DNA of 64,000 bases, from the NCBI GenBank assembly GCA_963707955.1, contig OY970176.1, forward strand, positions 928,001 through 992,000, read 5' to 3'. The position numbers and the translations under genes are program-made. The notes beneath the pieces were generated by a model, which had not been told where the DNA came from, did not search any database, and was given only the letters and a program-made list of their open reading frames with translations. Origin of the DNA: Candidatus Bathyarchaeota archaeon (GTDB lineage Archaea; Thermoproteota; Bathyarchaeia; Bathyarchaeales; Bathycorpusculaceae). Shown here piece after piece: positions 1 through 64,000 of this stretch. Within the stretch, counting starts at the first letter, position 1. Each line of letters starts with the position of its first letter.

Positions 1-33
1 TTAAATGAAACCTGAGCTGAGTTTAAGAGTGCA

Positions 34-564
34 TTGGAAAAGAGCATGGTAGTCGTGACTTCGTTCGTACTGCAACCCGAGTTCTTTGCACTCTTAGGAA
101 TCGACCTTTTTCTACTGCTGAGTCTGGTGAGCTGCCTATTGGATGAAAAGTTTCCGAAGGCGATACCGTACATCTATCAAATCGCCGCTATCTACGGGTT
201 TGGACATCTACTGATAAGCCGGAATTTCCTAGACATGTTCGGAGAGTACACGCGGTTCTGGTATTCATTTCTGTACCTCGTCATTGCTCTAGCCAACATA
301 GTTGCCGTGAACATCTACTTCGCCGTGCTGAAAAGACAAAACACTATCGCGACGATATGGTCAGGCACAATCACCTTCCCATCGATCCTTGTGGCCGTAT
401 ACTTTGTGATGCAGTACAGTTCGATGCAAAACTCCATGCCTTCAATAATGCTGCAGATAAGCCTGCTGATTTCTGCGTGCGCGATAGGGCTAAGCCTCGT
501 CATTCTGGCACGACCGGAAATCATCAGTAAACTGCTACGCAAAAAGAAGGAGGTGATTCGATGA
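34..564 (+). CDS. hypothetical multi-pass membrane protein
   Basis: 176-aa ORF with about 5 hydrophobic segments; stop overlaps the next ATG (ATGA); TTAAAT TATA-like element at the window start. Confidence 0.75.
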   Translation: MEKSMVVVTSFVLQPEFFALLGIDLFLLLSLVSCLLDEKFPKAIPYIYQIAAIYGFGHLLISRNFLDMFGEYTRFWYSFLYLVIALANIVAVNIYFAVLKRQNTIATIWSGTITFPSILVAVYFVMQYSSMQNSMPSIMLQISLLISACAIGLSLVILARPEIISKLLRKKKEVIR

Positions 565-1130
565 ATTTGAGAAACAATCGTTTTGCCAAGAAATCGGTGA
601 AACTACTGATACTATTCCTATTATCAATGCTTATCGCATCGGCGAGCGCAGCGGTCTACTATTCAATGTTAATGCAACCAAGCGTGACAATAACTGGCGC
701 GACAGTAGTGTTTGTTGCTGGAGGTGACTTTCCCGCTGGATCGACCATGGGAAGCAACGCAACTTGGGTCAGCCTAGCCCTCAAAGCATATCCTAACGCG
801 ACGTTGACATATGACGAGCCACTCAACATCAGCAATACCGATACTTCCCCCCACAATTTCAGACTACGCAGCGTTTCGATTTCACCCACTAATGGAACCT
901 CTTCAAATGGTAACTTCACATCCATCAACTTCATTGTCGAAAACCCATCTGGAGTCGCACAAGCTTACTTCTACTACAACACCACAGGCAACAATTGGAA
1001 CACTCCACCCACAACGTCATACATGACATTGCCAGCAAACACCATGTGGATACTCTACGTTCAGACACAGGCAGCCGCTGGTGCAAACGCCGCCACAGCA
1101 AACCTAGTGATATCGGTAGACGTGCAGTAG
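561..1130 (+). CDS. secreted beta-rich surface protein (possible filament subunit)
   Basis: GGAGGTGA RBS; basic plus hydrophobic signal peptide ending ASA-A; Thr/Asn/Ser-rich mature part with N-x-S/T sequons. Confidence 0.75.
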   Translation: MNLRNNRFAKKSVKLLILFLLSMLIASASAAVYYSMLMQPSVTITGATVVFVAGGDFPAGSTMGSNATWVSLALKAYPNATLTYDEPLNISNTDTSPHNFRLRSVSISPTNGTSSNGNFTSINFIVENPSGVAQAYFYYNTTGNNWNTPPTTSYMTLPANTMWILYVQTQAAAGANAATANLVISVDVQ

Positions 1131-1175
1131 TTCACCTCCCCCCTTTTTCCTTTTGTCTAACAAGGAAGATCCAAC

Positions 1176-2741
1176 ATGGAAACGCATCGCATACGGAAGC
1201 GTCACTCATTTGTCGTTTGCATAGTGCTAACTCTGTTTCTCATCATAGGTCTTTTTGCCTCAGATGCTTTTGCTGCAACCCACTACCCACTTCTAAATCA
1301 GCCCAGTACGACAATTGCTGCGCCTTCTGTTCTTCTACAGGCTGGTACAGCTGGCGCCAGCACCATCTACACGAACAGCACGAGCGCTTTAGTCCAAGTT
1401 TCGGCAGCAGCCACTCAGAACTGGCTTGCCGGCTGGAGTTACAGGCAGCAGCACAACATAACGAGTGCAAACGGTGCCGACGTGGGTTATCAGTTCAATA
1501 TCACAATTTCCAATGCGACGGGGACAAGCAAGGGAAACGTTTGCTATGCTAATGGACACGTTCGGAACAGCGATTTTTCAGACGTCAGAGTTACTGCTAG
1601 TGACGGAATCACTCTGCTCAGCATCTGGAACGAAACGGTAAACTCTGGAACTAACGCAACCATCTGGTTCAAGGACACTGACAACCTCACAAGCACCAAC
1701 AGCACCGTATATGTGTACTACGGCAATGCTGGTGCCCCATACGTAGGGAATGGAACAAACACTTTCTTGTTCTTCGATGATTTATCCTCTGGAACCTTGG
1801 GAAAATACAACATTCAACAAACAGGCACGGGTGGGTCATTAAGCGTTGATACAACTCGCGGCAACCCAGCACCTTCAATTAAAGGTTCAGTATCAGGCGG
1901 TACTGCCGCGTCAAGCACCTGGACAATAGCTGGAAACTCGAGTTCTTTCATGCCAAACAACTATAGGGTGGACATGGATGTCAACCTGACAGGGGTATCT
2001 GCACTTGTAGACTTGTTAACGAATTTTCAAGCATCCAACGGACCATTTTATGTTTTTAGGTTTGACAACAGGTCAACGTATTACGACCTGATTGGGGCTT
2101 ATCCTTCTGGTAATACAACTACTACAGTACTGAATCAAACCAGCATAAGTTCATCAACTGGAACATGGCTTCACATGAGCGCAATAAGAACTGGAGCCAA
2201 TTTGTCCTTGTATAAAGGAGGGAGTTTGCAAGGTTTAGGTACACTCGAAGCGACTTATACGACAAATCAAACATATCAATACAGTGGCGGAGGAATTGCC
2301 GTAACGACTGATGGCGCAACATCCACTGACTGGTTTGATAATATAATAGTACGCAGTTATGTGAGCCCGGAGCCAGCGCAGGGAGCGTGGGGAACAGAGC
2401 AATCTGCCGATGTGCTTAGTGTTGTCAATCAAGCAACAGCCAGTTGGAATGTGAGCTTACAAGTCTACGGGAGCTCAAACATTGCTCGTTTGTCAAGCGC
2501 ATTCATAGGTTTCAACGACGGCACCTCGAGCACCCAGATAGTGGTTAATAGCGGGAGTGTAACTCAGTCACAAGGAGCATTATGCAACCTGCCAGGAGGC
2601 TCAGGATCCACCATATTCATAAGTATGAGCAACCTCGTAGCAAACGTGACTGGAACGTCATATCTGTATGTTTACTTGGAAATCCTTACGCCAAACACGT
2701 CCACATTCTTACTTTACACAATAACTTTTGCAATCACTTGA
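1176..2741 (+). CDS. secreted DUF2341-domain surface protein
   Basis: Signal peptide; WLAGWSYRQ..., DFSDVRVT..DG..L..W, VYVYYGN, FLFFDD motifs typical of DUF2341, followed by a ConA/LamG-like region. Confidence 0.8.
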   Translation: METHRIRKRHSFVVCIVLTLFLIIGLFASDAFAATHYPLLNQPSTTIAAPSVLLQAGTAGASTIYTNSTSALVQVSAAATQNWLAGWSYRQQHNITSANGADVGYQFNITISNATGTSKGNVCYANGHVRNSDFSDVRVTASDGITLLSIWNETVNSGTNATIWFKDTDNLTSTNSTVYVYYGNAGAPYVGNGTNTFLFFDDLSSGTLGKYNIQQTGTGGSLSVDTTRGNPAPSIKGSVSGGTAASSTWTIAGNSSSFMPNNYRVDMDVNLTGVSALVDLLTNFQASNGPFYVFRFDNRSTYYDLIGAYPSGNTTTTVLNQTSISSSTGTWLHMSAIRTGANLSLYKGGSLQGLGTLEATYTTNQTYQYSGGGIAVTTDGATSTDWFDNIIVRSYVSPEPAQGAWGTEQSADVLSVVNQATASWNVSLQVYGSSNIARLSSAFIGFNDGTSSTQIVVNSGSVTQSQGALCNLPGGSGSTIFISMSNLVANVTGTSYLYVYLEILTPNTSTFLLYTITFAIT

Positions 2742-2938
2742 GCGTACGCTCCTGAAAGAAAGAGGCGTCACACCTATCTTGAATGGTCAGAGGCTGATGA
2801 TCAAGGGATAGGTTTCTCGCCTGCTTTAGCGCGCGCGATAGAGAAAGTTCGCGAAATCAGAAACGAAATAGAAAAGAATCCAAGAGTTACTGGACCCTGT
2901 TAGAAGCCGATGTGTGAGTGTCTCAGATAGGCGCTGCG

Positions 2939-3700
2939 CTATTGCACGCTCCTGCAGCACGCCGGGTTGTCATAGTAGTCTCTGGCGACTCGAATCATGT
3001 TGTGGTCCTGCGTCAGCATGGCTGTTTCGTCCATCCAGTCTGACAGCGTCAAGAGAGTGTTCAAATCAGAGATGAGCATTCCAACCGAGCAACAGAGTAA
3101 GCGTACATCGCCAAGGTTTGAAGAGTCTTCTTTCTCGAAAACTTCTTGCGTTACGGCGATGTTCAGTTTGACTCTCCGCTTTTCCTCTGCCTCTTTTAAC
3201 GACTCCTTGAGCTCTCTGAGAACTGCCGGAACTGAAATGAAAATCGTTATTTCTTTTCGGGCTGCTTCAATCAGGGCTTTCATCCTGTTAATGATGTTCT
3301 TTTGCCCGCGAATGATGTAAGCCACTTCCAGTTCCTCCGACTTGTCGGCGCTTTCATATATCGGTGTCAAAACGTCAACCAAAACATCTGCTTCCATCAT
3401 TTTTTCGTTGAACGCTTCGCTTATTTGCTGTTTCAGACTGGCGACGGCTTCCTTTGGCGGCACTGGATGATAGACGTTTGGGTTGCCCCTCTGCACCACG
3501 AGCATGCCCTTCTTGGACAGCCCATCTAAGGCATGGTAGATTTTTGAGTCAGGGATGCCTGTTTCCTTGCACAGCGCGCCCGCGGTCATGTTGGAATGCG
3601 TCAAGAGCGTAACGTAGGCCATCGCTTCCTGGGTCGGCAACTCGAGCTCTTTAAGCCGTGAAACCATTCTTTCTCGAACGACCGTTTCTGTTATGTTCAC
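2939..3700 (-). CDS. TrmB-family transcriptional regulator with vicinal Cys pairs
   Basis: N-terminal TrmB wHTH (EAMAYVTLL...TGIPDSKIYHALDGLSKKG); C-terminal effector domain with LLCCS and PACCRS. Confidence 0.85.
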   Translation of the reverse strand: MNITETVVRERMVSRLKELELPTQEAMAYVTLLTHSNMTAGALCKETGIPDSKIYHALDGLSKKGMLVVQRGNPNVYHPVPPKEAVASLKQQISEAFNEKMMEADVLVDVLTPIYESADKSEELEVAYIIRGQKNIINRMKALIEAARKEITIFISVPAVLRELKESLKEAEEKRRVKLNIAVTQEVFEKEDSSNLGDVRLLCCSVGMLISDLNTLLTLSDWMDETAMLTQDHNMIRVARDYYDNPACCRSVQ

Positions 3701-3750
3701 GAGGGGTCCCCCTTTTTCTAATGAGCGGTTGTCAGAGAACCCTTAAATAG

Positions 3751-3778
3751 TTTACTACTACCCAAAAGTAGTAGTAAA
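3751..3778. promoter_or_regulatory. perfect 11-bp inverted repeat, putative operator
   Basis: TTTACTACTAC-CCAAAA-GTAGTAGTAAA directly after TATA-like TTAAATA (3743-3749), between the divergent trmB-like and cmd genes. Confidence 0.75.
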
Positions 3779-3794
3779 AACGGGGCAACCTGAC

Positions 3795-4091
3795 TTGGAA
3801 GACAAAATCAAGTTGTTGATAGCCGTCGGGGCTTCCGTCACGGCGAATTGCCAGCCATGTCTCAAGACCGCCGTCACTCAGGCTCAGTCAGTAGGAGTAG
3901 ATAAGAAGGAAATCATCGAAGCAATCGCGATAGGAAGAGTTGTCAGAAGGGGAGCGTTTGGTAAAATGGACAAATTCGCTTCCAGTGTTACCGGAAAGCC
4001 TGTGGAAAAGTCGGACGATTGTCCGTTTGGCTCGACGGAAGAGGATGTCAAAGAATGGGTGGAGGAGGACGATCAGTGTGGTTGCAAGTGA
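3795..4091 (+). CDS. carboxymuconolactone decarboxylase/AhpD-like small protein
   Basis: LIAVGASVTANCQPCL CxxC motif of the CMD family; Cys-containing tail. Confidence 0.8.
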   Translation: MEDKIKLLIAVGASVTANCQPCLKTAVTQAQSVGVDKKEIIEAIAIGRVVRRGAFGKMDKFASSVTGKPVEKSDDCPFGSTEEDVKEWVEEDDQCGCK

Positions 4092-4167
4092 AAGATTGGA
4101 CCTTTGAGGACAAGGCCCAAGACTTGCTAAGTAGCGCGTGCAAGCCATCATGTGGGAGGTGATCTTC

Positions 4168-5013
4168 ATGGAAGAAGAAAAAGTGAAGAAGATAGTTCGA
4201 GAAGGCTACGCAAAGATCGCCAAGAAAGACAAGTCCTGCAGCGGCACATCAACTTCCTGTTGTTCCAACGGCTCCGACATGAGCAAGGAGATCACCAGAA
4301 GAATAGGCTACACTGAAGAAGAAATAGCCTCAGTTCCAGAAGGCGCAAACCTTGGCCTAGGATGCGGAAATCCTGTCGCGCTAGCTTCTCTGAAGAAAGG
4401 ACAAACTGTACTGGACCTCGGCTCAGGCGGAGGGTTTGACTGTTTTCTAGCAGCAAACAGAGTTGGAAAAGACGGCAAGGTCATTGGCGTGGACATGACA
4501 CCTGAAATGATTGACAATGCCAGAGAGAATGCGCGGAAAGGCAAGTACGAAAACGTTGAGTTCAGACTTGGAGAAATCGAAAATCTGCCTGTGGCAGACG
4601 GCACAGTTGACGTTGTTATCTCAAACTGCGTGATCAACCTGTCGCCGAACAAGAGGCGCGTGTTTGAAGAGGCCTTCAGAGTTCTAAAACCTAACGGAAA
4701 ACTGATGGTCTCCGACATCGTGCTTCTGAAGCAGCTCCCAGAAATCATAAGAAAAAACGTTCAAGCATACATCGGATGCCTCTCAGGCGCCGAAATGAAG
4801 AACAAATACCTGCAAATGATAGGAGACGCTGGTTTTCAAGAAGTCAAAGTCATCGAAGAGAATTACTTCCAAGTCGAAAACATGGCCAACGATCCGACCG
4901 CGCAATCAATAGTCAAGAAATCGGAGATATCCCCTGACAGAATCAAGAAAATCGCCAAAGCCGTGGCAAGCGTAAGAGTCTCCGGGGTCAAACCCACTAG
5001 TAGCGCGCGCTGA
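4168..5013 (+). CDS. arsM: arsenite S-adenosylmethionine methyltransferase
   Basis: GGAGGTGA RBS; N-terminal SCC, NLGLGCGNP, LDLGSGGGFDC, ISNCVINL, YIGC motifs. Confidence 0.92.
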   Translation: MEEEKVKKIVREGYAKIAKKDKSCSGTSTSCCSNGSDMSKEITRRIGYTEEEIASVPEGANLGLGCGNPVALASLKKGQTVLDLGSGGGFDCFLAANRVGKDGKVIGVDMTPEMIDNARENARKGKYENVEFRLGEIENLPVADGTVDVVISNCVINLSPNKRRVFEEAFRVLKPNGKLMVSDIVLLKQLPEIIRKNVQAYIGCLSGAEMKNKYLQMIGDAGFQEVKVIEENYFQVENMANDPTAQSIVKKSEISPDRIKKIAKAVASVRVSGVKPTSSAR

Positions 5014-5226
5014 GAGCGCAGGCGTGCTAACTTGGGCGTTCGTGTTGTTCGTGGAGAATGTTTCGCTTCCTTGCGTTCCAGGCTGCAAGATTACGTTGAT
5101 TGGCGATACGACAGAAAAGGACGTTTGGGAAGAGTTCCTGTTCTGTATGCTGCCATTCACGCGCGTGACCACAGTGACAAACAGGGTAATCGCCAAGACT
5201 GTGGCAAAGCAATATCCTCCTTTCAC
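5011..5226 (-). pseudogene. N-terminal fragment of a secreted protein paralogous to 1176..2741
   Basis: Signal peptide then SPINVILQPGTQGSETFSTNNTNAQVS, resembling APSVLLQAGTAGASTIYTNSTSALVQVS; similarity stops at the GC tract at 5003-5010. Confidence 0.5.
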
Positions 5227-5643
5227 AGCTTTTCACGCATGACACGCTGACCCATCAATAAGAAAGCAAGGCAGACTTAGCATTAGGAATACCTCAACGC
5301 ATAGAGGTACAACAGCTCTAGATGTAGCCGAGACAGAGATGGTACATCCTGCCATATCGCCCACAAGCGCACTCTTCGTGTAAAAAGCGAGGTCTTCGTC
5401 AAATAAACCGTGTGAATTCAGAATATTGATTTGAGTTGGCCTCTGTCTGACTAGATCAAGCTATCTTCTCTCTTGGTCATGCCGCACGGTTCTTCTTTCT
5501 TCAGAATCTGCCGCGCTTTATTGTTTCAAGCGCGGATCCTACTCAACAGGAAAACCAAACAAAACAAACAGGAGACTGAGCCCTCTAGAAAACGACCATC
5601 CACTTGAATGGGAAACGTTTCAAAAAAAAGAGTGGAGGATAGT

Positions 5644-6223
5644 CTAGCTGGCGGGTTGTATGTTGAAGGGTAGCACCGCGTACGCCTGCGTGCCTGTCGC
5701 GTTGATTGCTTCGTATCCTAGCATCTCGTTGATGCTGAAGTTCGCGTTACTGAACACGTTGCTCTCCAACACGTAAACCGTCACGTTTTGCCCAGTATTC
5801 GCGAACGTGCCGTTGAACAATGCGGCTCTGCCCACGACTTCGTTGCTCAATGTCCAATCTTTGGGAAGCAAGACTCGGACCTGACCCATGCCAGTGTCCA
5901 AGATAAGCATACCTCTAAGCTCTGAGACCACGGTTCCCTGAACCGTTGAGAGCGTAGCGTTCTGCAAAAGCCCTTCAGTCAGATAAAGACCGTTCTCCCG
6001 CATTTGAGGCATGCGCGTCATTTGACCCCATGGTATCGTAAAGTTGTCCGGCAGAGTAATGTTGTGCGACTGGAAAAAGGTCTGCATGTTCTGAATGCCC
6101 ATCTGTTGCTCATTAGCATTAGTCTGTGGTGCCGTTCTGCGAGCATGCGTACACGAAGGCTACAGCGCCCAGTGCGATGAACAAAACCGCAGCTACAGCA
6201 GCTATCTTTAAACTTTTCCTCAT
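5644..6223 (-). CDS. secreted/membrane-anchored hypothetical protein (apparent 1-nt frameshift near 6123)
   Basis: MRKSLKIAAVAAVLFIALGAVAFVYA signal starting at 6223 with GGTGA RBS joins the 5644..6102 ORF if one base at 6123 is removed. Confidence 0.7.
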
Positions 6224-6389
6224 TCTTTCACATCACCAAGCGATCAGCAGACCGCAGGCTACGTATAAAGTGTTTTTCAGAATTAGACCCGATTCTATCA
6301 CTAATCTGACCATGCGCTCGGCACATCTGACCGTTAGAAATTGAAGGGACATGTTCATTACGCCAGTTCAAGCGGTTCAGCTCTGATCC

Positions 6390-6415
6390 GCCTCTAGAAG
6401 CTGGAAACAGCCAAC
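6390..6415 (+). repeat. 26-bp direct repeat copy 1
   Basis: GCCTCTAGAAGCTGGAAACAGCCAAC; 23/26 identical to 10041-10066. Confidence 0.6.
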
Positions 6416-6530
6416 AGTGCGCGCTGACCATAGAAACAGGTGATAGAGATTAGGAATTCATAAGTCATTTATTGGCGTTTGCTACCACGTGTCTTTAAAC
6501 CGATGATGCAACAATACGCGGAGATTCTGG

Positions 6531-6716
6531 TTGTCCAAAAAGGATTTCGACGAAATTCCACGCAGGGCGGTCAATGAGGGATTATCTGCTAGAGGAGAGT
6601 CCGTTGAGCAGTCGGTCCATTTTCACGCGGAAAGCTCCTTTGCAGAATGCATTATTGCTGCCGAAAGTTGCTTCCCGCAGAGAAACAGAATCAAGAACGA
6701 CGGCGGAGCTGGCTGA
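6531..6716 (+). pseudogene. degenerate small protein of the type often found next to archaeal two-component genes
   Basis: RRAVNEGLSARGESVEQSVHFH resembles the recalled EAVDEGLSSLGES..AIYFH motif; short and apparently decayed. Confidence 0.35.
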
Positions 6717-6779
6717 ATGATAAGAAGAGGAGCGAAGTTACCGGGACATGCGCGGAGGGTCAAAAGCAAGAAAAGGCGC

Positions 6780-9484
6780 ATGGTTGAATATCATCAGTTT
6801 TATGAAGAACTAGTGCAGAGTGTTCAAATTGGCCTAGATGTTTGGAAGCTTGAAAACGCAGATGACTTGGGCTCCTTCAGGCTTGTTCTGTCCAATCCTG
6901 CGGCGGAAAAGGCAACTGGAGTACCAAGAAAAAAGGTTCTGGGAAAAACTCTTGCTGAGATCTATCCTGCTCTTCTCAAGACAGAGATTCCGAAGATCTG
7001 GGTGGAAGTCATTCAAACTGGCGAGACGAGGGAACTGGAGGAATTTCACTATGGCGATGAACGCATTTCCAACAAAGTCTTTCATCTGAAGGTTTTGCCG
7101 CTTCCCAACAACTGCGTTGGCTTGGCCGTAGAAGACATCACTGAACGCAGGAAAGCTGAAGAAGCTCTAAGCGAGTCTGAGAGGAAGTACAGAAGCGTCG
7201 TTGACAACATAGCCGTTGGCATCCTAGTGATAGGTTCGAACAAGGAGATTCTGGCTTCAAACGCCCAGATGAAAAAGTGGTTCCCGGATGTCGAGGTTTC
7301 GAAGAACCTGTTTGCTTCAGGGCTTTCAACAATCCTCCTCGAGATGGCATCTGCTCCTATTGTCCGACGTACAAGACGCTGGTAGACGGGCAAGTGCATG
7401 AATCGATTAAGAGTGCTTCTGTGCGCGGCGAGACCATGCATTTTAGGGTGACATCGTCTCCGATTAAGGATAAGGATGGCAAAGTCATTGAAGCCATTGA
7501 GATGGTGGAGGATGTCACTGAACGTATTCGGTTGGAGAAGGAGCTTAAGTCTCATTCTGAACGTTTAGAGAAACTGGTCAAAGAGAGAACGAGAGAGCTG
7601 GCGGAGGACGAAGAGCGTTCTAGAACGTTGAACCTGCTCGGTGGGAAGCTTAATGCTGCCAAGACGCTCGATGAGGTCTACAAATGGACATTAGACGCCA
7701 TGCATAAGACGTTGGGTTTCGAGCATGGCACATTCATGGCTATAGAGAAAAACAATCTTGTGATTCCGGGTCACCTGGGGCACACAAGACCTGTGCTTTC
7801 GAATCTGCGAATTGACGGAACAAGAGGCATAACTGTCAGGGCCGTAAAGACTCGTGAACCCATTCTTGTTTCAGACGTGAATAAAGAAAAAGATTACGTT
7901 GCAGTTTTCCCCGGCATTCAGTCAGAACTTGCTGTTCCAGTTCTTGGAGAAGACCGAGTACTGGGGGTTTTAGACGTGGAAAGCAGGAAACCCGGAGCAT
8001 TCAGCGAAAAAGACGCTACGTTGCTGCAGATTTTGGCTTCACATGCTGCAACGGCGATCAGCAACCAGTTGAAACGGATGGAGATTGAGAACCGCTCGTG
8101 CCAGATGGCTTCACTTATGAAAAGCTCGGCTGAGATGATTCACACCGCGGACTTACGGCGCCGCCTCCAAACGATCGCCGAGGCGATCAGAGAGTTCGGA
8201 TGGCGAAGAGTCGTCATCTCCTTGAGAGACGAAAACATGGAGATGAGAAGCCGAGATGACATGGTAGCCGTTGGCATAACGGATGAGGAAAGAGAATTTC
8301 TATGGAAAAACAGGCCCCCGGGACGCGTGGTCCGTGAGCGGCTGGGGCCAGAATATGAGCGTTTCAAAATCGGCGAATTCTTCTATCTTCCATGGAATGA
8401 TCCTTGGGTTAGAGAAAAGTACGGGTACAAGGCGAGTGTTCTGAGCCATCTTGAGCCTGAAGAGATGGTTGACTGGCATCCGCAAGACACTGTGTATGCT
8501 CCGCTTCGATTGGCTGACGGACGCGTCGTAGGTCGGCTAAGCATGGATGACCCTGTGGACGGAAGACGCCCGACTAAGGAGTCTTTGATGCCGTTGGAAC
8601 TTTTCTTGCATCAAGCAGCGGTCGCAATCGAGAATGCTCAGCTGATTCAGCAGTTGGATAGTGCCAAGGCCAAGATTTCGGAGTATGCCGGCGAGCTTGA
8701 AGTGAAGGTTCAAGAGCGGACAAAAGAGTTGATGGAAACTCAGGCGAAGTTGTTGAAGAATGAGAGGTTGGCGGCTATCGGCCAATTGGCGGGGATGGTT
8801 GGGCATGACCTGCGCAACCCACTTACAGGAATCGCTGGGGCAGCATATTACATTAAAGCAAATTCAAGGCCAAGGTTGGACCAGAGATCCAGGGAAATGC
8901 TTGATATCATTGAAGAAGGCGTTCAACGTTCAAACAAGATCATCGGCGATCTTTTGGAATACTCAAGGGAGATCAGACTTGAATTCTCGGAGACCACCCC
9001 GAAAGTGGTGCTGAAAGAGGTCTTGTCGCTTGTCAAGATTCGAAAAAACATTCACGTTAAGAACTTAACGAGAGACAACCCAAGGATCAGCGTTGACATC
9101 GAAAAAATGAGAAGAGTCTTCATCAACTTAATCAAGAACGCTGTCGAAGCTATGCCAAAAGGCGGGACACTGACAATAAGAAGCAAGAAATCAGACAACA
9201 ACGTAGAATTCTCTTTCACAGACACTGGAGAAGGCATGACAAAATGCGTACTTGACAAGCTTTGGAGCCCGCTTTTCACGACAAAGGCGAAAGGAATGGG
9301 CTTCGGCCTGCCGATCTGCAAACGAATGGTGGAGGCGCACAGGGGCAAGATCTCTGTTAAGAGTGCCATTGCCAAAGGATCCACGTTCACGATTACCGTT
9401 CCAATCAACCCTGTAACGGACGGAGGTGAACAGGTTTGGGTGAACATGCCAGAATCCTTGTTGTCGACGACGACAAAAGCATAA
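6780..9484 (+). CDS. PAS-PAS-GAF-GAF sensor histidine kinase (apparent 1-nt deletion near 7306)
   Basis: PAS repeats in 6717..7385 continue into 7277..9484; H-box GHDLRNPL, N-box NLIKNAVEA, G1 DTGEG, G2 GMGFGLPIC; start could also be 6717. Confidence 0.88.
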
Positions 9485-9913
9485 GAAAAACGTTAGAGGC
9501 AATACTCAAGGGCGAGGGCTACCACGTGCAAACTGCAGAAAACGGGAAGCAAGCCATAGAAAAGACCCACAGCGGCAATTACAATTTAGCATTGATAGAC
9601 ATTTGCCTGCCAGACATGGAAGGAACAGAGACTTCTGACAAAAATGAAAGACACGACGCCTAAGATGCGAAAGATAATCATCACAGGCTACCCATCCCTG
9701 CAAAACGCCGTTGAAGCTCTAAACAGGGAAGCAAACGCCTACATACTGAAACCTTTCGACGTCAAAGAGGTTCTTCAAACAATAAGAGAACAATTGAACA
9801 AACAAGAAGCAGAAAAAACGTTCAGCCAAGACAAAGTCACCGAGTTCATAGAGACGCGAGTAAAAGAACTGGAACCTCAGAAGAGCACAGCGAGCCGTAA
9901 TCGGCGCGCTTAA
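9436..9913 (+). CDS. stand-alone response regulator receiver (apparent 1-nt insertion at 9631)
   Basis: ILVVDDD...LIDICLPDMEG then IIITGY...YILKPF split over two frames. Confidence 0.88.
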
Positions 9914-10040
9914 ACGTTGCCAATCTTTTCCCTCGTGTGCAGCAGTCCAACTTTAAACCATTTTTGTATAGGGACATGCAGGCCCACCTTTCGACGCTAT
10001 GCAATTAGGCGTTTTAGACGCGTTCGGAGATAGCTAACCA

Positions 10041-10066
10041 GCCTCTGGAAGCTGGAAAAAACCAAC
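10041..10066 (+). repeat. 26-bp direct repeat copy 2
   Basis: GCCTCTGGAAGCTGGAAAAAACCAAC; matches 6390-6415. Confidence 0.6.
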
Positions 10067-10174
10067 TTGCCAGCCAATCCTGATTGCACGCACCATCGCG
10101 CGCTAGCGAATCGTTGACTCATCAGCAAAACCTATATTTATAGAGCAATCAAAGATGACTTGTGCACGGGAAAC

Positions 10175-10870
10175 ATGGAAAATAACGGCGATTATGTTTT
10201 AAGGGTGTCAAATCTAGGCGTCAAGCTTCAGAATCAGACAATTTTGGACAATGTGAGTTTCAAGCTGAAGAGAGGAACTGCCCTGGCAGTTCTTGGCCCG
10301 AACGGTGCTGGAAAGACGATGCTTTTCAAGGCCCTATTGAAGCTGGTGCCATACACGGGGAAAATTGAATGGGCAGAAAAAACGAAGATAGGCTACGTTC
10401 CTCAGAACATTGCAGTCGCCGACATTCCCATCTCTGTGAAGGAGTTTTTATCATTCAAAAATCACGTGGACGTTGAAAGCTCGCTGGGCCCCGTAAGACT
10501 TAACAACAAGAACATGGCACACAAGACCCTGGGCTTTTTGTCCGGAGGAGAGCTTCGAAGAGTGCTCATTGCCTGGGCTTTGGCTGATAACCCAAACGTT
10601 CTGCTGTTTGATGAACCGACAAGCGGCGTCGACCTCGGCAGCGAGGAACCCATATTCGTGACGCTTAAGGAGCTGAAGGAGAAAAACAAGATAACTGTAC
10701 TTCTGATCACTCATGACGTGCATATTGTTAGGGAATACTCGGACTATTTACTGGCACTGGATAAGTGTGTCACCTTCTTTGGTAATTCAAAGGAAATAAT
10801 GAACCCGCCAATACAGAAAAGGATCTACGGCGAAACGGTGTGCGCTGGAATACCCAACGAAAAAACGTGA
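10175..10870 (+). CDS. Zn/Mn ABC transporter ATP-binding protein (ZnuC-like)
   Basis: Walker A GPNGAGKT, IGYVPQ, LSGGE, Walker B LLFDEP, ITHD. Confidence 0.9.
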   Translation: MENNGDYVLRVSNLGVKLQNQTILDNVSFKLKRGTALAVLGPNGAGKTMLFKALLKLVPYTGKIEWAEKTKIGYVPQNIAVADIPISVKEFLSFKNHVDVESSLGPVRLNNKNMAHKTLGFLSGGELRRVLIAWALADNPNVLLFDEPTSGVDLGSEEPIFVTLKELKEKNKITVLLITHDVHIVREYSDYLLALDKCVTFFGNSKEIMNPPIQKRIYGETVCAGIPNEKT

Positions 10871-10876
10871 TCCTCT

Positions 10877-11647
10877 ATGGCAGCATTGTTGCTCAGCCTC
10901 TTGATAGGGGTCTCAGTGGGCGTTTCAGCGGGCTATTTGGGCTCTCTCATGGTCCTCAAAAAGATGGCTCTCGTCGGCGATGCCCTTTCACACGTAGCCT
11001 TGCCGGGACTCGCGCTTGGAATCTTGTACAACTTCCCACCTTTTCTAGGAGCCTTTGCCTTCCTATTCGCTTCGGCCGTCATCATTTGGCATCTGGGAAG
11101 AGTCACCAAACTGCCTTTTGAAACGATCGTTGGCGCAATGTTCACTCTTGCCCTTGCAATCGGCATAATGATTATTCCAGGAGCTGACCTCCTTGAGGCA
11201 CTGTTTGGAGATATAACCACGGTAACGATCCTAGACACAGTAGCCGCATTAGTCGTCTCTGCGATAGCGGTGCTTTTGACGAAGATTATCTACAAAAAGC
11301 TCGTGCTGGGCATGATTTCAGAAGAACTGGCAATCTCAAAAGGCATCGACGTTAGCAGGACAAACTTTGTATATCTTCTGCTGACATCTCTTATCGTGGC
11401 TGTCGGCATCAAAATCACGGGAACGCTCCTGGTAGGTTTCCTAGTAGTGGTCCCGGCGGCAGCAGCAAAGAACGTGAGCGCTGACCTGTCCAAGTATGCG
11501 GTGTTGAGCGCAGCTTTCGGGACAATCAGCGCTTGCTCCGGAGTTCTGTTCTCAAGCTACTTGAACTTGCCAACCGGACCGTTGGTGGTCTTTTCTGGAA
11601 TCGTTGTTTTCTTTGGAACTGTATTAGTAAAGTGGAAAGCAAAATAG
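10877..11647 (+). CDS. Zn/Mn ABC transporter permease (ZnuB-like)
   Basis: GDALSHVALPG and LFGDI motifs of ABC-3 permeases. Confidence 0.9.
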   Translation: MAALLLSLLIGVSVGVSAGYLGSLMVLKKMALVGDALSHVALPGLALGILYNFPPFLGAFAFLFASAVIIWHLGRVTKLPFETIVGAMFTLALAIGIMIIPGADLLEALFGDITTVTILDTVAALVVSAIAVLLTKIIYKKLVLGMISEELAISKGIDVSRTNFVYLLLTSLIVAVGIKITGTLLVGFLVVVPAAAAKNVSADLSKYAVLSAAFGTISACSGVLFSSYLNLPTGPLVVFSGIVVFFGTVLVKWKAK

Positions 11648-11732
11648 GGCGAAACAAGCGCAAGAGAAAGAGGAAGTAGAGCTAGTGCAACTGCAAGATG
11701 GATTAGGGCAAGGAACAAGAACTTATCGCTTG

Positions 11733-12656
11733 ATGGAACCAGTCACGATTCATGAGTTCAAGGCCTTTGCTGCACGGAAAAGAGTTGTGACGATAGAAAA
11801 CCAACAAGTGGACATTGGAAATAAATGGAAGATCTCTGAGTTTGGTCCGCCGAAAGAATATGTTCCTGAAGTTCATACGGTTTGGAGTTTTCCGAACAGA
11901 GGAGACTGGGCTACACACTTGGGCAATTACCGAGGCAACTGGTCACCCTACATTCCGAGGAATCTGATACTCAAGTACACGAATACAGATGACTTGGTTC
12001 TGGACCAGATGATGGGTTCCGGGACAACTCTTGTAGAATGTAAATTGCTAGGCAGAAACGCCGTTGGAGTTGACATAAACAGAGACGCCATTATGGTTGC
12101 CCTTGATAGACTGAATTTCTCCTATAACCCGCTGGACTCAGACTATCCTGAAGACCTCAAAATCAGAACGTATGTTGGGGATGCGCGGAACCTAAATCTT
12201 ATCGAAGACGATTCGATAGACCTCATTGCCACTCATCCGCCATATACGGGAATAATCGCTTATACGAACGGTAGAGTTGAAGGTGACCTTTCGAGTCAAA
12301 AACTCGGAGGTTATCTGAAAGAAATGCGGGTTGTCGCAGAGGAAGCCTTCAGAGTTTTGAAGCACAAAAAGTGCTGTGCCGTATTGATAGGTGACACGCG
12401 GAAGCATCTTCACTACGTTCCTGTATCTGCCAGAGTTTTGGAAGTGTTCTTAGACGCAGGTTTCGTGTTGAAAGAAGACATCATAAAACTTCAATGGAAG
12501 ACGAAGACGACAAGAGAGAAGTGGAGAGGCAAAAAGTACGAGTTCTACAAGATAGCTCACGAACACCTCTATATCTTTAGGAAGCCTGCTGAAGGAGAAA
12601 AACTGTCACCGTTAAAGTACAGCAAGAGATGGCACGAGGAGTCGCTCGAAAATTAA
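11733..12656 (+). CDS. orphan amino-methyltransferase (N4-C/N6-A DNA methylase-like)
   Basis: SAM-binding DQMMGSGTT precedes catalytic ATHPPY; YRGNWSPYIPRNLI; no neighbouring endonuclease. Confidence 0.75.
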   Translation: MEPVTIHEFKAFAARKRVVTIENQQVDIGNKWKISEFGPPKEYVPEVHTVWSFPNRGDWATHLGNYRGNWSPYIPRNLILKYTNTDDLVLDQMMGSGTTLVECKLLGRNAVGVDINRDAIMVALDRLNFSYNPLDSDYPEDLKIRTYVGDARNLNLIEDDSIDLIATHPPYTGIIAYTNGRVEGDLSSQKLGGYLKEMRVVAEEAFRVLKHKKCCAVLIGDTRKHLHYVPVSARVLEVFLDAGFVLKEDIIKLQWKTKTTREKWRGKKYEFYKIAHEHLYIFRKPAEGEKLSPLKYSKRWHEESLEN

Positions 12657-12699
12657 CTGGCACGCATAAAACCCAAGGCCATTTCATGCAAGATCGATG

Positions 12700-13584
12700 T
12701 TAACGCATTTCCTTTGTGAGGCCAGTCCTGCTTACGTGTCCTTTTTCACCCAGGTAATCGGCAAGGGCTTCTTTCCATTCTCTCGTTTGTATGCCATGTT
12801 TTGAAAGCCTCGTGCTTTTTAGAGCTGAAAAGCTGGGTCTGCGAGCCTTTGTTTGCTGCTGACTTGTCCTTATCGGCTTCAGCGTTGGGTTTAACCCTGC
12901 AAGTCTAAATATTTCCTGGGTGAACTGGAACCATGTGCACTGGCCTTGGTTTGAAGCGTGGTAGATTCCGAAGGGTAGCCGTTTTTCTATGATTTCTTGT
13001 ATTACTCCTGATGCGTCTTTCGTGTATGTGGGGGTCATCCACATGTCGTTCACTACGCTTAGAGGCTCGTTTTTCTTTGCTTTTGTCATCATTGTTTCAA
13101 CGAAGTTTCCTCCCTTGCCGCTTGCTCCTGCGACGCCGAAGAGGCTTGAGAGTCTTACGATGTAGTGCTTGGGGTTTTGTTTTGTGAAGAGTTCGCCTGC
13201 CAGTTTTGAGATTCCGTAGGTGTTGATTGGGTTTGGAGTGTCGTCTTCCGTGTACGGTTTCTTTTTGGAGCCGTCGAAGACATAGTCTGTGCTTATGAAC
13301 GTAGCTGTGGCCTCGATTTCTTTGGACACCGTGGCTATGTTTCTGGCGCCTACGGCGTTTACGGAGAACGCTTTCAGCGGCTCGTATTCGCATTGGTCTG
13401 TTTGGTGGAATGCAGCGGTGTTTATTATGATGTTTGGGCAGTCTTTTTTCAGAATTAGGCAGCTGTTGTAGTCTGTGACTTCTAAGTCCTGATGGGTTAG
13501 GCCTATGACTTCGTGTTTGCCACGCAGCGCTTTCACAAGGTCTGTGCCGAGCTGGCCAGTTGAGCCTATGATCGTGATCTTCAT
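12700..13584 (-). CDS. rfbD: dTDP-4-dehydrorhamnose reductase
   Basis: MKITIIGSTGQLG, ISTDYVFDG, YGISK; ATG at 13584 overlaps the upstream stop. Confidence 0.92.
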   Translation of the reverse strand: MKITIIGSTGQLGTDLVKALRGKHEVIGLTHQDLEVTDYNSCLILKKDCPNIIINTAAFHQTDQCEYEPLKAFSVNAVGARNIATVSKEIEATATFISTDYVFDGSKKKPYTEDDTPNPINTYGISKLAGELFTKQNPKHYIVRLSSLFGVAGASGKGGNFVETMMTKAKKNEPLSVVNDMWMTPTYTKDASGVIQEIIEKRLPFGIYHASNQGQCTWFQFTQEIFRLAGLNPTLKPIRTSQQQTKARRPSFSALKSTRLSKHGIQTREWKEALADYLGEKGHVSRTGLTKEMR

Positions 13585-14597
13585 AGTACTGCCCCTTTGA
13601 CCTCGATGTCTTTGAGGAAAGCTTGCATTTCCAGAAGGTTGCGGTACCATTTGACGGTTATCGTTTTCGGGTCGTCAGGGTTAAGTTTTCCTTCCTTGAG
13701 GGCATCGTACACTTCTTTTGCCCCTTCTTTCGGCGAATAATCCGTTCTGTAGTTGAGTGCCCTCTTGATCTTGTCGAAGCTCACCTTGTAGCTTCTCTTG
13801 TCAGGTGTGCCGTACCATTCATAGTTAAACGGCAGTTTGATGGCTTCTGCCACCAAGTTGGCGAGGTCAAAGACCTGCACGTTCTGCTCGTCGCTGCCGA
13901 CGTTGAAGATTTGGCCGTTGACAAATTCCGGGTCCGATTCCAGCACTCTGATAAACGCGTTCGACGTGTCTTTCACGTGCACAAAGGGACGCCACTGCTT
14001 TCCGTCTCTCATGATGGGTATTTTACCGTTCTTGAAGAAGCCCAGAACCATGCCGTTTATCGCCAGGTCAAACCTCATTCTTGGAGAAAACCCGTAGACG
14101 GTGGCTTGTCTGAGTGCCGTCACAGTGAAGGACTTGTTGGCCAAGGGCAGAATGTCTTTTTCAGCCAGCATGTTGGCCTTCGCGTAAGTTGTTAAGGGGT
14201 TCAGGCCTGACTGTTCCGTCAGAGTTCCTTCCTGGAAACCGTAGACGCTGCAAGTGCTGGCCAGAACGTATTTTCCTACGCCGTGTTTCTTAGACAGAGC
14301 GGCTACTCTCACTCTTCCTTTGTGGTTTATTTCGAGTGTTTTCTGCGGGTCAAGTTCGCCGCTCGGGTCGTTTGAAAGCGATGCCAAGTCGAGGACGGCG
14401 TCTACTCCATTCAGTATTTCTGGCTTGAACCATCTGATATCGCCCTTGATCAAAGTGATTTTATCTTTTACGTCTTTTACGGGGTCGGTTCCAAAGAACA
14501 GCCTGTCGAGGCATGTTACGTCGTGGCCTCTTTCCAAGATTGTTCTCGTGAGGACGGAGCCAATGTACCCTGCACCGCCTGTGACTAACACTCTCAT
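13581..14597 (-). CDS. NAD-dependent nucleotide-sugar epimerase/dehydratase
   Basis: VTGGAGYIG, STCSVYG, RFDLAIN, WRPFVHVKD. Confidence 0.88.
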   Translation of the reverse strand: MRVLVTGGAGYIGSVLTRTILERGHDVTCLDRLFFGTDPVKDVKDKITLIKGDIRWFKPEILNGVDAVLDLASLSNDPSGELDPQKTLEINHKGRVRVAALSKKHGVGKYVLASTCSVYGFQEGTLTEQSGLNPLTTYAKANMLAEKDILPLANKSFTVTALRQATVYGFSPRMRFDLAINGMVLGFFKNGKIPIMRDGKQWRPFVHVKDTSNAFIRVLESDPEFVNGQIFNVGSDEQNVQVFDLANLVAEAIKLPFNYEWYGTPDKRSYKVSFDKIKRALNYRTDYSPKEGAKEVYDALKEGKLNPDDPKTITVKWYRNLLEMQAFLKDIEVKGAVL

Positions 14598-14610
14598 TAC
14601 TCTGGCCCTC

Positions 14611-15126
14611 TCACTTGTGCGGAGGACTGAACCAGTCCCACGGTTTGCCCACGCGAGGGTCGTCTTTCTTGCCGTTTATCTCCGTCGGAACTATTTTCTG
14701 GTCGTTCCAAGCCCTGCGGATTTCGTCTGGATTCTTGTAGTCGTAGAGCCTTGTCACGAAGTAAACCGTCAATGATGGTTCGTTGCTGACGGTTTTTGTC
14801 CCGTGCAGGTACTTGCCCGGTATTCTCACAATCGTCGGCTTTTCGCCGCTGGTTATGACTTCTGCCAGTTTTCCCGTCTCTTCTTCATAGGCGCAGATCT
14901 TCATTGCCCCTTTCAGCACGAGAAAGTAGTCCACTTGCCCTCTCACGTGTTTGTGCCATGCTCTGACGATGTTTGGGTAGCTGCTGCTTACGTTCACCTG
15001 TGTTACCCATTCGTCTTCAAACATTTCTTTCCAATCTTGTCTCAGCGCCTCGGCGAAAAAGCCTCTTTCGTCTGGCAGGATGTTTATCTCGCTGGTTTTC
15101 ACTCCTTTCAACGGGTACTCTTTCAT
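14611..15126 (-). CDS. rfbC: dTDP-4-dehydrorhamnose 3,5-epimerase family (cupin)
   Basis: DERGFFAE, VRAWHKH..Q.DYF, HG motifs. Confidence 0.88.
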   Translation of the reverse strand: MKEYPLKGVKTSEINILPDERGFFAEALRQDWKEMFEDEWVTQVNVSSSYPNIVRAWHKHVRGQVDYFLVLKGAMKICAYEEETGKLAEVITSGEKPTIVRIPGKYLHGTKTVSNEPSLTVYFVTRLYDYKNPDEIRRAWNDQKIVPTEINGKKDDPRVGKPWDWFSPPHK

Positions 15127-16193
15127 ATTTCCACCTCTGAATAGTCCCCAACGTGAAGTTTTATCGCTTTGGTCTTTCTGTTTTTACATACCACTGCGTT
15201 TTTGCCTATGAGGCTTTCCTCGAGTCTGTCAACGTCCTGAACCAGAGCGTTTTCTAGGATTACAGAGTATTCCACGTTGGAGCTGATGATTCGTGAGTTG
15301 TCTCCAACACTCGTGTACGGTCCTATGAAGGAGTTCTCTACCACCGTGTTCTTGCCTATAGTGCATGGGCCTCTAACCGTGCTGTTCGTTATCTTCGCTC
15401 CATCGTCTACCCTGACTCTTCCTTCGACGGTGCTGTTTTCGACTTTTCCCTTGACGCTTCTCTTTATGTACTCGTCCAATATTTTCGCGTTGGCCGAGAG
15501 TATGTCGTCTTTCTTGCCTGTGTCTATCCACCACGTCTTGAGTACTCCAGCTTTGACCTTGAAACCCATGCTTATCATTTCTTGCAACGCGTCAGTTATT
15601 TCCAGTTCACCCCTCCATGAGGGCTTGATCCTTTCTATGGCCTGGTGGATCCTGTTGGAGAGTATATAGGTGCCGACTATTGCGAGGTTGCTCGAGGGTT
15701 CCTTAGGCTTTTCTATGAGCTGCTTTATGTTGCCTTCTCCGTCCAAAACGGCTACTCCGTATTTCGTTGGGTCTTCCACTTCTTTCAAAAGGATAAGCCC
15801 GTCGAGCTTTTCTCGTTGAAACCTCTTGACGAGGTTAACTATTCCTAACCCTTGAAGGTTGTCCCCCAAGCACATGGCGAGGCTGTCTTCTTTCAGGAAG
15901 CCCTTAGCGGTCTTGACTGCGTGTGCCAGGCCCAACGGTTCTTGAGTGATGTAAGTGACGTTGAAACCCCATTCCGCGCCATCCTTAACGTATTCCTTGA
16001 CGTAGCTTCCAGTCTCTGGCGCGATCACCAGACCAACATCGGTTATGCCCGTTTCAGCGACTTGGTCGAGAACGTAGCCGAGAATAGGCCTGTTTGCGAC
16101 GGGGATCAGCTGCTTGGCCAGGGTGAACGTTAAGGGCCTGAGCCTAGTGCCCTTTCCCCCGCTTAGAACCAACGCCTTCAAGTGTTTCGCCAC
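15123..16193 (-). CDS. rfbA: glucose-1-phosphate thymidylyltransferase, long form
   Basis: LSGGKGTRLRPLT, KQLIPVAN, EKPK, RGELEITDA, WIDTG, C-terminal hexapeptide repeats. Confidence 0.92.
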   Translation of the reverse strand: MAKHLKALVLSGGKGTRLRPLTFTLAKQLIPVANRPILGYVLDQVAETGITDVGLVIAPETGSYVKEYVKDGAEWGFNVTYITQEPLGLAHAVKTAKGFLKEDSLAMCLGDNLQGLGIVNLVKRFQREKLDGLILLKEVEDPTKYGVAVLDGEGNIKQLIEKPKEPSSNLAIVGTYILSNRIHQAIERIKPSWRGELEITDALQEMISMGFKVKAGVLKTWWIDTGKKDDILSANAKILDEYIKRSVKGKVENSTVEGRVRVDDGAKITNSTVRGPCTIGKNTVVENSFIGPYTSVGDNSRIISSNVEYSVILENALVQDVDRLEESLIGKNAVVCKNRKTKAIKLHVGDYSEVEI

Positions 16194-16598
16194 TTTATCG
16201 CGTAGAGTGTCAATGGTGACTTAAGTATTTCCTCACAGTAATAAAGCACCGCGCTGATCGCTTAAGAAATAACGGACGGCCTGGACCCATACGCAAAGGG
16301 CTCGAGCCCATTTCTAGAAAAAGTGCAGTGCGGGGGGTAGGTAGCGCCGTCACCCGAGTTTACCGACAATATGTGTTTAGAACGTTCTTTGTTGGGCTAC
16401 AAATTTCCTTTTGCCACTTTGAATCTACGGTAGGGTGAGGTCAAGATTCTTATCTTTGTGCGCGCGGTTTATTAGGAGCCTTAGAGCCTTACTTGACAAT
16501 TCAAACGATGGAGGCCGCATAAGGTTGAAAATGTTTGGCTGTGAGCCAATCAATGGCTGCTGCAGGCGTTCTCCATTTAACCACATGATAAAAGAGAA

Positions 16599-17555
16599 TT
16601 GGTTACTTTGACAGATCCCATTATCGAGGCTGTGAATCTCTCCAAAAGCTACGGCTCGTTTGCTGCCGTGTCGAACCTAAACTTGAAGATTGAAGGGTCA
16701 AAGTGCGTTGGATTCTTAGGCCCGAACGGTGCAGGAAAGACAACTACTCTCAAAATGTTTACTGATCTGATCAGGCCGTCCGCTGGAGAGGCTCTTATAA
16801 ACGGTGTAAACGTGCACACTCAAAAGAAAAAAGCACTTGCTTCCGTGAGTGCTCTGATTGAAACTCCCGAAATCTACCCATCGCTAACGCCCAGAGAAGC
16901 ACTCATGATGATAGCCGAGATAAGAGGAGTGCCAAGCACAGAGCGGAGCAAGAGAATAGAGGAAACCGTTTCAGAAGTTCGCATGGAGGAATGGATTGAT
17001 AAGAGGGTTGGCAAGTTCTCCAAAGGAATGAAACAGAGAATATGCATAGCCTCTGCGCTTCTGAGCGATCCAACCATACTTCTCCTGGACGAGCCCACCA
17101 ACGGGCTTGACCCAAGAGGAATGAGCGAAGTCAGAGGCATCGTAAAATCCCTTAAGAGCAAGGAGAGACTGATTTTCATGAGCTCCCACATTCTCAGTGA
17201 GGTTTCAGAAGTCTGCGACGAAGTCGCGATGATCGACCATGGAAAACTAATCGTCTACAACACGATATCCAACGTGACAGCCAAGTTCATAGGAGGAGAA
17301 AACATCGTGGAGGTTGAGCTGCAACGTCCAATCGATTCCGAGCAGACAATCAAGAAAATAGCGGCCATTCCAAGCATAATCACGGCGGAGAAAAAAGACG
17401 ACAGAAACTTGACAATCAGGTTCAGCGGAGGCCTGGACGCGCAAGAAAAGATCCTCTCTTACCTGGTGAAAATGAACATTGGAGTAATCAGTTACAGACC
17501 AGCGTCATCAGGACTCGAAGACGCATACCTCAAACTTATCAGCAGCACGTTGTGA
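16599..17555 (+). CDS. ABC-2 type transporter ATP-binding protein
   Basis: GPNGAGKTT, FSKGMKQR, LLLDEP, SSH. Confidence 0.92.
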   Translation: MVTLTDPIIEAVNLSKSYGSFAAVSNLNLKIEGSKCVGFLGPNGAGKTTTLKMFTDLIRPSAGEALINGVNVHTQKKKALASVSALIETPEIYPSLTPREALMMIAEIRGVPSTERSKRIEETVSEVRMEEWIDKRVGKFSKGMKQRICIASALLSDPTILLLDEPTNGLDPRGMSEVRGIVKSLKSKERLIFMSSHILSEVSEVCDEVAMIDHGKLIVYNTISNVTAKFIGGENIVEVELQRPIDSEQTIKKIAAIPSIITAEKKDDRNLTIRFSGGLDAQEKILSYLVKMNIGVISYRPASSGLEDAYLKLISSTL

Positions 17556-17561
17556 TCAAAC

Positions 17562-18416
17562 ATGAACGAAACAGAAACAATATCTGAGAACAAAGTGCCG
17601 AGCAGCCTCACACAAGTCGGCATCACGATGAAATACACGCTCCTCGACTACTTCAGATCCCGCAGATTCTTCATACTCCTAGCCATAACCCTCGCAATAA
17701 GCGCCCTACTCACCTTCATAGTCGGATACTACCGTCCCGCGACTTTTCTCGATTCCAACCTGTCGTTCTACTCTGGCTGGTGGGGCGGCAGCGTCACCTT
17801 CGTGATCATACTTGGAGGGATATTCTTCGGCGGAGACGCCATCAGTGGCGAATTCCAAAACAAAACGGGCTACTTCGGAGTTCCAAACCCAATCCGAAGA
17901 TCGAGCATATACATTGGCAAGTGGCTATCCGCCTTCATTGCAGCCACAATAATCTTCGCCATCTTTGCAACCATCACCGTTGGCAACGGGTTATACTACT
18001 TCGGCGCTAACGTCCCCATCCAATTCGGTCAATCACTGCTCTACGCTTGGTTTTACCTAGCCGCAGTAATGGGCTTCACTTTCTTCTTCAGTTCACTGTT
18101 CAAGAGCAGCAGCATGTCTATCCTCCTGACCGCAATCCTTTTCCTCTTCGTCTTCTCACTAATAGAACTGCTCGTTTCAACCCTCGTCAATGTTGAACCC
18201 TGGTTCATCCTAACCTACGGGGCCGGAATAATCGGAAACATACTAAACCCCCTAGGGTACCCGGGCCACGTCACACATAACCCTGTAGGCCGGGGAAGAC
18301 TGACAATAACCTCCTACAATGCCTATGTCCCCGAAGGCCTAGCAATAATAGGACTGTACTTCATCATAACCGCGATATTGGGATTGGTCCTCTTCGAGAG
18401 GAAAGAGTTTACCTAG
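17562..18416 (+). CDS. ABC-2 type transporter permease
   Basis: Six TM segments; AISGEFQNKT...PIRRSSIYIGK motif. Confidence 0.88.
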   Translation: MNETETISENKVPSSLTQVGITMKYTLLDYFRSRRFFILLAITLAISALLTFIVGYYRPATFLDSNLSFYSGWWGGSVTFVIILGGIFFGGDAISGEFQNKTGYFGVPNPIRRSSIYIGKWLSAFIAATIIFAIFATITVGNGLYYFGANVPIQFGQSLLYAWFYLAAVMGFTFFFSSLFKSSSMSILLTAILFLFVFSLIELLVSTLVNVEPWFILTYGAGIIGNILNPLGYPGHVTHNPVGRGRLTITSYNAYVPEGLAIIGLYFIITAILGLVLFERKEFT

Positions 18417-18473
18417 ACGAGAATTGACGGTGAATGACAGAGAGTAAGGAAAGAAAGAAATGCAGAGAAGGAG

Positions 18474-18812
18474 GTGGAACAACTGACTTTTGTAAAAGTT
18501 GCTGAAACCTCGGAGATACCCTCGGGGCAAATGAAAGCTGTTAGGTTTGAAGAAAAAGAGATTCTGATTGCCAACGTAAGCGGCTCGTATTATGCCATGG
18601 GTAATAGGTGCACTCACGCTGGCGGAGACCTTTCGAAGGGAAAGTTGGATGGCACAACCGTAACCTGTCCCAAACACGGCAGCAAATTTGACATCACAAC
18701 GGGCAAGGTTGTTTCTGGTCCAAAAGTTCTCTTCATGCACCCAAAAATCAATGACGAGACCGCTTATGAACTGAAAGTTGAAGGAAAAGACATCATGCTC
18801 AAAAGCGAATAG
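18474..18812 (+). CDS. Rieske [2Fe-2S] ferredoxin
   Basis: CTH...CPKH Rieske ligands. Confidence 0.9.
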   Translation: MEQLTFVKVAETSEIPSGQMKAVRFEEKEILIANVSGSYYAMGNRCTHAGGDLSKGKLDGTTVTCPKHGSKFDITTGKVVSGPKVLFMHPKINDETAYELKVEGKDIMLKSE

Positions 18813-18913
18813 TCTCATTGAAGACATAATTTGACGGAACACCTGTTCACGCGCGCGAAAGAGACTCATAGGTTTCTCCGATATCTGGTATTGGTCTTTA
18901 CGGACTCATAACC

Positions 18914-19069
18914 AAACGGGTTCAACTCCAATCTTATCCACGCACTGGCTCTGTTGTCGTTGCTCTCGTTTTTCATTTCAAACAGAACGACATGCAACCC
19001 TTTGGTTGCGTCTTATAGGGTTTTTTCATGAAAACCCATTGGGTTCGGGGGTTGACAGGACTTCCGTTT
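18914..19069 (+). ncRNA. candidate structured RNA (multibranch)
   Basis: Outer stems AAACGGG/TCCGTTT and TCAACTCC/GGGGTTGA enclosing three inner helices; located between convergent genes. Confidence 0.3.
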
Positions 19070-19094
19070 CGAGATGGCGCGCGCCGGTTCCATT

Positions 19095-19653
19095 TTACAG
19101 AATTTCATTTGCTGCGTCTTTGTAGACTTTGAAATCATGCTCCGTGAACAAGGCGAAGGTTATTTCGCGCAATGTGCTCTCCCTTTCAAGAAATTGCTTC
19201 ACCGTCGTTAGAGCTATTCGGCTTGCCTTTTCAACAGGGTATCCGTACGCTCCTGTGCTTATTGAGGGAAACGCCAGTGTTTTCAGCTTCTTGGAAGCAG
19301 ACCAGCTCCAGCGAGTTCTCGTAGGCATCAGCCAGAAGACCTGGTTCACCGTGCGACCCTCCATGCCAAATGGGCCCGACCGTGTGGATCACGTACTTAG
19401 CTTTTAGGTTTCCTCCGGACGTGATAACTGCCTTTCCAGTTGGAAGATCGTTCGGCCACTCTGAAGCTCTTATGCGTTTGCACTCCTCGAGTATTGCGGG
19501 TCCACCTCTTCGGTGTATGGCGCCGTCGACGCCTCCGCCTCCCATGAGAGTTGGGTTTGCCGCGTTTATTATTGCATCAGCGTCAACATCGGTTATGTCT
19601 CCCTGAACGAGGCGGATTTTCCCATTTGTGACGTTGAATTCTGCAGCAATCAT
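19095..19653 (-). CDS. macro-domain O-acetyl-ADP-ribose deacetylase (apparent 1-nt insertion at 19301)
   Basis: [26 protein letters not shown] in one frame; [13 protein letters not shown] in the next. Confidence 0.88.
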
Positions 19654-19674
19654 CTTCTTTTCGTCACTGACATT

Positions 19675-20226
19675 TTATTTCCTATCCAGATCAGAAATGA
19701 AGCGTTTCTGCAACTCGACTATTTCTGTGCTGTTTCGGGCATTTTTGTAGCCTTCCAGTCTTTCATGGTTCATTTCGAGAAAAGTGTGTCCCCACTTGAA
19801 GATGGAAAGGAGCTGAACAGCCTCCTGTTCAAACCCGACGATGTACAAGGCTGCAGCCAGAGCCTCAACAGTTGAGAGTTTGGTTGGCTTGCCAAAGTTA
19901 ACGGGGTTTCCTGCGATCAAGAAGGGCAGACAGCGAGACGTCCCCCTAACGCGTTTCAGAAGCACTTCTTCAGCCCGCTCCCAGCTGCAATCCAAACCAG
20001 CCAGTCCAAACCCTTCAACACGCTCTTTATCGGCAGGAGAAAAGGCAACTTCTGAAAAAGGATTGAGCACAATAGCCCTCTTTGGCAGGTATCTTACTTG
20101 AAGTACTTCACGGACAAGTCCAAATCGTCTGAGCTTCGACGCAGTACATTTTCTTGGATCATCCTGCTTCGCGTTGTAAACGACGATCTTAACTTGCCTT
20201 TGCACGTGCTTCCTGCACCCTTGCAC
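19675..20226 (-). CDS. tsr3: SSU rRNA aminocarboxypropyltransferase (DUF367)
   Basis: QDDPRKCTASKL, LDCSW, LPFLIAGNPVNFGKP.KLSTVEA, FKWGHTFL; exact start uncertain. Confidence 0.9.
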   Translation of the reverse strand: MQGCRKHVQRQVKIVVYNAKQDDPRKCTASKLRRFGLVREVLQVRYLPKRAIVLNPFSEVAFSPADKERVEGFGLAGLDCSWERAEEVLLKRVRGTSRCLPFLIAGNPVNFGKPTKLSTVEALAAALYIVGFEQEAVQLLSIFKWGHTFLEMNHERLEGYKNARNSTEIVELQKRFISDLDRK

Positions 20227-21724
20227 GATCCATCGGGTTATTCAGAACGTGCGGAATCCAGTCGATGAGGTCTGATGCGACCATGTGGGGCCCGATTTCT
20301 TGGAAGACGAAGTCTCCGGCAGCTCCGTTTACGAACGCGCCTGCGACAGCCGCCTCAAACGGGTCGACTTTTTGAGCGAGGAAAGCTCCGACGATTCCTG
20401 AGAGCACGTCTCCTGTGCCGCCGACTGTCATGCCAGGGTTGCCTGTGAAGTTGAGTTTCAAACGGTCTCCGTCAGAGATTATGTCAACGTGTCCCTTCAA
20501 CAGTATGACCGCGTTTAGCTTTGCCGCTGTCTTTTGCACTTCGGTGACTTTTTGAGACAAGGTCTCTGGCAGTTTTCTCCCGGTCAGTATAGCGTACTCT
20601 CCAGCGTGCGGAGTTAAGACCAGGGGCACTTTGAGTTTTCTCTTGAAACCAGCGAAAGCCTTCAAACCGTCTGCATCCAAAAGCAGGGGTTTACCAGCAC
20701 GCTCGACGATGTCAATCATCGCACTAACGGCCTCGCTGGTTTCATCGTGCAACCCGAGACCTGGACCTAAGACGACGGCGTTGCAAGATTCCACGTGTTC
20801 TTTCAATTCTGAAACGTTGCTCAGGTTCAAGTGGTCTCCAGCGAGCTTTATCGTGATCAAGTCTGGGGACATAGATGAGATCGCATATGCGGTTTTCTCC
20901 GGCGCAGCCAGATAGGCTAGGTCGACACCGGTGCGCAGAGCGGCCTGTGCCACAAAGGTGGGAGCCCCTGAGAAAACTTCGCTTCCACCGACAACCAGCA
21001 AACGTCCAAAATCGCCCTTGTGCGACTCTAATGGCCGTGGTTTCACGACTGCCAAAACGTCGCCTGGACCCGCGTAACTCTCAAACTCTTTGGGCAAACC
21101 TATTCCCTTGACAACCAGTTCGCCCACGAACTTCTTGGCCTTCTCAAGTCCCTTCTTCGACTTGTGAAAAGTTATGGTCAAATCAGCCTTCACTGCCGCT
21201 CCAAGAACTTCCCCCGTGTCCGAGTCGATCCCTGTTGGCACGTCTACGGCAACTCGGAAAGCATCCATCGCGTTGATCTTCTTGACCAACTGCAGAACCG
21301 GAGGTCTCAGGTTTCCTTTTGTGCCCGTTCCAAGCAGCGCGTCAATAACCACGTCCACGTCTACTTCCGGTGTCAGAGTGCTGTCGTAAACTTCATGTAT
21401 GGCTATGGTGTCTTGCAGAAACTGTAAGGCTTTAAGATTTTGCAGAGCTTCCTTGTCCGAGATGTCCTTGCTCTTGCCCGCAAGAATCACGGTGACTTTG
21501 AAGCCCATAGAAGAGAGGTGTCTCGCGGCGACGAAACCGTCCCCGCCGTTTCCGCCCAATCCGCAGAAGACCGCAACAGACTTTCCCGGTTTGAAGCGCG
21601 AAGCGACTTGGCAGGCCACGCAGTGCCCAGCGTTTTCCATCAACAGAAGCCTCGAGACGCCGAAGTACTCAGAGTTCACTTCAAGAGCACGCATTTCACG
21701 GCTGGTTATGGCATCTTTCAACAA
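20189..21724 (-). CDS. nnr: bifunctional NAD(P)H-hydrate epimerase/dehydratase
   Basis: LMENAG, GNGGDG, DALLGTG, DVPTG; HKGDFG, GPGLG, LTPHAGE, GGTGDVLSG. Confidence 0.93.
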   Translation of the reverse strand: MLKDAITSREMRALEVNSEYFGVSRLLLMENAGHCVACQVASRFKPGKSVAVFCGLGGNGGDGFVAARHLSSMGFKVTVILAGKSKDISDKEALQNLKALQFLQDTIAIHEVYDSTLTPEVDVDVVIDALLGTGTKGNLRPPVLQLVKKINAMDAFRVAVDVPTGIDSDTGEVLGAAVKADLTITFHKSKKGLEKAKKFVGELVVKGIGLPKEFESYAGPGDVLAVVKPRPLESHKGDFGRLLVVGGSEVFSGAPTFVAQAALRTGVDLAYLAAPEKTAYAISSMSPDLITIKLAGDHLNLSNVSELKEHVESCNAVVLGPGLGLHDETSEAVSAMIDIVERAGKPLLLDADGLKAFAGFKRKLKVPLVLTPHAGEYAILTGRKLPETLSQKVTEVQKTAAKLNAVILLKGHVDIISDGDRLKLNFTGNPGMTVGGTGDVLSGIVGAFLAQKVDPFEAAVAGAFVNGAAGDFVFQEIGPHMVASDLIDWIPHVLNNPMDRARVQEARAKAS

Positions 21725-21875
21725 GCCTGAAGCCCCAGTAGTCTAATGCTTTGAAACCGAAGATAAGCATATCCGTTAATCTTGATACGCAGCATTTCCT
21801 GAAATATGCCATGGCAAGCCAACAGGGCACGTAGCAAAACATTTTAATGCAGAGAGCCAAACAATAGAGTCGGAG

Positions 21876-22124
21876 ATGCAAATGCCAACGGCATTCGTGT
21901 TAATAAACACGGAAATCGGTTCAGAAGCAGACGTGCTGAAAGACTTGAAGAAGGTAGAGGGAGTCGAAGAAGCAAACGCGGTCTACGGAGTCTACGACAT
22001 AATAGCCAGAGTGAAGGCAGACACGATGGACAGACTGAAAGAGATCGTGACGTGGAAGGTCAGGAGACTCGACAAGGTTAGGTCAACGCTGACCATGATC
22101 GTCGTTGAAGAAGGAGCAAAATAG
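21876..22124 (+). CDS. Lrp/AsnC ligand-binding (RAM) domain protein
   Basis: AFVLINTE...VYGVYDII...VRSTLTMIV. Confidence 0.88.
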   Translation: MQMPTAFVLINTEIGSEADVLKDLKKVEGVEEANAVYGVYDIIARVKADTMDRLKEIVTWKVRRLDKVRSTLTMIVVEEGAK

Positions 22125-22210
22125 CAAGCACTCCCCTTTTTCTCGAAGACAAACAATCCCTTTATTTACGTTCCATTCTGACTTATTCGAAAGAGAACAG
22201 GCTGCTCTGA

Positions 22211-23548
22211 ATGAAGAAAACGATGCACATTGGACTCGACGATACCGACTCGACCAGAAAGGGATGCACAACATACGTCGCAGCTCTCCTCGTGGAGAAA
22301 CTGCTGAAGCTCGACGCCAGTTTCATCGACTACCCTAACTTGATCAGGCTGAACCCTAATGTTCCCTGGAAAACGAGGGGAAACGGCGCACTGTGCCTCA
22401 GAATACAGCACGACGAGAGTGTCGCGGACAGAGTCAAAGAAACAGTGATCTCAACAGTTGAGAAACAAGCGGACCTAGAATGCAGAGGCACAGACCCAGG
22501 CATAGTGTTTTTCCAGTCACCGAAAATTCCGAGGGAACTCGGCACCTTTGCAAGGAAGACCATAACAGGAGTAGTGAACCTGCCAGACGCAAAGAGGCTC
22601 TTGAAAAAGTTCAAAGGTGAGGCAATCGGATTCAAGAGTGGCAGAGGAATCATCGGCGCCTTGGCAGCAGTTGGAGAGAACCTTCAAGCAGACCACACGT
22701 ACGAAATCATCGCGTACCGCGCTCCGGGAAACTATGGGTCAAAGCGAATGGTAGATGAGGCTTCAGTCTTTGAGATGGACGCGGCAACAAGACCCTACAC
22801 GTTCAACAACGTCGACGCGGAGAAGAGAAGAGTCATAATCACGCCTCGAGGACCAGACCCGATTCTTTTCGGCATACGAGGCGAAAGCCCGGAGGTCGTG
22901 AAGAAGGCTTTTCAAATGCTCAAGGTTCTGGAACCCGTTGAGAGATGGGTCATCTTTCGCACGAATCAAGGAACGGACGAGCATCTCAGACGAGTTGAGA
23001 AGCTAAGCGGGATCACGCCTTACAGTCCGCTGATCGCGAGGGGAACAATCTCGGCTAGCCCTAGGATGATTCGGGGAAGACACGTGATCTTCTCGATTAA
23101 AGACGAGAGTTCTGAAGTGGATTGTGCAGCCTACGAACCCACGGGGGCCCTCCGCGCCGTTGTAAAGAAACTGATCGTTGGGGATCAAGTGGAAGTCTGC
23201 GGCGGTGTCCGTCGCCCTTCTCTGAGCACGCCTCTGACCATAAACCTTGAGAAGATCCGATTGTTGAAGCTTGCATCACAAATCGTCTTCTGCAACCCGT
23301 TGTGTTCAAGGTGCGGGAGGCGGCTCAAGTCTATGGGAACGGAAAAGGGTTTCAGATGCGACAAGTGCGGCTCGAGATACCCTTCTCTCACAAAGGTTGA
23401 GGCGAGATTGAAACGTGAAATAAGAAGAGGCCTCTACATGACTTCAACCCGGTCTCAGAGACACTTAACTAAGCCTGTTGTCCGTTATGGGATGGAGAAG
23501 CGCCATGAACGGGTTGAAGAGTTAGCGAGGGAATGGCACTTCCCATGA
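22211..23548 (+). CDS. tiaS: tRNA(Ile2) agmatidine synthase
   Basis: IGLDDTDS..GCTT, RLNPNVPWKTRGN, GRGIIGALAA, TNQGTD.H, Zn ribbon, RHLTKP. Confidence 0.95.
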   Translation: MKKTMHIGLDDTDSTRKGCTTYVAALLVEKLLKLDASFIDYPNLIRLNPNVPWKTRGNGALCLRIQHDESVADRVKETVISTVEKQADLECRGTDPGIVFFQSPKIPRELGTFARKTITGVVNLPDAKRLLKKFKGEAIGFKSGRGIIGALAAVGENLQADHTYEIIAYRAPGNYGSKRMVDEASVFEMDAATRPYTFNNVDAEKRRVIITPRGPDPILFGIRGESPEVVKKAFQMLKVLEPVERWVIFRTNQGTDEHLRRVEKLSGITPYSPLIARGTISASPRMIRGRHVIFSIKDESSEVDCAAYEPTGALRAVVKKLIVGDQVEVCGGVRRPSLSTPLTINLEKIRLLKLASQIVFCNPLCSRCGRRLKSMGTEKGFRCDKCGSRYPSLTKVEARLKREIRRGLYMTSTRSQRHLTKPVVRYGMEKRHERVEELAREWHFP

Positions 23549-23550
23549 GG

Positions 23551-23802
23551 CTATTTTTGATCAACCTTGAAGATTTCTAGCAGCATCTCGTAGAGCTCGT
23601 CGCCGCCCTCAACCTTAGAGAAAAGGTCCTTTTCCGCCTTAAGCAATCTTCCCATCGTCGTGTATGTCTCTCGCCACTCCAGTCTCTTCCACATTAAGCG
23701 GTAATTCTTCAGTTCAAGCCATGCGCGGAAAACTAGGACTGCGAACATTGCGAGCGTCGCCGCCAGGTTCAGTATGTATATGTTCAATATTTCGTCTGCC
23801 AC
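23551..23802 (-). CDS. small hypothetical membrane protein
   Basis: GGAGGTG RBS; one TM helix; 83 aa. Confidence 0.7.
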   Translation of the reverse strand: MADEILNIYILNLAATLAMFAVLVFRAWLELKNYRLMWKRLEWRETYTTMGRLLKAEKDLFSKVEGGDELYEMLLEIFKVDQK

Positions 23803-23896
23803 GGTCCACCTCCTCCTTGCTCTTTTAGCCCTACTTTATCGGCAAAACGCATTTAAATCAGACTCTGAGTAATCTGAAACAGAGAGAAGGCTCGGC

Positions 23897-24205
23897 TTGA
23901 GTCAGGTTGTCTCGCCACTCGTTTTCCAGTTGGGCGTCGGCGGGGTAGGCGGCTTCATTGTCGGGTTTGCCCTCAAGAAGCTCAGCAAGCTCATACTCGT
24001 TCTGATAGGTGTTTTCATACTGGCACTTATCTACTTGAGCACGCGGGGCATAATTAACATAAACTATGACGCGCTCTGGACCGCACTGGCGAATTTGCTC
24101 GGTTCAGCTGGCTCAGCGTTCTCATGGCTGATCGGCGTCATATCAGTACTGCCTTTCGCAGGAAGTTTCATCGCGGGTTTCCTGATAGGGCTCAAGCTCG
24201 GATGA
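23897..24205 (+). CDS. FUN14 family membrane protein
   Basis: QLGVGGVGGFIVGFALKK...GIININY...GSFIAGFLIG. Confidence 0.85.
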   Translation: MSQVVSPLVFQLGVGGVGGFIVGFALKKLSKLILVLIGVFILALIYLSTRGIININYDALWTALANLLGSAGSAFSWLIGVISVLPFAGSFIAGFLIGLKLG

Positions 24206-24257
24206 GGATGGCTTCGAAGGCAGCACTTATGAAGGTGCAATTTCACGAAGAGCGAAA

Positions 24258-24419
24258 ATGATGGCCAAAAATTTGACGCAGTACATACAGCATTGGGGAG
24301 CCAAACTTGGAACGGAACTTCTTGACAACGAGATAAGGGCTCACACGTGGCATGGAGACACCTTTGAAGAAGCCGTCAGAAGGGTCTACGAGCGTCAGCG
24401 AAGACAGCCAGCGAAATAG
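24258..24419 (+). CDS. small hypothetical protein (53 aa, below the ORF-track cut-off)
   Basis: MMAKNLTQYIQHWGAKLGTELLDNEIRAHTWHGDTFEEAVRRVYERQRRQPAK fills the gap between FUN14 and alaS. Confidence 0.45.
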   Translation: MMAKNLTQYIQHWGAKLGTELLDNEIRAHTWHGDTFEEAVRRVYERQRRQPAK

Positions 24420-24486
24420 TTTAAATGCCTGTTTCTTGTTAATCCTTTGAAAAATCTGGTTCCATAGTTTGTAGGAGCGACTGAAG

Positions 24487-27279
24487 TTGAAGAGATTTCC
24501 AGCTGAGGAGTACGATCTTCCATTTTTCCATGAACAAGGCTTCGTTAGAAAACTGTGCCCTAAATGCGATATCTACTTTTGGACCCAGAACCCGCAGCAA
24601 GAAACTTGTGGCGAAGCAACGTCAGAAGGATGTGCTTCATACACTTTTTTGAATAACCCTCCCACAAAGAGAAGCTACAGCCTGCGTGAAATGCGGGAAT
24701 CTTTCCTTTCATTCTTCGAAAAACATGGACACGCACGCATAAAACCCTACCCAGTTGTGGCTAGATGGAGAGAAGACCTCTACCTGACGCACGCAAGCAT
24801 AATCGACTTCCAACCATACGTGACCGACGGGCTTGCGCCGCCTCCGGCGAACCCCCTCGTTATTTCTCAACCCTGCATCCGACTCGTCGACATCGACAAC
24901 ACCGGACCCACCTTCGGCAGACACATGACAATCTTTGAAATGGGCGGCGCACACGCCTTCAACTACCCAGACAAGGAGGTTTACTGGAAAGACCAGGCGG
25001 TGCGTTATCAGCACGAATGGGTCACAAAGGATTTGGGCGTGAAATCTCACGAGATAACGTATAAGGAAGCGGTCTGGGTAGGCGGCGGAAACGCAGGTCC
25101 GTGCGTCGAATCGATTATCCGAGGCCTAGAGGTTGACACGCTCGTTTTCATGCAGTATAAGGTCACAAACAACGAGTTCGTTAAGCTGCCGATCCGAACG
25201 GTGGACACGGGCTACGGCATAGACCGTTACGCGTGGGTTTCTCAAGGTGTGCCAAGCGGGTTTCAAGCGATCTACGGTGAACTTCTTGCTAGAATATTCA
25301 AGATGGCAGGGTTAACAAAAATCGACAATGAGATGCTCGTGAAGGTGGCAAGCGTCTCGGGCCTGGTGAGCCTAGATAAAGCAGCAAGCAGGCTGGAAAC
25401 AAGAAAGAAGGAGGCTGAGCTTGTCGGGGTGAAAACAAGCGAACTGGACAGATTCGTCGGTCCAATTGAGAATGCTTTCGCGGTCGCCGACCACACGAAA
25501 TGCTTGAGTTTCATACTTTCTGAGGGCGTTGTCCCTTCGAACATTCAGGAAGGATACTTGGCTAGGCTTGTATTCCGAAGGATTTACCGGCTGCTGAGAA
25601 CTCTCGGCATTCCGGACAAGCTTTACGACATCATGGACATGCAGGTTGACCTGTGGGGTGAAGACTTTCCGCGTCTTAAAGAGATGCGTGACGAGATCAT
25701 GGAGATGGTGAAGGTCGAAGAGGAGAAGTTCGAAGAAACGATCAAGCGCGGCGAGGGAATGGTGAAGCGCATCTCTGCAGAGTTGAAAGAAGAGGGCAGA
25801 AAAGAGATGCCCGCAGAAACGTTGACGGAACTTTACGACTCTCATGGGCTACCACCTGAGATCGTCAAACAGGCAGCGGAGAAAGAAGACCTCAAAGTGG
25901 AGGTTCCGGACAACTTCTACACGTTGATCGCCCAGAGACACATGCAAGTGTCCAAACCGGTCGAAGAAGAAACCGCGTCAAAAGAGTGGCTGAAAAAAGC
26001 TGTTGCAGACCTTCCGCGAACAGAACCGCTCTACTACGAGGACCAATACTTGAAGGAGTTTGATGCAAAGGTTCTGAAAGTGGTCCAAAACGAGTTTGTC
26101 GTGTTTGACAGAACCTGCTTCTTCCCCGAAGGCGGAGGCCAACCGCCGGACACGGGCCACATCAGATTTGACGGAAAGACAGCAGAGATAACTGACGTCC
26201 AAAAAGTTGGCACCGTCATAGTTCACAAGATAAAAGGCGACTCTCCCGAAGAAGGCCAGAAAGTCAAGGGCACAATCGCCTGGGATAAGCGTTACAGTCT
26301 CATGAAAAATCACACGGCAACCCACGTCATCGGCGGCGCTGCGAAACGAGTGCTCGGACAACACGTTTGGCAGTACGGAACTCAGAAGGGCGTTGAGTCC
26401 TCAAGGCTTGACATCTCCCATTATCGCAGGTTGACGCTGGAGGAACTGCAGAAGATAGAGACTCTGGCGAACGAAGCTGTCCTGAGAAACATTCCGGTTG
26501 ACATCGCGTGGATGCCCAGGAACGAAGCCGAGAGCCGGTATGGTTTTCGACTTTATCAGGGCGGAGCGGTTCCTGGCAAGGAGATCCGCGTTGTGAGAGC
26601 AGGAGACTGGGACGTTGAAGCCTGCGCGGGAACGCATCTGAGAAGCACCGGCGAGATCGGCTTCATCAAGATAGTGCACTCTGAGAGAGTCCAGGACGGC
26701 GTTGAAAGACTCGAATACTCCGTGGGAATTCCAGCGGTAAACGCCGTTCAAGCGAACGAAAGACTGCTCGTAAAGCTTTCAGAAACGTTGAACGCACCAT
26801 TTGAGAAGCTGGACCAAACGGCTGAAAAAATAGTCAAAGAACTGAAGAAAGCAAACGTCGATAAGAGGAAACTCGTCAAGGAGCTGGCAGCGCTGGAGAG
26901 CACAGATGTGGGTTCAGAAACGGCCGCCAAAGGTGAAGGAATGAGCGGCATAAACATCGTGCTCCGTGATTTTCAGGGATCGGTTGACGTTGACCGCATG
27001 GTTCAAACGGCAACTGAAATGATCAAGAGGAACGAGGCAACCGTAACAATATTCTACGGTGCAGATGAGGAGAACGCTAGGATAATGGTCATGGCTGGAA
27101 AAACCGCGCTTGAAAAAGGCGTAAACGCCGGCGAAATAGTGAGAGAGGCTTCAAAACTCATAGGCGGCGGAGGAGGAGGAAGACCCAACTTTGCCCAAGG
27201 CGGCGGAACACAAGTTGAAAACGTGAAAGAAGCCGCCAAAAAAGCGGAAGAAACTTTGAAAAAACAATTGAAACCCTGA
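24487..27279 (+). CDS. alaS: alanine--tRNA ligase, archaeal type
   Basis: N-terminal Zn ribbon, RWREDLY, QPCIR, DTGYG, ADHTK, editing HTATH and ACAGTH, GGGGGRP. Confidence 0.97.
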   Translation: MKRFPAEEYDLPFFHEQGFVRKLCPKCDIYFWTQNPQQETCGEATSEGCASYTFLNNPPTKRSYSLREMRESFLSFFEKHGHARIKPYPVVARWREDLYLTHASIIDFQPYVTDGLAPPPANPLVISQPCIRLVDIDNTGPTFGRHMTIFEMGGAHAFNYPDKEVYWKDQAVRYQHEWVTKDLGVKSHEITYKEAVWVGGGNAGPCVESIIRGLEVDTLVFMQYKVTNNEFVKLPIRTVDTGYGIDRYAWVSQGVPSGFQAIYGELLARIFKMAGLTKIDNEMLVKVASVSGLVSLDKAASRLETRKKEAELVGVKTSELDRFVGPIENAFAVADHTKCLSFILSEGVVPSNIQEGYLARLVFRRIYRLLRTLGIPDKLYDIMDMQVDLWGEDFPRLKEMRDEIMEMVKVEEEKFEETIKRGEGMVKRISAELKEEGRKEMPAETLTELYDSHGLPPEIVKQAAEKEDLKVEVPDNFYTLIAQRHMQVSKPVEEETASKEWLKKAVADLPRTEPLYYEDQYLKEFDAKVLKVVQNEFVVFDRTCFFPEGGGQPPDTGHIRFDGKTAEITDVQKVGTVIVHKIKGDSPEEGQKVKGTIAWDKRYSLMKNHTATHVIGGAAKRVLGQHVWQYGTQKGVESSRLDISHYRRLTLEELQKIETLANEAVLRNIPVDIAWMPRNEAESRYGFRLYQGGAVPGKEIRVVRAGDWDVEACAGTHLRSTGEIGFIKIVHSERVQDGVERLEYSVGIPAVNAVQANERLLVKLSETLNAPFEKLDQTAEKIVKELKKANVDKRKLVKELAALESTDVGSETAAKGEGMSGINIVLRDFQGSVDVDRMVQTATEMIKRNEATVTIFYGADEENARIMVMAGKTALEKGVNAGEIVREASKLIGGGGGGRPNFAQGGGTQVENVKEAAKKAEETLKKQLKP

Positions 27280-27334
27280 CGCGAAGCTTTTAGGAGACAT
27301 CCCATCTCAATACACCATGCATTGAGGAGTATGG

Positions 27335-28483
27335 ATGAAGTATAGAAGCTTCGGAAGACTAAACTGGAAAGTTTCGGCAATCGGGTTCGGCGCGATGAGA
27401 CTACCCATCATTGGGAATGACGCTGCAAAAATCGACGAGCCTGAAGCGATCCGCATGATAAGGTACGCGATCGATAACGGCTTGAACTACTTGGACACAG
27501 CGTATCCGTATCACCGGGGAAATGCAGAGACCTTGGTTGGAAAAGCCTTGCAGGAAGGCTACAGGGAGAAGATCAAGCTAGCTACAAAGATGCCAACGTG
27601 GCTCATCAAATCCGAACAGGACATGGACAAGTATCTGGAAGAACAGTTAGACAGGCTCCGCGTGAAGCAGGTCGATTTCTACCTTCTGCACGGACTGACC
27701 GGCGAGCGTTGGCAGAAACTCACAGAACTGAACGTGTTGAAATGGCTTGAGAAGAAAAGAGACGAGGGAAACATCAGCGGTTTTGGCTTCAGTTTTCACG
27801 ACGAATACGACGTGTTCAAAAAGATCATAGACAGCTCTGACGAGTGGACCCTGTGCCAGATCCAGTACAACTACATGGACTCGAACTATCAAGCTGGTAC
27901 AAGAGGGCTAAAGTATGCCGCGTCGAAAGGCCTCGCGGTCATAGTTATGGAGCCGATCGCCGGCGGAAGACTGAGCGTTAAACCGCCAGCCGAGATCGAG
28001 GCCACTTGGAACGAAGCAGACTTCAAGAGAACCCCAGCGGAGTGGGCCCTGCAATGGGTTTGGAACCAGCTTGAAGTATCCGTGGCGCTCAGCGGCATGA
28101 GCACGATGGGGCAGGTTGAGGAAAACCTTCGAAGCGCAGACCGTTCAGGCCCAGGAACTCTGACCCAAAATGAACTTCAACTTATCGACCGAGTCAAGTC
28201 GAAGTACGTGCAGTTCGGTTTCGTCGGGTGCACAGGCTGCAGGTACTGCTTACCGTGTCCTGAAGGAGTGAACATCCCAGAGATAATTTCGCTTTACAAT
28301 GAGTATTACATGAAAGACAAGGACGATGAGATAAAGAAAAAGTACTGGGAGCACATCACAAAAGAAAGTCAAGCCAAAAGATGCGCAAGATGCGGAACGT
28401 GCGAGGAACTCTGCCCACAGAAGCTGACGGTAAGAGACATCCTCAACAGAGCGGCTTGGATATTCGAGCAAGATACTGGTTAG
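27335..28483 (+). CDS. aldo/keto reductase with C-terminal 4Fe-4S dicluster
   Basis: GFGAMRLP, DTAYPY, QIQYN, MEP; CTGCRYCLPCP and CARCGTCEELCP. Confidence 0.9.
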   Translation: MKYRSFGRLNWKVSAIGFGAMRLPIIGNDAAKIDEPEAIRMIRYAIDNGLNYLDTAYPYHRGNAETLVGKALQEGYREKIKLATKMPTWLIKSEQDMDKYLEEQLDRLRVKQVDFYLLHGLTGERWQKLTELNVLKWLEKKRDEGNISGFGFSFHDEYDVFKKIIDSSDEWTLCQIQYNYMDSNYQAGTRGLKYAASKGLAVIVMEPIAGGRLSVKPPAEIEATWNEADFKRTPAEWALQWVWNQLEVSVALSGMSTMGQVEENLRSADRSGPGTLTQNELQLIDRVKSKYVQFGFVGCTGCRYCLPCPEGVNIPEIISLYNEYYMKDKDDEIKKKYWEHITKESQAKRCARCGTCEELCPQKLTVRDILNRAAWIFEQDTG

Positions 28484-28508
28484 GCACAGCTTGTAGTTCG
28501 GTGTCTCG

Positions 28509-29153
28509 ATGATTAAGGCCGTACTATTTGACATGGACGGAGTGATAGCAGAAACTGAACACGTTCACGTCGAAGCGGAGAAGCAGACCTTGCTGAAGTA
28601 CGGCGTTCAAATCACTGAGGATGAACTGCACCGGTACACGGGAACGACGGCCAAGCAGATGTTCATGGAACTGATCGCAAAGTACAAGCTTGACACAACC
28701 TTCGAGCAAATATTCAATGAGAAAGAAGAGATCATGTTCAAACTTCTGGAAATGGACGCTCAGCCAGTAAAGGGAGTCATCGAGTTAATCTGTGAGCTGA
28801 AAAAGAAGCATGTGAAGTTGGCAGTGGCTTCGAGTTCGCACAGGAGACTGGTTCAGTACGTCTTGAGAAAGTTGGAGATAACTCGGCTTTTTGATTCAAT
28901 AATCAGCGCGGAAGATGTTGCACACGGCAAACCTGACCCAGAGATATTCTTGATGTCGGCAAAGAGGTTGAAGGTGAGTCCGGCTGAATGTTTGGTGGTC
29001 GAGGATGCAAGGCTGGGCGTTGAAGCCGCGAAAGAGGCGGGGATGAAATGCCTAGGCTACAGAAACCCGCACAGCGGAAATCAAGACTTGTCAAAAGCGG
29101 ACATAGTGACTGACGACTTCTCCAGCCTGGACGTTCAGAAACTGCTTTCATGA
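28509..29153 (+). CDS. HAD-family phosphatase (beta-PGM-like)
   Basis: FDMDGV, ASSS, KPDPEIF, VVED. Confidence 0.9.
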   Translation: MIKAVLFDMDGVIAETEHVHVEAEKQTLLKYGVQITEDELHRYTGTTAKQMFMELIAKYKLDTTFEQIFNEKEEIMFKLLEMDAQPVKGVIELICELKKKHVKLAVASSSHRRLVQYVLRKLEITRLFDSIISAEDVAHGKPDPEIFLMSAKRLKVSPAECLVVEDARLGVEAAKEAGMKCLGYRNPHSGNQDLSKADIVTDDFSSLDVQKLLS

Positions 29154-29177
29154 ACACGCGATTGGAGTCAGAGGCAA

Positions 29178-30042
29178 ATGACAGAAAGACTCACGAAGGT
29201 TGAGTTCAGCAACTTGGACAAGATCCTGTATCCTGAACTGAGGGTCACGAAAGCGCAGGTCATCGAATACTACATCAAGGTAGCTCCGAAAATGCTGAAT
29301 CTGCTGACAGGCAGACCGATAGTCATGACAAGGTTTCCTAACGGCATAGATAAGGAAGGGTTCTATGAGAAGGACGCTCCGCAGGGCACGCCGGCATGGG
29401 TGAAAACCTTCAAAAGATACTCTGAAACCGCAGAGCGAGAGATAAACTACGTACTCTGCAATGATCTTGACACGCTTCTCTGGTTGGCTAACCTCGCCTC
29501 CTTAGAAATTCACATGACACTTTCGAAAGCAGACTCTTTTGAAAACCCAGATCTCGTTGTGTTTGACCTAGACCCAAAACCTCCAGCGGATTATGATGAC
29601 GTCGTCGAGGTTGCTCTCCTGATAAAGGAAAGACTGGATGGCCTGAGCTTGAGGTCTTACGTAAAGACTTCTGGGAAGAAGGGACTCCACATTATCATGC
29701 CCATCGTTAAGGGCTACACTTTCCAGCAGGTCAGAGAATTCGTCCAAAAGATCGCAGCACATGTGGGAAAACAAACCGAGAAAGTCGTTGCTCAGCGTTC
29801 TAGGTCAGACATGCCTGGAAAGGTCTACTTAGACTATGTGCAGAACTCGCATGGAAGGACGATGATTTGCCCATACAGCACGAGAGACTACACCGCGGGC
29901 CACGGTGTCAACGCCGCTTGAATGGAGCGACGTTAAGAAAGGATTAAACCCAGAAGAATTCAACCTATTCAGTGTGGTTAAGGTTTCCAAGAGTCCTTGG
30001 GAAGGATTGTTGGAGAACAGACAGAAGTTGGAGGCGAGTTAA
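29178..30042 (+). CDS. NHEJ polymerase/primase (LigD Pol domain; apparent 1-nt insertion at 29887)
   Basis: NLDKILYP, RFPNG..FYEK, FDLDP, KTSGKKGLH, YLDY.QN, PYS; continues ATVSTPLEW in the +1 frame to TAA at 30040-30042. Confidence 0.9.
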
Positions 30043-30044
30043 TA

Positions 30045-30842
30045 ATGAGTGATGCAGAGAAAACCCGAGTGCGCAAAGAGTCTATCTGGAGTGGCACGGT
30101 TACGATAGGTCTGGTCAACGTGCCAGTTAGGTTGCAGACCATGATTTTTGACAAGAGCGTTACCTTCAAGTTCCTTCACAAGACGGATAATTCACCCCTG
30201 AAGTACGAGAAAATCTGCGTCAAAGAAGACAAAGTCGTGCCCTGGCAAGATGTCGTCAAAGGGTACGAGGTCAGAAAGGGCGAGTTCGTCGTATTCACCA
30301 ACGATGAGCTGAAGGCAGCCAGGCCTGAGTCTGACCAGAGGATTCGCATCGACAAGTTCATTGATTACTTTTCAATCGACCCTGTTTACTTTGACAGGTC
30401 ATACATCTTGACTCCTGACAAGAGCAACGATGCTTACAGCCTGCTTCTAACGGCTCTGGAGAAGATGGGCAAGGCGGGGGTTGGCAGAATAACGCTGAGG
30501 ACGAAGGAGTACCCAGTTCTGGTGCACCCTTACAAGGGCGTCCTGGTTTTGACTACTCTGCGTTACGCGTTTGAGGTTGCTGACCCTGGAAAACTGGAAG
30601 AGATCGGGAAACTTAGGGAACCTAAGAAAGAAGAGCTCGACTTGGCAAAGAAGATAGTCACTGACCTGTCAGGAGAATTTGACATAACCGAGTACAGAGA
30701 CACGTTCAAAGAGAAGATCGATGAATTGGTTCGGAAGAAGACGAAGGGTGAAACCATCACCGTTGAGAAGCCCGTGAAAGAGGAAGCCAAAGAACTGATG
30801 GTCGCTCTGCAAGAGACGCTTAAACAGCTGAAGAAGAAATGA
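30045..30842 (+). CDS. ku: Ku NHEJ DNA end-binding protein
   Basis: SIWSGTVTIGLVNVPVRL, VKGYE, IDPVYFDRSY, AYSLL, L..AL.ETL. Confidence 0.93.
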   Translation: MSDAEKTRVRKESIWSGTVTIGLVNVPVRLQTMIFDKSVTFKFLHKTDNSPLKYEKICVKEDKVVPWQDVVKGYEVRKGEFVVFTNDELKAARPESDQRIRIDKFIDYFSIDPVYFDRSYILTPDKSNDAYSLLLTALEKMGKAGVGRITLRTKEYPVLVHPYKGVLVLTTLRYAFEVADPGKLEEIGKLREPKKEELDLAKKIVTDLSGEFDITEYRDTFKEKIDELVRKKTKGETITVEKPVKEEAKELMVALQETLKQLKKK

Positions 30843-32233
30843 ACAGGCACTACAAGCCGATGCTTGCAAAGTCCGCAGAAGCCCCGTTTAACTCAAAGGA
30901 CTGGATCTTTGAGGTAAAATGGGATGGAATCAGAGCAATCAGCTACGTCAACGATGATCTGAGCATAAGGAGCCGGAATGACAAGGAATTAAGGTACAAC
31001 TTTCCCGAGTTGGAAGAGCTCAAAGATCTTGCAATGAACGCTGTGCTTGACGGCGAAATCGTCGTCATGAAAGAAGGCAGCACGGACTTTCAAACACTCA
31101 TAGAAAGGAGCAAGGTGAGCTCACCACGGGACATTAAGTACATGTCTCGCGAATTTCCAGCGACTTATGTTGTTTTCGACATACTCGAAAACTATGGCAA
31201 ACCTCTCATCGACCTTCCCTTAATCGAGAGAAAAAACATTCTCAAGGAGACGTTGAAAGAAGGAAAGCACGTTATCATATCGTTGTTCGTTGAGGAAGAA
31301 GGCGAGATTTACTATCAGGAAGCCCTCAAGAAAGGCGTGGAGGGGATAATGGCAAAGAAAAAGGACAGTCCTTACACGCTTGGAGTGCGGAGCGACAACT
31401 GGCTGAAGATAAAGAAGCTGCTGTCCTGCGATTGCGTGATTTTCGGGTACACTGCAGGAGAAGGAAACAGAGAAGAAACATTTGGAGCCCTGATCCTGGG
31501 ACTGTATGAAAGGGACAAACCAGCGTACGTTGGCAAGGTGGGAACGGGCTTCTCACGGACCAGCATGAAACATCTGATGGAACTCTTCCGAAGATTGGAG
31601 ACAAGGGAGAAGACGCTTGAAGGAGTCGATACTCCCGAAAAGATCATTTGGCTCAAACCGGAGCTTGTGTGCGAAATTATCTATCAGGCTGTGACGAAGG
31701 ATGACAGGCTGCGCATGCCCAGGTTCCGCGTTCTCAGACCTGACAAGTCTCCGCTCGAATGCACCTCAGACCAGATAAGGCAGAATAGCCTTAGGAAATA
31801 CACTTCGAAAAGAAACTTCACTATCACGCCTGAACCAAACGTAGGCACGAAGGCTACGGAAGGACAGGTCTTCGTTGTGCAGGAACATCATGCTAGAAGA
31901 TTACACTACGACCTTCGCTTGGAAAAGGAAGGCGTCCTCAAGAGCTGGGCGGTTCCAAAAGGCATTCCGGAGAAAGTTGGCGACAAGAGACTCGCTGTTC
32001 AGACGGAGGATCACCCGGTAGAATATGCCAACTTTGAGGGAACGATACCTGAGGGACAGTACGGAGCTGGGACGGTAAGGATATGGGACAAGGGAACCTT
32101 CGATGTGAAACTCTGGAAAGAGGACATGGTAGAGTTCACGTTGAAGGGAGACAGACTTCACGGAAGGTACGTTCTGACAAAGTTCAAGAAAGCAGGAGAC
32201 AATGATTGGCTTCTGCTGAAGGCGAGAGACTGA
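30839..32233 (+). CDS. ligD: NHEJ ATP-dependent ligase fused to a C-terminal 3'-phosphoesterase
   Basis: EVKWDGIR, LDGEIV, VFDIL, EGIMAK, WLKIK, LRMP; then KRNF..TPEP, FVVQEHHARRLHYDLRLE, SWAVPKG, EDHP.EY, YGAG.V.IWD.G. Confidence 0.92.
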   Translation: MNRHYKPMLAKSAEAPFNSKDWIFEVKWDGIRAISYVNDDLSIRSRNDKELRYNFPELEELKDLAMNAVLDGEIVVMKEGSTDFQTLIERSKVSSPRDIKYMSREFPATYVVFDILENYGKPLIDLPLIERKNILKETLKEGKHVIISLFVEEEGEIYYQEALKKGVEGIMAKKKDSPYTLGVRSDNWLKIKKLLSCDCVIFGYTAGEGNREETFGALILGLYERDKPAYVGKVGTGFSRTSMKHLMELFRRLETREKTLEGVDTPEKIIWLKPELVCEIIYQAVTKDDRLRMPRFRVLRPDKSPLECTSDQIRQNSLRKYTSKRNFTITPEPNVGTKATEGQVFVVQEHHARRLHYDLRLEKEGVLKSWAVPKGIPEKVGDKRLAVQTEDHPVEYANFEGTIPEGQYGAGTVRIWDKGTFDVKLWKEDMVEFTLKGDRLHGRYVLTKFKKAGDNDWLLLKARD

Positions 32234-32234
32234 C

Positions 32235-33005
32235 ATGAACATCGTTCACGTTGGAACCATGGGATGGAGCTACGGCTTCTGGGTTGGAGACTTCTACCCC
32301 AGAGGCCTCAGGCCGAGCGAGTTTTTGGCCGAGTACTCGAAGCATTTTGGAACGGTGGAAGTGAACAACACGTTCTACAGAGTTCCCAGCGAAAGCACTT
32401 TGTTGAAATGGAGGGAACAGACGCCCAAGGATTTTCTGTTCTCAGCGAAGTTCCCCCAAGTCATAACGCATAGGAAGATGCTGAAAGACTGTGAGCCTGA
32501 AACGCAGTTTTTCATCGAAAGAATCTCCGTGCTGCAAGAGAAGGTTGGGCCCCTGCTCATGCAGTTTCCACCTTTGTTTGGACCGAAAGAAGCCGCTCTT
32601 CTGGGAAATTTTCTAACTAGGCTACCGAGGAAATTCAGGTACGCCGTGGAAGTGAGAAACAAGAAATTGCTTGGCGACAAGCTCTACTCTCTTCTCAAAG
32701 AGAACGGAGTGGCACTCGCCATCAATCCTCTCATGCCGGAGACAGAGCAGATCACAGCTGACTTTGCGTACATAAGATGGGAAGGAGACAGGAGAAAAGT
32801 GAACGGCACACTCGGAAAGGCAGAGGTCGACAGGACGGACGACATCAAAAAGTGGGCGGCGAAGATCAGCAAATTCCTCGTCGAAACAGAGGAAGTGTTC
32901 GGATATTTCAGTAAATACTACTCGGGTCATCCTCCTACAGACGCAAGGCAACTCGTCGAATCGCTCGGTTTTGGTTTAGATAATTCTCGTGTGCACACAA
33001 ACTAG
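32235..33005 (+). CDS. DUF72 (YecE-like) TIM-barrel protein
   Basis: VGTMGWSY..W...FYP, VEVNNTFY, FSAKFP, LMQFPP, AVEVR. Confidence 0.9.
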   Translation: MNIVHVGTMGWSYGFWVGDFYPRGLRPSEFLAEYSKHFGTVEVNNTFYRVPSESTLLKWREQTPKDFLFSAKFPQVITHRKMLKDCEPETQFFIERISVLQEKVGPLLMQFPPLFGPKEAALLGNFLTRLPRKFRYAVEVRNKKLLGDKLYSLLKENGVALAINPLMPETEQITADFAYIRWEGDRRKVNGTLGKAEVDRTDDIKKWAAKISKFLVETEEVFGYFSKYYSGHPPTDARQLVESLGFGLDNSRVHTN

Positions 33006-33075
33006 AAGTGTTATGATTCTGGCGTGCACGCTTGCTGTCTCCTTGTGCGTTTGGGTTCGCGCGCGCCAACTTCTT

Positions 33076-33282
33076 TTATTGTTTTCTTTGCCTTCCAACC
33101 GTTCTCAAGATTAGGTTAGCGACTAATGCCACTAATACATCAGCTATGATCCATTCTCCAAAGGAAAAAACACCTAAAATCCCTAGAATCATAAACAGCA
33201 GCAAAAACGCTATAGCGATTGCGCCAACAGCGAACTTTGTCTTGCGCACTCCACGAGATCCAGAACCGCTTAATGTACTCAC
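33076..33282 (-). CDS. small two-TM membrane protein
   Basis: 68-aa hydrophobic ORF. Confidence 0.55.
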   Translation of the reverse strand: MSTLSGSGSRGVRKTKFAVGAIAIAFLLLFMILGILGVFSFGEWIIADVLVALVANLILRTVGRQRKQ

Positions 33283-33366
33283 ATGAATTACCCTTTTTCG
33301 CCATACGATTAATAGCCTATAATCATTCTTTTCATAGAGGAATGCCCTTAAGCTTTAGCGTTTTGA

Positions 33367-33435
33367 GTTTGGGGATAAAACTTTACCCCCAACCCAACCC
33401 AAATGAACGAAGGACACAGAAACCCACGGTCAAGC
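33367..33435 (+). repeat. degenerate short dispersed repeat, copy 1
   Basis: Blocks GTTTGGGGATAAAACTTT / AATGAAC / AAACCCACG shared with the reverse complement of 41424-41464. Confidence 0.5.
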
Positions 33436-33482
33436 TCACGTTCTCCTAAAAGTTTATTCGCTGGATTGGCCAGTAGTGTAAG

Positions 33483-33965
33483 GTGAGGGATATGAGAAAG
33501 AAGGCTGTTGTTTTGGTGACTGCCTGCGTCATAATAGCAGTCGCGGCCTTTTTCGCGTTCTACGCGTTCACCCCAACCCCACCGCAGCGGATAACAACGT
33601 TGGATGAAATCACAAGCGACCCTTCCGCGTGGGTGAACAGAACAGTAACAGTTGAAGGTGCCCTTAGCGGTCCATATCCACCTTTATCTGACCCGTTCGA
33701 ACCTTCGGTGAACTTTCTCTTTGAACTCAGTTCTGGCAATCAAACCGTCGGAATATCTTTGAACGCCAACCTGTGGAATGGCGGCGATTTCTGGAAACAA
33801 TGTAACTATGACCATGTGCAGACCTTCTCCGCGATGATTTACGGATTATTCAAAAAAGGTGAAACAAACTTCACGCTCGGTAGTCTTGAAGGAGGACCGC
33901 CAACAATCACAACCTTGGTCTTCTACTACATTGAGGCTCAAAGAATCCTTATAGAAAAAGAGTAG
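33483..33965 (+). CDS. membrane-anchored hypothetical protein (OB-fold-like)
   Basis: N-terminal TM helix; ITSDPSAWVNRTVTVEG motif. Confidence 0.7.
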   Translation: MRDMRKKAVVLVTACVIIAVAAFFAFYAFTPTPPQRITTLDEITSDPSAWVNRTVTVEGALSGPYPPLSDPFEPSVNFLFELSSGNQTVGISLNANLWNGGDFWKQCNYDHVQTFSAMIYGLFKKGETNFTLGSLEGGPPTITTLVFYYIEAQRILIEKE

Positions 33966-34203
33966 CAAGCGCGCTATTTTATTATTCAGTTACTGCAAAA
34001 TGGAGCTCGGCGGAGTTTATCCATCTTTCAAAAAATGGAAAATTAAATTGCTAATCTCTACATATCATTTAGGTATACGTTGCATGTAGCCTTGGCGGTT
34101 TAAATCATTAACCAAAAAAACCTGAGGAAAGCTAGGAACGCTACAATACGTCTAGGCAAAAGCCCAAAAAAAGGGAAACTTCTGTACGGAGTCTTTCTGA
34201 CTC

Positions 34204-35589
34204 TTAGGTATAAGTTGCATTATAGAATTTCAATATCGTTCCAATTGCTAGTTGTACGCCGCTCCAGATAAACCACATCGTAAATGAAGTAGCATTTTGT
34301 GGAATTTGTATCAATCCATGAGCGTCAGCATTTACCCACACACCGTTATTGAAGTTCGCAGCAAAGTATCCAGGTTGACCGAACCAAAGTATCGTACTGT
34401 TGTATGGTGTATATGTAGCTGAAATACCGAAGTTTGCAACTGCCGTATTGACATCCGCCATAGTAATAGCCCTGCTAGTAGTAACATCGTATATGTAACT
34501 CCAGTTAGAGGAGCTGGACTCGGTAGTTCCAAACGCATTCTCCAAAGCAACTATGTCTCCCATATTGATGGCGCCATCCGGATAGTTACTTATTCCATCA
34601 TACGTTCCTGAACCCACTACGTCTCCGTCCAAATCAATTTGTAGACAGGGAAATGTTGAATTCCATGGATATATGTCTTCCACTTTGAAATATGGTTCAA
34701 TTGTTCCATTTGGAACATAGCACCATCCTGAAGAACCTCCATATTCAGCGCATGCCTGCGTCTTCATAATAAAGTCCTGAGTAATGTATCTCCACGTCCA
34801 TGCAATGTAAGCTTCAAAATATGCGCCGTATCCGAGACTGTACGTAGCCGCCACATTGAAGTATCCTTCTGGTCGAGTCATTTCCGTTGTAAACATGTTA
34901 TTCCAACCTTCCCAATTGACATCATCATCTGTTTCATACATGCTCGTGTGGTCAATTAGATGTGTGCCTTGGTAACCAGTGAATGGATGGTATGAGTCAT
35001 TCACTTCAAATTCGCTAATTGCTGCACCACTAGAAAGATTGTATTGTTCGGCACCTACATTAGTAGGTTTACCATTGATATAATATGTCCAATATGAATA
35101 GTCTCCTTGTCGTGACGTTCTTAAAACCTCTAAACTGTAGCTTGTATTGAATGGAACAGGGCCTGTAACATAAGTGATAGGGCTAGTGTTATTCCAATTC
35201 AGCCACGTCTCATAAATTTGAGCATACCCACCAGTAGCGTTGTAAGCCATTCCTATCTCAACATAGTATGTCGCATTCTCTAAAGAGCTGTAGTCAATTA
35301 TTCCAACCCCTGACCAAAAGTCTCCATCCGAGTTAACCACTCTGTATATTGGCCCATATAATTGTTCTGCGTTTTCAACTCCTATGTGAGTGGTGATCGT
35401 AGAACTCCAATTTCCCCATCCATCAGGTAGAAAACCAATATTAGCATATGATGGAGCAAAAGATGAAAATAAAGGACCTGATTGAACCAATGTTAGTGGT
35501 TGAGCATTAGCAGCCTTGGGGAATATTGATATCGTTGTAAGGGCACTAAAGACAAGAGGAACTAGTATTAACAACATTCTAATTTTCAT
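34204..35589 (-). CDS. secreted protein with a ConA/neprosin-like domain and a dockerin-like region
   Basis: GGAGGTGA RBS; signal peptide; PDGAINMGDI...AFG...DVT..RAITMADV dockerin-like repeats; visibly AT-richer than its flanks. Confidence 0.75.
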   Translation of the reverse strand: MKIRMLLILVPLVFSALTTISIFPKAANAQPLTLVQSGPLFSSFAPSYANIGFLPDGWGNWSSTITTHIGVENAEQLYGPIYRVVNSDGDFWSGVGIIDYSSLENATYYVEIGMAYNATGGYAQIYETWLNWNNTSPITYVTGPVPFNTSYSLEVLRTSRQGDYSYWTYYINGKPTNVGAEQYNLSSGAAISEFEVNDSYHPFTGYQGTHLIDHTSMYETDDDVNWEGWNNMFTTEMTRPEGYFNVAATYSLGYGAYFEAYIAWTWRYITQDFIMKTQACAEYGGSSGWCYVPNGTIEPYFKVEDIYPWNSTFPCLQIDLDGDVVGSGTYDGISNYPDGAINMGDIVALENAFGTTESSSSNWSYIYDVTTSRAITMADVNTAVANFGISATYTPYNSTILWFGQPGYFAANFNNGVWVNADAHGLIQIPQNATSFTMWFIWSGVQLAIGTILKFYNATYT

Positions 35590-35652
35590 TTCCTCACCTC
35601 CTTTTAAACATTTAGAGATTTTCTGTTTGGAGTTTGGCACATAAATGGGGCA

Positions 35653-35776
35653 GGAAATGTTTCCGAAAAATAGAGATGAGTTAAAATGAAGGCGTCAATG
35701 GGATCATTTTAACTTGACTCTCTATTCGTCCGCTGGTAAGTTTCATGGCAGATCTTATAAAGCGAGAAACGTTTCC
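35653..35776. promoter_or_regulatory. two palindromic GAAAYGTTTCC sites, putative operators
   Basis: GGAAATGTTTCC at 35653-35664 and GAAACGTTTCC at 35766-35776, the latter just after TATA-like TTATAAA. Confidence 0.5.
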
Positions 35777-35798
35777 GCTGTTAGTGAGGTTTTGAAAC

Positions 35799-36089
35799 AT
35801 GAAGCTTGAGCAGATAATCGCCTCTTCGTGCAGACAGAGGATGCTGCTCGCACTTGCCAAAGTTAGAAGAACACACGTGACCGAGCTGGTGCGAATGATC
35901 AATAGCACGTACAACGAGGTGAATCGGAACCTCGCGATCCTGGAGAAAGAGAAAATCATAAAGACGGAAAGGTTAGAGTACTTGAGAATCGTGGAATTGA
36001 ACGTAGAAAACCCGAAGACACTGGCACTCTTAAAGGCCCTTGAACTGCTCGACAGGCCGATTTTCAAGTCTGAAAACGCCAACGAGTAG
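35799..36089 (+). CDS. small winged-HTH transcriptional regulator
   Basis: RQRMLLAL...HVTELVRMINSTYNEVNRNLAILEKEKII. Confidence 0.8.
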   Translation: MKLEQIIASSCRQRMLLALAKVRRTHVTELVRMINSTYNEVNRNLAILEKEKIIKTERLEYLRIVELNVENPKTLALLKALELLDRPIFKSENANE

Positions 36090-36117
36090 CGCGCGCGGGT
36101 CTGTTCCGGTTGTGAAT

Positions 36118-37365
36118 TCATACATTAATGTTTATGGTGTATATGCACGCAACCCAGATGCCGCTTGGATGCGGCATCGTGGGGGAAATTATTACGCTAG
36201 AAGTGTCGGCTTCTAAGCGTCTTGGTGTTGTTACTTGGTATTCTCCGTCCAATCTTACCGTTACCGTCGTTTCGTTGAGAACGATGTGAAAGGTGTTCCA
36301 TTGGAATGGTGTCAACTGTGTTCTAACGGACGACACGTACCTTAGGTACTGGCCGTCTATTTTTTGCGATAATTCCAGAACTCCGTCGGTATGAAAAACG
36401 ACGTAGTAGTAGTTGCTTTCGTTCGTGTAATCGAAGACTATCCACGGTACATCCCAACTATACGTTCCTGCTATGATGGTTCTGATGTGCACGTCGAAGC
36501 TGAAGTCCCTGGAGGCGACAGCCATTTGTGTGCTAATTCTTCCTGTTTGAAACATGACCAGTATTAAGAGCAGCGCCACGCCTACGACTATCACTTCTTT
36601 CTTTCTGATTAAATGAAACGAATCCACACGTTTCTCACTGCGGGCTTTCAACAAGGGTCTCGCAATGTAGAGATCGATTGCTAACGCAGGTATTATCCAG
36701 AAAGGAATGAATATTTTATTTATCTGAATTGGGAACTCAAATAAGTAGTTCAACACGAACGACCCCATGAGTGATGCAACGAAAATCAAGAAAATAATCG
36801 TGGTCAACGATTTCTTAATCCCTAAAAATGATGAAACACTTTTTCCAGAATCGTTCCTTTTCCCAAGTCCAGCGAGAAGCTCTCCAGCAAAAGAGAAGAG
36901 GACAATGGCTAGTATGGCTAACAGTGCCGTCGCATTGAAGAGTCTCAGCGAACCGTATCCTAAAATGAAAATTAACACATACCTTGTTACGTGATGCATG
37001 GCATCAAAGGGGGCTTTCCCACTGCAAATGGGATAGATGGAGTAAACTATCAGAATCAAAACCCCAATGACTATTTCAAAAGGTGTAAGTACTATGAGAA
37101 GAGGAATCAACGATCCTAAAGCTATCGTTGAGTAGACTCTTCTTTTCTTTGAAGCATCCCTGTTTTCTGCGAACATCATTGAAAAAAGTTTCGACACCAC
37201 GACAAATACGAATACGAGAGGGCTTATCGCGAGTCTTGTCGAAATCAGGTATCCAAAGAGCACGGTCCAAAACACGTGTACGATTGATGACATGTAGGAG
37301 GAGAGCATCGTCCAAGGACTGAGTGAACGTGGTATGTCCACCTGGGATCTCTCCTCGCTTTTCAT
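36118..37365 (-). CDS. multi-pass membrane protein (UbiA-like fold possible) with a C-terminal beta domain
   Basis: About 9 TM segments; VYSIYP...KAPFD..HH; C-terminal LamG-like YYYV...WNTFHIV..VRLDG; GAGGTGA RBS. Confidence 0.65.
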   Translation of the reverse strand: MKSEERSQVDIPRSLSPWTMLSSYMSSIVHVFWTVLFGYLISTRLAISPLVFVFVVVSKLFSMMFAENRDASKKRRVYSTIALGSLIPLLIVLTPFEIVIGVLILIVYSIYPICSGKAPFDAMHHVTRYVLIFILGYGSLRLFNATALLAILAIVLFSFAGELLAGLGKRNDSGKSVSSFLGIKKSLTTIIFLIFVASLMGSFVLNYLFEFPIQINKIFIPFWIIPALAIDLYIARPLLKARSEKRVDSFHLIRKKEVIVVGVALLLILVMFQTGRISTQMAVASRDFSFDVHIRTIIAGTYSWDVPWIVFDYTNESNYYYVVFHTDGVLELSQKIDGQYLRYVSSVRTQLTPFQWNTFHIVLNETTVTVRLDGEYQVTTPRRLEADTSSVIISPTMPHPSGIWVACIYTININV

Positions 37366-37489
37366 CGTTTCACCTCACTCACTGCGGCTTTAGGAAGTTC
37401 TTCCATTCCTATTTTCCCTTGACAAACTATTGAATGTGACGCACGAACAGCATTTAACCTTGTCTAGAATACGCGCGCGTAAGGACTGA

Positions 37490-37942
37490 TTAGAACCGCT
37501 TTGGTTTTTCTCTGGTGTAGATTTCTATCACGTAGTTATCCGGGTCAGAGAATGACACAGCATAGTATCCTGGCTCGAATTCAGGATGCTCTTCGCATGG
37601 GAACAGGGCTTTGAACCCTTTCTTCTTCATCTCTTTCTCGACATCATAAACAGCTTCCTTGTCCTGAACGAGGATCGCCAAATGATCGGTCACGACGAAC
37701 TCTTCCCCAGTCGGAGCCTTTCGCCTAACCCTTGGTTCCCGCAACGCACTCACCCAAACCGAGAAATTCTGGTTAGAGAATCCAAACCCATCTTCAGTGT
37801 CCATGATAACCTTGAAGCCTAGCCCTGCCAGCAGAGCCTTGTAAAACTTCTTCGAACTGCCCAGGTTCGACACTTCGATTCCAACATGACCAACAACCGC
37901 TTGAGTTTGCTTATCTGAAGCCACAGCGTCACCCCACGACAC
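37490..37942 (-). CDS. VOC/glyoxalase family protein
   Basis: GHVGIEVSNL..SKKFY, DHLA, GYYAVSFSDPD..VIE. Confidence 0.88.
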   Translation of the reverse strand: MSWGDAVASDKQTQAVVGHVGIEVSNLGSSKKFYKALLAGLGFKVIMDTEDGFGFSNQNFSVWVSALREPRVRRKAPTGEEFVVTDHLAILVQDKEAVYDVEKEMKKKGFKALFPCEEHPEFEPGYYAVSFSDPDNYVIEIYTREKPKRF

Positions 37943-38036
37943 TCATCGATGCGCCTTCTAGACATAAATAACTTTCACGCCGATGAAGCTCCTATCTGAC
38001 TATTGCATCAAGCGTGCGACTCAAGCAGCATTGAAT

Positions 38037-38978
38037 TCAGGATCTCGGTCGGTCTCTAAGTTGTAGATATGTGTCGAAGAATTCTTCGCTTCCTTGTCGT
38101 ACGAGCTTTCTAAGCGTTTCTCTACCGAGGCGGCTCTCGATCTCTTGAGCCATATGGCAGCCTGTGACGTACCAAAGCCGCGTTTCTTTTCCACTCATTT
38201 CCTCGAAGATTTGAAAGCGAGAATCGTTAACCCCGTTCAAATCGCTTTCAAGCTCATCAAGCAGCCTGAAGTAATGGCTAACTCTTTTTGCTCTCTCCGC
38301 ATTATTCAAGAGAACCCGGTAGTCGTTGTCGAGCAAGCCGCCCTCCCGAATTCTCAGCCTCAAGGCGCTGACGACACCCATTCCTTCAAGATGCGTCAGA
38401 AATTTGACAACGCTCAACAGTTCTGCATTCGTTCTCACTTTCCAAAGCTCCGGCAGCCGATGGTACCTCAAGTAACCGGCATGAGCAAGCTCGTGTATTA
38501 AGTAATAAATCGCTTCACGCTTATCCAAACTGAACTGTCTAAAGTTCAGGTTTAGGGCAACGTTCTCGCCAAAAACGATGTTGTCGTACCCCATGTTGAG
38601 ATAGACGGTCGTGTTGAAAAAATGGCTTCTCGGAAGATACCTCAGAACTTCGCTAAGCCATTTCGTTTCTTCCTGGTTCAGCAGGTGCTCTTTGACAGCG
38701 TTAATATCGGATTCAAGCTCTGCATTCCAAGAGACTTTCGACAGTTGTGCCGACCAAAACTCCTCAATAGTCACTTCAGTGTCAAAGGAAGACCACGAGT
38801 GATGAGCGTACGCAAGCCTGTTTCTAGGCTTAGAAGCAAGCATTCTGAGGTTTTCGCCAGTTGGCTTTCGCAGATAATTGAAAGAAGCCTCTAAACCTGA
38901 ATCGTCGAACGTTACGACCTGCTTCTTGTCTGAAGTGTCAATTGAGTTCAACGGTGTTTCCTGATATTGAATTATCAT
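38037..38978 (-). CDS. putative Zn-dependent metalloprotease-like protein
   Basis: HELAH zincin motif with a downstream EG and WY.TG. Confidence 0.7.
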   Translation of the reverse strand: MIIQYQETPLNSIDTSDKKQVVTFDDSGLEASFNYLRKPTGENLRMLASKPRNRLAYAHHSWSSFDTEVTIEEFWSAQLSKVSWNAELESDINAVKEHLLNQEETKWLSEVLRYLPRSHFFNTTVYLNMGYDNIVFGENVALNLNFRQFSLDKREAIYYLIHELAHAGYLRYHRLPELWKVRTNAELLSVVKFLTHLEGMGVVSALRLRIREGGLLDNDYRVLLNNAERAKRVSHYFRLLDELESDLNGVNDSRFQIFEEMSGKETRLWYVTGCHMAQEIESRLGRETLRKLVRQGSEEFFDTYLQLRDRPRS

Positions 38979-39410
38979 TTTTCAACTTTATCAGTGTACT
39001 GTCGTGAAGCAAACCATATCGCCCACGTTCACACGCGAGCTTTTCCTATTCACGGGGTCTGATCGGTAAAAAGTCTTAAAACTTTGACTGTCCAATATTA
39101 AGAATGACAAGTGTTGCATAGTGGAGATTTGTGTATGCCTTCATTGAAAAAGAAGAATGTTCAAAAAAAGAAAAAACACGCAGACAAGATTGGCAAATAG
39201 TGGATTTCACGTTTGCTTCCTATCCTAGTCTTCGTCGTTCATATGCTATGTCGTTGACGAGGGTTACCTATTCAGAAAAAGAGTCGTTCAGGCGTCAACG
39301 GCAAATCGCTGTCTGCGAGATTCTCCTTTTCAGATTCCGCCGCACAGGATATATCAAAGACAAGACAACTGTTTGACTAATCCGCACGAATTACTATGGG
39401 GGCTGGGTGC

Positions 39411-39767
39411 ATGGAGACCTTAACGATGATTATTAGCAGTTCTCCTTACGGAGACGAAAGAATCTGGAACGCCCTGAGGCTGGCGGAAGCGTTGTGTTGC
39501 ATCGGTGCAAAAATGAAGATCAACATTTTCCTGATCGGCGACGCCGTAAACGCTGCTAAAAAGGGACAGAAACCCCCTAAAGGCTTCTATAACATCGAGA
39601 AAATGCTCACGGACCTTGTCAAGGCAGGCGTGAACGCCCGCGTTTGCCACACAAGCATGAACTTGAGGGGGTTAACGCAGCAAGACTTGGTCAAAGGAAC
39701 AAAAATGGGCACAATCACAGAGCTGTCCAAGTGGATACAGCAATCACAAAAAGTCATATCCTTCTAG
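39411..39767 (+). CDS. DsrE/DsrF-like protein
   Basis: PYGDERIWNALRLA, IFLIGDAV..AKKGQ.P, VC...RG. Confidence 0.85.
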   Translation: METLTMIISSSPYGDERIWNALRLAEALCCIGAKMKINIFLIGDAVNAAKKGQKPPKGFYNIEKMLTDLVKAGVNARVCHTSMNLRGLTQQDLVKGTKMGTITELSKWIQQSQKVISF

Positions 39768-40089
39768 GTTACTAGTCTGGCCCGTGGTTTTGGGGCCCAG
39801 TTCTTTCCTAGACAAATGTGGACACCCAATGAACGAAGAAACCTAGTTTCGCCTTTCTGGCCTAACCAAAAAGAGGAAGTCAAATTAGCCTAGGAAGAAT
39901 GATAGAAGACTGCTCTGATTAGAAGTGATTGAGTTAGGTTTTTATCACTGAATGTTAAATGTGATCTTGACGCTCCTCAGGGGGGCGGTTTAGATGAAAT
40001 CCTCCTAGCACGCGACTTTGCTTGAAACCTGCGAGAACCTTAGGAAACATCATTTTGAGAATTATGAGACTTGATGGAGGTGAGGTTTA

Positions 40090-40446
40090 ATGAAGATTCG
40101 AGCTATGAGGGTTGAAGACGTCGAGACAGTCGCAAGAATGGATTCTCTCGACCATAACCGCGACGCGGAGAAGGGTTACATGGAGGCGAAAGAGCACACT
40201 CTGGACCATTTAGAAATCGTACCGGAGCATTGTTACGTTGTCGAAGAAGACAGAGGCAGCGTTATAGCAGCAATGGTTCTGCATCCACGGAAAGAAGTCT
40301 TCGAAATCGAAGATTTTCATGTGAAAGATATTCAAAAGAACAAAGACGCCTTAGCATTGCTCAAGAAAAAATTGGCAGAGTACCTTGAGAGAGTTGAAAC
40401 AGAGATTCTGTGCTGCCCATACGCCATCAGAAGACTCATAGAATAA
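40090..40446 (+). CDS. hypothetical protein, truncated GNAT-like
   Basis: GGAGGTGA RBS; MKIRAMRVED...CYVVEE. Confidence 0.65.
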   Translation: MKIRAMRVEDVETVARMDSLDHNRDAEKGYMEAKEHTLDHLEIVPEHCYVVEEDRGSVIAAMVLHPRKEVFEIEDFHVKDIQKNKDALALLKKKLAEYLERVETEILCCPYAIRRLIE

Positions 40447-40853
40447 GCACAGCCAATGCTGAAACGAGAAAATATTCACCCCTTCATTTTCTTTCTGGTG
40501 CGAGCCTTGCAGGAACGCAAAACAGCTAAACTTCGTATTTTTCATCCGTTATTGTCAAAATTGAGTTCTTTCCCTCTTCTCTGACAATGCTCCAGATCAG
40601 CCCATAAGCTCATTTTCTAACGAAAACTGATTTTCGGAGAGTTCCTTCTGACTTGAACTTTGTCTCTATGTTTTCTATTGCTGAAAGTTCGGAGCAAGAT
40701 CTTTTGTCCTCCATCCGGCTGCGACGATGTGGAGTTCGCCCAAACAAGGAGCACGATCAGAACGCAAGGCACGAAATGCTGGCGAGACACCTGCTCAGAC
40801 TGCGAGAAATCTTATAAGACGGTAGCAAAGAAGTTGAAGGAGCAGGGAAACAA

Positions 40854-41348
40854 ATGAAACTGAACTATGTTGGCATCGTTGGTGCAATATTAGCTTTTGT
40901 CAGCATCGCACTGCCATGGTGGACAGAGTCTGTGTTTGGGTTCAACTACGACCTGAAGTTGTTTGACCAAGGAACTTTTTCAACATTCAACTACTGGTAT
41001 GGCTGGCTGGCTCTCCTGCTTGTCGTCATAGGCGGAATATTAGGATTAGCGGGCAGCGTAATGTCAAACGGAAAGAAGATAGTAATGGGGGGCGGCATAC
41101 TCGCATTGATTGCAATAATAATCTTTCCAATAGGCTTACAAACAGACCTAATGCGTTTGAACGCTCCATTCGGCATATTCTTCAACGGCACCATATCCAG
41201 CATCAGCGTTTCAACGTATCTTTCCTATGGCTTCTGGTTGGCACTCGTTGCGGCAATCATCATGCTCGTAGCCATGCGTTATCCGAAACCCACCGCTCAG
41301 GCACCATCCCCGCCACCATCCCAGCCACCGCCAACCACGGGAACGTAG
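40854..41348 (+). CDS. four-TM membrane protein with Pro-rich tail
   Basis: LPWW...GFWLAL motif; PSPPPSQPPP tail. Confidence 0.8.
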   Translation: MKLNYVGIVGAILAFVSIALPWWTESVFGFNYDLKLFDQGTFSTFNYWYGWLALLLVVIGGILGLAGSVMSNGKKIVMGGGILALIAIIIFPIGLQTDLMRLNAPFGIFFNGTISSISVSTYLSYGFWLALVAAIIMLVAMRYPKPTAQAPSPPPSQPPPTTGT

Positions 41349-41423
41349 GAATTCGCAGACATGAACTGACTCGTCGCAACTAATCAATCCCACTTTTTTC
41401 ATGCACTTACACGAAGAGGACAC

Positions 41424-41464
41424 GCTGAACGTGGGTTTGTTCATTGGAAAGTTTTATCCCAAAC
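41424..41464 (-). repeat. degenerate short dispersed repeat, copy 2
   Basis: Reverse complement GTTTGGGATAAAACTTTCCAATGAACAAACCCACGTTCAGC. Confidence 0.5.
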
Positions 41465-41787
41465 CTAATCTCGCGTTATTTGTTCAACCAGATGAGCTTG
41501 CAAGAGCACAGCTGAGCTTCTAACACTCGAATCAGCCCGCTGATTCATAACGCGGACGAACATCAACTTCGCTCACTATTTTTCTTGCCCGGGGAAATTC
41601 CACGATTCTAGGCTTCTATTGCATTGTCTCTCATTCCATAGGAACCATGCTAATAGCGCAACTTCTTCACAAATCAGCGTTTGAATCTATCGAATTTTTC
41701 CACAAGTTCTTCAAAATTCAATCTCCTTTGAAACGTATTCGTTCAGGCCTCCGATCAATCAGCGTGAGGAAGAAAGGGTGAGAGTGG

Positions 41788-41971
41788 AGCGCATTGAAAA
41801 GTTACTACCCTTGCCGCGACTCTCTGCCGAGCGCTCTGCACCCGGTCGGCCTTGAGACTGCGCTTAGCCACTAGGCCCTTCACCAAGGCTCACGTGCAGT
41901 ACTAGTACCCTAGGGGGGAGGGGGAGGGTGGAATAGACGGGGTAAAACGCGAATACAGGGATGTAGCGTAT
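41788..41971 (+). repeat. 184-bp dispersed element, copy 1
   Basis: Aligns end to end with the reverse complement of 54330-54513; core 41896-41971 differs by one substitution and one indel. Confidence 0.92.
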
Positions 41972-42144
41972 GTTCCGATTCTCGCTATCATGAGTTATGA
42001 ATAATGCTTGTTCAAGGAAAGAGGAACAGAAAGGGATTAATGCACGCTTGAACAAGTGTTGTGCGGTGTCTGAAGTGAGGAATAGCGTTCTCTGTTCATA
42101 AGAACAAAACCTTTAATACTGAACATCCCAACTCAGACAGTTTC

Positions 42145-45064
42145 ATGGAATTTTCGAGAAAAATCGAAGAGAAATGGCAGAAGAAATGGGAGAAAGCCAA
42201 GATCTTCGAAGCAGACCCAGACCCGTCCAAGCCAAAGTACTATGTAACCGTGGCTTATCCGTACCCAAACAGTCCGCAGCACATCGGCCACGGAAGAACG
42301 TACACGCTCGCAGATGTGCACGCGCGGTACATGCGCATGCGCGGCTACAACGTCCTCCTGCCCATGGCCTTTCACTACACGGGCACGCCTGTCCTGGCGA
42401 TGGCTAAACGGCTCGCAGACAACGACAAGGGCCTTATCAGCGACTTCGTCAACGTCTACAAGATCCCCAGAGAAAAGCTGAAAGACCTATCTGACCCGAT
42501 GGCGATGGCCCGCTACTTTCACCAGGAAATCAAGAGGGGAATGAAAGAGATAGGCTACTCAATCGACTGGAGACGCGAGTTCACAACCATAGACCCGCAC
42601 TACAACCGCTTCATCGAGTGGCAGTTCCAAAAACTCCGCGAGGGCGGCTACATAAGCCGCGGGAGCCACCCCGTCGGTCTGGTGTCCCAGAGACGGAAAC
42701 CCAGTGGGCCAGCACGACACGGTCGGCGACGTGGAACCGGAAATAGGCGAATTCACACTGATAAAGTTCAGACAAGACAGCCTAGTTTATCCGGCAGCCA
42801 CACTGCGCCCCGAAACGGTCTTCGGCGTCACAAACATCTGGCTCAACCCCAAGAGCATGTATGTGAGAGCCAACGTTGACGGCGAACAGTGGATAATCAG
42901 CCAAGAAAGCGTGGAAAAACTTGTTCACCTCAGTCGAAAGGTCAAGGTCATAGCAACCGTCGAAGGAAAAGAGCTTATAGGAAAGCACGTTGAAAACCCA
43001 GCCACCAACGCTAGAATCCCGATACTGCCAGCCGACTTCGTCGACCCAAAGAACGCCACCGGCGTAGTCATGTCGGTTCCAGCGCACGCCCCATACGACT
43101 ACGTCGCCCTAGAAAGCATCAGAAGGACACCAAACAAACTCAAAGACTTCGGAATACCACCCCAAACCATAGACTCAGTCAAACCCATCGGAATGATCGA
43201 GGTTCCGGGCTACTCAGAGATACCCGCTGCAGACGCGGTCAGGAAGATGAAGATCCAAGAACAGACCGACCCGAAGCTCGAGGACGCAACGAAGGAAGTC
43301 TACAGACACGAGTTTCACAACGGCAGAATGAGACGAAACACCGGCAAATACTATGGCGCATCAGTGGCCGAAGCCAAGGACAGGGTGAAGAAAGACCTGA
43401 TCCAAGATGGCAAAGCCACAACCATGTACGAACTGCTGAACAGACCAGTCTTCTGCCGCTGCAAGACAGAGTGCATAGTCAAAATCTTCGAAGACCAATG
43501 GTTCATCGACTACGGAAAACCAGAGTGGAAAGCACTGGCGCACAAGAACCTCGACAAGATGGAGATACTGCCAGAAGAACTGCGCCAAGAGTTCAGCAAC
43601 GTGATCGACTGGCTGCACGAGAAAGCCTGTGCAAGAAAATCAGGCATGGGCACGCGGCTCCCATGGGACAAGGAATGGATAATCGAATCACTCTCCGACT
43701 CCACCATCTACATGGCATACTACACGATAGTCAAACACATCAAAGCAAACAGGATCCAGCCCGGCCAACTGACAGACGAAGTCTTCGACCACATCTTCCT
43801 CGGAAAAGGCGAAGCAAAGAAAATAGCTAAAAAAGTCAACTTAAACCCCAAAGTCTTAGAGCAGATGCGCAGCGAGTTCACCTACTTCTACCCATTAGAC
43901 AGCCGCCACTCAGGACGAGACCTGGTCCCCAACCACCTGACCTTCATGATATTCAACCACACCGCCATATTCCCCGAAGATCTCTGGCCACGCCAGATAG
44001 CAACCAACGGCAGCGTAATGATGGAAGGCGCAAAGATGAGCAAGTCCTTCGGAAACATAATCCCACTCAGGGAAGGCCTAAAGAAGTTCGGCGCAGACCC
44101 CATAAGGCTCAGCGTCATGTCAACCGCAGAACTGCTACAGGACGCCGACTTCAGCCCCACAATCGCCACGTCAATGCGCGACAGGATGGAACGCCTCTAC
44201 AAGTTTGTGTCAGAACTTATGAAGACTTCGAGAAAAAGAAAGACCACAAGCCAGCCGCTCACAGCCATAGACAGGTGGATGCTGAGCCGACTGCAGGAAC
44301 ACATCAAGAAAGCGACCGAAGCCATGGACAAACTCGCCGTGCGCAAAGCAATACACGGCGTCATGTACGGGTTGGACCAAGATTTCCAGTGGTACCAAAG
44401 ACGCACCGCACAACGCAGCGGAAAGAGAAAGCTCGCAATCGCGCACGTGCACCATCAGGTCACAGATGCGCAGGTCAGAATGCTAGCCCCAGTCGCTCCA
44501 CACGCATGCGAAGAACTGTGGGAGATGATGGGCGGCGAAGGCTTCGTTTCACTCAGCTCATGGCCAATTCCAGACGAGTCAAAAGTGGACATTCGAGCCG
44601 AGGAAAATGAGGCTCTCATCACGAGCGTATTGGAAGACACGTTGAACATCACAAAAGCAACAGGGGCAACACCGAAGAAAATATTCTACTACGTAGCAGC
44701 CCGCTGGAAGTGGCAAACCTGGCTAAAAGCCTTGGAAAAATCCGTCTCAGCAAAGATCGCACAGAAAGACCTGATGAAAGAGCTGATGGCAAACGCTGAA
44801 ATGAGAGCTAAGGCTGAAAAAGTGTCCAAATTCACTGCGCAAATCACAGATGACTTGAACAGGATGGCAGAGGAAAGAAAGAAAAGACTAGTGCAGATCA
44901 AACTAGTAGATGAAGCTCAAGCCTTGAAAGAAGCCAAGAACTTCTTCGAGAAAGAACTTAACGCGGAAGTATGCATCTATGACGAAGAGGACGCAGAACG
45001 CTACGACCCGAGGTCGAGGGCACAGGTCGCCAAGCCAGGTCGCCCAGCAATCTTCATAGAATAA
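42145..45064 (+). CDS. leuS: leucine--tRNA ligase, archaeal type (apparent 1-nt insertion at 42678)
   Basis: HIGH motif, HPVG[W]CP junction, LRPETVFG, GVVMSVPAHAPYD, KMSKS. Confidence 0.95.
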
Positions 45065-45102
45065 AATATATCAACCAAGCCCGTCTTTTTAGTTCCGAAA
45101 AT

Positions 45103-45213
45103 GGATCCGTAGCGCAGCATGGATACAGGTTACGCCATAAAGCGCGTCGGCCTTCTAAAGCCGAGGCTGAGGAAAGCCGAAAGTCCTGGGTTCAAATCCC
45201 AGCGGATCCGCCA
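45103..45213 (+). tRNA. tRNA-Arg(UCU) with two BHB introns (45125-45140 and 45158-45174) and encoded CCA
   Basis: Acceptor GGATCCG/CGGATCC, D-stem GCGC/GCGC, anticodon stem TCGGC/GCCGA around CT-TCT-AA, T arm CTGGG-TTCAAAT-CCCAG after intron removal. Confidence 0.92.
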
Positions 45214-45441
45214 ATCAAAACTCAGCGAATTTTGTCATAGTAGACGCTTTCTGTCAAATCATAATTGGATCACATATTGAAGGTTAGGAACAGGCACGCG
45301 CGGTGGCTGTTCTTCTTGTGAAAGCGGAAATTATAAATCAGTAGTGAAATAATAGAGTGTAGTTGCTTCAGCATTTGACTCATCTCTGTATAAGGGGGTA
45401 GGATTACGAGCACTCACGCAGAAGATTTAAAACTTCGCCTA

Positions 45442-46164
45442 ATGACGATCGAACTGCTTAGGACCGCGAAGTACAAGAGAAACATCACCTACCGCGAACT
45501 GGCCTCAAAAACCGGTTTGCCTGTCACCGTCCTAAGTAGATATGCAAAGGGACACGTCCTCCCTAACACCTCGAGGGCAAAGCAGCTGTGGAAGGTTCTC
45601 ACGAAACTCGTGGGCCTTGAAACCGAGCTTCGTAGCAGAATAAAGTTTGATGAAGAAGGATACTTCGACAACACGGAAATCATAGGCGATTTCAACATCA
45701 TCCAGCAGGCGGCAAACCATGCGCTCGCCAACTTTGCTGGAAAGCGAGTGACAAGAGTTCTCTCTGCAGCCGTGGACGGCATCCCGCTGGCAACAATGGT
45801 TGCCAACGCCCTCGGAGTCAATCTGGTGGTCGCGAAGCGAAGCAAGGAGGTCGGCGTCAAGGCCTTCCTTGAGGAAACATACGTTCTCATGAAGGGATCA
45901 GGCGTCACGAACACGCTTTACATTCCCAAAGAAGCTATCAGGAAGCGCGACAGCGTCCTGATCGTGGACGATATGATCAAGACGGGCGAAACGCAGGCCG
46001 CATTGGTGAACCTAGTTCGGAAAGCGAAAGCTGAGATGTCAGGAGTTTTCTTCCTCATAGCCGTCGGCGACGAGTGGAAGAAGACCCTCAAACTTTCAGG
46101 CGAATGCCCGATAGAAGTGATCACGTACGTCAAGCCGCCGTACGACCAGAGCACCCGGTACTAG
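45442..46164 (+). CDS. HTH plus phosphoribosyltransferase (PurR-like) regulator
   Basis: TYRELASKTGLPVTVLSRY HTH; VLIVDDMIKTGET PRPP loop; true start may lie about 36 nt upstream. Confidence 0.88.
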   Translation: MTIELLRTAKYKRNITYRELASKTGLPVTVLSRYAKGHVLPNTSRAKQLWKVLTKLVGLETELRSRIKFDEEGYFDNTEIIGDFNIIQQAANHALANFAGKRVTRVLSAAVDGIPLATMVANALGVNLVVAKRSKEVGVKAFLEETYVLMKGSGVTNTLYIPKEAIRKRDSVLIVDDMIKTGETQAALVNLVRKAKAEMSGVFFLIAVGDEWKKTLKLSGECPIEVITYVKPPYDQSTRY

Positions 46165-46854
46165 TTAGAGAAACTCGGAACTTTTCCCTTTTCTGAGATA
46201 ATCCTTGCCAAGTCTCAGCAGGGCAGTTTCGAAGTTGACGAAAGACTTTCCGGTGAGTTCGTTTCTCGCCCAGAAAACCTTCAGCTGCCTCAAAGCGTCT
46301 TTCGCAGTTGCCTCTTTCTTCACGATTCCAAGCCGTTTAGCTGCCTCGACGACCAGTGGCGTCGGGCTGGGATCAGCTTTCTGCCAAACTCCACGCAGTT
46401 CTCTCAGGAAAATGCTCACAGTTACGTCACCGATGCCCTTACCCAAGGCTTTCAGCCTCCTCTCCAAGTCGCGAGCATCAGACGCCTGAACGTGGATCAG
46501 GTTAAGGCTTCCCCGGTACGTTTCGGTCAGGTTTCGCATAACCTCCAGCAGTTTGTCTGCAGTCTTAAAGTCGTAGCGCGTGTAGCTTCCTTCGTCCAGG
46601 ATCTTGACAAGCCCATCCCAACCTCTGTCGAGTATCTTCTTGGGCGTCAAGGCATCATACTTTTCGAAGCACTCGTAGGTCTTGATGACAGAGGATTCTG
46701 TTATCGGCGCACCGAAAAGCAGAGACGCCAAGAACCACTTGAAAACCTCTCTATCGTTCTCCAGTGAGAGATTTATGTCTAAAGTTTCGGAGTATTTCTG
46801 CCCTAAGCTTTCAACAAGAGCATTGACACTTTCCTTTTTCATAAGGTTTTTCAC
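46165..46854 (-). CDS. HhH-GPD/endonuclease III-like protein lacking the Fe-S motif
   Basis: FKWFLASLLFGAPI, YTRYD.KTA, LGKGIGDVT.SIFLRE. Confidence 0.75.
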   Translation of the reverse strand: MKNLMKKESVNALVESLGQKYSETLDINLSLENDREVFKWFLASLLFGAPITESSVIKTYECFEKYDALTPKKILDRGWDGLVKILDEGSYTRYDFKTADKLLEVMRNLTETYRGSLNLIHVQASDARDLERRLKALGKGIGDVTVSIFLRELRGVWQKADPSPTPLVVEAAKRLGIVKKEATAKDALRQLKVFWARNELTGKSFVNFETALLRLGKDYLRKGKSSEFL

Positions 46855-46907
46855 CTATCAACAAGTCTTATACGGTCAAGCCATAAACGGTTTACGAGGA
46901 TGAAACT

Positions 46908-47927
46908 GTGCGGACCATAGAATGGCGCAAAGGAACGGTTGCAACGATAGACCAGACAAAGCTTCCAGACGAAGAAACGCGTATCATCATCAAGAACTGC
47001 GACGAAATGGCTGAAGCAATAAGGTCAATGAGAATAAGGGGTGCGCCGCTCCTAGGCGTTGCAGCCGCTTTTGCACTGGCCTTGACAGCTTTTGACTCGA
47101 AAGCAAAGAATAAAGAGGAATTGATTGGCGAGTTGGAGGAGGCAGCAGACACCATCAGACGAACAAGGCCGACTGCTGTCAACCTTTTCTGGGCCCTAGA
47201 TAGGATCCTGAGCAAGGCTAAAGCACTGCCTGGAAACCGTGATGCCCTAGCCGGCTTCGTGGTAGAGGAAGCAAAGAAGATAGCTGATGAGGACGCGGCG
47301 GCAAACCGCACGATTGGCAAGTACGGCGCGGAGCTTGTTCATGACGGAGACGTCATACTGACGCACTGCAACGCTGGGGCTTTGGCCACAGTCGAGTATG
47401 GCACTGCTCTCGGCGTTATTCGAGCAGCTTGGGAGCAGGGAAAACGCATCAAAGTGATCGCGGCTGAGACTCGTCCGCTCTTGCAGGGCGCACGACTGTC
47501 AGCTTATGAGCTTAAGAAAGAGGGTATACCGGTCACCTTGATCACCGACAACATGGTCGGATACCTTATGTATAAGAAGATGGTCAACGAGGTCTTGGTC
47601 GGCGCAGACAGGATAGTCAGAGACGCGGTAATCAACAAAGTTGGAACGTTCACAGTCGCTGTTCTGGCCAGAGAGCATAAGGTTCCCTTTTACGTTGCCG
47701 CACCAAGCTCAACGTTCGACCTTGTTCACACTTCAAGACAGGTTGTTATCGAGGAACGAAAGCCAGAGGAGGTCACCCACATAGGCTCAAAACGCATCAC
47801 CGTCGAGGGAGTAGACGTGCTAAACCCAGCTTTCGACATAACTCCACTCAAGTACGTGACAGCGATAATCAGTGAAAAAGGCATCTTACGACCGAAATAT
47901 TTCAGTGAACACAAAGCCAACCGCTAA
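46908..47927 (+). CDS. mtnA: S-methyl-5-thioribose-1-phosphate isomerase (eIF-2B alpha family)
   Basis: IDQTKLP, IRGAP, RPTAVNL, THCNAGALAT..YGTA, ETRP..QGARL, GADRI, NPAFD.TP. Confidence 0.88.
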   Translation: MRTIEWRKGTVATIDQTKLPDEETRIIIKNCDEMAEAIRSMRIRGAPLLGVAAAFALALTAFDSKAKNKEELIGELEEAADTIRRTRPTAVNLFWALDRILSKAKALPGNRDALAGFVVEEAKKIADEDAAANRTIGKYGAELVHDGDVILTHCNAGALATVEYGTALGVIRAAWEQGKRIKVIAAETRPLLQGARLSAYELKKEGIPVTLITDNMVGYLMYKKMVNEVLVGADRIVRDAVINKVGTFTVAVLAREHKVPFYVAAPSSTFDLVHTSRQVVIEERKPEEVTHIGSKRITVEGVDVLNPAFDITPLKYVTAIISEKGILRPKYFSEHKANR

Positions 47928-47955
47928 TAGGAAGATATCGATAACTTCATGATAG

Positions 47956-48525
47956 TTGTGGAATTGGATGAGCAAGAAAGAAAAGCTAACCAACAGCGGC
48001 TCAGAACTCAAGATTAATGGCTTACTCGTTGAAAATGGGGTTCGAGTCACTGAAAAGGAGTCCGTAGACGAACTCTCGTCAAGAGGTTACGGTGTAGTCG
48101 AGGGCAAAGAGCTGCTGCTCACCTTCTACGAGGCTCTCTACCTCTTGGACAAGCAGATGCTGGAAGCCCAGGATGAACAAGGTAAGAAGGTGAACTTTCA
48201 AAGTCTAGTGGAACTCTACGAGAGCCTCAACGAGAACGCTTGGGCAGGATACCTAGTTTACCGAGACCTGAGAAGCCGCGGATACGTGGTCCGAGAAGGA
48301 TTCGGTTCAAGAGTTGACTTCCGCGTCTACGACCGAGGAGACTACAGCAAGGCCACCGCAAAATATCTGATCATAAGCGTTCAAGAGGGAAAACCGACCT
48401 CGCTCGAAGACCTCACAAGCTCGTTGACAGAAAGCCTAAGTCTGAAGAAGGAGCTAGTTTTGGCCGTCATCAACCGCAGAGGAGAAACAGTTTATTATTC
48501 AGTCTCAGAATTGAACCTAAAATAA
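47956..48525 (+). CDS. endA: tRNA-splicing endonuclease subunit, probably the structural (beta) subunit
   Basis: LTFYEALYL, VYRDLRSRGYVV, DFRVY; catalytic His position appears absent (ATAKY). Confidence 0.8.
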   Translation: MWNWMSKKEKLTNSGSELKINGLLVENGVRVTEKESVDELSSRGYGVVEGKELLLTFYEALYLLDKQMLEAQDEQGKKVNFQSLVELYESLNENAWAGYLVYRDLRSRGYVVREGFGSRVDFRVYDRGDYSKATAKYLIISVQEGKPTSLEDLTSSLTESLSLKKELVLAVINRRGETVYYSVSELNLK

Positions 48526-48543
48526 TGCCGAGGAAAACAAGGA

Positions 48544-49833
48544 ATGCCTGAGTTCAAAACCCTCCGCGGAATGAGAGACCTCATGGCAGAAGATGCCAAA
48601 ATGATGATATACGTTGAAGACCAGGCCAGAAAAACAGCTCGACTTTACGGGTACAAAGAGATTATGACGCCAGTCGTAGAATCGTACGACCTTCTCGCAG
48701 CCAAAGCAGGCGACGAAGTCAGGTCTAGAATGTTTGCCTTCAAAGATCTGGGCGGGCGGGACGTCGCGCTGCGGCCCGAGTTCACGGCTTCAATAGCAAG
48801 ACTTGTCGCCACGACCATGAGGAACGAGCCTAAGCCGTTCAGACTCTTCTGCATGGGCACCGTGTACCGATACGATGAGCCGCAGCGCGGGCGGTACAGA
48901 GAGATCTGGCAGTCCAACTACGAACTCATAGGTTCAAGCAGACCTGAGGCAGACGCTGAAATAATCATGCTGACTGACGGTCTGATGCGGGAAGCTGGCC
49001 TTGAGAGGTTTGATGTGAAAGTCGGCCATGTTGGGGTCCTGAGAGGAATACTAGGCCAAGAAAGAGTGGGAGAAAGAGAGCAAAGCGCAATTATGCAGCT
49101 AATGGACAAAAAGGAGTATGATAACGCCCTGAAGCTGGTAGAAAGTGCCGGCGCCTCACCCAAATGCTTAGAGGTTCTGCGCCAACTGGTCGAATGTAGA
49201 GGAACTGACGTTACAGAGGTTGTGAACAAGACAGAAGAGCTTGTTAAAAACTACGAAAAGTCCGTGATAGCAGCGGAAAACCTGCGGGAAACTCTGAAGC
49301 TTGTCTCAGAGAGCGGATGCAAGATCAACGTGACCGTTGACGCAGGTTTCGCCCGCGGGCTCGAGTACTACACGGGAATGATCTTTGAAGTCTACGTGCC
49401 AAGCATTGACGTCGCCCTCGGAGGCGGCGGGAGATATGACAAGCTTGTCGAGCTGTTCGGAGGAGAACCGACACCGGCCGTAGGAATTGCCCATGGAATT
49501 GACCGCATAGTGCTTGCGATGAAGATGCAGAAGACTGTGCTGAGAACAGGAAATGAGAAGACTGTCATTGTCGTTCCAATTAAAGAAGAGTTGAGAGCTG
49601 AGGCCTTGAAGATTTCGCGGATGCTGAGAGATGCTGGTGTGCTGGTTGAGGTTGAAGTAATGGGACGAAGGATGGCCAAGGCGTTGGAGGATGCTGACAG
49701 AAGGAAAATTAATTATGCGATAATCGTTGGAGAAAGAGAGCTAAGTGAAGGAGCCGTCGTTGTTCGCGACTTGGCTAAGAGACAGCAGAGCACGGTGAAA
49801 GTTGAAAGAATAATAGACGTAATAAAGCGCTGA
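48544..49833 (+). CDS. hisS: histidine--tRNA ligase
   Basis: LRGMRD, LRPEFTASIAR, RYDEPQRGRYRE, RGLEYYTG, GGGRYD. Confidence 0.96.
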   Translation: MPEFKTLRGMRDLMAEDAKMMIYVEDQARKTARLYGYKEIMTPVVESYDLLAAKAGDEVRSRMFAFKDLGGRDVALRPEFTASIARLVATTMRNEPKPFRLFCMGTVYRYDEPQRGRYREIWQSNYELIGSSRPEADAEIIMLTDGLMREAGLERFDVKVGHVGVLRGILGQERVGEREQSAIMQLMDKKEYDNALKLVESAGASPKCLEVLRQLVECRGTDVTEVVNKTEELVKNYEKSVIAAENLRETLKLVSESGCKINVTVDAGFARGLEYYTGMIFEVYVPSIDVALGGGGRYDKLVELFGGEPTPAVGIAHGIDRIVLAMKMQKTVLRTGNEKTVIVVPIKEELRAEALKISRMLRDAGVLVEVEVMGRRMAKALEDADRRKINYAIIVGERELSEGAVVVRDLAKRQQSTVKVERIIDVIKR

Positions 49834-49839
49834 AGACTT

Positions 49840-50313
49840 CTAAAGCGTACGCGCTTCTCTCCTCAGGAAGTCGCCTATGTCTGAGATGTTCTTTATGACA
49901 ACACTCTCCTCTTCCCTGCCTAGGTCGGAGACTACTCTGCCGAAGCCCAGGCATTCACCATAACAGTTCAGCACTAGAACGTGATCACCCTTTCTCCCTA
50001 GGCCGATAACCTTCAATATTCCTGGTTTGAACACGTCTCTTCCGCAGATGAACAACCATTCCGTCTTCTTGTTGACGACAACTCTGTTTGCTTTCTTTTC
50101 TGCTATCATTCTTAACAGGTCAAAGCCGGGGAAGAATCTCCCATTCTTAACTTTCCCAAGGTACGTGCCAGCGTAGAAAAAGTCCTTCAAAGCCAACTTC
50201 TTCAAACTCGCGCTCAAGAGGAAATACCTGTCTCTATTCTTCACGATCAGACTCTCGTCTAGGCTTATGCTTGCTGCAAACAGACTGACAAAATCATCTA
50301 TTGGCTTTATCAT
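49840..50313 (-). CDS. NIP7/PUA-domain ribosome biogenesis protein
   Basis: GTYLGK, EWLFICGRDV, CLGFG, DIGDFLRRE; ATG at 50313 overlaps the upstream stop. Confidence 0.82.
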   Translation of the reverse strand: MIKPIDDFVSLFAASISLDESLIVKNRDRYFLLSASLKKLALKDFFYAGTYLGKVKNGRFFPGFDLLRMIAEKKANRVVVNKKTEWLFICGRDVFKPGILKVIGLGRKGDHVLVLNCYGECLGFGRVVSDLGREEESVVIKNISDIGDFLRREARTL

Positions 50314-51200
50314 GCAGATTCGCTCTTCAGGAGTTTGCACATGAAGAAACCCTGCGTTTGCCCCGGCCAAATCCTAATACAATTCCGCACTGAACCGTCC
50401 AAATGCTTTCCGAACACTTCTGTCAGCCCTTCCTGTCCGTAACAACTGATTTCTTCAACTTTCATGTCTAAGCTCCTGATTGCCCAGTCGATGTTCAGCT
50501 CATTTTCTTCAGGCTCCAAGGAGCATGTGGAATAGATGATTTCTCCATCGTCTTCTAGCATCTTGACGGTTTCTGTCAGTATCTCTCTTTGCAGCGCCGC
50601 GTTTCTTTCCACGTCTTTGATCGTTCTTCTTTTGAACCAGTTCCTGTCTGTTGCGAAGTTTCCTGAGCATGGCATGTCGAGAAGTATTCGGTCAAAGCTT
50701 GTTTCCAGCTGTGATACGCGTCTTGCATCTAGCTGGTAGACTATTGCGTTCTTGACTTGACATCTTTCCAGCTGGTTTGATAAGGCAGTGAGCCTCTGCC
50801 GGTTAATGTCGAGAGCTACTATTGCACCTGTGTTGCCCATGAGGTCTGCTAGCTGAGTGGTTTTGCCTCCGGGAGCCGCGCAGGCGTCGAGAACTGTCTT
50901 GTCCTTCAGTTCTGTGAATAGCGCGGCTGGGATCTGAGCCGCTGCTTCTTGGATTGAGTACAAGCCTGATAGATACCCCGTTGTTGCGCCAGCAGAGAAA
51001 CGTGACTCTTCAACCCAATAGCCATTTTTAAGAAAGGGAACCTTTGTGAGCACTAATCCCTGGTCTTGCAGTCTTGTTACGAGGTCCGGAGGTTTCTTGA
51101 CGTTGGCAGAGTTGATTCTGATCGTTTTCTTGAATTCAACGGTGTGGTATTTCCAGCCCAGTTTTCTGTATCGGTCTGTGAAGAACTCTTTACTAGACAT
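50310..51200 (-). CDS. RsmB/NOP2 family RNA m5C methyltransferase
   Basis: IQEAAA, LDACAAPGGKT, ILLDMPCSG, YSTCS..PEENE; the ORF-track N-terminal extension overlaps the ATPase and is probably spurious. Confidence 0.9.
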   Translation of the reverse strand: MSSKEFFTDRYRKLGWKYHTVEFKKTIRINSANVKKPPDLVTRLQDQGLVLTKVPFLKNGYWVEESRFSAGATTGYLSGLYSIQEAAAQIPAALFTELKDKTVLDACAAPGGKTTQLADLMGNTGAIVALDINRQRLTALSNQLERCQVKNAIVYQLDARRVSQLETSFDRILLDMPCSGNFATDRNWFKRRTIKDVERNAALQREILTETVKMLEDDGEIIYSTCSLEPEENELNIDWAIRSLDMKVEEISCYGQEGLTEVFGKHLDGSVRNCIRIWPGQTQGFFMCKLLKSESA

Positions 51201-51262
51201 CAACGATAGTTTGGAGAGTTGTTCATAAAAGCTTGATGTAGGTGAGATCAGATACAGAGGCT

Positions 51263-54019
51263 TCACTTTGCCAGTCTTCTGGCAACCCATTTCCTGATTT
51301 CTTCCGCGAGGATCACGATGCATGCGAGAAGCGCAAGAAACGCCCAGTCGAGTAGGCCTAGACCAGTGGTGCCGAAGAGACTCTGCAGCAGTGGGATGTA
51401 GACTATGGCGGATATTATGGTTATCTGAGAGGCTATGCCGAGCCAGATCCACTTGTTACTCTTGAGACTGGTTTTGAGAATTGACACTTTGCTCGTTCTG
51501 CACGCTAGAACGTTGCCCACTTGAGCGATGACGATGCCGGCAAACGTCATGGTCGTACCTTTAGCGTACGCGCCACTTGTATAGAACGAGCTGCTAGGAG
51601 ATAACTGCATTCCAAGGTGCCATCCGCCTGCTTGCCATGCCATGAAGCAGCCGATCATTGCTCCGGCGGAGATTATTACGCCGATGTACAGTGATCGGAG
51701 GAACACTTTTGTGTTGAACAGTCGTTCTTTGACGCCTCGAGGTTGCTCCTGCATTATTCCTATCTCCGGCGGCTCTCGGCTTAAAGCCAGTGAGGGGATT
51801 ACGTCTATGCCCAAATCTATGGCCAAGATTTGAACAACAAGAAGAGGCAGAGGTATGTTTAACAGTGCGTAAAGCACGTAGGGAATCAGTTCTGCCCAGT
51901 TGTGCGCGAAGACGTAGACTATGAATTTTCTTAGGTTTTCGTAGATCGTGCGGCCGGATTCTATTGCTTTTACTATCGAGGCGAAGCTGTCGTCAAGTAG
52001 CACCATGTCAGCCGCCTCTCTTGCCACGTCCGTCCCTGATAGACCCATCGCGACTCCTATGTCTGCCTCTTTCAGGGAAGGAGCATCGTTTGCTCCGTCT
52101 CCGGTGACGGCTACGATTTCGCCGTGCTGTTTGAGAGCTTTGACTATGCGAAGTTTCTGTTCTGGTGACACCCGGCTGAAGATAATGTTTGCCTTCTTGG
52201 CTTCATCGTAGATCTGCTGGTTGCTGAGGGCGTCCACGTCGACGCCTCGAATGATGTGGCTGTTCTCCGGTTCTACTATGCCTACTTCTTCGGCTATGGC
52301 TTGTGCTGTCGGACCATAGTCTCCTGTTATGATCGTGACCTTTATGCCTGCTTGCCTAGACAGTTTCACTGCTTCAGGAACTTCTGGGCGAGGTGGGTCT
52401 TTCATCGCTGCCAGTCCAACGAGGATCATGTCCCTCTCGACATCATCAACCTCAGAAAGCTGGTCTTTCGGCAGTTCCGAGTAGGCAGCGGCTAGGATGC
52501 GAAGGCCCTCGCTTGCGAATTCATGGATTTTTTCTTCAACGAATGACAAGTGTTCCTTGGTCAGTGTCTCTATTGTGTCGCCGACTAGTATTCTGTTGCA
52601 TATGGAGAGTATGCTTCGGGCGCCACCCTTCGTGTAGACTGAGACCTCGTGGTCATGGTTGTGGATCGTTGTCATCCTTTTGCGTTTGGAGTCAAAAGGG
52701 ATTACGCGGACAGTGGGTTTTTCAACGAGCATGCTCTTGACGCTCAGCCCATACTTTAGGGCAGTAACAAGCAAGGCGCCGTCCGTTGGATCCCCTACGA
52801 TACTCCATGACCTGTTCTTGTCCGACGGCGGTTCAACTTTAGCGCTGTTGCACAGCGCCGAGATCTCAAGAAGTTTCTCAATCCCGTAGGAGTCTTCCTT
52901 CGTTAATGGTGGGTTCTCAGAAGTGAAATCGCCCGTCGGGTCGTATCCGACGCCTGAAACTTCGATTACCTTGCCGTTAACCCAGATCTTCGTGACGGTC
53001 ATCTCGCCTCTTGTGATTGTCCCTGTTTTGTCTGTGCATATCATCGTCACGCTGCCTAGGGTCTGGACGGCAGAGAGCCGTTTGACCAGCACGTTCTCCT
53101 TCACCATTTTCAGCACGTTTATGGCTAGGGCACTTGATACTGTTACCTGCAAGCCTTCGGGGACCAGTGCCACCATTACGCCTATCATGAACAGTATGCT
53201 GGCGAGCCAGCCTGTGTGAAGTAAGATTTTGCTGACTAGGAAGAAGATGGCCCCTACTGTTATAGCTGAGATGAAGTCGTACTTGGCCGTGTAGGCTATT
53301 TCTTTCTGCAGAGGACTCTGCTCTTCGCTTATTTCCTGAGTTAAGCCTGCGATCTGTCCGAACTTTGTGCTCATGCCCGTCTTGACGACGACAGCTTTTG
53401 CGCGGCCCGTGGCGACGCTCGTGCTCATGAAGACAAAGTTTGGCACGTCCAAGTACGTGGCGTCAACAGTCTCCACTGGTTTGTCTGTTCTTGGCTGAGG
53501 CTCAGACTCGCCGGTCAAAGGGACGTTGTTTGTCCACAGCTCGTAGGCCTCGATCAGCCTAGCATCCGCCGGTACACGGTCGCCTTCTTCTAGGATTATG
53601 AGGTCTCCTGGAACAAGGTCCCTTACCACTATTTTCTTGAGCTCTCCGTCGCGGACGACCTTGGCGTACTCGGGCATCCACCTCTTCAGCGCTTCCATGG
53701 CCTTTTCTGCTCGCCACTCTTGGAAGAGACTGAAGACCATGTTGACAAGAACGACTGCCAGTATGATGATGCTCAGTTGCCACAAGCCTCCGAAGGTTGC
53801 CAGCAAGCTTGCGAAGAGCAGCAGCACGGAGAACAGGTCTTTGAGGAGCGTGAGAAACTTGTAAGCCATGGACACGTGTTTTTTCTCGATAAGCGTGTTG
53901 GTTCCATACTTGGCGAGGCGTTTGTCGGCCTCGTCAGTGGTTAACCCCGTGGGTGAGGTTTCCATCAAATCGAAAACTTCTTTGACCGGCAGAGCCGCAG
54001 CGTCCTCCAACAAAAACAC
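51263..54019 (-). CDS. P2-type cation-transporting ATPase
   Basis: TGES, VPEGL, DKTGT, GDPTD, FDSKRK, TGDGAND. Confidence 0.94.
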   Translation of the reverse strand: MFLLEDAAALPVKEVFDLMETSPTGLTTDEADKRLAKYGTNTLIEKKHVSMAYKFLTLLKDLFSVLLLFASLLATFGGLWQLSIIILAVVLVNMVFSLFQEWRAEKAMEALKRWMPEYAKVVRDGELKKIVVRDLVPGDLIILEEGDRVPADARLIEAYELWTNNVPLTGESEPQPRTDKPVETVDATYLDVPNFVFMSTSVATGRAKAVVVKTGMSTKFGQIAGLTQEISEEQSPLQKEIAYTAKYDFISAITVGAIFFLVSKILLHTGWLASILFMIGVMVALVPEGLQVTVSSALAINVLKMVKENVLVKRLSAVQTLGSVTMICTDKTGTITRGEMTVTKIWVNGKVIEVSGVGYDPTGDFTSENPPLTKEDSYGIEKLLEISALCNSAKVEPPSDKNRSWSIVGDPTDGALLVTALKYGLSVKSMLVEKPTVRVIPFDSKRKRMTTIHNHDHEVSVYTKGGARSILSICNRILVGDTIETLTKEHLSFVEEKIHEFASEGLRILAAAYSELPKDQLSEVDDVERDMILVGLAAMKDPPRPEVPEAVKLSRQAGIKVTIITGDYGPTAQAIAEEVGIVEPENSHIIRGVDVDALSNQQIYDEAKKANIIFSRVSPEQKLRIVKALKQHGEIVAVTGDGANDAPSLKEADIGVAMGLSGTDVAREAADMVLLDDSFASIVKAIESGRTIYENLRKFIVYVFAHNWAELIPYVLYALLNIPLPLLVVQILAIDLGIDVIPSLALSREPPEIGIMQEQPRGVKERLFNTKVFLRSLYIGVIISAGAMIGCFMAWQAGGWHLGMQLSPSSSFYTSGAYAKGTTMTFAGIVIAQVGNVLACRTSKVSILKTSLKSNKWIWLGIASQITIISAIVYIPLLQSLFGTTGLGLLDWAFLALLACIVILAEEIRKWVARRLAK

Positions 54020-54329
54020 ACCTGCCCAAAATTCTCAGAACAACAGGGAAACTAGAATCCCTTTAAGGAACTCTTCTCATTCGTGCTGTCTGCTGGGAAA
54101 ATGCCAGTGCTGGAAGCATTTGTCGGTCTCACCGTTTTCTTTGACATAAGCAACTTTGACCGTCCGTTTAAAACATGAGGTTTCCATAACCGTTAGATTT
54201 CTGGCTGGTCCTCATTGTTTTGCTGTTCACATTGACAAAAGGGTCGAATTTAAGCTGATCGGAATGGTTTGCGCGCTTTTCGGCTAATCAGGTCCGTTCT
54301 ACGGTTTCTGTTTCCTATTTTGCCCGGCT

Positions 54330-54513
54330 ATACGCTACATCCCTGTATTCGCGTTTTGACCCCGTCTATTCCACCCTTCCCCTCCCCCCTAGGGTACTAG
54401 TACTGCGCGTAGGCGTTGGACAAGGCCCTCGTGGCTAAGCGCGGGCTCGAGGCCGAGCGCGTGTCGAGCCCTCGGCAGAGGTCTGGGCAAGGGTGGTGAC
54501 TTTTCAATGCGCT
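54330..54513 (-). repeat. 184-bp dispersed element, copy 2 (inverted)
   Basis: Reverse complement matches 41788-41971. Confidence 0.92.
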
Positions 54514-54744
54514 TCGCGGTCAGCTCGTCTTCTGATTTCATTTGCTTTGACCGTCAACTTTCTAGGCGTGCCGTGAACCTTGCGTCCGTCTCTTTCCTAT
54601 ATTGTTTAAGCGAGATCTGTGATCTCTTTGGTTCTTGGCGGTTTGGTTTTCGTGTTGCGGAGTTTTTTTTCTGAGCGAGTTGGCGTCTATTAAGACTGCT
54701 GTGCAAGTCTTAAATCGTTAGGCAAGGAATAAATTCCTAGGGGT

Positions 54745-55197
54745 TTGATGAGCGAGAGATATGCTTTCGTCATGATGGTCAGGGAGAGATGGTGGGTTGA
54801 GTTTCGCAGGTGTAGCCAAGAAGGAAAGAAGGTTCATTCCTTTGTCATCAGGGGCGCGGCACCGCCTAAGAGCACCTTGCTTATTCTTTTTTACGTGACC
54901 AAGCCTGTTAGGGCGATCGCTGGCTACGCTCACTTCATCGAGCGCATGGTGGGAAACCCGCAAGAGTTATGGAGCAGGTTCAGCGGTGAATCGGTTCTCG
55001 GTTCCAAGGCTCGATATGAGGAATTCGTTGGCAACGCGTCAGAAGTGTCTTTTGTCAGGTTCAAGGATTTGAATGCGGCCGTGAACCCGATATCTCTCAG
55101 CCGCCTTCTCATGCTCTTAGGTGTCAAGAGGCTTTCAAGAAAAGGTTTCTACGTGAACAATGAATTGTCTGATACGCTGATCTCAATGATGAAATAG
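54745..55197 (+). CDS. PUA-like (EVE/ASCH/DUF365-like) protein
   Basis: ILFYVTKPVRAIAGYA...GNPQELW..F...PISL pattern. Confidence 0.7.
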   Translation: MMSERYAFVMMVRERWWVEFRRCSQEGKKVHSFVIRGAAPPKSTLLILFYVTKPVRAIAGYAHFIERMVGNPQELWSRFSGESVLGSKARYEEFVGNASEVSFVRFKDLNAAVNPISLSRLLMLLGVKRLSRKGFYVNNELSDTLISMMK

Positions 55198-55270
55198 ACA
55201 GAAAGGATTCCCTGTCCGTTCACTGATGTTCCAGTAATCATCGGCAAAAAGTTAATAGGTCGCCGTTTTT

Positions 55271-55372
55271 ACATGCATGTAGCTCATCTTTAGGCGTGAA
55301 AACCTGGTATGTTTGTTGAACTCCTTAGGAGCTGCATGTGCGTTAGGCATTCTTCTTTTAGGGTAAAGAGGG
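55271..55372 (+). promoter_or_regulatory. structured 5' leader of EF-2
   Basis: CATGTAGCTC (55276-85) pairs with GAGCTGCATG (55329-38); downstream hairpin TTCTTT/AAAGAG covers the purine-rich RBS. Confidence 0.45.
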
Positions 55373-55378
55373 TTTACG

Positions 55379-57595
55379 ATGGTAAAGTATAGGCAGGTTG
55401 AAGAGATTCAGAAGTTGATGAATTATCCAGACATGATCAGGAACACAAGCATCATCGCCCACGTGGATCATGGCAAAACCACCCTTTCAGACAGTCTTCT
55501 GGCCGAGGCAGGCATAATAAGCGAGCAGAGGGCAGGTCAACAGCTTGCCCTCGACTCGTGGGAGCTTGAGCAGAAGAGACAGATGACCGTGTTTGCTTCC
55601 AACATCAGCCTAGCTCACACGTTCGAGGGAAAAGAGTACCTGATCAACCTGATCGACACGCCTGGACACATCGACTTCAGCGGTGCGGTGACGAGAAGTC
55701 TGCGAGCCGTTGACGGAGCGCTGGTCGTCGTGGACGCTGTTGAAGGGCCAATGACCCAGACCGAAACGGTTCTGATGCAAGCCCTGCGTGAAAGGGTCAA
55801 GCCGATTCTCTTCATAAACAAGGTCGACAGGCTCATTAAGGAGATAAAGCTGACGCCGGAAGAGATACAGCGGAAGTTCGCCAAGATAATTACCAGAGTG
55901 AATACTCTTATCGAAAAGTACGCGCCGGTCGAACACAAAAAGGACTGGCAAGTCAAGGCTGAGAACGGGTCAGTAGCCTTCGGCTCAGCCCTTCACAAGT
56001 GGGGATTAAACCTGCCCCACATGAAGGCGAAAGGCGTAACCTTCAAGGACATCGTTGACGCTTACCTCGGAGAAAAGGATGAGATTGACAGGAAAGTCGA
56101 CGCGTTAAGCAAGAGGGCGGCGCTTGCCGAGCCTATACTGGACATGTTCATCGAACACCTGCCCAATCCATTAGAGGCACAACCGTACAGACAGGGCCAA
56201 ATCTGGCCAGGAGACCCGAACAGCCCAGTGGGCAAGGGCATGGCCAAGGTGGACCCAAACGGGCCCCTCTTGATGTGCATCTCAACGATTGAAGTTGACC
56301 CCAACCGCGGAGTCGTTGCCATCGGACGCGTTTTCAGCGGCACGGTTGAGAAGGGCAAAGTCGTTCAACTCATCACGGCCAGGGCGAAAGGCCCGATTCA
56401 ACAGGTCTTCATGAGCATGGCCGCCGACAGGGTGATAATAGACAGGGTTCCAGCCGGAAACATAGCGGCGCTTTCCGGGCTACCGTCCATGCACGTCGGC
56501 GAAACCGTTGCCGAAGACGGTGTGGAAACACAGGCGTTCGAAGGGTTGAAGTACGTTTCAGACCCAGTGGTCACCGTCGCCGTGGAGCCTGTCGACGTCA
56601 CGGAACTACCGCTCTTCGACAAGGTTATGCGCAAGCTGACAACCGAGGACCCGAACTTGCACTTCCTCATAAACAAGGAGAGCGGAGAGTACCTCCTCAG
56701 CGGCATGGGCGAACTGCACTTGGAAATCACGGCTTATCGAATGCAGGAAGCAAACCTCAAGGTGAAAACCAGCAAACCAATAGTGATTTACCGCGAAACG
56801 ATCAGCCACGACTACAAAGGACCGGCAGTGATGGGAAAAAGTCCCAACAAACACAACAAACTGTGGGTCACACTGCAAAAGCTGCCGGAAGACGTGATCG
56901 AAGCGATAAAGGCTGGAAAGATATCCGAGATGCAGACCAAAGACGAAAGAGTAAAAATCCTTAAGGGGTTCGGCTGGGAAACAGACGACGCCAAGGGCGT
57001 CGTGGCAATCGAGGGCAACAACATTCTCGTCAACAGGATAAGGGGAAGACAATACGTAGAAGAAGTGATGGACCACATCAAATCAGGCTTCCGCGAGGCA
57101 ACGTTCACCTCCGTGCTAGCAAAAGAACCCGCGTATGGGCTGAAGGTCAACCTGGAAGACATCACGGTTCACGAGGACCCCGTTCACAGAGGACCAGCAC
57201 AGATACTGCCCATGACTTGGCGGCCAATCTGGTGCTCCTTCCTGCTGAGCGACCCGAAGCTACTCGAACCGCTCATAAGTTTCGAATGCAAGGTTCCAAA
57301 CCAGTTCGTGAGCAGCATCATCGCAACGGTTCAGAAACGCCGAGGCAAAATCCTGGACATGACAAACGAGGAAGACATGATCATCGTCAAAGCAGAGATG
57401 CCCGTGTCCGAATCCTTCGGTTTGGCCGAAGAGCTACGTTCATCAACGGAGGGCAGAGCCTTCTGGGCCACACAGTTCAGCCGATGGGCCCAAGTTCCAG
57501 AGCAGATGCAGCCTGAAATAGTAAAGCAGATCCGCGAGCGCAGAGGTTTATCACCGACTCCGCCGAGAGCAGAAGAGTTCTTCGAGGAAGCATAA
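55379..57595 (+). CDS. fusA: translation elongation factor aEF-2 (possibly the paralogous copy)
   Basis: AHVDHGKTT, DTPGH, NKVD, GMGELHLE, SPNKHN, HEDPVHRGPAQ. Confidence 0.93.
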   Translation: MVKYRQVEEIQKLMNYPDMIRNTSIIAHVDHGKTTLSDSLLAEAGIISEQRAGQQLALDSWELEQKRQMTVFASNISLAHTFEGKEYLINLIDTPGHIDFSGAVTRSLRAVDGALVVVDAVEGPMTQTETVLMQALRERVKPILFINKVDRLIKEIKLTPEEIQRKFAKIITRVNTLIEKYAPVEHKKDWQVKAENGSVAFGSALHKWGLNLPHMKAKGVTFKDIVDAYLGEKDEIDRKVDALSKRAALAEPILDMFIEHLPNPLEAQPYRQGQIWPGDPNSPVGKGMAKVDPNGPLLMCISTIEVDPNRGVVAIGRVFSGTVEKGKVVQLITARAKGPIQQVFMSMAADRVIIDRVPAGNIAALSGLPSMHVGETVAEDGVETQAFEGLKYVSDPVVTVAVEPVDVTELPLFDKVMRKLTTEDPNLHFLINKESGEYLLSGMGELHLEITAYRMQEANLKVKTSKPIVIYRETISHDYKGPAVMGKSPNKHNKLWVTLQKLPEDVIEAIKAGKISEMQTKDERVKILKGFGWETDDAKGVVAIEGNNILVNRIRGRQYVEEVMDHIKSGFREATFTSVLAKEPAYGLKVNLEDITVHEDPVHRGPAQILPMTWRPIWCSFLLSDPKLLEPLISFECKVPNQFVSSIIATVQKRRGKILDMTNEEDMIIVKAEMPVSESFGLAEELRSSTEGRAFWATQFSRWAQVPEQMQPEIVKQIRERRGLSPTPPRAEEFFEEA

Positions 57596-57698
57596 AAAAA
57601 GACAAACAGTCTTTCTCCACTTTAAATTTGTATCCCTGTCCCCACTCGCTTCAGCAAACTTTATTGATTTTAACGAGCATAGTTCCTGACGAATTACT

Positions 57699-58295
57699 AT
57701 GATAGTTGGCATCTGTGGCAGTCCGAGACGACAGGCAACGGAGCACGTGTTAAGAGAAGCCTTGAACATACTTGAAAAGAAGGGTTTCCAGACAGAATTC
57801 TTCACGGTCAGAGGCAAGAACATCGGGTTTTGTCAGCACTGCGACTATTGCATGAGAAGCAAAGAGTGCAAGCTGAAGGATGACATGTACACGCTTTATC
57901 CCTCACTCAGAAATGCTGAGGGACTGGTGATTGCGACGCCCGTTTACAACGGCGGAATAAGCGCACAGACAAAGGCGGTCATGGACAGATGCAGAGCTCT
58001 GTTTGCAGCTGACAAGAACGCTTTCAGGCGCAAAATCGGGATGGCCATCGCCGTCGGAGGAGACAGGGCTGGAGGGCAGGAGCTGGCGATCCAGCAGATC
58101 ATAACGTTCTACGTTTTGAACGGGGTCATTCCCGTCAGCGGAGGCGCCTTCGGAGCGAACCTCGGTGCGACTTTCTGGTCAAAGGACACGTTGAGAGACG
58201 TAAAACAGGATGAGGAAGGCTTCAGAAGCCTGAGAAAGACGGTGACAAAGTTCGCGGAGTTTCTGAGAGAATCTGAGGAGAGAAAACGAGCTTAG
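57699..58295 (+). CDS. iron-sulfur flavoprotein (flavodoxin-like)
   Basis: GSPR, CQHCDYC....C..KDD, TPVY, GGQE. Confidence 0.9.
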   Translation: MIVGICGSPRRQATEHVLREALNILEKKGFQTEFFTVRGKNIGFCQHCDYCMRSKECKLKDDMYTLYPSLRNAEGLVIATPVYNGGISAQTKAVMDRCRALFAADKNAFRRKIGMAIAVGGDRAGGQELAIQQIITFYVLNGVIPVSGGAFGANLGATFWSKDTLRDVKQDEEGFRSLRKTVTKFAEFLRESEERKRA

Positions 58296-58318
58296 AGCGT
58301 GGAACCACGAGCGGAGAT

Positions 58319-58897
58319 CTGGCTAAAGCAGAAAAGAAGAGGAAAGTAGCTTGGGGGATTACAGGCAGTGGGGACAGACTGGGAGAAACACTCAACGTCA
58401 TGAAAGAGATAAAAGAGCATTACAAAAACGAGGTTGAAATAAGAGTTTATCTTTCAAAGGCCGGGGAACAAGTCGTTAGATGGTACAAACTGTACGATCA
58501 GCTGAAACAGAACTTTGAAAAGGTTTGGGTTGAGTTCAATTCTAACTCGCCCTTTCTTGCCGGCGACTTGGAACTGAGGAAGTACGAGTTCTTGTTGATT
58601 GCGCCTTCAACATCTAACACTGTGGCGAAAATTGCAGCCGGAATATCTGACACGATGCTTTGCAACTCGGCAATCATGGCCTTGAAAGCCTCCGTTTCCG
58701 TGTACATTATGCCAAGCGATTACAAGGAAGGGACAGTGGTCACGAGGCTTCCGAATGGAAAAGATTTCACGTTAAGGGTGAGAAGGGAAGACGCAGAAAA
58801 CACAAGAAAGTTGGCCAGTATGGACTGCGTGTTCGTGCTTGAAAAGCCTGAGGATGTTAATCAGGTTTTCATGAAGCACTTCGGTCCAAGAGAGTAA
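58319..58897 (+). CDS. archaeoflavoprotein AfpA-like; probable CTG start
   Basis: In-frame extension KVAWGITGSGD upstream of the 58400 ATG; PSTSNTVAKIA.GISDT, MPSD. Confidence 0.8.
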   Translation: MAKAEKKRKVAWGITGSGDRLGETLNVMKEIKEHYKNEVEIRVYLSKAGEQVVRWYKLYDQLKQNFEKVWVEFNSNSPFLAGDLELRKYEFLLIAPSTSNTVAKIAAGISDTMLCNSAIMALKASVSVYIMPSDYKEGTVVTRLPNGKDFTLRVRREDAENTRKLASMDCVFVLEKPEDVNQVFMKHFGPRE

Positions 58898-58921
58898 CTG
58901 AGAAGTCTTGGTGTATGAACA

Positions 58922-59191
58922 ATGGTCAACTTTGCAGTGCTCGTGCTCCCATTGATTGCCGGATTATTCTTCGGTTACCTGCTTCGCGAAAGAAAGAAAG
59001 TTAATCTTGCCAAAGTCACGCTGGGCACGATTTTGATCTTGATCTTCTCACTTGGGTTCACCATAGGATCAAACAACGAACTGCTGGGTTCAATGTCCAG
59101 CGTCGGGCTCAGCGCACTTCTAATGGCGTTGCTTGCCATTGGGTTCAGCGTGCTTTTTGTAGCCTTGATAAGGAGACGGGTGAGAATATGA
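58922..59191 (+). CDS. LysO family exporter, small N-terminal part
   Basis: Three TM helices; LIFSLG..IGSN; translationally coupled to the next gene. Confidence 0.72.
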   Translation: MVNFAVLVLPLIAGLFFGYLLRERKKVNLAKVTLGTILILIFSLGFTIGSNNELLGSMSSVGLSALLMALLAIGFSVLFVALIRRRVRI

Positions 59192-59796
59192 TTAAATTCA
59201 TTCTAGGGGCCCTTACTATCGGAGTGGTTGCGGGCTACGTAAACAACAATTTAAAGACCTTCGTTGCGAGCAACTGGGTTACCGATTACTTGTTCTACGC
59301 TTCTCTTTTTGTGTTGCTGTTCGTGATGGGACTGTCGTTTGGAATTGATAGGGAGGCTGTTGCAAACCTGAGGAGCAAGGGCCTCAGGATCCTTGTTGTT
59401 CCCGTTGTTGTTGCTTTGGGAAGCATCTTGGGTGGGTTAATCGGCGGATTGATTCTCAGACTAGACATATATGCATCTATGGCTGTAACTGCCGGCTACG
59501 GTTGGTACACGTTAACGGGCCCTTTAATGAAATCGATTCTGGGAACCCAATGGGCCGCTATGGGGTTTGCAGTCAACTTCCTAAGAGAACTGCTGACGAT
59601 AATCACGGTCTCATTGATGGTAAAGGTTGACAAGTATGCGCCGATCGCCTCTGGCGGAGCAACAACGATGGACACAACATTACCTGTGATCATGCGCTAC
59701 TGCGGGTCTGACGTGTTGGTAACGGCCTTTTCAAGCGGTTTCGCACTAAGCATGATTGCACCGTTCACAGTTGTGGCAATGGCCTCGTTGAAGTAG
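59188..59796 (+). CDS. LysO family lysine exporter
   Basis: GYGWYTL.G, NFLRE, GGATTMDTTLP. Confidence 0.88.
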   Translation: MIKFILGALTIGVVAGYVNNNLKTFVASNWVTDYLFYASLFVLLFVMGLSFGIDREAVANLRSKGLRILVVPVVVALGSILGGLIGGLILRLDIYASMAVTAGYGWYTLTGPLMKSILGTQWAAMGFAVNFLRELLTIITVSLMVKVDKYAPIASGGATTMDTTLPVIMRYCGSDVLVTAFSSGFALSMIAPFTVVAMASLK

Positions 59797-59859
59797 CAGA
59801 GCACCAAACAGTTTTAAGTACACGTTATCATTTTCGGAATATCCAAGGCGCGTGGCAGT

Positions 59860-61008
59860 GTGAGCTTCGATTTCAAGCGAAGACTAGTCAGCCTTCAAGA
59901 AAGGATGGAAGAGCTCGACTTAGACCTAGTCGTGTACGGGTCATGCCAGAATTTTCAATATTTGACAGGACTCTTGTTCGACTGGCGTCATGGAACAGAC
60001 CTTGCAAGCCAAGCAAACAACGTCTTTGTTCCCAGAAAGGGGCGGCCGATTCTCACGCTCGGCGAGGAATGGTCAAAACAAGCTGCTCAGACCTGGGTAA
60101 AAGAAGTCAGGACGCTAGAAGAGAAAGACAGTTTTGAGAAACTGATTCGAAAAGTCATATCGGACTTGGGATTGAACGTGAAGAAAGTTGGAATTGGAGA
60201 CCATGTCTGGGGATCAACCGTCATAGAAATCGCAAAAGCGGTGAAAAGCAGGGTTTTCTGCAAAGCTGAACATCTCATGGACCATGTTAGAATGATCAAG
60301 GATTCTGGAGAAGTTTGTAAGCTGAGGAAAGTCGCAGAGTTGACCGACAAAGCGGTCGAGGCAGCCACGCAGAAGATTAAGAATGGTGTGACTCAGCGAC
60401 AGATGCAGATCGAGGTTGAGTTTGCAGGCAGACGTTTGGGGGCGTCGGACGTTTCCTTCCCAGCTACGGTTGGCTTCGTCAAGTCTGGGTCTAAGATCTC
60501 GCTAAACCCGTTTACCTACCCAAAAGAGAAAGGTTTGGTGCCTAGTACTTCGATAGCTTTTGACGTAGGGTTTGCGCTTGACGGGTACTGCTCCGACTTT
60601 GGAAGAAGCTTCTACTTTGGACCTGCTGGCAGCGAGGTGAAGAAGGGATACCAAGCTTTGCAACAGTCAGTTGTCGAAACGGTGGAAAAAATGAGGGAAG
60701 GAAGCATGCGTGTCTGCGACGTCTTCCCAGCAATAGAAAAGACGCTGGACAGATTGGGCTACGGCGATTACTTACGCGCTCGTTTACAAACGAAATCAGT
60801 CGGACACAACATTGGTGTTGAAGTGCATGAGCCCCCATGGCTGAGTCCCGACTATGGCGAAAGACTGCAATCGAACATGGTAATGGCTTTGGAGCCTAAG
60901 GTCTGGCACAAAGGCGAATACTACCTTCGAGTGGAAGATATGGTACTAGTGGGGCCACGAAAGACCGAGTTCTTGACAAAGTTCGACAGAAAACTCTTCC
61001 AGTTATAG
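59860..61008 (+). CDS. Xaa-Pro aminopeptidase, M24 family
   Basis: NFQYLTG, RMIK, DVG...GYCSD, GHNIG.EVHE.P, EP, RVED. Confidence 0.9.
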   Translation: MSFDFKRRLVSLQERMEELDLDLVVYGSCQNFQYLTGLLFDWRHGTDLASQANNVFVPRKGRPILTLGEEWSKQAAQTWVKEVRTLEEKDSFEKLIRKVISDLGLNVKKVGIGDHVWGSTVIEIAKAVKSRVFCKAEHLMDHVRMIKDSGEVCKLRKVAELTDKAVEAATQKIKNGVTQRQMQIEVEFAGRRLGASDVSFPATVGFVKSGSKISLNPFTYPKEKGLVPSTSIAFDVGFALDGYCSDFGRSFYFGPAGSEVKKGYQALQQSVVETVEKMREGSMRVCDVFPAIEKTLDRLGYGDYLRARLQTKSVGHNIGVEVHEPPWLSPDYGERLQSNMVMALEPKVWHKGEYYLRVEDMVLVGPRKTEFLTKFDRKLFQL

Positions 61009-61020
61009 CGCGCGCTAGGT

Positions 61021-62217
61021 TTATCCGAAGTTCGTTAAAGCTAGGACTATGTCAGCCAAGTCTATTCTGCCGTCATGGTTCAAATCGCAGTCAGGGTTCC
61101 ATCTTGGATGACCTGGATACGAACCGAAGGCGTTCACTAACATCATAACGTCTTGCATGTCAACTTTTCCGTCGCCGTTGACGTCTCCCAACAGGGTGAT
61201 CCTCAACGTGCCGTCGACTAGAAGATTGTTGGCTACGTTGGTTTCTCCAGGAACAGGCTCTGCATAAGCGCTTATGGTATAGTTGCCTACGGCAAAGCCA
61301 GTGGTGTTCCACGTGAACGTGACTGTCATAGAGTTGCTGGCCGTTAACGTAACGTTTTCTGATCCTACTATGGTTGCGTTGGCGTATGCCGTGACGTTGA
61401 AGGTTTCAGTGTAGCCGCCCTGGTTTGCCACTGTGACGTTTATGTCGGCGCTGAAGCCTTCTTCAACCACAGTCTTAGAAAGGGCAATATCGGTGACGGC
61501 TACATCATGTCCAGGTTGAAACTCGTAAACAAAGTTCCCCGTGTTTACCGCGGGAAGTTCCCACCCGCTTGGCCAATAGTAGAGACCCATCCAAGCTGGA
61601 TCGAACGTGAACGATGAACTCACTTGCGTGTTTGTGCTGTTCACTTGCGCTATTATTCTAAACTCTATCTGCACCAGTGTACCGGTTCCGTTGAAGGTCC
61701 ATATTGGAGTGCCTTGTATAAATGCGGCACCGACGTCGACCTCTTGATAAGTGCTGTTATAGGTGATGAGTTGTTCTGCCGGAACTATCACGTCACTTGC
61801 GGCTGCAACGGCTCCAGCGAAGACGTTGTCTGGTGGAAGCCAATATCCGACGTATTGCAGTGCGGTGTCCTTGAACACCAAACCTGCGCCCCATCCCCAC
61901 AGGCTTTCCGCATTCGTTACGGTGAGGTTTACGAAGAATGTGGAACCTGAAGATGTTTCGTTGGAATAGAATACGAAATCTGGAGTTCCAACGTATCGAA
62001 CAGTGGATGAAGCATTCCATGCGGATGGGTTACTCGCAGGCCCAGGATTCAAGATACTAATACTCGGATTGTCGGTCGCGTGAACGCGCCTAACCAGTTG
62101 AATGTTGAATGCAAATGTTAACGTGCTTATTACGAACAAAAATAGCATTACTGCAGAAACAGTCTTCCTAAACAACCTAATCCCTTCCTCAAACTCTAAA
62201 TCAACACTTTCTCTCAT
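61021..62217 (-). CDS. secreted cohesin-like + CARDB + dockerin protein
   Basis: FFVNLTV...GTGTLVQIEF cohesin-like; HDVAV..VTVANQG..ETFNVT..FTWNTT CARDB; GDVNGDGKVD...DLNHDGRID dockerin; start uncertain. Confidence 0.85.
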   Translation of the reverse strand: MRESVDLEFEEGIRLFRKTVSAVMLFLFVISTLTFAFNIQLVRRVHATDNPSISILNPGPASNPSAWNASSTVRYVGTPDFVFYSNETSSGSTFFVNLTVTNAESLWGWGAGLVFKDTALQYVGYWLPPDNVFAGAVAAASDVIVPAEQLITYNSTYQEVDVGAAFIQGTPIWTFNGTGTLVQIEFRIIAQVNSTNTQVSSSFTFDPAWMGLYYWPSGWELPAVNTGNFVYEFQPGHDVAVTDIALSKTVVEEGFSADINVTVANQGGYTETFNVTAYANATIVGSENVTLTASNSMTVTFTWNTTGFAVGNYTISAYAEPVPGETNVANNLLVDGTLRITLLGDVNGDGKVDMQDVMMLVNAFGSYPGHPRWNPDCDLNHDGRIDLADIVLALTNFG

Positions 62218-62435
62218 AAAGGTTTATGAAAGAAACTTCCATAAGCAGCCTCATCGACAATTGTCGTTCATACCAACCGTTCTGCTGAAACCAGCCTTCA
62301 TACGCGCTCAGAAATCTAGCGCGCGCTCTGTCTTGGCAGGCAATAGATTGCGCAATAAAAGTGCAATCAATTGAGACATAAGCGCGAAAATATAATAACG
62401 GGCGAAGATCATAGCTTTTACAGGCACGTTCTACC

Positions 62436-63962
62436 ATGCAAGTGAATACTATTGAGAATGCGGTGCTTTCAGTCGCGGTTAACCCGATTCTCAAGCGCCT
62501 AGTGAGTAGTTTCGACGAAGAATGCCCCGAGCATGGAAGCCTACTTTTAAACTCCCTTAAGGATTTCTTAGGAGAACAGGTGGAACTATGCCCACGATGT
62601 CAACGGATAAGCCGCAACATCGCTAGGCCATTTTACGAAGTTGGAAGTCGCCTCCTTCGAGTGGACAAGGGATTCATGAGAAAACAGTTTCTGAAAGACC
62701 AGTATGGTGGGGCATGGTTCAGAGGCTTCGGTTTGATGATGAAGGCAGTTGAAAAGTACGGTGTACACATACCTTTCACGCCTGCAGGACCGTTCGAAAT
62801 CGTTTGGAACGTCACATACCAATGCAATCTGCGATGCAAACACTGTTACGAGAACGCGGGAGGAAAAAACCGTACAGAACTTTCAACAGACGAAGCTTTA
62901 CAAGTCGTAGACAAGTTTTCCAACATAGCCGGCATAGGTTTGCCCGCGTTGTCCTTCAGCGGCGGCGAACCTCTGGTGAGAAAAGACTTCTTTGACGTCG
63001 TAGCCTACGCTAGGAAACGTATACCTTACGTAAGCATAGCGTCGAATGGAACCCTCATGACGAAAGACAACGCGAAAAGGATCAAAGACGCCGGCGTGGA
63101 CTACGTTGAAATAAGCGTTGACGCAGCAACACCGCAGCTACATGACACTTTCCGAGGCATACCAGGAGCCTTCGAGAGGACAATGTTAGGCGTGAAAAAC
63201 TGTGCCGAAGAGGGCATAGACACATGTATTGCAACGGTCCTGCACAGGGACAATTTTGCGGAGACAGAAAAGATCATAGGATTAGCCAAAGAAATGGGCT
63301 TGAGGTTCATGCACTTCAACTATATTCCGACTGGCAGAGCAAAAGAGCACGTGGAACTGGATTTGACGCCAGACGAGAGGCTTCACGTGTTGCAGTTGCT
63401 GGGAAAGGAAATAACGGGTCTGTATTTACAGGCGAAAGAAGAAGAACTCAAGTCTGGAAAGTCAAACGTCAAGGTTGACAGGTTTTTCAGCACATGCCCA
63501 CAATATGCCCCTGTGACGAAAGAGCTCTCACGTCAAATAGGTGAGAAATTCTTGGTTGAAGCCCATTACGCAGCAAAAAAAGGCGTTGAAAACACAGCCA
63601 ACTTTCTGGGCGGGTGTGGGGCGGCCCGATTGTACTGTTGCCTCGAACCGAACGGCGACATAAAACCATGCGTGTTTTTCCCAACCAACGAACGCAATGT
63701 CGTCGGCAACGTGCTGAAAGACAGTTTCGAAGAGATATGGGATCGCAACCCGCTTTTTTGGAAACTGCGAACAAGAGAAAATCTGGAAACCTACGTTGTT
63801 AATGGCAAAGCCGTGGGATGCGGCAAGTGTCCAGACAAGTACATCTGCGGAGGATGTCGAGCAAGAGCCTACAGTTACTTCGGCGGAAATGTGGATGCAC
63901 CAGACATAGGGTGTGTGCACAACAAAGCTCTGTGGAACAAGATGGTAGTCGACAAAACGTGA
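62436..63962 (+). CDS. radical SAM/SPASM protein (candidate Gms-like lipid-modifying enzyme)
   Basis: CNLRCKHC, SGGEP, SPASM GCGA...PC...CGKC....ICGGCRARA. Confidence 0.88.
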   Translation: MQVNTIENAVLSVAVNPILKRLVSSFDEECPEHGSLLLNSLKDFLGEQVELCPRCQRISRNIARPFYEVGSRLLRVDKGFMRKQFLKDQYGGAWFRGFGLMMKAVEKYGVHIPFTPAGPFEIVWNVTYQCNLRCKHCYENAGGKNRTELSTDEALQVVDKFSNIAGIGLPALSFSGGEPLVRKDFFDVVAYARKRIPYVSIASNGTLMTKDNAKRIKDAGVDYVEISVDAATPQLHDTFRGIPGAFERTMLGVKNCAEEGIDTCIATVLHRDNFAETEKIIGLAKEMGLRFMHFNYIPTGRAKEHVELDLTPDERLHVLQLLGKEITGLYLQAKEEELKSGKSNVKVDRFFSTCPQYAPVTKELSRQIGEKFLVEAHYAAKKGVENTANFLGGCGAARLYCCLEPNGDIKPCVFFPTNERNVVGNVLKDSFEEIWDRNPLFWKLRTRENLETYVVNGKAVGCGKCPDKYICGGCRARAYSYFGGNVDAPDIGCVHNKALWNKMVVDKT

Positions 63963-64000
63963 CTCTTGCGCAACGCGCGCAGGAAGCAGTTCGCAACAGA

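Follow-up and report, generated by a model that had tools for sequence, protein, structure and literature searches.

Alternating GC tracts in the window

The window, the whole stretch of 64,000 nucleotides analyzed here from a Candidatus Bathyarchaeota archaeon, is punctuated by pure alternating GC runs. All 16 runs listed in the first-pass annotation (nine of 8–9 nt and seven of 6–7 nt) lie where it placed them; its list of the shorter class was nonetheless incomplete, as the true total is 11 and runs at 3574, 5160, 42321, and 45297 were omitted. The leftmost long run (2829–2837; GCGCGCGCG, 9 nt, preceded by TA) separates the convergent genes for a DUF2341 protein (1176–2741, + strand) and trmB (2939–3700, − strand). 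The next (5003–5010; GCGCGCGC, 8 nt, again after TA) covers the final three sense codons of an arsenite methyltransferase gene (4138–5013, + strand) and is immediately followed by the TGA stop. A gene fragment had been thought to break off here, but the encoded methyltransferase matches the NCBIfam arsenite methyltransferase profile from position 2 to position 270 of its 272, and the arsM gene is therefore full length. Farther along, the run at 18850–18857 (CGCGCGCG, 8 nt) lies 37 nt past the stop codon of a Rieske gene, and that at 19077–19084, GCGCGCGC within the palindrome GGCGCGCGCC (19076–19085), lies 146 nt past the stop of a macro-domain gene on the − strand. The latter tract is conserved in the related locus L007 (808–815) and degenerate in another, L001 (CGCGCACG).

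Four tracts fall in a variable island (32969–37482). In its place, L001 has 1.6 kb and L007 has 3.1 kb of different DNA, and the 71 related loci contain no match to any of the island's four ORFs. The first of these tracts (33058–33066; CGCGCGCGC, 9 nt) is 52 nt past the stop of a DUF72 gene and 90 nt in from the island's left end, and the second (33969–33974; GCGCGC) is 3 nt past the stop of ORF 33483–33965. The third (36089–36097; GCGCGCGCG, 9 nt) shares its first G with the end of the TAG stop codon of a weak ArsR-like ORF (35799–36089, + strand), 20 nt from the stop of a gene at 36118–37365 (− strand). The fourth (37472–37479) is CGCGCGCG within TACGCGCGCGTA (37470–37481), 10 nt past the stop of a glyoxalase-family gene (37490–37942, − strand). 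Toward the right end of the window, GCGCGCGC at 61008–61015, within TAGCGCGCGCTA (61006–61017), overlaps the TAG stop of an M24 peptidase gene (+ strand) and is 5 nt from the stop of a dockerin/CARDB gene (− strand). The three palindromes are thus as originally quoted. The last long run (62319–62326; GCGCGCGC, preceded by TA) lies between the divergent starts of a dockerin gene (− strand, 62217) and a radical SAM gene (+ strand, 62436); the other eight follow a stop codon by at most 150 nt.

Among the shorter runs, that at 6419–6424 (GCGCGC, 6 nt) is 3 nt past the left copy (6390–6415, + strand) of a 26-nt direct repeat, whose right copy (10041–10066, + strand) is identical at 23 of 26 positions; together, the copies bracket a decayed kinase/response-regulator module. 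GCGCGC at 9904–9909 forms part of the last codons of a truncated response-regulator ORF (9644–9913), and CGCGCGC at 10097–10103, followed by TAG, is upstream of an ABC ATPase gene starting at 10160. Other short runs lie between divergent gene starts (16460–16466; GCGCGCG, 7 nt), 53 nt before the right arm of a 185-nt inverted repeat (54271–54276; GCGCGC), and 11 nt past the radical SAM gene stop (63974–63980; CGCGCGC). The overlooked runs at 3574, 5160, and 42321 are inside trmB, an unsupported 72-aa ORF, and a LeuRS fragment, respectively. None of the nine long runs is in the interior of a supported coding sequence. Housekeeping stretches are indeed devoid of runs of at least 6 nt (19085–33057 and 45303–54270). 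Genes for end joining, encoding a LigD primase-polymerase, Ku, and a LigD ligase with phosphoesterase, occupy 29178–32233 (+ strand) and contain no tract.

The nine runs of at least 8 nt comprise 12 overlapping (GC)4/(CG)4 8-mers, against approximately 1.5 expected (1.4–1.7 under Markov models of orders 0–3 and 2.5 under order 4). Runs of this length exceed Markov expectation 7- to 8-fold in the window. In an unbiased scan of all window 8-mers, GCGCGCGC is the most over-represented (z = 10.4), and no dinucleotide repeat other than GC reaches 8 nt in the window. Runs of 6–7 nt are ordinary in number (11 for GC versus 11 for AC and 8 for GT), as chance or base composition would have it, and are skewed in position only, with 8 of 11 non-coding. 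For the long runs, however, chance is already refuted and retains virtually no probability: besides the excess in the window and the first rank of GCGCGCGC, long runs surpass Markov expectation 9- to 50-fold in the intergenic DNA of the whole data set, and tracts are conserved in orthologous positions of MAGs that were assembled independently.

A palindromic site in related loci

The window and 71 related loci, all sampled around a single gene, AlaRS, amount to 1.25 Mb (1.19 Mb for the 71 loci). The enrichment over a Markov model is also seen in this set. GCGCGCGC occurs 46 times, whereas a model trained on intergenic DNA alone predicts 0.9–5. Moreover, 53 of 65 long runs are non-coding although predicted non-coding DNA makes up only 12.7% of the set, these counts being approximate because genes were called by a home-made codon score. 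The non-coding share climbs with run length from 4 to 9 nt (10%, 15%, 30%, 59%, 80%, and 87%).

Run length peaks at 8 nt and never exceeds 10 nt in 1.25 Mb; the 71 loci contain 144, 41, 39, 12, and 5 runs of 6, 7, 8, 9, and 10 nt, respectively, and none of 11 nt or more. One phase is preferred among exact 8-mers, with 37 copies of GCGCGCGC and 8 of CGCGCGCG. TA precedes 11 of these 37 and follows 11 of 37. When the 130 flanks of the 65 runs are pooled, A is the neighboring base in 65 and T the second base in 54, and the sequence carries no information farther out than these 2 nt in either direction. Roughly one-third of tract sides bear TA, and 4 of 50 even-length runs have it at both ends. 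Each tract is a copy of a defined 8–12-bp palindromic site, with the consensus t-a-GCGCGCGC-t-a, rather than a microsatellite or Z-DNA tract. The site has no fixed distance to starts or stops. All three types of spacer carry it, including 11 tracts in 21.4 kb of convergent and 9 in 46.9 kb of divergent spacers, a difference that is weak (chi-square approximately 5, p approximately 0.08).

A single clade of the AlaRS tree, with 25 rows and 72 kb of intergenic DNA, holds 49 of the 65 tracts. Beyond it, 15 tracts are found in 74 kb, 12 of them in two genomes with tract-free close relatives. This patchiness fits a mobile agent. Close relatives differ in L053 compared with L037, L039, and L050 and in the window compared with L001. 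L001 has the Ku/LigD operon yet not a single run of at least 8 nt in 22.8 kb.

Tracts at homology breaks

In close relatives, homology breaks coincide with tracts more often than the null predicts. Six of 23 assessable tracts lie 0–4 nt from the edge of a homology block, where the null mean is 0.81 and six or more were reached in 4 of 20,000 simulations; a stricter test confined to non-coding DNA gives 3 of 19 and only P = 0.037. All six cases were inspected by eye, and two of them are window tracts, those at 18850 and 37472. The remaining 17 tracts are not at a break, and most breaks lack a tract: of the 11 edges that separate the window from L001, only two have one. Tracts are also about five-fold sparser where gene adjacency is conserved (0.16 versus 0.80 per intergenic kb elsewhere, p = 0.007), and this persists in spacers of at least 50 nt (2 tracts in 11.7 kb of conserved pairs versus 35 in 43.0 kb). 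The earlier idea that tracts mark junctions is partly supported, in that tracts accompany changes in gene content. The proposed bracketing of modules by tract pairs is looser: left borders are often approximate, the run at 16460 being 139 nt left of the start of L001 homology (16605), and module borders on either side are often 90–140 nt from a tract.

Individual junctions are precise to the base. At 18850, homology to L001 ends at 18859; the corresponding position of L001 still reads CGCGCGC, with different DNA on its right. For the tract at 37472, L007 homology begins at 37473 and L001 homology at 37483, with GCGCGCG retained in L007; because the DNA just upstream differs among the window, L007, and L001, the site has been used more than once. 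The tract of L034 is at a derived junction, since L056 and L024 agree beyond the break. L043 has undergone a deletion of approximately 290 nt that truncates a FUN14 gene and has GGCGCGCGCTAG at the joint, and L021 and L023 differ by a 13-nt indel (TAGCGCGCGCTA plus T) in surroundings that are 90% identical.

MITEs with GCGCGC tips

The clade that carries the tracts also harbors a family of MITEs, small non-autonomous transposons 212–307 nt long that carry inverted repeats of approximately 36 nt. Full copies are present in L029 (12965–13271) and L056 (20368–20579), and solo-repeat remnants in L007 (16446–16500), L071 (21197–21219), and L056 (2025–2046). The window has no full copy. It contains a weak match to the inverted-repeat model at 9941–9987 (− strand, E = 0.14), with a tip decayed to GTGGGC, and a decayed, likewise weak solo repeat at 45275–45302 (− strand, E = 1.2), whose tip, CGCGCG at 45297–45302, is the intergenic run missing from the earlier list.

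Every clear MITE tip ends in GCGCGC, and TA precedes 4 of 8 tips. L056 reads GCGCGC-MITE-GCGCGC where L024 has a single GCGCGC, and L043 has a 9-nt tract in place of the right end of the L029 MITE. The elements are rare, with two full copies and three clear solo repeats versus 65 tracts in 1.25 Mb. Neither an autonomous element nor a matching transposase was seen in the window and related loci; the sole transposase found, an IS6-type gene in L071, does not adjoin a tract. Because TA flanks only about one-third of tract sides and a clean TA duplication is absent at both full MITEs, a Tc1/mariner-type origin is unproven.

Origin of the tracts

GCGCGCGC is probably not a gene signal but a break-and-rejoin site tied to a small transposon. 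Given that the MITE tips are GCGCGC, often after TA, the tract is most likely an excision remnant, a preferred entry sequence, or both; the two look alike, since an element with a palindrome at each end can be read as bounded by inverted or by direct repeats. The preferred explanation, with a probability of about 45%, is that tracts are the footprint and/or target of cut-and-paste transposition whose breaks are mended by end joining. Within one clade of Bathyarchaeia, the site would act on the DNA itself, being cut by a putative transposase and rejoined there, and an excision remnant would consist of two abutted MITE tips, TAGCGC + GCGCTA. Double-strand breaks at the site would be mended by end joining, plausibly by the Ku and LigD proteins that the genome encodes, and such repair might sometimes delete or swap flanking DNA or capture foreign DNA. 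Because only events in dispensable DNA would survive, tracts would gather in intergenic DNA, at stop codons, and along accessory-gene borders, while conserved operons would stay tract-free. Weighing against this explanation are the full 8–9-mers at junctions, where one-sided resection of an excision break would be expected to leave half-sites, the rarity of the MITEs, the many tracts away from breaks and breaks without tracts, and the absence of long tracts from the 22.8 kb of L001 in spite of its Ku/LigD genes.

An unlikely alternative is that the palindrome belongs to each transcription unit, either as the site of a dimeric host protein or as an insulator or terminator. Units would then be exchanged whole, which would place junctions at the palindrome, and the MITE would merely use the palindrome as a safe landing place. 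A symmetric 8–12-bp motif is what a homodimer would be expected to bind, and the strict exclusion of the site from coding sequence, the eight window tracts shortly after stop codons, and the somewhat denser convergent spacers point the same way. At 18850 and 37472, furthermore, the tract stays with the conserved gene as neighboring DNA changes, and in L022 and L043 it is 24–36 nt upstream of the AlaRS TATA box. Such an element, however, is hard to reconcile with the variable distance to starts and stops, the occurrence in all three spacer types with only a weak difference among them, and the five-fold rarity between conserved gene pairs; the terminator proposed in the first-pass annotation is not supported. 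The neighboring genes have no common function, and close relatives differ in whether they have the site. In addition, binding sites born by point mutation would not arise in the way seen here, with a perfect 12-mer making up a single 13-nt indel and standing at derived junctions.

Other readings retain breakage and change its cause. Alternating GC is the textbook Z-DNA-forming sequence, and tracts of this kind are known breakage sites in other systems, so a structure-prone repeat that flips to Z-DNA or slips in replication could break by itself. An 8-bp tract is too short for a stable B-to-Z transition, though, and a simple repeat would be expected to yield longer runs in equal phases, rather than runs that end at 10 nt with a 37:8 bias and a sequence-specific t-a flank. 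Alternating GC of at least 6 and at least 8 nt is also reported to be generally suppressed in prokaryotes (PMC4060949). This reading is disfavored and highly improbable, and the Z-DNA-prone breakage originally invoked is unlikely. Cleavage of the palindrome by a rare-cutting endonuclease, with Ku/LigD rejoining the ends by fill-in, deletion, or DNA capture, is very unlikely. A palindromic 8-mer has the form typical of type II restriction sites, and lineage-to-lineage patchiness, junctions at tract edges, the Ku/LigD genes, and a solitary N6/N4 DNA methylase gene predicted at 11685–12656 would all suit it. Restriction sites should be avoided, however, whereas the tract is enriched approximately 10- to 50-fold. 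No endonuclease gene was identified, no step would create sites de novo, as in L034, and the identical bases at the MITE tips are left unexplained.

Exchange of gene cassettes between tracts by a dedicated site-specific recombinase, as in an integron with a minimal palindromic site, is quite unlikely. Tracts do form arrays at 0.5–3-kb spacing in variable DNA (33058, 33969, 36089, and 37472 in the window; 13916 through 21602 in L021), and some are common to two genomes that differ on one side. L022 has a 3.6-kb insert between perfect 43-nt direct repeats starting with a tract, and L053 has two tracts 2 nt apart. Against this, no integrase or recombinase gene adjoins the tracts, and neither the window nor any of the islands examined has one; the site-specific recombination first suggested is not supported. 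Cassettes are oriented both ways, and module borders often miss the tract. Because the ORFs of the window island recur in none of the 71 loci, no tract-bounded cassette has been seen in two contexts. Finally, attC and dif sites have arms, whereas the information in the tract is limited to 8–12 bp, without arms and without attC-like symmetry beyond 2 nt per side.

Abundance and shape of the GC tracts

A scan of the window for alternating G/C runs gave 20 maximal runs of at least 6 nt, nine of which measure 8 to 9 nt (nine in 64 kb, or about one per 7 kb). The coordinates reported for these nine in the first-pass annotation are exact, and its list of 6- to 7-nt runs was incomplete by four 6-nt runs: 3574 within trmB, 5160 within an unsupported 72-aa ORF, 42321 within the N-terminal ORF of LeuRS, and 45297 in an intergenic spacer. 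The window has a G+C content of 48.8% and near-neutral CpG and GpC odds. Counted as overlapping (GC)4/(CG)4 8-mers, there are 12 occurrences against 1.4 to 1.7 expected under Markov models of orders 0 to 3, and in a comparison of all 8-mers with an order-3 model, the core 8-mer GCGCGCGC is the most over-represented in the window (z = 10.4). No dinucleotide repeat other than GC reaches 8 nt in the window. At 6 to 7 nt, the count for GC (11) resembles those for AC (11) and GT (8), so the excess is confined to runs of at least 8 nt, termed long runs here.

Relatives were gathered in one scan of genome contigs with the window's AlaRS, which returned 71 loci totaling 1.19 Mb (numbered L001 to L071), all sampled from the single neighborhood around this gene; 70 of the 71 are titled Bathyarchaeia or Bathyarchaeota. 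Twenty of these loci contain long runs, 56 in total, and the 71 loci hold 78 overlapping 8-mers against 26 expected. Runs of 6, 7, 8, 9, and 10 nt number 144, 41, 39, 12, and 5 in the loci, and none is 11 nt or longer. Non-coding runs alone number 45, 26, 36, 13, and 4 over the same lengths, that is, with a peak at 8 nt.

In the window and loci together, exact 8-mers take the form GCGCGCGC in 37 cases and CGCGCGCG in eight. TA stands 5ʹ of 11 and 3ʹ of 11 of the 37 GCGCGCGC copies; across the pooled 130 flanks of the 65 long runs, A is the immediate neighbor in 65 and T the second base out in 54, with TA at both sides in 4 of 50 even-length runs. From the third flanking base outward no conservation was seen in the window or loci, and complementarity of flank to flank beyond the second base is at background (9 to 17 of 50 pairs). 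The unit is an 8-bp core with weak t-a shoulders, and its full-length form is TAGCGCGCGCTA. When 300 nt on either side of the tracts were compared all-versus-all by BLAST, no conserved element of greater length emerged; the matches reflect synteny, plus one 43-nt repeat in L022 and one inverted repeat of 77 to 84 nt in L021.

Placement relative to genes

Most long ORFs of the window were assigned by Pfam, and the archaeal genes among them (TiaS, tRNA-splicing endonuclease, aEF-2, and TrmB) point to an archaeal source. Neither Rfam, at the gathering threshold, nor ARAGORN found an ncRNA in the window. A solitary N6/N4-type DNA methyltransferase gene lies at 11685-12656 with no adjoining nuclease gene, and no homologue of it occurs in the 71 loci. 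Genes for dockerin-bearing secreted proteins are found at 61021-62217 of the window, at 6901-7698 and 19262-21454 of L022, and at 16838-17497 of L023; their places vary among genomes, and several adjoin tracts.

The long runs of the window occupy a range of gene-end positions. Those at 2829, 18850, and 19077 lie in convergent spacers, 33058 is 52 nt past the stop of a DUF72 gene, and 37472 is 10 nt past the stop of a glyoxalase-family gene. Two runs overlap TAG stops: 36089, at the end of a weak ArsR-like ORF and 20 nt away from a converging gene's stop, and 61008, with a converging stop 5 nt away. The run at 62319 sits between divergent starts. The run at 5003 covers the last three sense codons of an arsenite methyltransferase gene. 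A gene fragment had been thought to break off here; because the match to NCBIfam PRK11873 spans 2-270 of 272, the gene is full length, and the tract is excluded as a point of gene truncation. The proposal that housekeeping blocks lack tracts was borne out, with zero runs of at least 6 nt in 19085-33057 and 45303-54270.

For the window and loci together, genes were called with a home-made and crude codon score (log-odds, with ORFs of at least 350 aa as the training set), by which 53 of the 65 long runs fall in the 12.7% of bases called non-coding. The remaining 12 comprise two in a gene's final 12 nt, three in the opening 60 nt of a longest-ORF call, and seven in gene interiors. The non-coding share of GC runs is 10%, 15%, 30%, 59%, 80%, and 87% at lengths of 4 to 9 nt, and that of other dinucleotides is mostly 12% to 32%, the exceptions being AT runs of 7 to 8 nt and a few very sparse bins. 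Under a Markov model trained on intergenic DNA, GCGCGCGC is expected 0.9 to 5 times in the intergenic DNA of the whole set and occurs 46 times.

Among classifiable spacers, tracts number 11 in 21.4 kb of convergent, 23 in 71.9 kb of tandem, and 9 in 46.9 kb of divergent DNA, a weak 3ʹ bias (chi-square about 5, p about 0.08, calculated by hand). Within tandem spacers their positions are scattered from stop to start. This scatter, together with the presence of tracts in every spacer type, indicates that the motif is generally intergenic and not a terminator or operator of fixed place. Start codons abut tracts (CAT before or ATG after) in about 5 of 65 cases by eye, which is near chance.

Distribution among relatives

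The AlaRS tree has 66 rows, the five loci with partial genes being excluded. One clade of 25 rows (SH-aLRT 100) accounts for 49 of the 65 long runs, window included, in 72 kb of predicted intergenic DNA. Outside this clade, 15 runs occur in 74 kb (both sums were added by hand from the tree output), 12 of them in L053 and L046, whose close relatives have no long runs; the one other run is in L019, a locus excluded from the tree. By AlaRS, the window is closest to L007 (amino-acid identity of 95%), followed by L001 (94%). L001 has zero long runs in 22.8 kb, though its DNA is 91% identical to that of the window. One locus, L018, is titled as a bacterial MAG (Candidatus Acidoferrum); its AlaRS nests in Bathyarchaeia beside L023 (support 95), so the contig looks mis-binned.

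Gene-order change and junctions

Gene adjacency could be judged only near AlaRS. After clustering of 1186 predicted proteins, the spacers of 21 tract-bearing genomes were classed by the conservation of their flanking genes. Spacers between genes that are adjacent in at least three other genomes hold two tracts in 12.6 kb of intergenic DNA (0.16 per kb), those between a widespread gene and a non-conserved neighbor hold 14 in 19.7 kb (0.71 per kb), and those with two rare flanking genes hold 20 in 20.8 kb (0.96 per kb). Tract density is thus lower at conserved adjacencies than elsewhere (p = 0.007). Both tracts in conserved spacers belong to L043, and one of them (9894) lies at a deletion joint.

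Junctions were located as the ends of BLAST blocks between close relatives, each read by eye. At window position 18850, homology with L001 spans the Rieske gene, 37 nt of its 3ʹ spacer, and CGCGCGC(G), and then ends; homology returns after 154 nt in the window and 48 nt in L001. At 37472, homology with L007 begins at the tract, which in both genomes is 10 nt past the glyoxalase-family stop. Upstream of this point the DNA is different in each of the window, L007, and L001, which implies at least two events at one spot. At L034 17391, L056 and L024 agree with each other beyond the shared ...CCTGATGC, and L034 continues with GCGCGC and unrelated DNA; the agreement of the other two beyond the break places the L034 tract at a derived joint. 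In L043, the tract at 9894 coincides with a truncated FUN14 gene, where about 290 nt are absent relative to L029 and the joint reads GGCGCGCGCTAG, and at 21136 about 330 nt have been replaced and the tract abuts the cyclophilin start codon. Homology between L023 and L021 begins directly after CGCGCGC at L023 5046. L021 and L023 also differ by a 13-nt indel consisting of TAGCGCGCGCTA plus T in DNA that is otherwise 90% identical; the potential outgroup L018 ends before this site.

Across eight genome comparisons, 6 of 23 tracts of at least 7 nt lie within 4 nt of a block edge. The null, drawn from random positions in non-coding DNA and the outer 60 nt of genes, averages 0.81, and a count of six is reached in 4 of 20000 simulations. 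With strict non-coding calls only, three of the six cases drop out (3 of 19, P = 0.037). The other 17 of the 23 tracts are away from edges, several of them deep in DNA without a homologue, and most homology edges have no tract (for the window against L001, a tract is present at 2 of 11 edges).

Larger inserts also occur at tracts. In L022, a 3.6-kb insert with dockerin and NosD-like genes precedes AlaRS and lies between perfect 43-nt direct repeats that start with T-GCGCGCGC and include the AlaRS TATA region. L053 has inserts of 6.6 kb and 1.1 kb, both absent in L039; the left joint of the larger one, TAGCGCGTGC, provides a new AlaRS stop. Downstream of LeuRS, an intron-bearing tRNA gene (L022 18847-18955, 109 nt, 50.6 bits) was found by Rfam in L022 only and missed by ARAGORN, and sequence homologous by alignment occurs in L015 and L053. 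The DNA past the tRNA differs among L022, L015, and L053, and each has a tract, at approximately 3, 36, or 130 nt beyond the tRNA.

The neighborhood shows further variation. Many relatives have AlaRS and LeuRS adjacent or a few kb apart, and directly abutting in L039. The window has about 15 kb of other genes between the two (27280-42144), which makes this a spot where islands are built. Part of this stretch is a conserved row of seven genes at 27335-33005 encoding an aldo-keto reductase with an Fe-S domain, a HAD hydrolase, the LigD primase-polymerase, Ku, the LigD ligase and phosphoesterase, and DUF72, within which the LigD primase-polymerase, Ku, and LigD ligase/phosphoesterase operon occupies 29178-32233. 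Most or all of this row is also present in L001, L007, L013, L015, and L016, and L014 has its first genes as far as the locus end. Window LeuRS is split into two overlapping ORFs, 42145-42879 (244 aa) and 42704-45064 (786 aa), which points to a frameshift or a sequencing error; it is a single ORF of 960 to 971 aa in L022, L026, and L053, and L043 and L015 too have partial LeuRS ORFs, which adjoin tracts. A GC-rich inverted repeat pair of 185 nt (41788-41971 and 54330-54513; 87.6% identical, 12.4 kb apart) brackets the block from LeuRS to a P-type ATPase gene; it is absent from all 71 loci and has no Rfam match at E values up to 0.1. The two-component module at 6717-9913 is decayed, with its PAS/GAF histidine kinase in overlapping ORFs (6717-7385 and 7277-9484) and a response regulator (9644-9913) of which only the final third of the receiver domain is left (profile positions 65-111). 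Two copies of a 26-nt direct repeat (6390-6415 and 10041-10066) that agree at 23 of 26 positions bracket this module, and a GC run of 6 to 7 nt follows each of them.

A MITE family with GCGCGC tips

A search for inverted repeats beginning with GCGC recovered two full MITEs, of 307 nt in L029 (12965-13271) and 212 nt in L056 (20368-20579). They share inverted repeats of about 36 nt that belong to one family, in which a GCGCGC tip is followed by TGGCTTGTCCCTAAAATGG-like sequence; all four ends have GCGCGC as their outermost six bases. Neither has coding capacity, and the L029 copy has no Rfam match at E values up to 0.1; the family appears to be undescribed. Profile searches additionally found three clear solo repeats, each also with GCGCGC at its tip, at L007 16446-16500 (inside the island that replaces the variable island of the window), L071 21197-21219, and L056 2025-2046. 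In the window, the inverted-repeat pattern had no match with up to three mismatches, and two weak solo remnants were detected, one at 45284-45302 (E = 1.2), which has the 45297 run as its tip, and one at 9952-9983 (E = 0.14), with a decayed tip. TA precedes four of eight MITE tips, and the TA duplication is not clean.

Two sites relate the MITEs to tracts by position. Where L056 has GCGCGC-MITE-GCGCGC, L024 has a single GCGCGC, the right flanks being non-homologous; and in L043 a 9-nt tract occupies the position that corresponds to the right end of the MITE in L029, with only weak homology of the flank. Tracts outnumber MITEs by about 10 to 1. Among 111 ORFs of related loci searched with Pfam (83 neighboring and 28 from islands), there was no matching transposase or integrase near tracts and no recurrent enzyme gene beside them, and no autonomous, transposase-coding partner of the MITE was found in the 1.25 Mb of the whole set. 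The Pfam searches identified one gene of IS6 type in L071 and one GIY-YIG gene in L046, neither of which adjoins a tract. The former is an IS6-family (IS240-type) transposase gene at 14919-15842; the same locus ends in the start of a Cas6 gene (22426-22788).

Interpretation

Base-exact junctions, a motif that behaves as an indel unit, tracts at derived joints, and patchy spread among relatives are hard to obtain from selection on a binding site and come naturally from a process acting on DNA itself. The MITE, with its GCGCGC tips, shows that DNA ends of precisely this sequence are handled by some enzyme in these genomes. The tracts therefore probably take part in DNA breakage and rejoining. 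More specifically, a tract may be what remains of the two abutted tips (TAGCGC + GCGCTA) of a cut-and-paste element, a preferred entry site for such elements, or both, and end joining would seal the breaks made at the tract, with DNA occasionally being lost, replaced, or captured. We assign this footprint-or-target reading a probability of roughly 0.45, because footprint and target are inseparable here, no transposase was seen, and MITEs are some ten-fold rarer than tracts.

The main competing explanation is a host boundary or binding element that serves mobile DNA as a landing pad. It would account for the tract staying with the conserved gene at 18850 and 37472; we consider it unlikely. Transcription termination, raised as an alternative in the first-pass annotation, fails on the 9 of 43 classifiable intergenic tracts that lie between divergent starts, 62319 of the window included. 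Microsatellite slippage would yield an open-ended, roughly geometric length distribution and does not fit the capped lengths with a peak at 8 nt. A Z-DNA or purely structural cause would match the alternating composition; the B-to-Z transition needs a longer alternating tract than those seen here, and the maximum of 10 nt, the 37:8 phase preference, and the specific shoulders argue against it. Length peak, preferred phase, and shoulders together make a poor fit to either of these two.

A more far-reaching reading is speculative, with the odds well against it: that accessory genes in a Bathyarchaeia clade turn over by an undescribed process in which a minimal 12-bp palindrome, TAGCGCGCGCTA, is both cut site and joint, a transposase-like enzyme makes or uses it, Ku/LigD seals, and each event leaves or renews a tract, giving rise to tract-bounded arrays beside core and tRNA genes. 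If true, an archaeal genome would for the first time be seen to be shaped by transposon-type footprints and by gene capture through end joining. Should the link of the motif to junctions and to MITEs hold genome-wide, the motif would serve as a simple sequence marker of where recently exchanged DNA begins and ends in Bathyarchaeia, which are uncultured and very abundant, and would allow a natural test of the idea that Ku/LigD, rare in archaea, repairs transposon breaks and captures DNA.

Comparison with known systems

One close likeness is to the footprints and targets of cut-and-paste elements (Tc1/mariner/IS630 type, and MITEs such as Correia elements). When mariner-type elements excise, bases of their tips stay behind between TA duplications, and certain IS elements insert at sequences that resemble their own ends. 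The tracts are likewise short palindromes of element-tip bases, with TA frequent on both sides, a non-coding place, a link to indels, and a MITE with matching tips in the same genomes. They differ in their approximately 10 to 1 excess over elements, the unclean TA duplication, and the lack of a transposase among the genes searched. In addition, mariner-type elements leave 2 to 3 nt per end, whereas a remnant here would be longer, at 4 to 6 nt per end. To our knowledge, excision footprints are hardly known in prokaryotes, which mostly do without end joining.

REP/BIME elements are similarly intergenic palindromic repeats that are entered by mobile elements and mark rearrangement-prone spacers. 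REPs are hairpin-forming units of 20 to 40 nt spread by RAYT transposases, and REP/BIME elements are insertion targets for some IS elements. In contrast, the unit described here is 8 to 12 bp, forms no stable hairpin by itself, and is accompanied by no RAYT-like gene that we saw.

Integron attC arrays share with the tracts the pattern of repeated sites between accessory genes in variable arrays. However, an attC site is a long, imperfect palindrome that contains conserved core sites, whereas tract symmetry stops 2 nt outside the 8-mer, flank pairing beyond that point (9 to 17 of 50) being background; genes also lie in both orientations, and no integron integrase (IntI) was found among 68 window ORFs or 111 related-locus ORFs. 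The suggestion that the tracts are cassette-recombination sites thus does not hold for sites of the attC kind. Archaeal integrons do exist, according to the excerpted text of a preprint (bioRxiv 10.1101/2022.02.06.479319). Full-text literature searches of limited coverage found no description of the GCGCGCGC motif in archaea among the matches listed, no relevant paper on non-homologous end joining in Bathyarchaeota, and none on attC integrons in Bathyarchaeota; for intergenic palindromes in Bathyarchaeia, only a defense-systems paper matched.

HIP1 (GCGATCGC) of cyanobacteria, as portrayed in excerpts of PMC4390886 and PMC5861425, is the nearest known parallel among over-represented octamer palindromes, being also an 8-bp GC-rich palindrome that strongly exceeds Markov expectation in one phylogenetic group and whose function is unsettled. 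The same excerpts state that it can exceed one copy per gene and tie it to orphan methyltransferases. GCGCGCGC is likewise far above expectation (z = 10.4; 46 intergenic copies against 0.9 to 5). However, HIP1 as described in those excerpts (PMC4390886, PMC5861425) is far more abundant and not confined to spacers, whereas the GCGCGCGC tracts occur about once per 7 kb, in non-coding DNA (nine runs in 64 kb; 12 of 65 in predicted genes).

In prokaryotic genomes, alternating GC of at least 6 nt and at least 8 nt is generally suppressed, in the wording of the excerpt of PMC4060949. The tract-rich Bathyarchaeia clade runs counter to the suppression described in that excerpt and, if the link holds genome-wide, would stand as a counter-example to it. 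Over-represented short palindromes are known elsewhere (HIP1, REP, and uptake sequences), and the roles of most are still argued; here, the motif can be linked at single-base resolution to the insertions, deletions, and replacements that set near-identical genomes apart, and also to a transposon family with the same tips.
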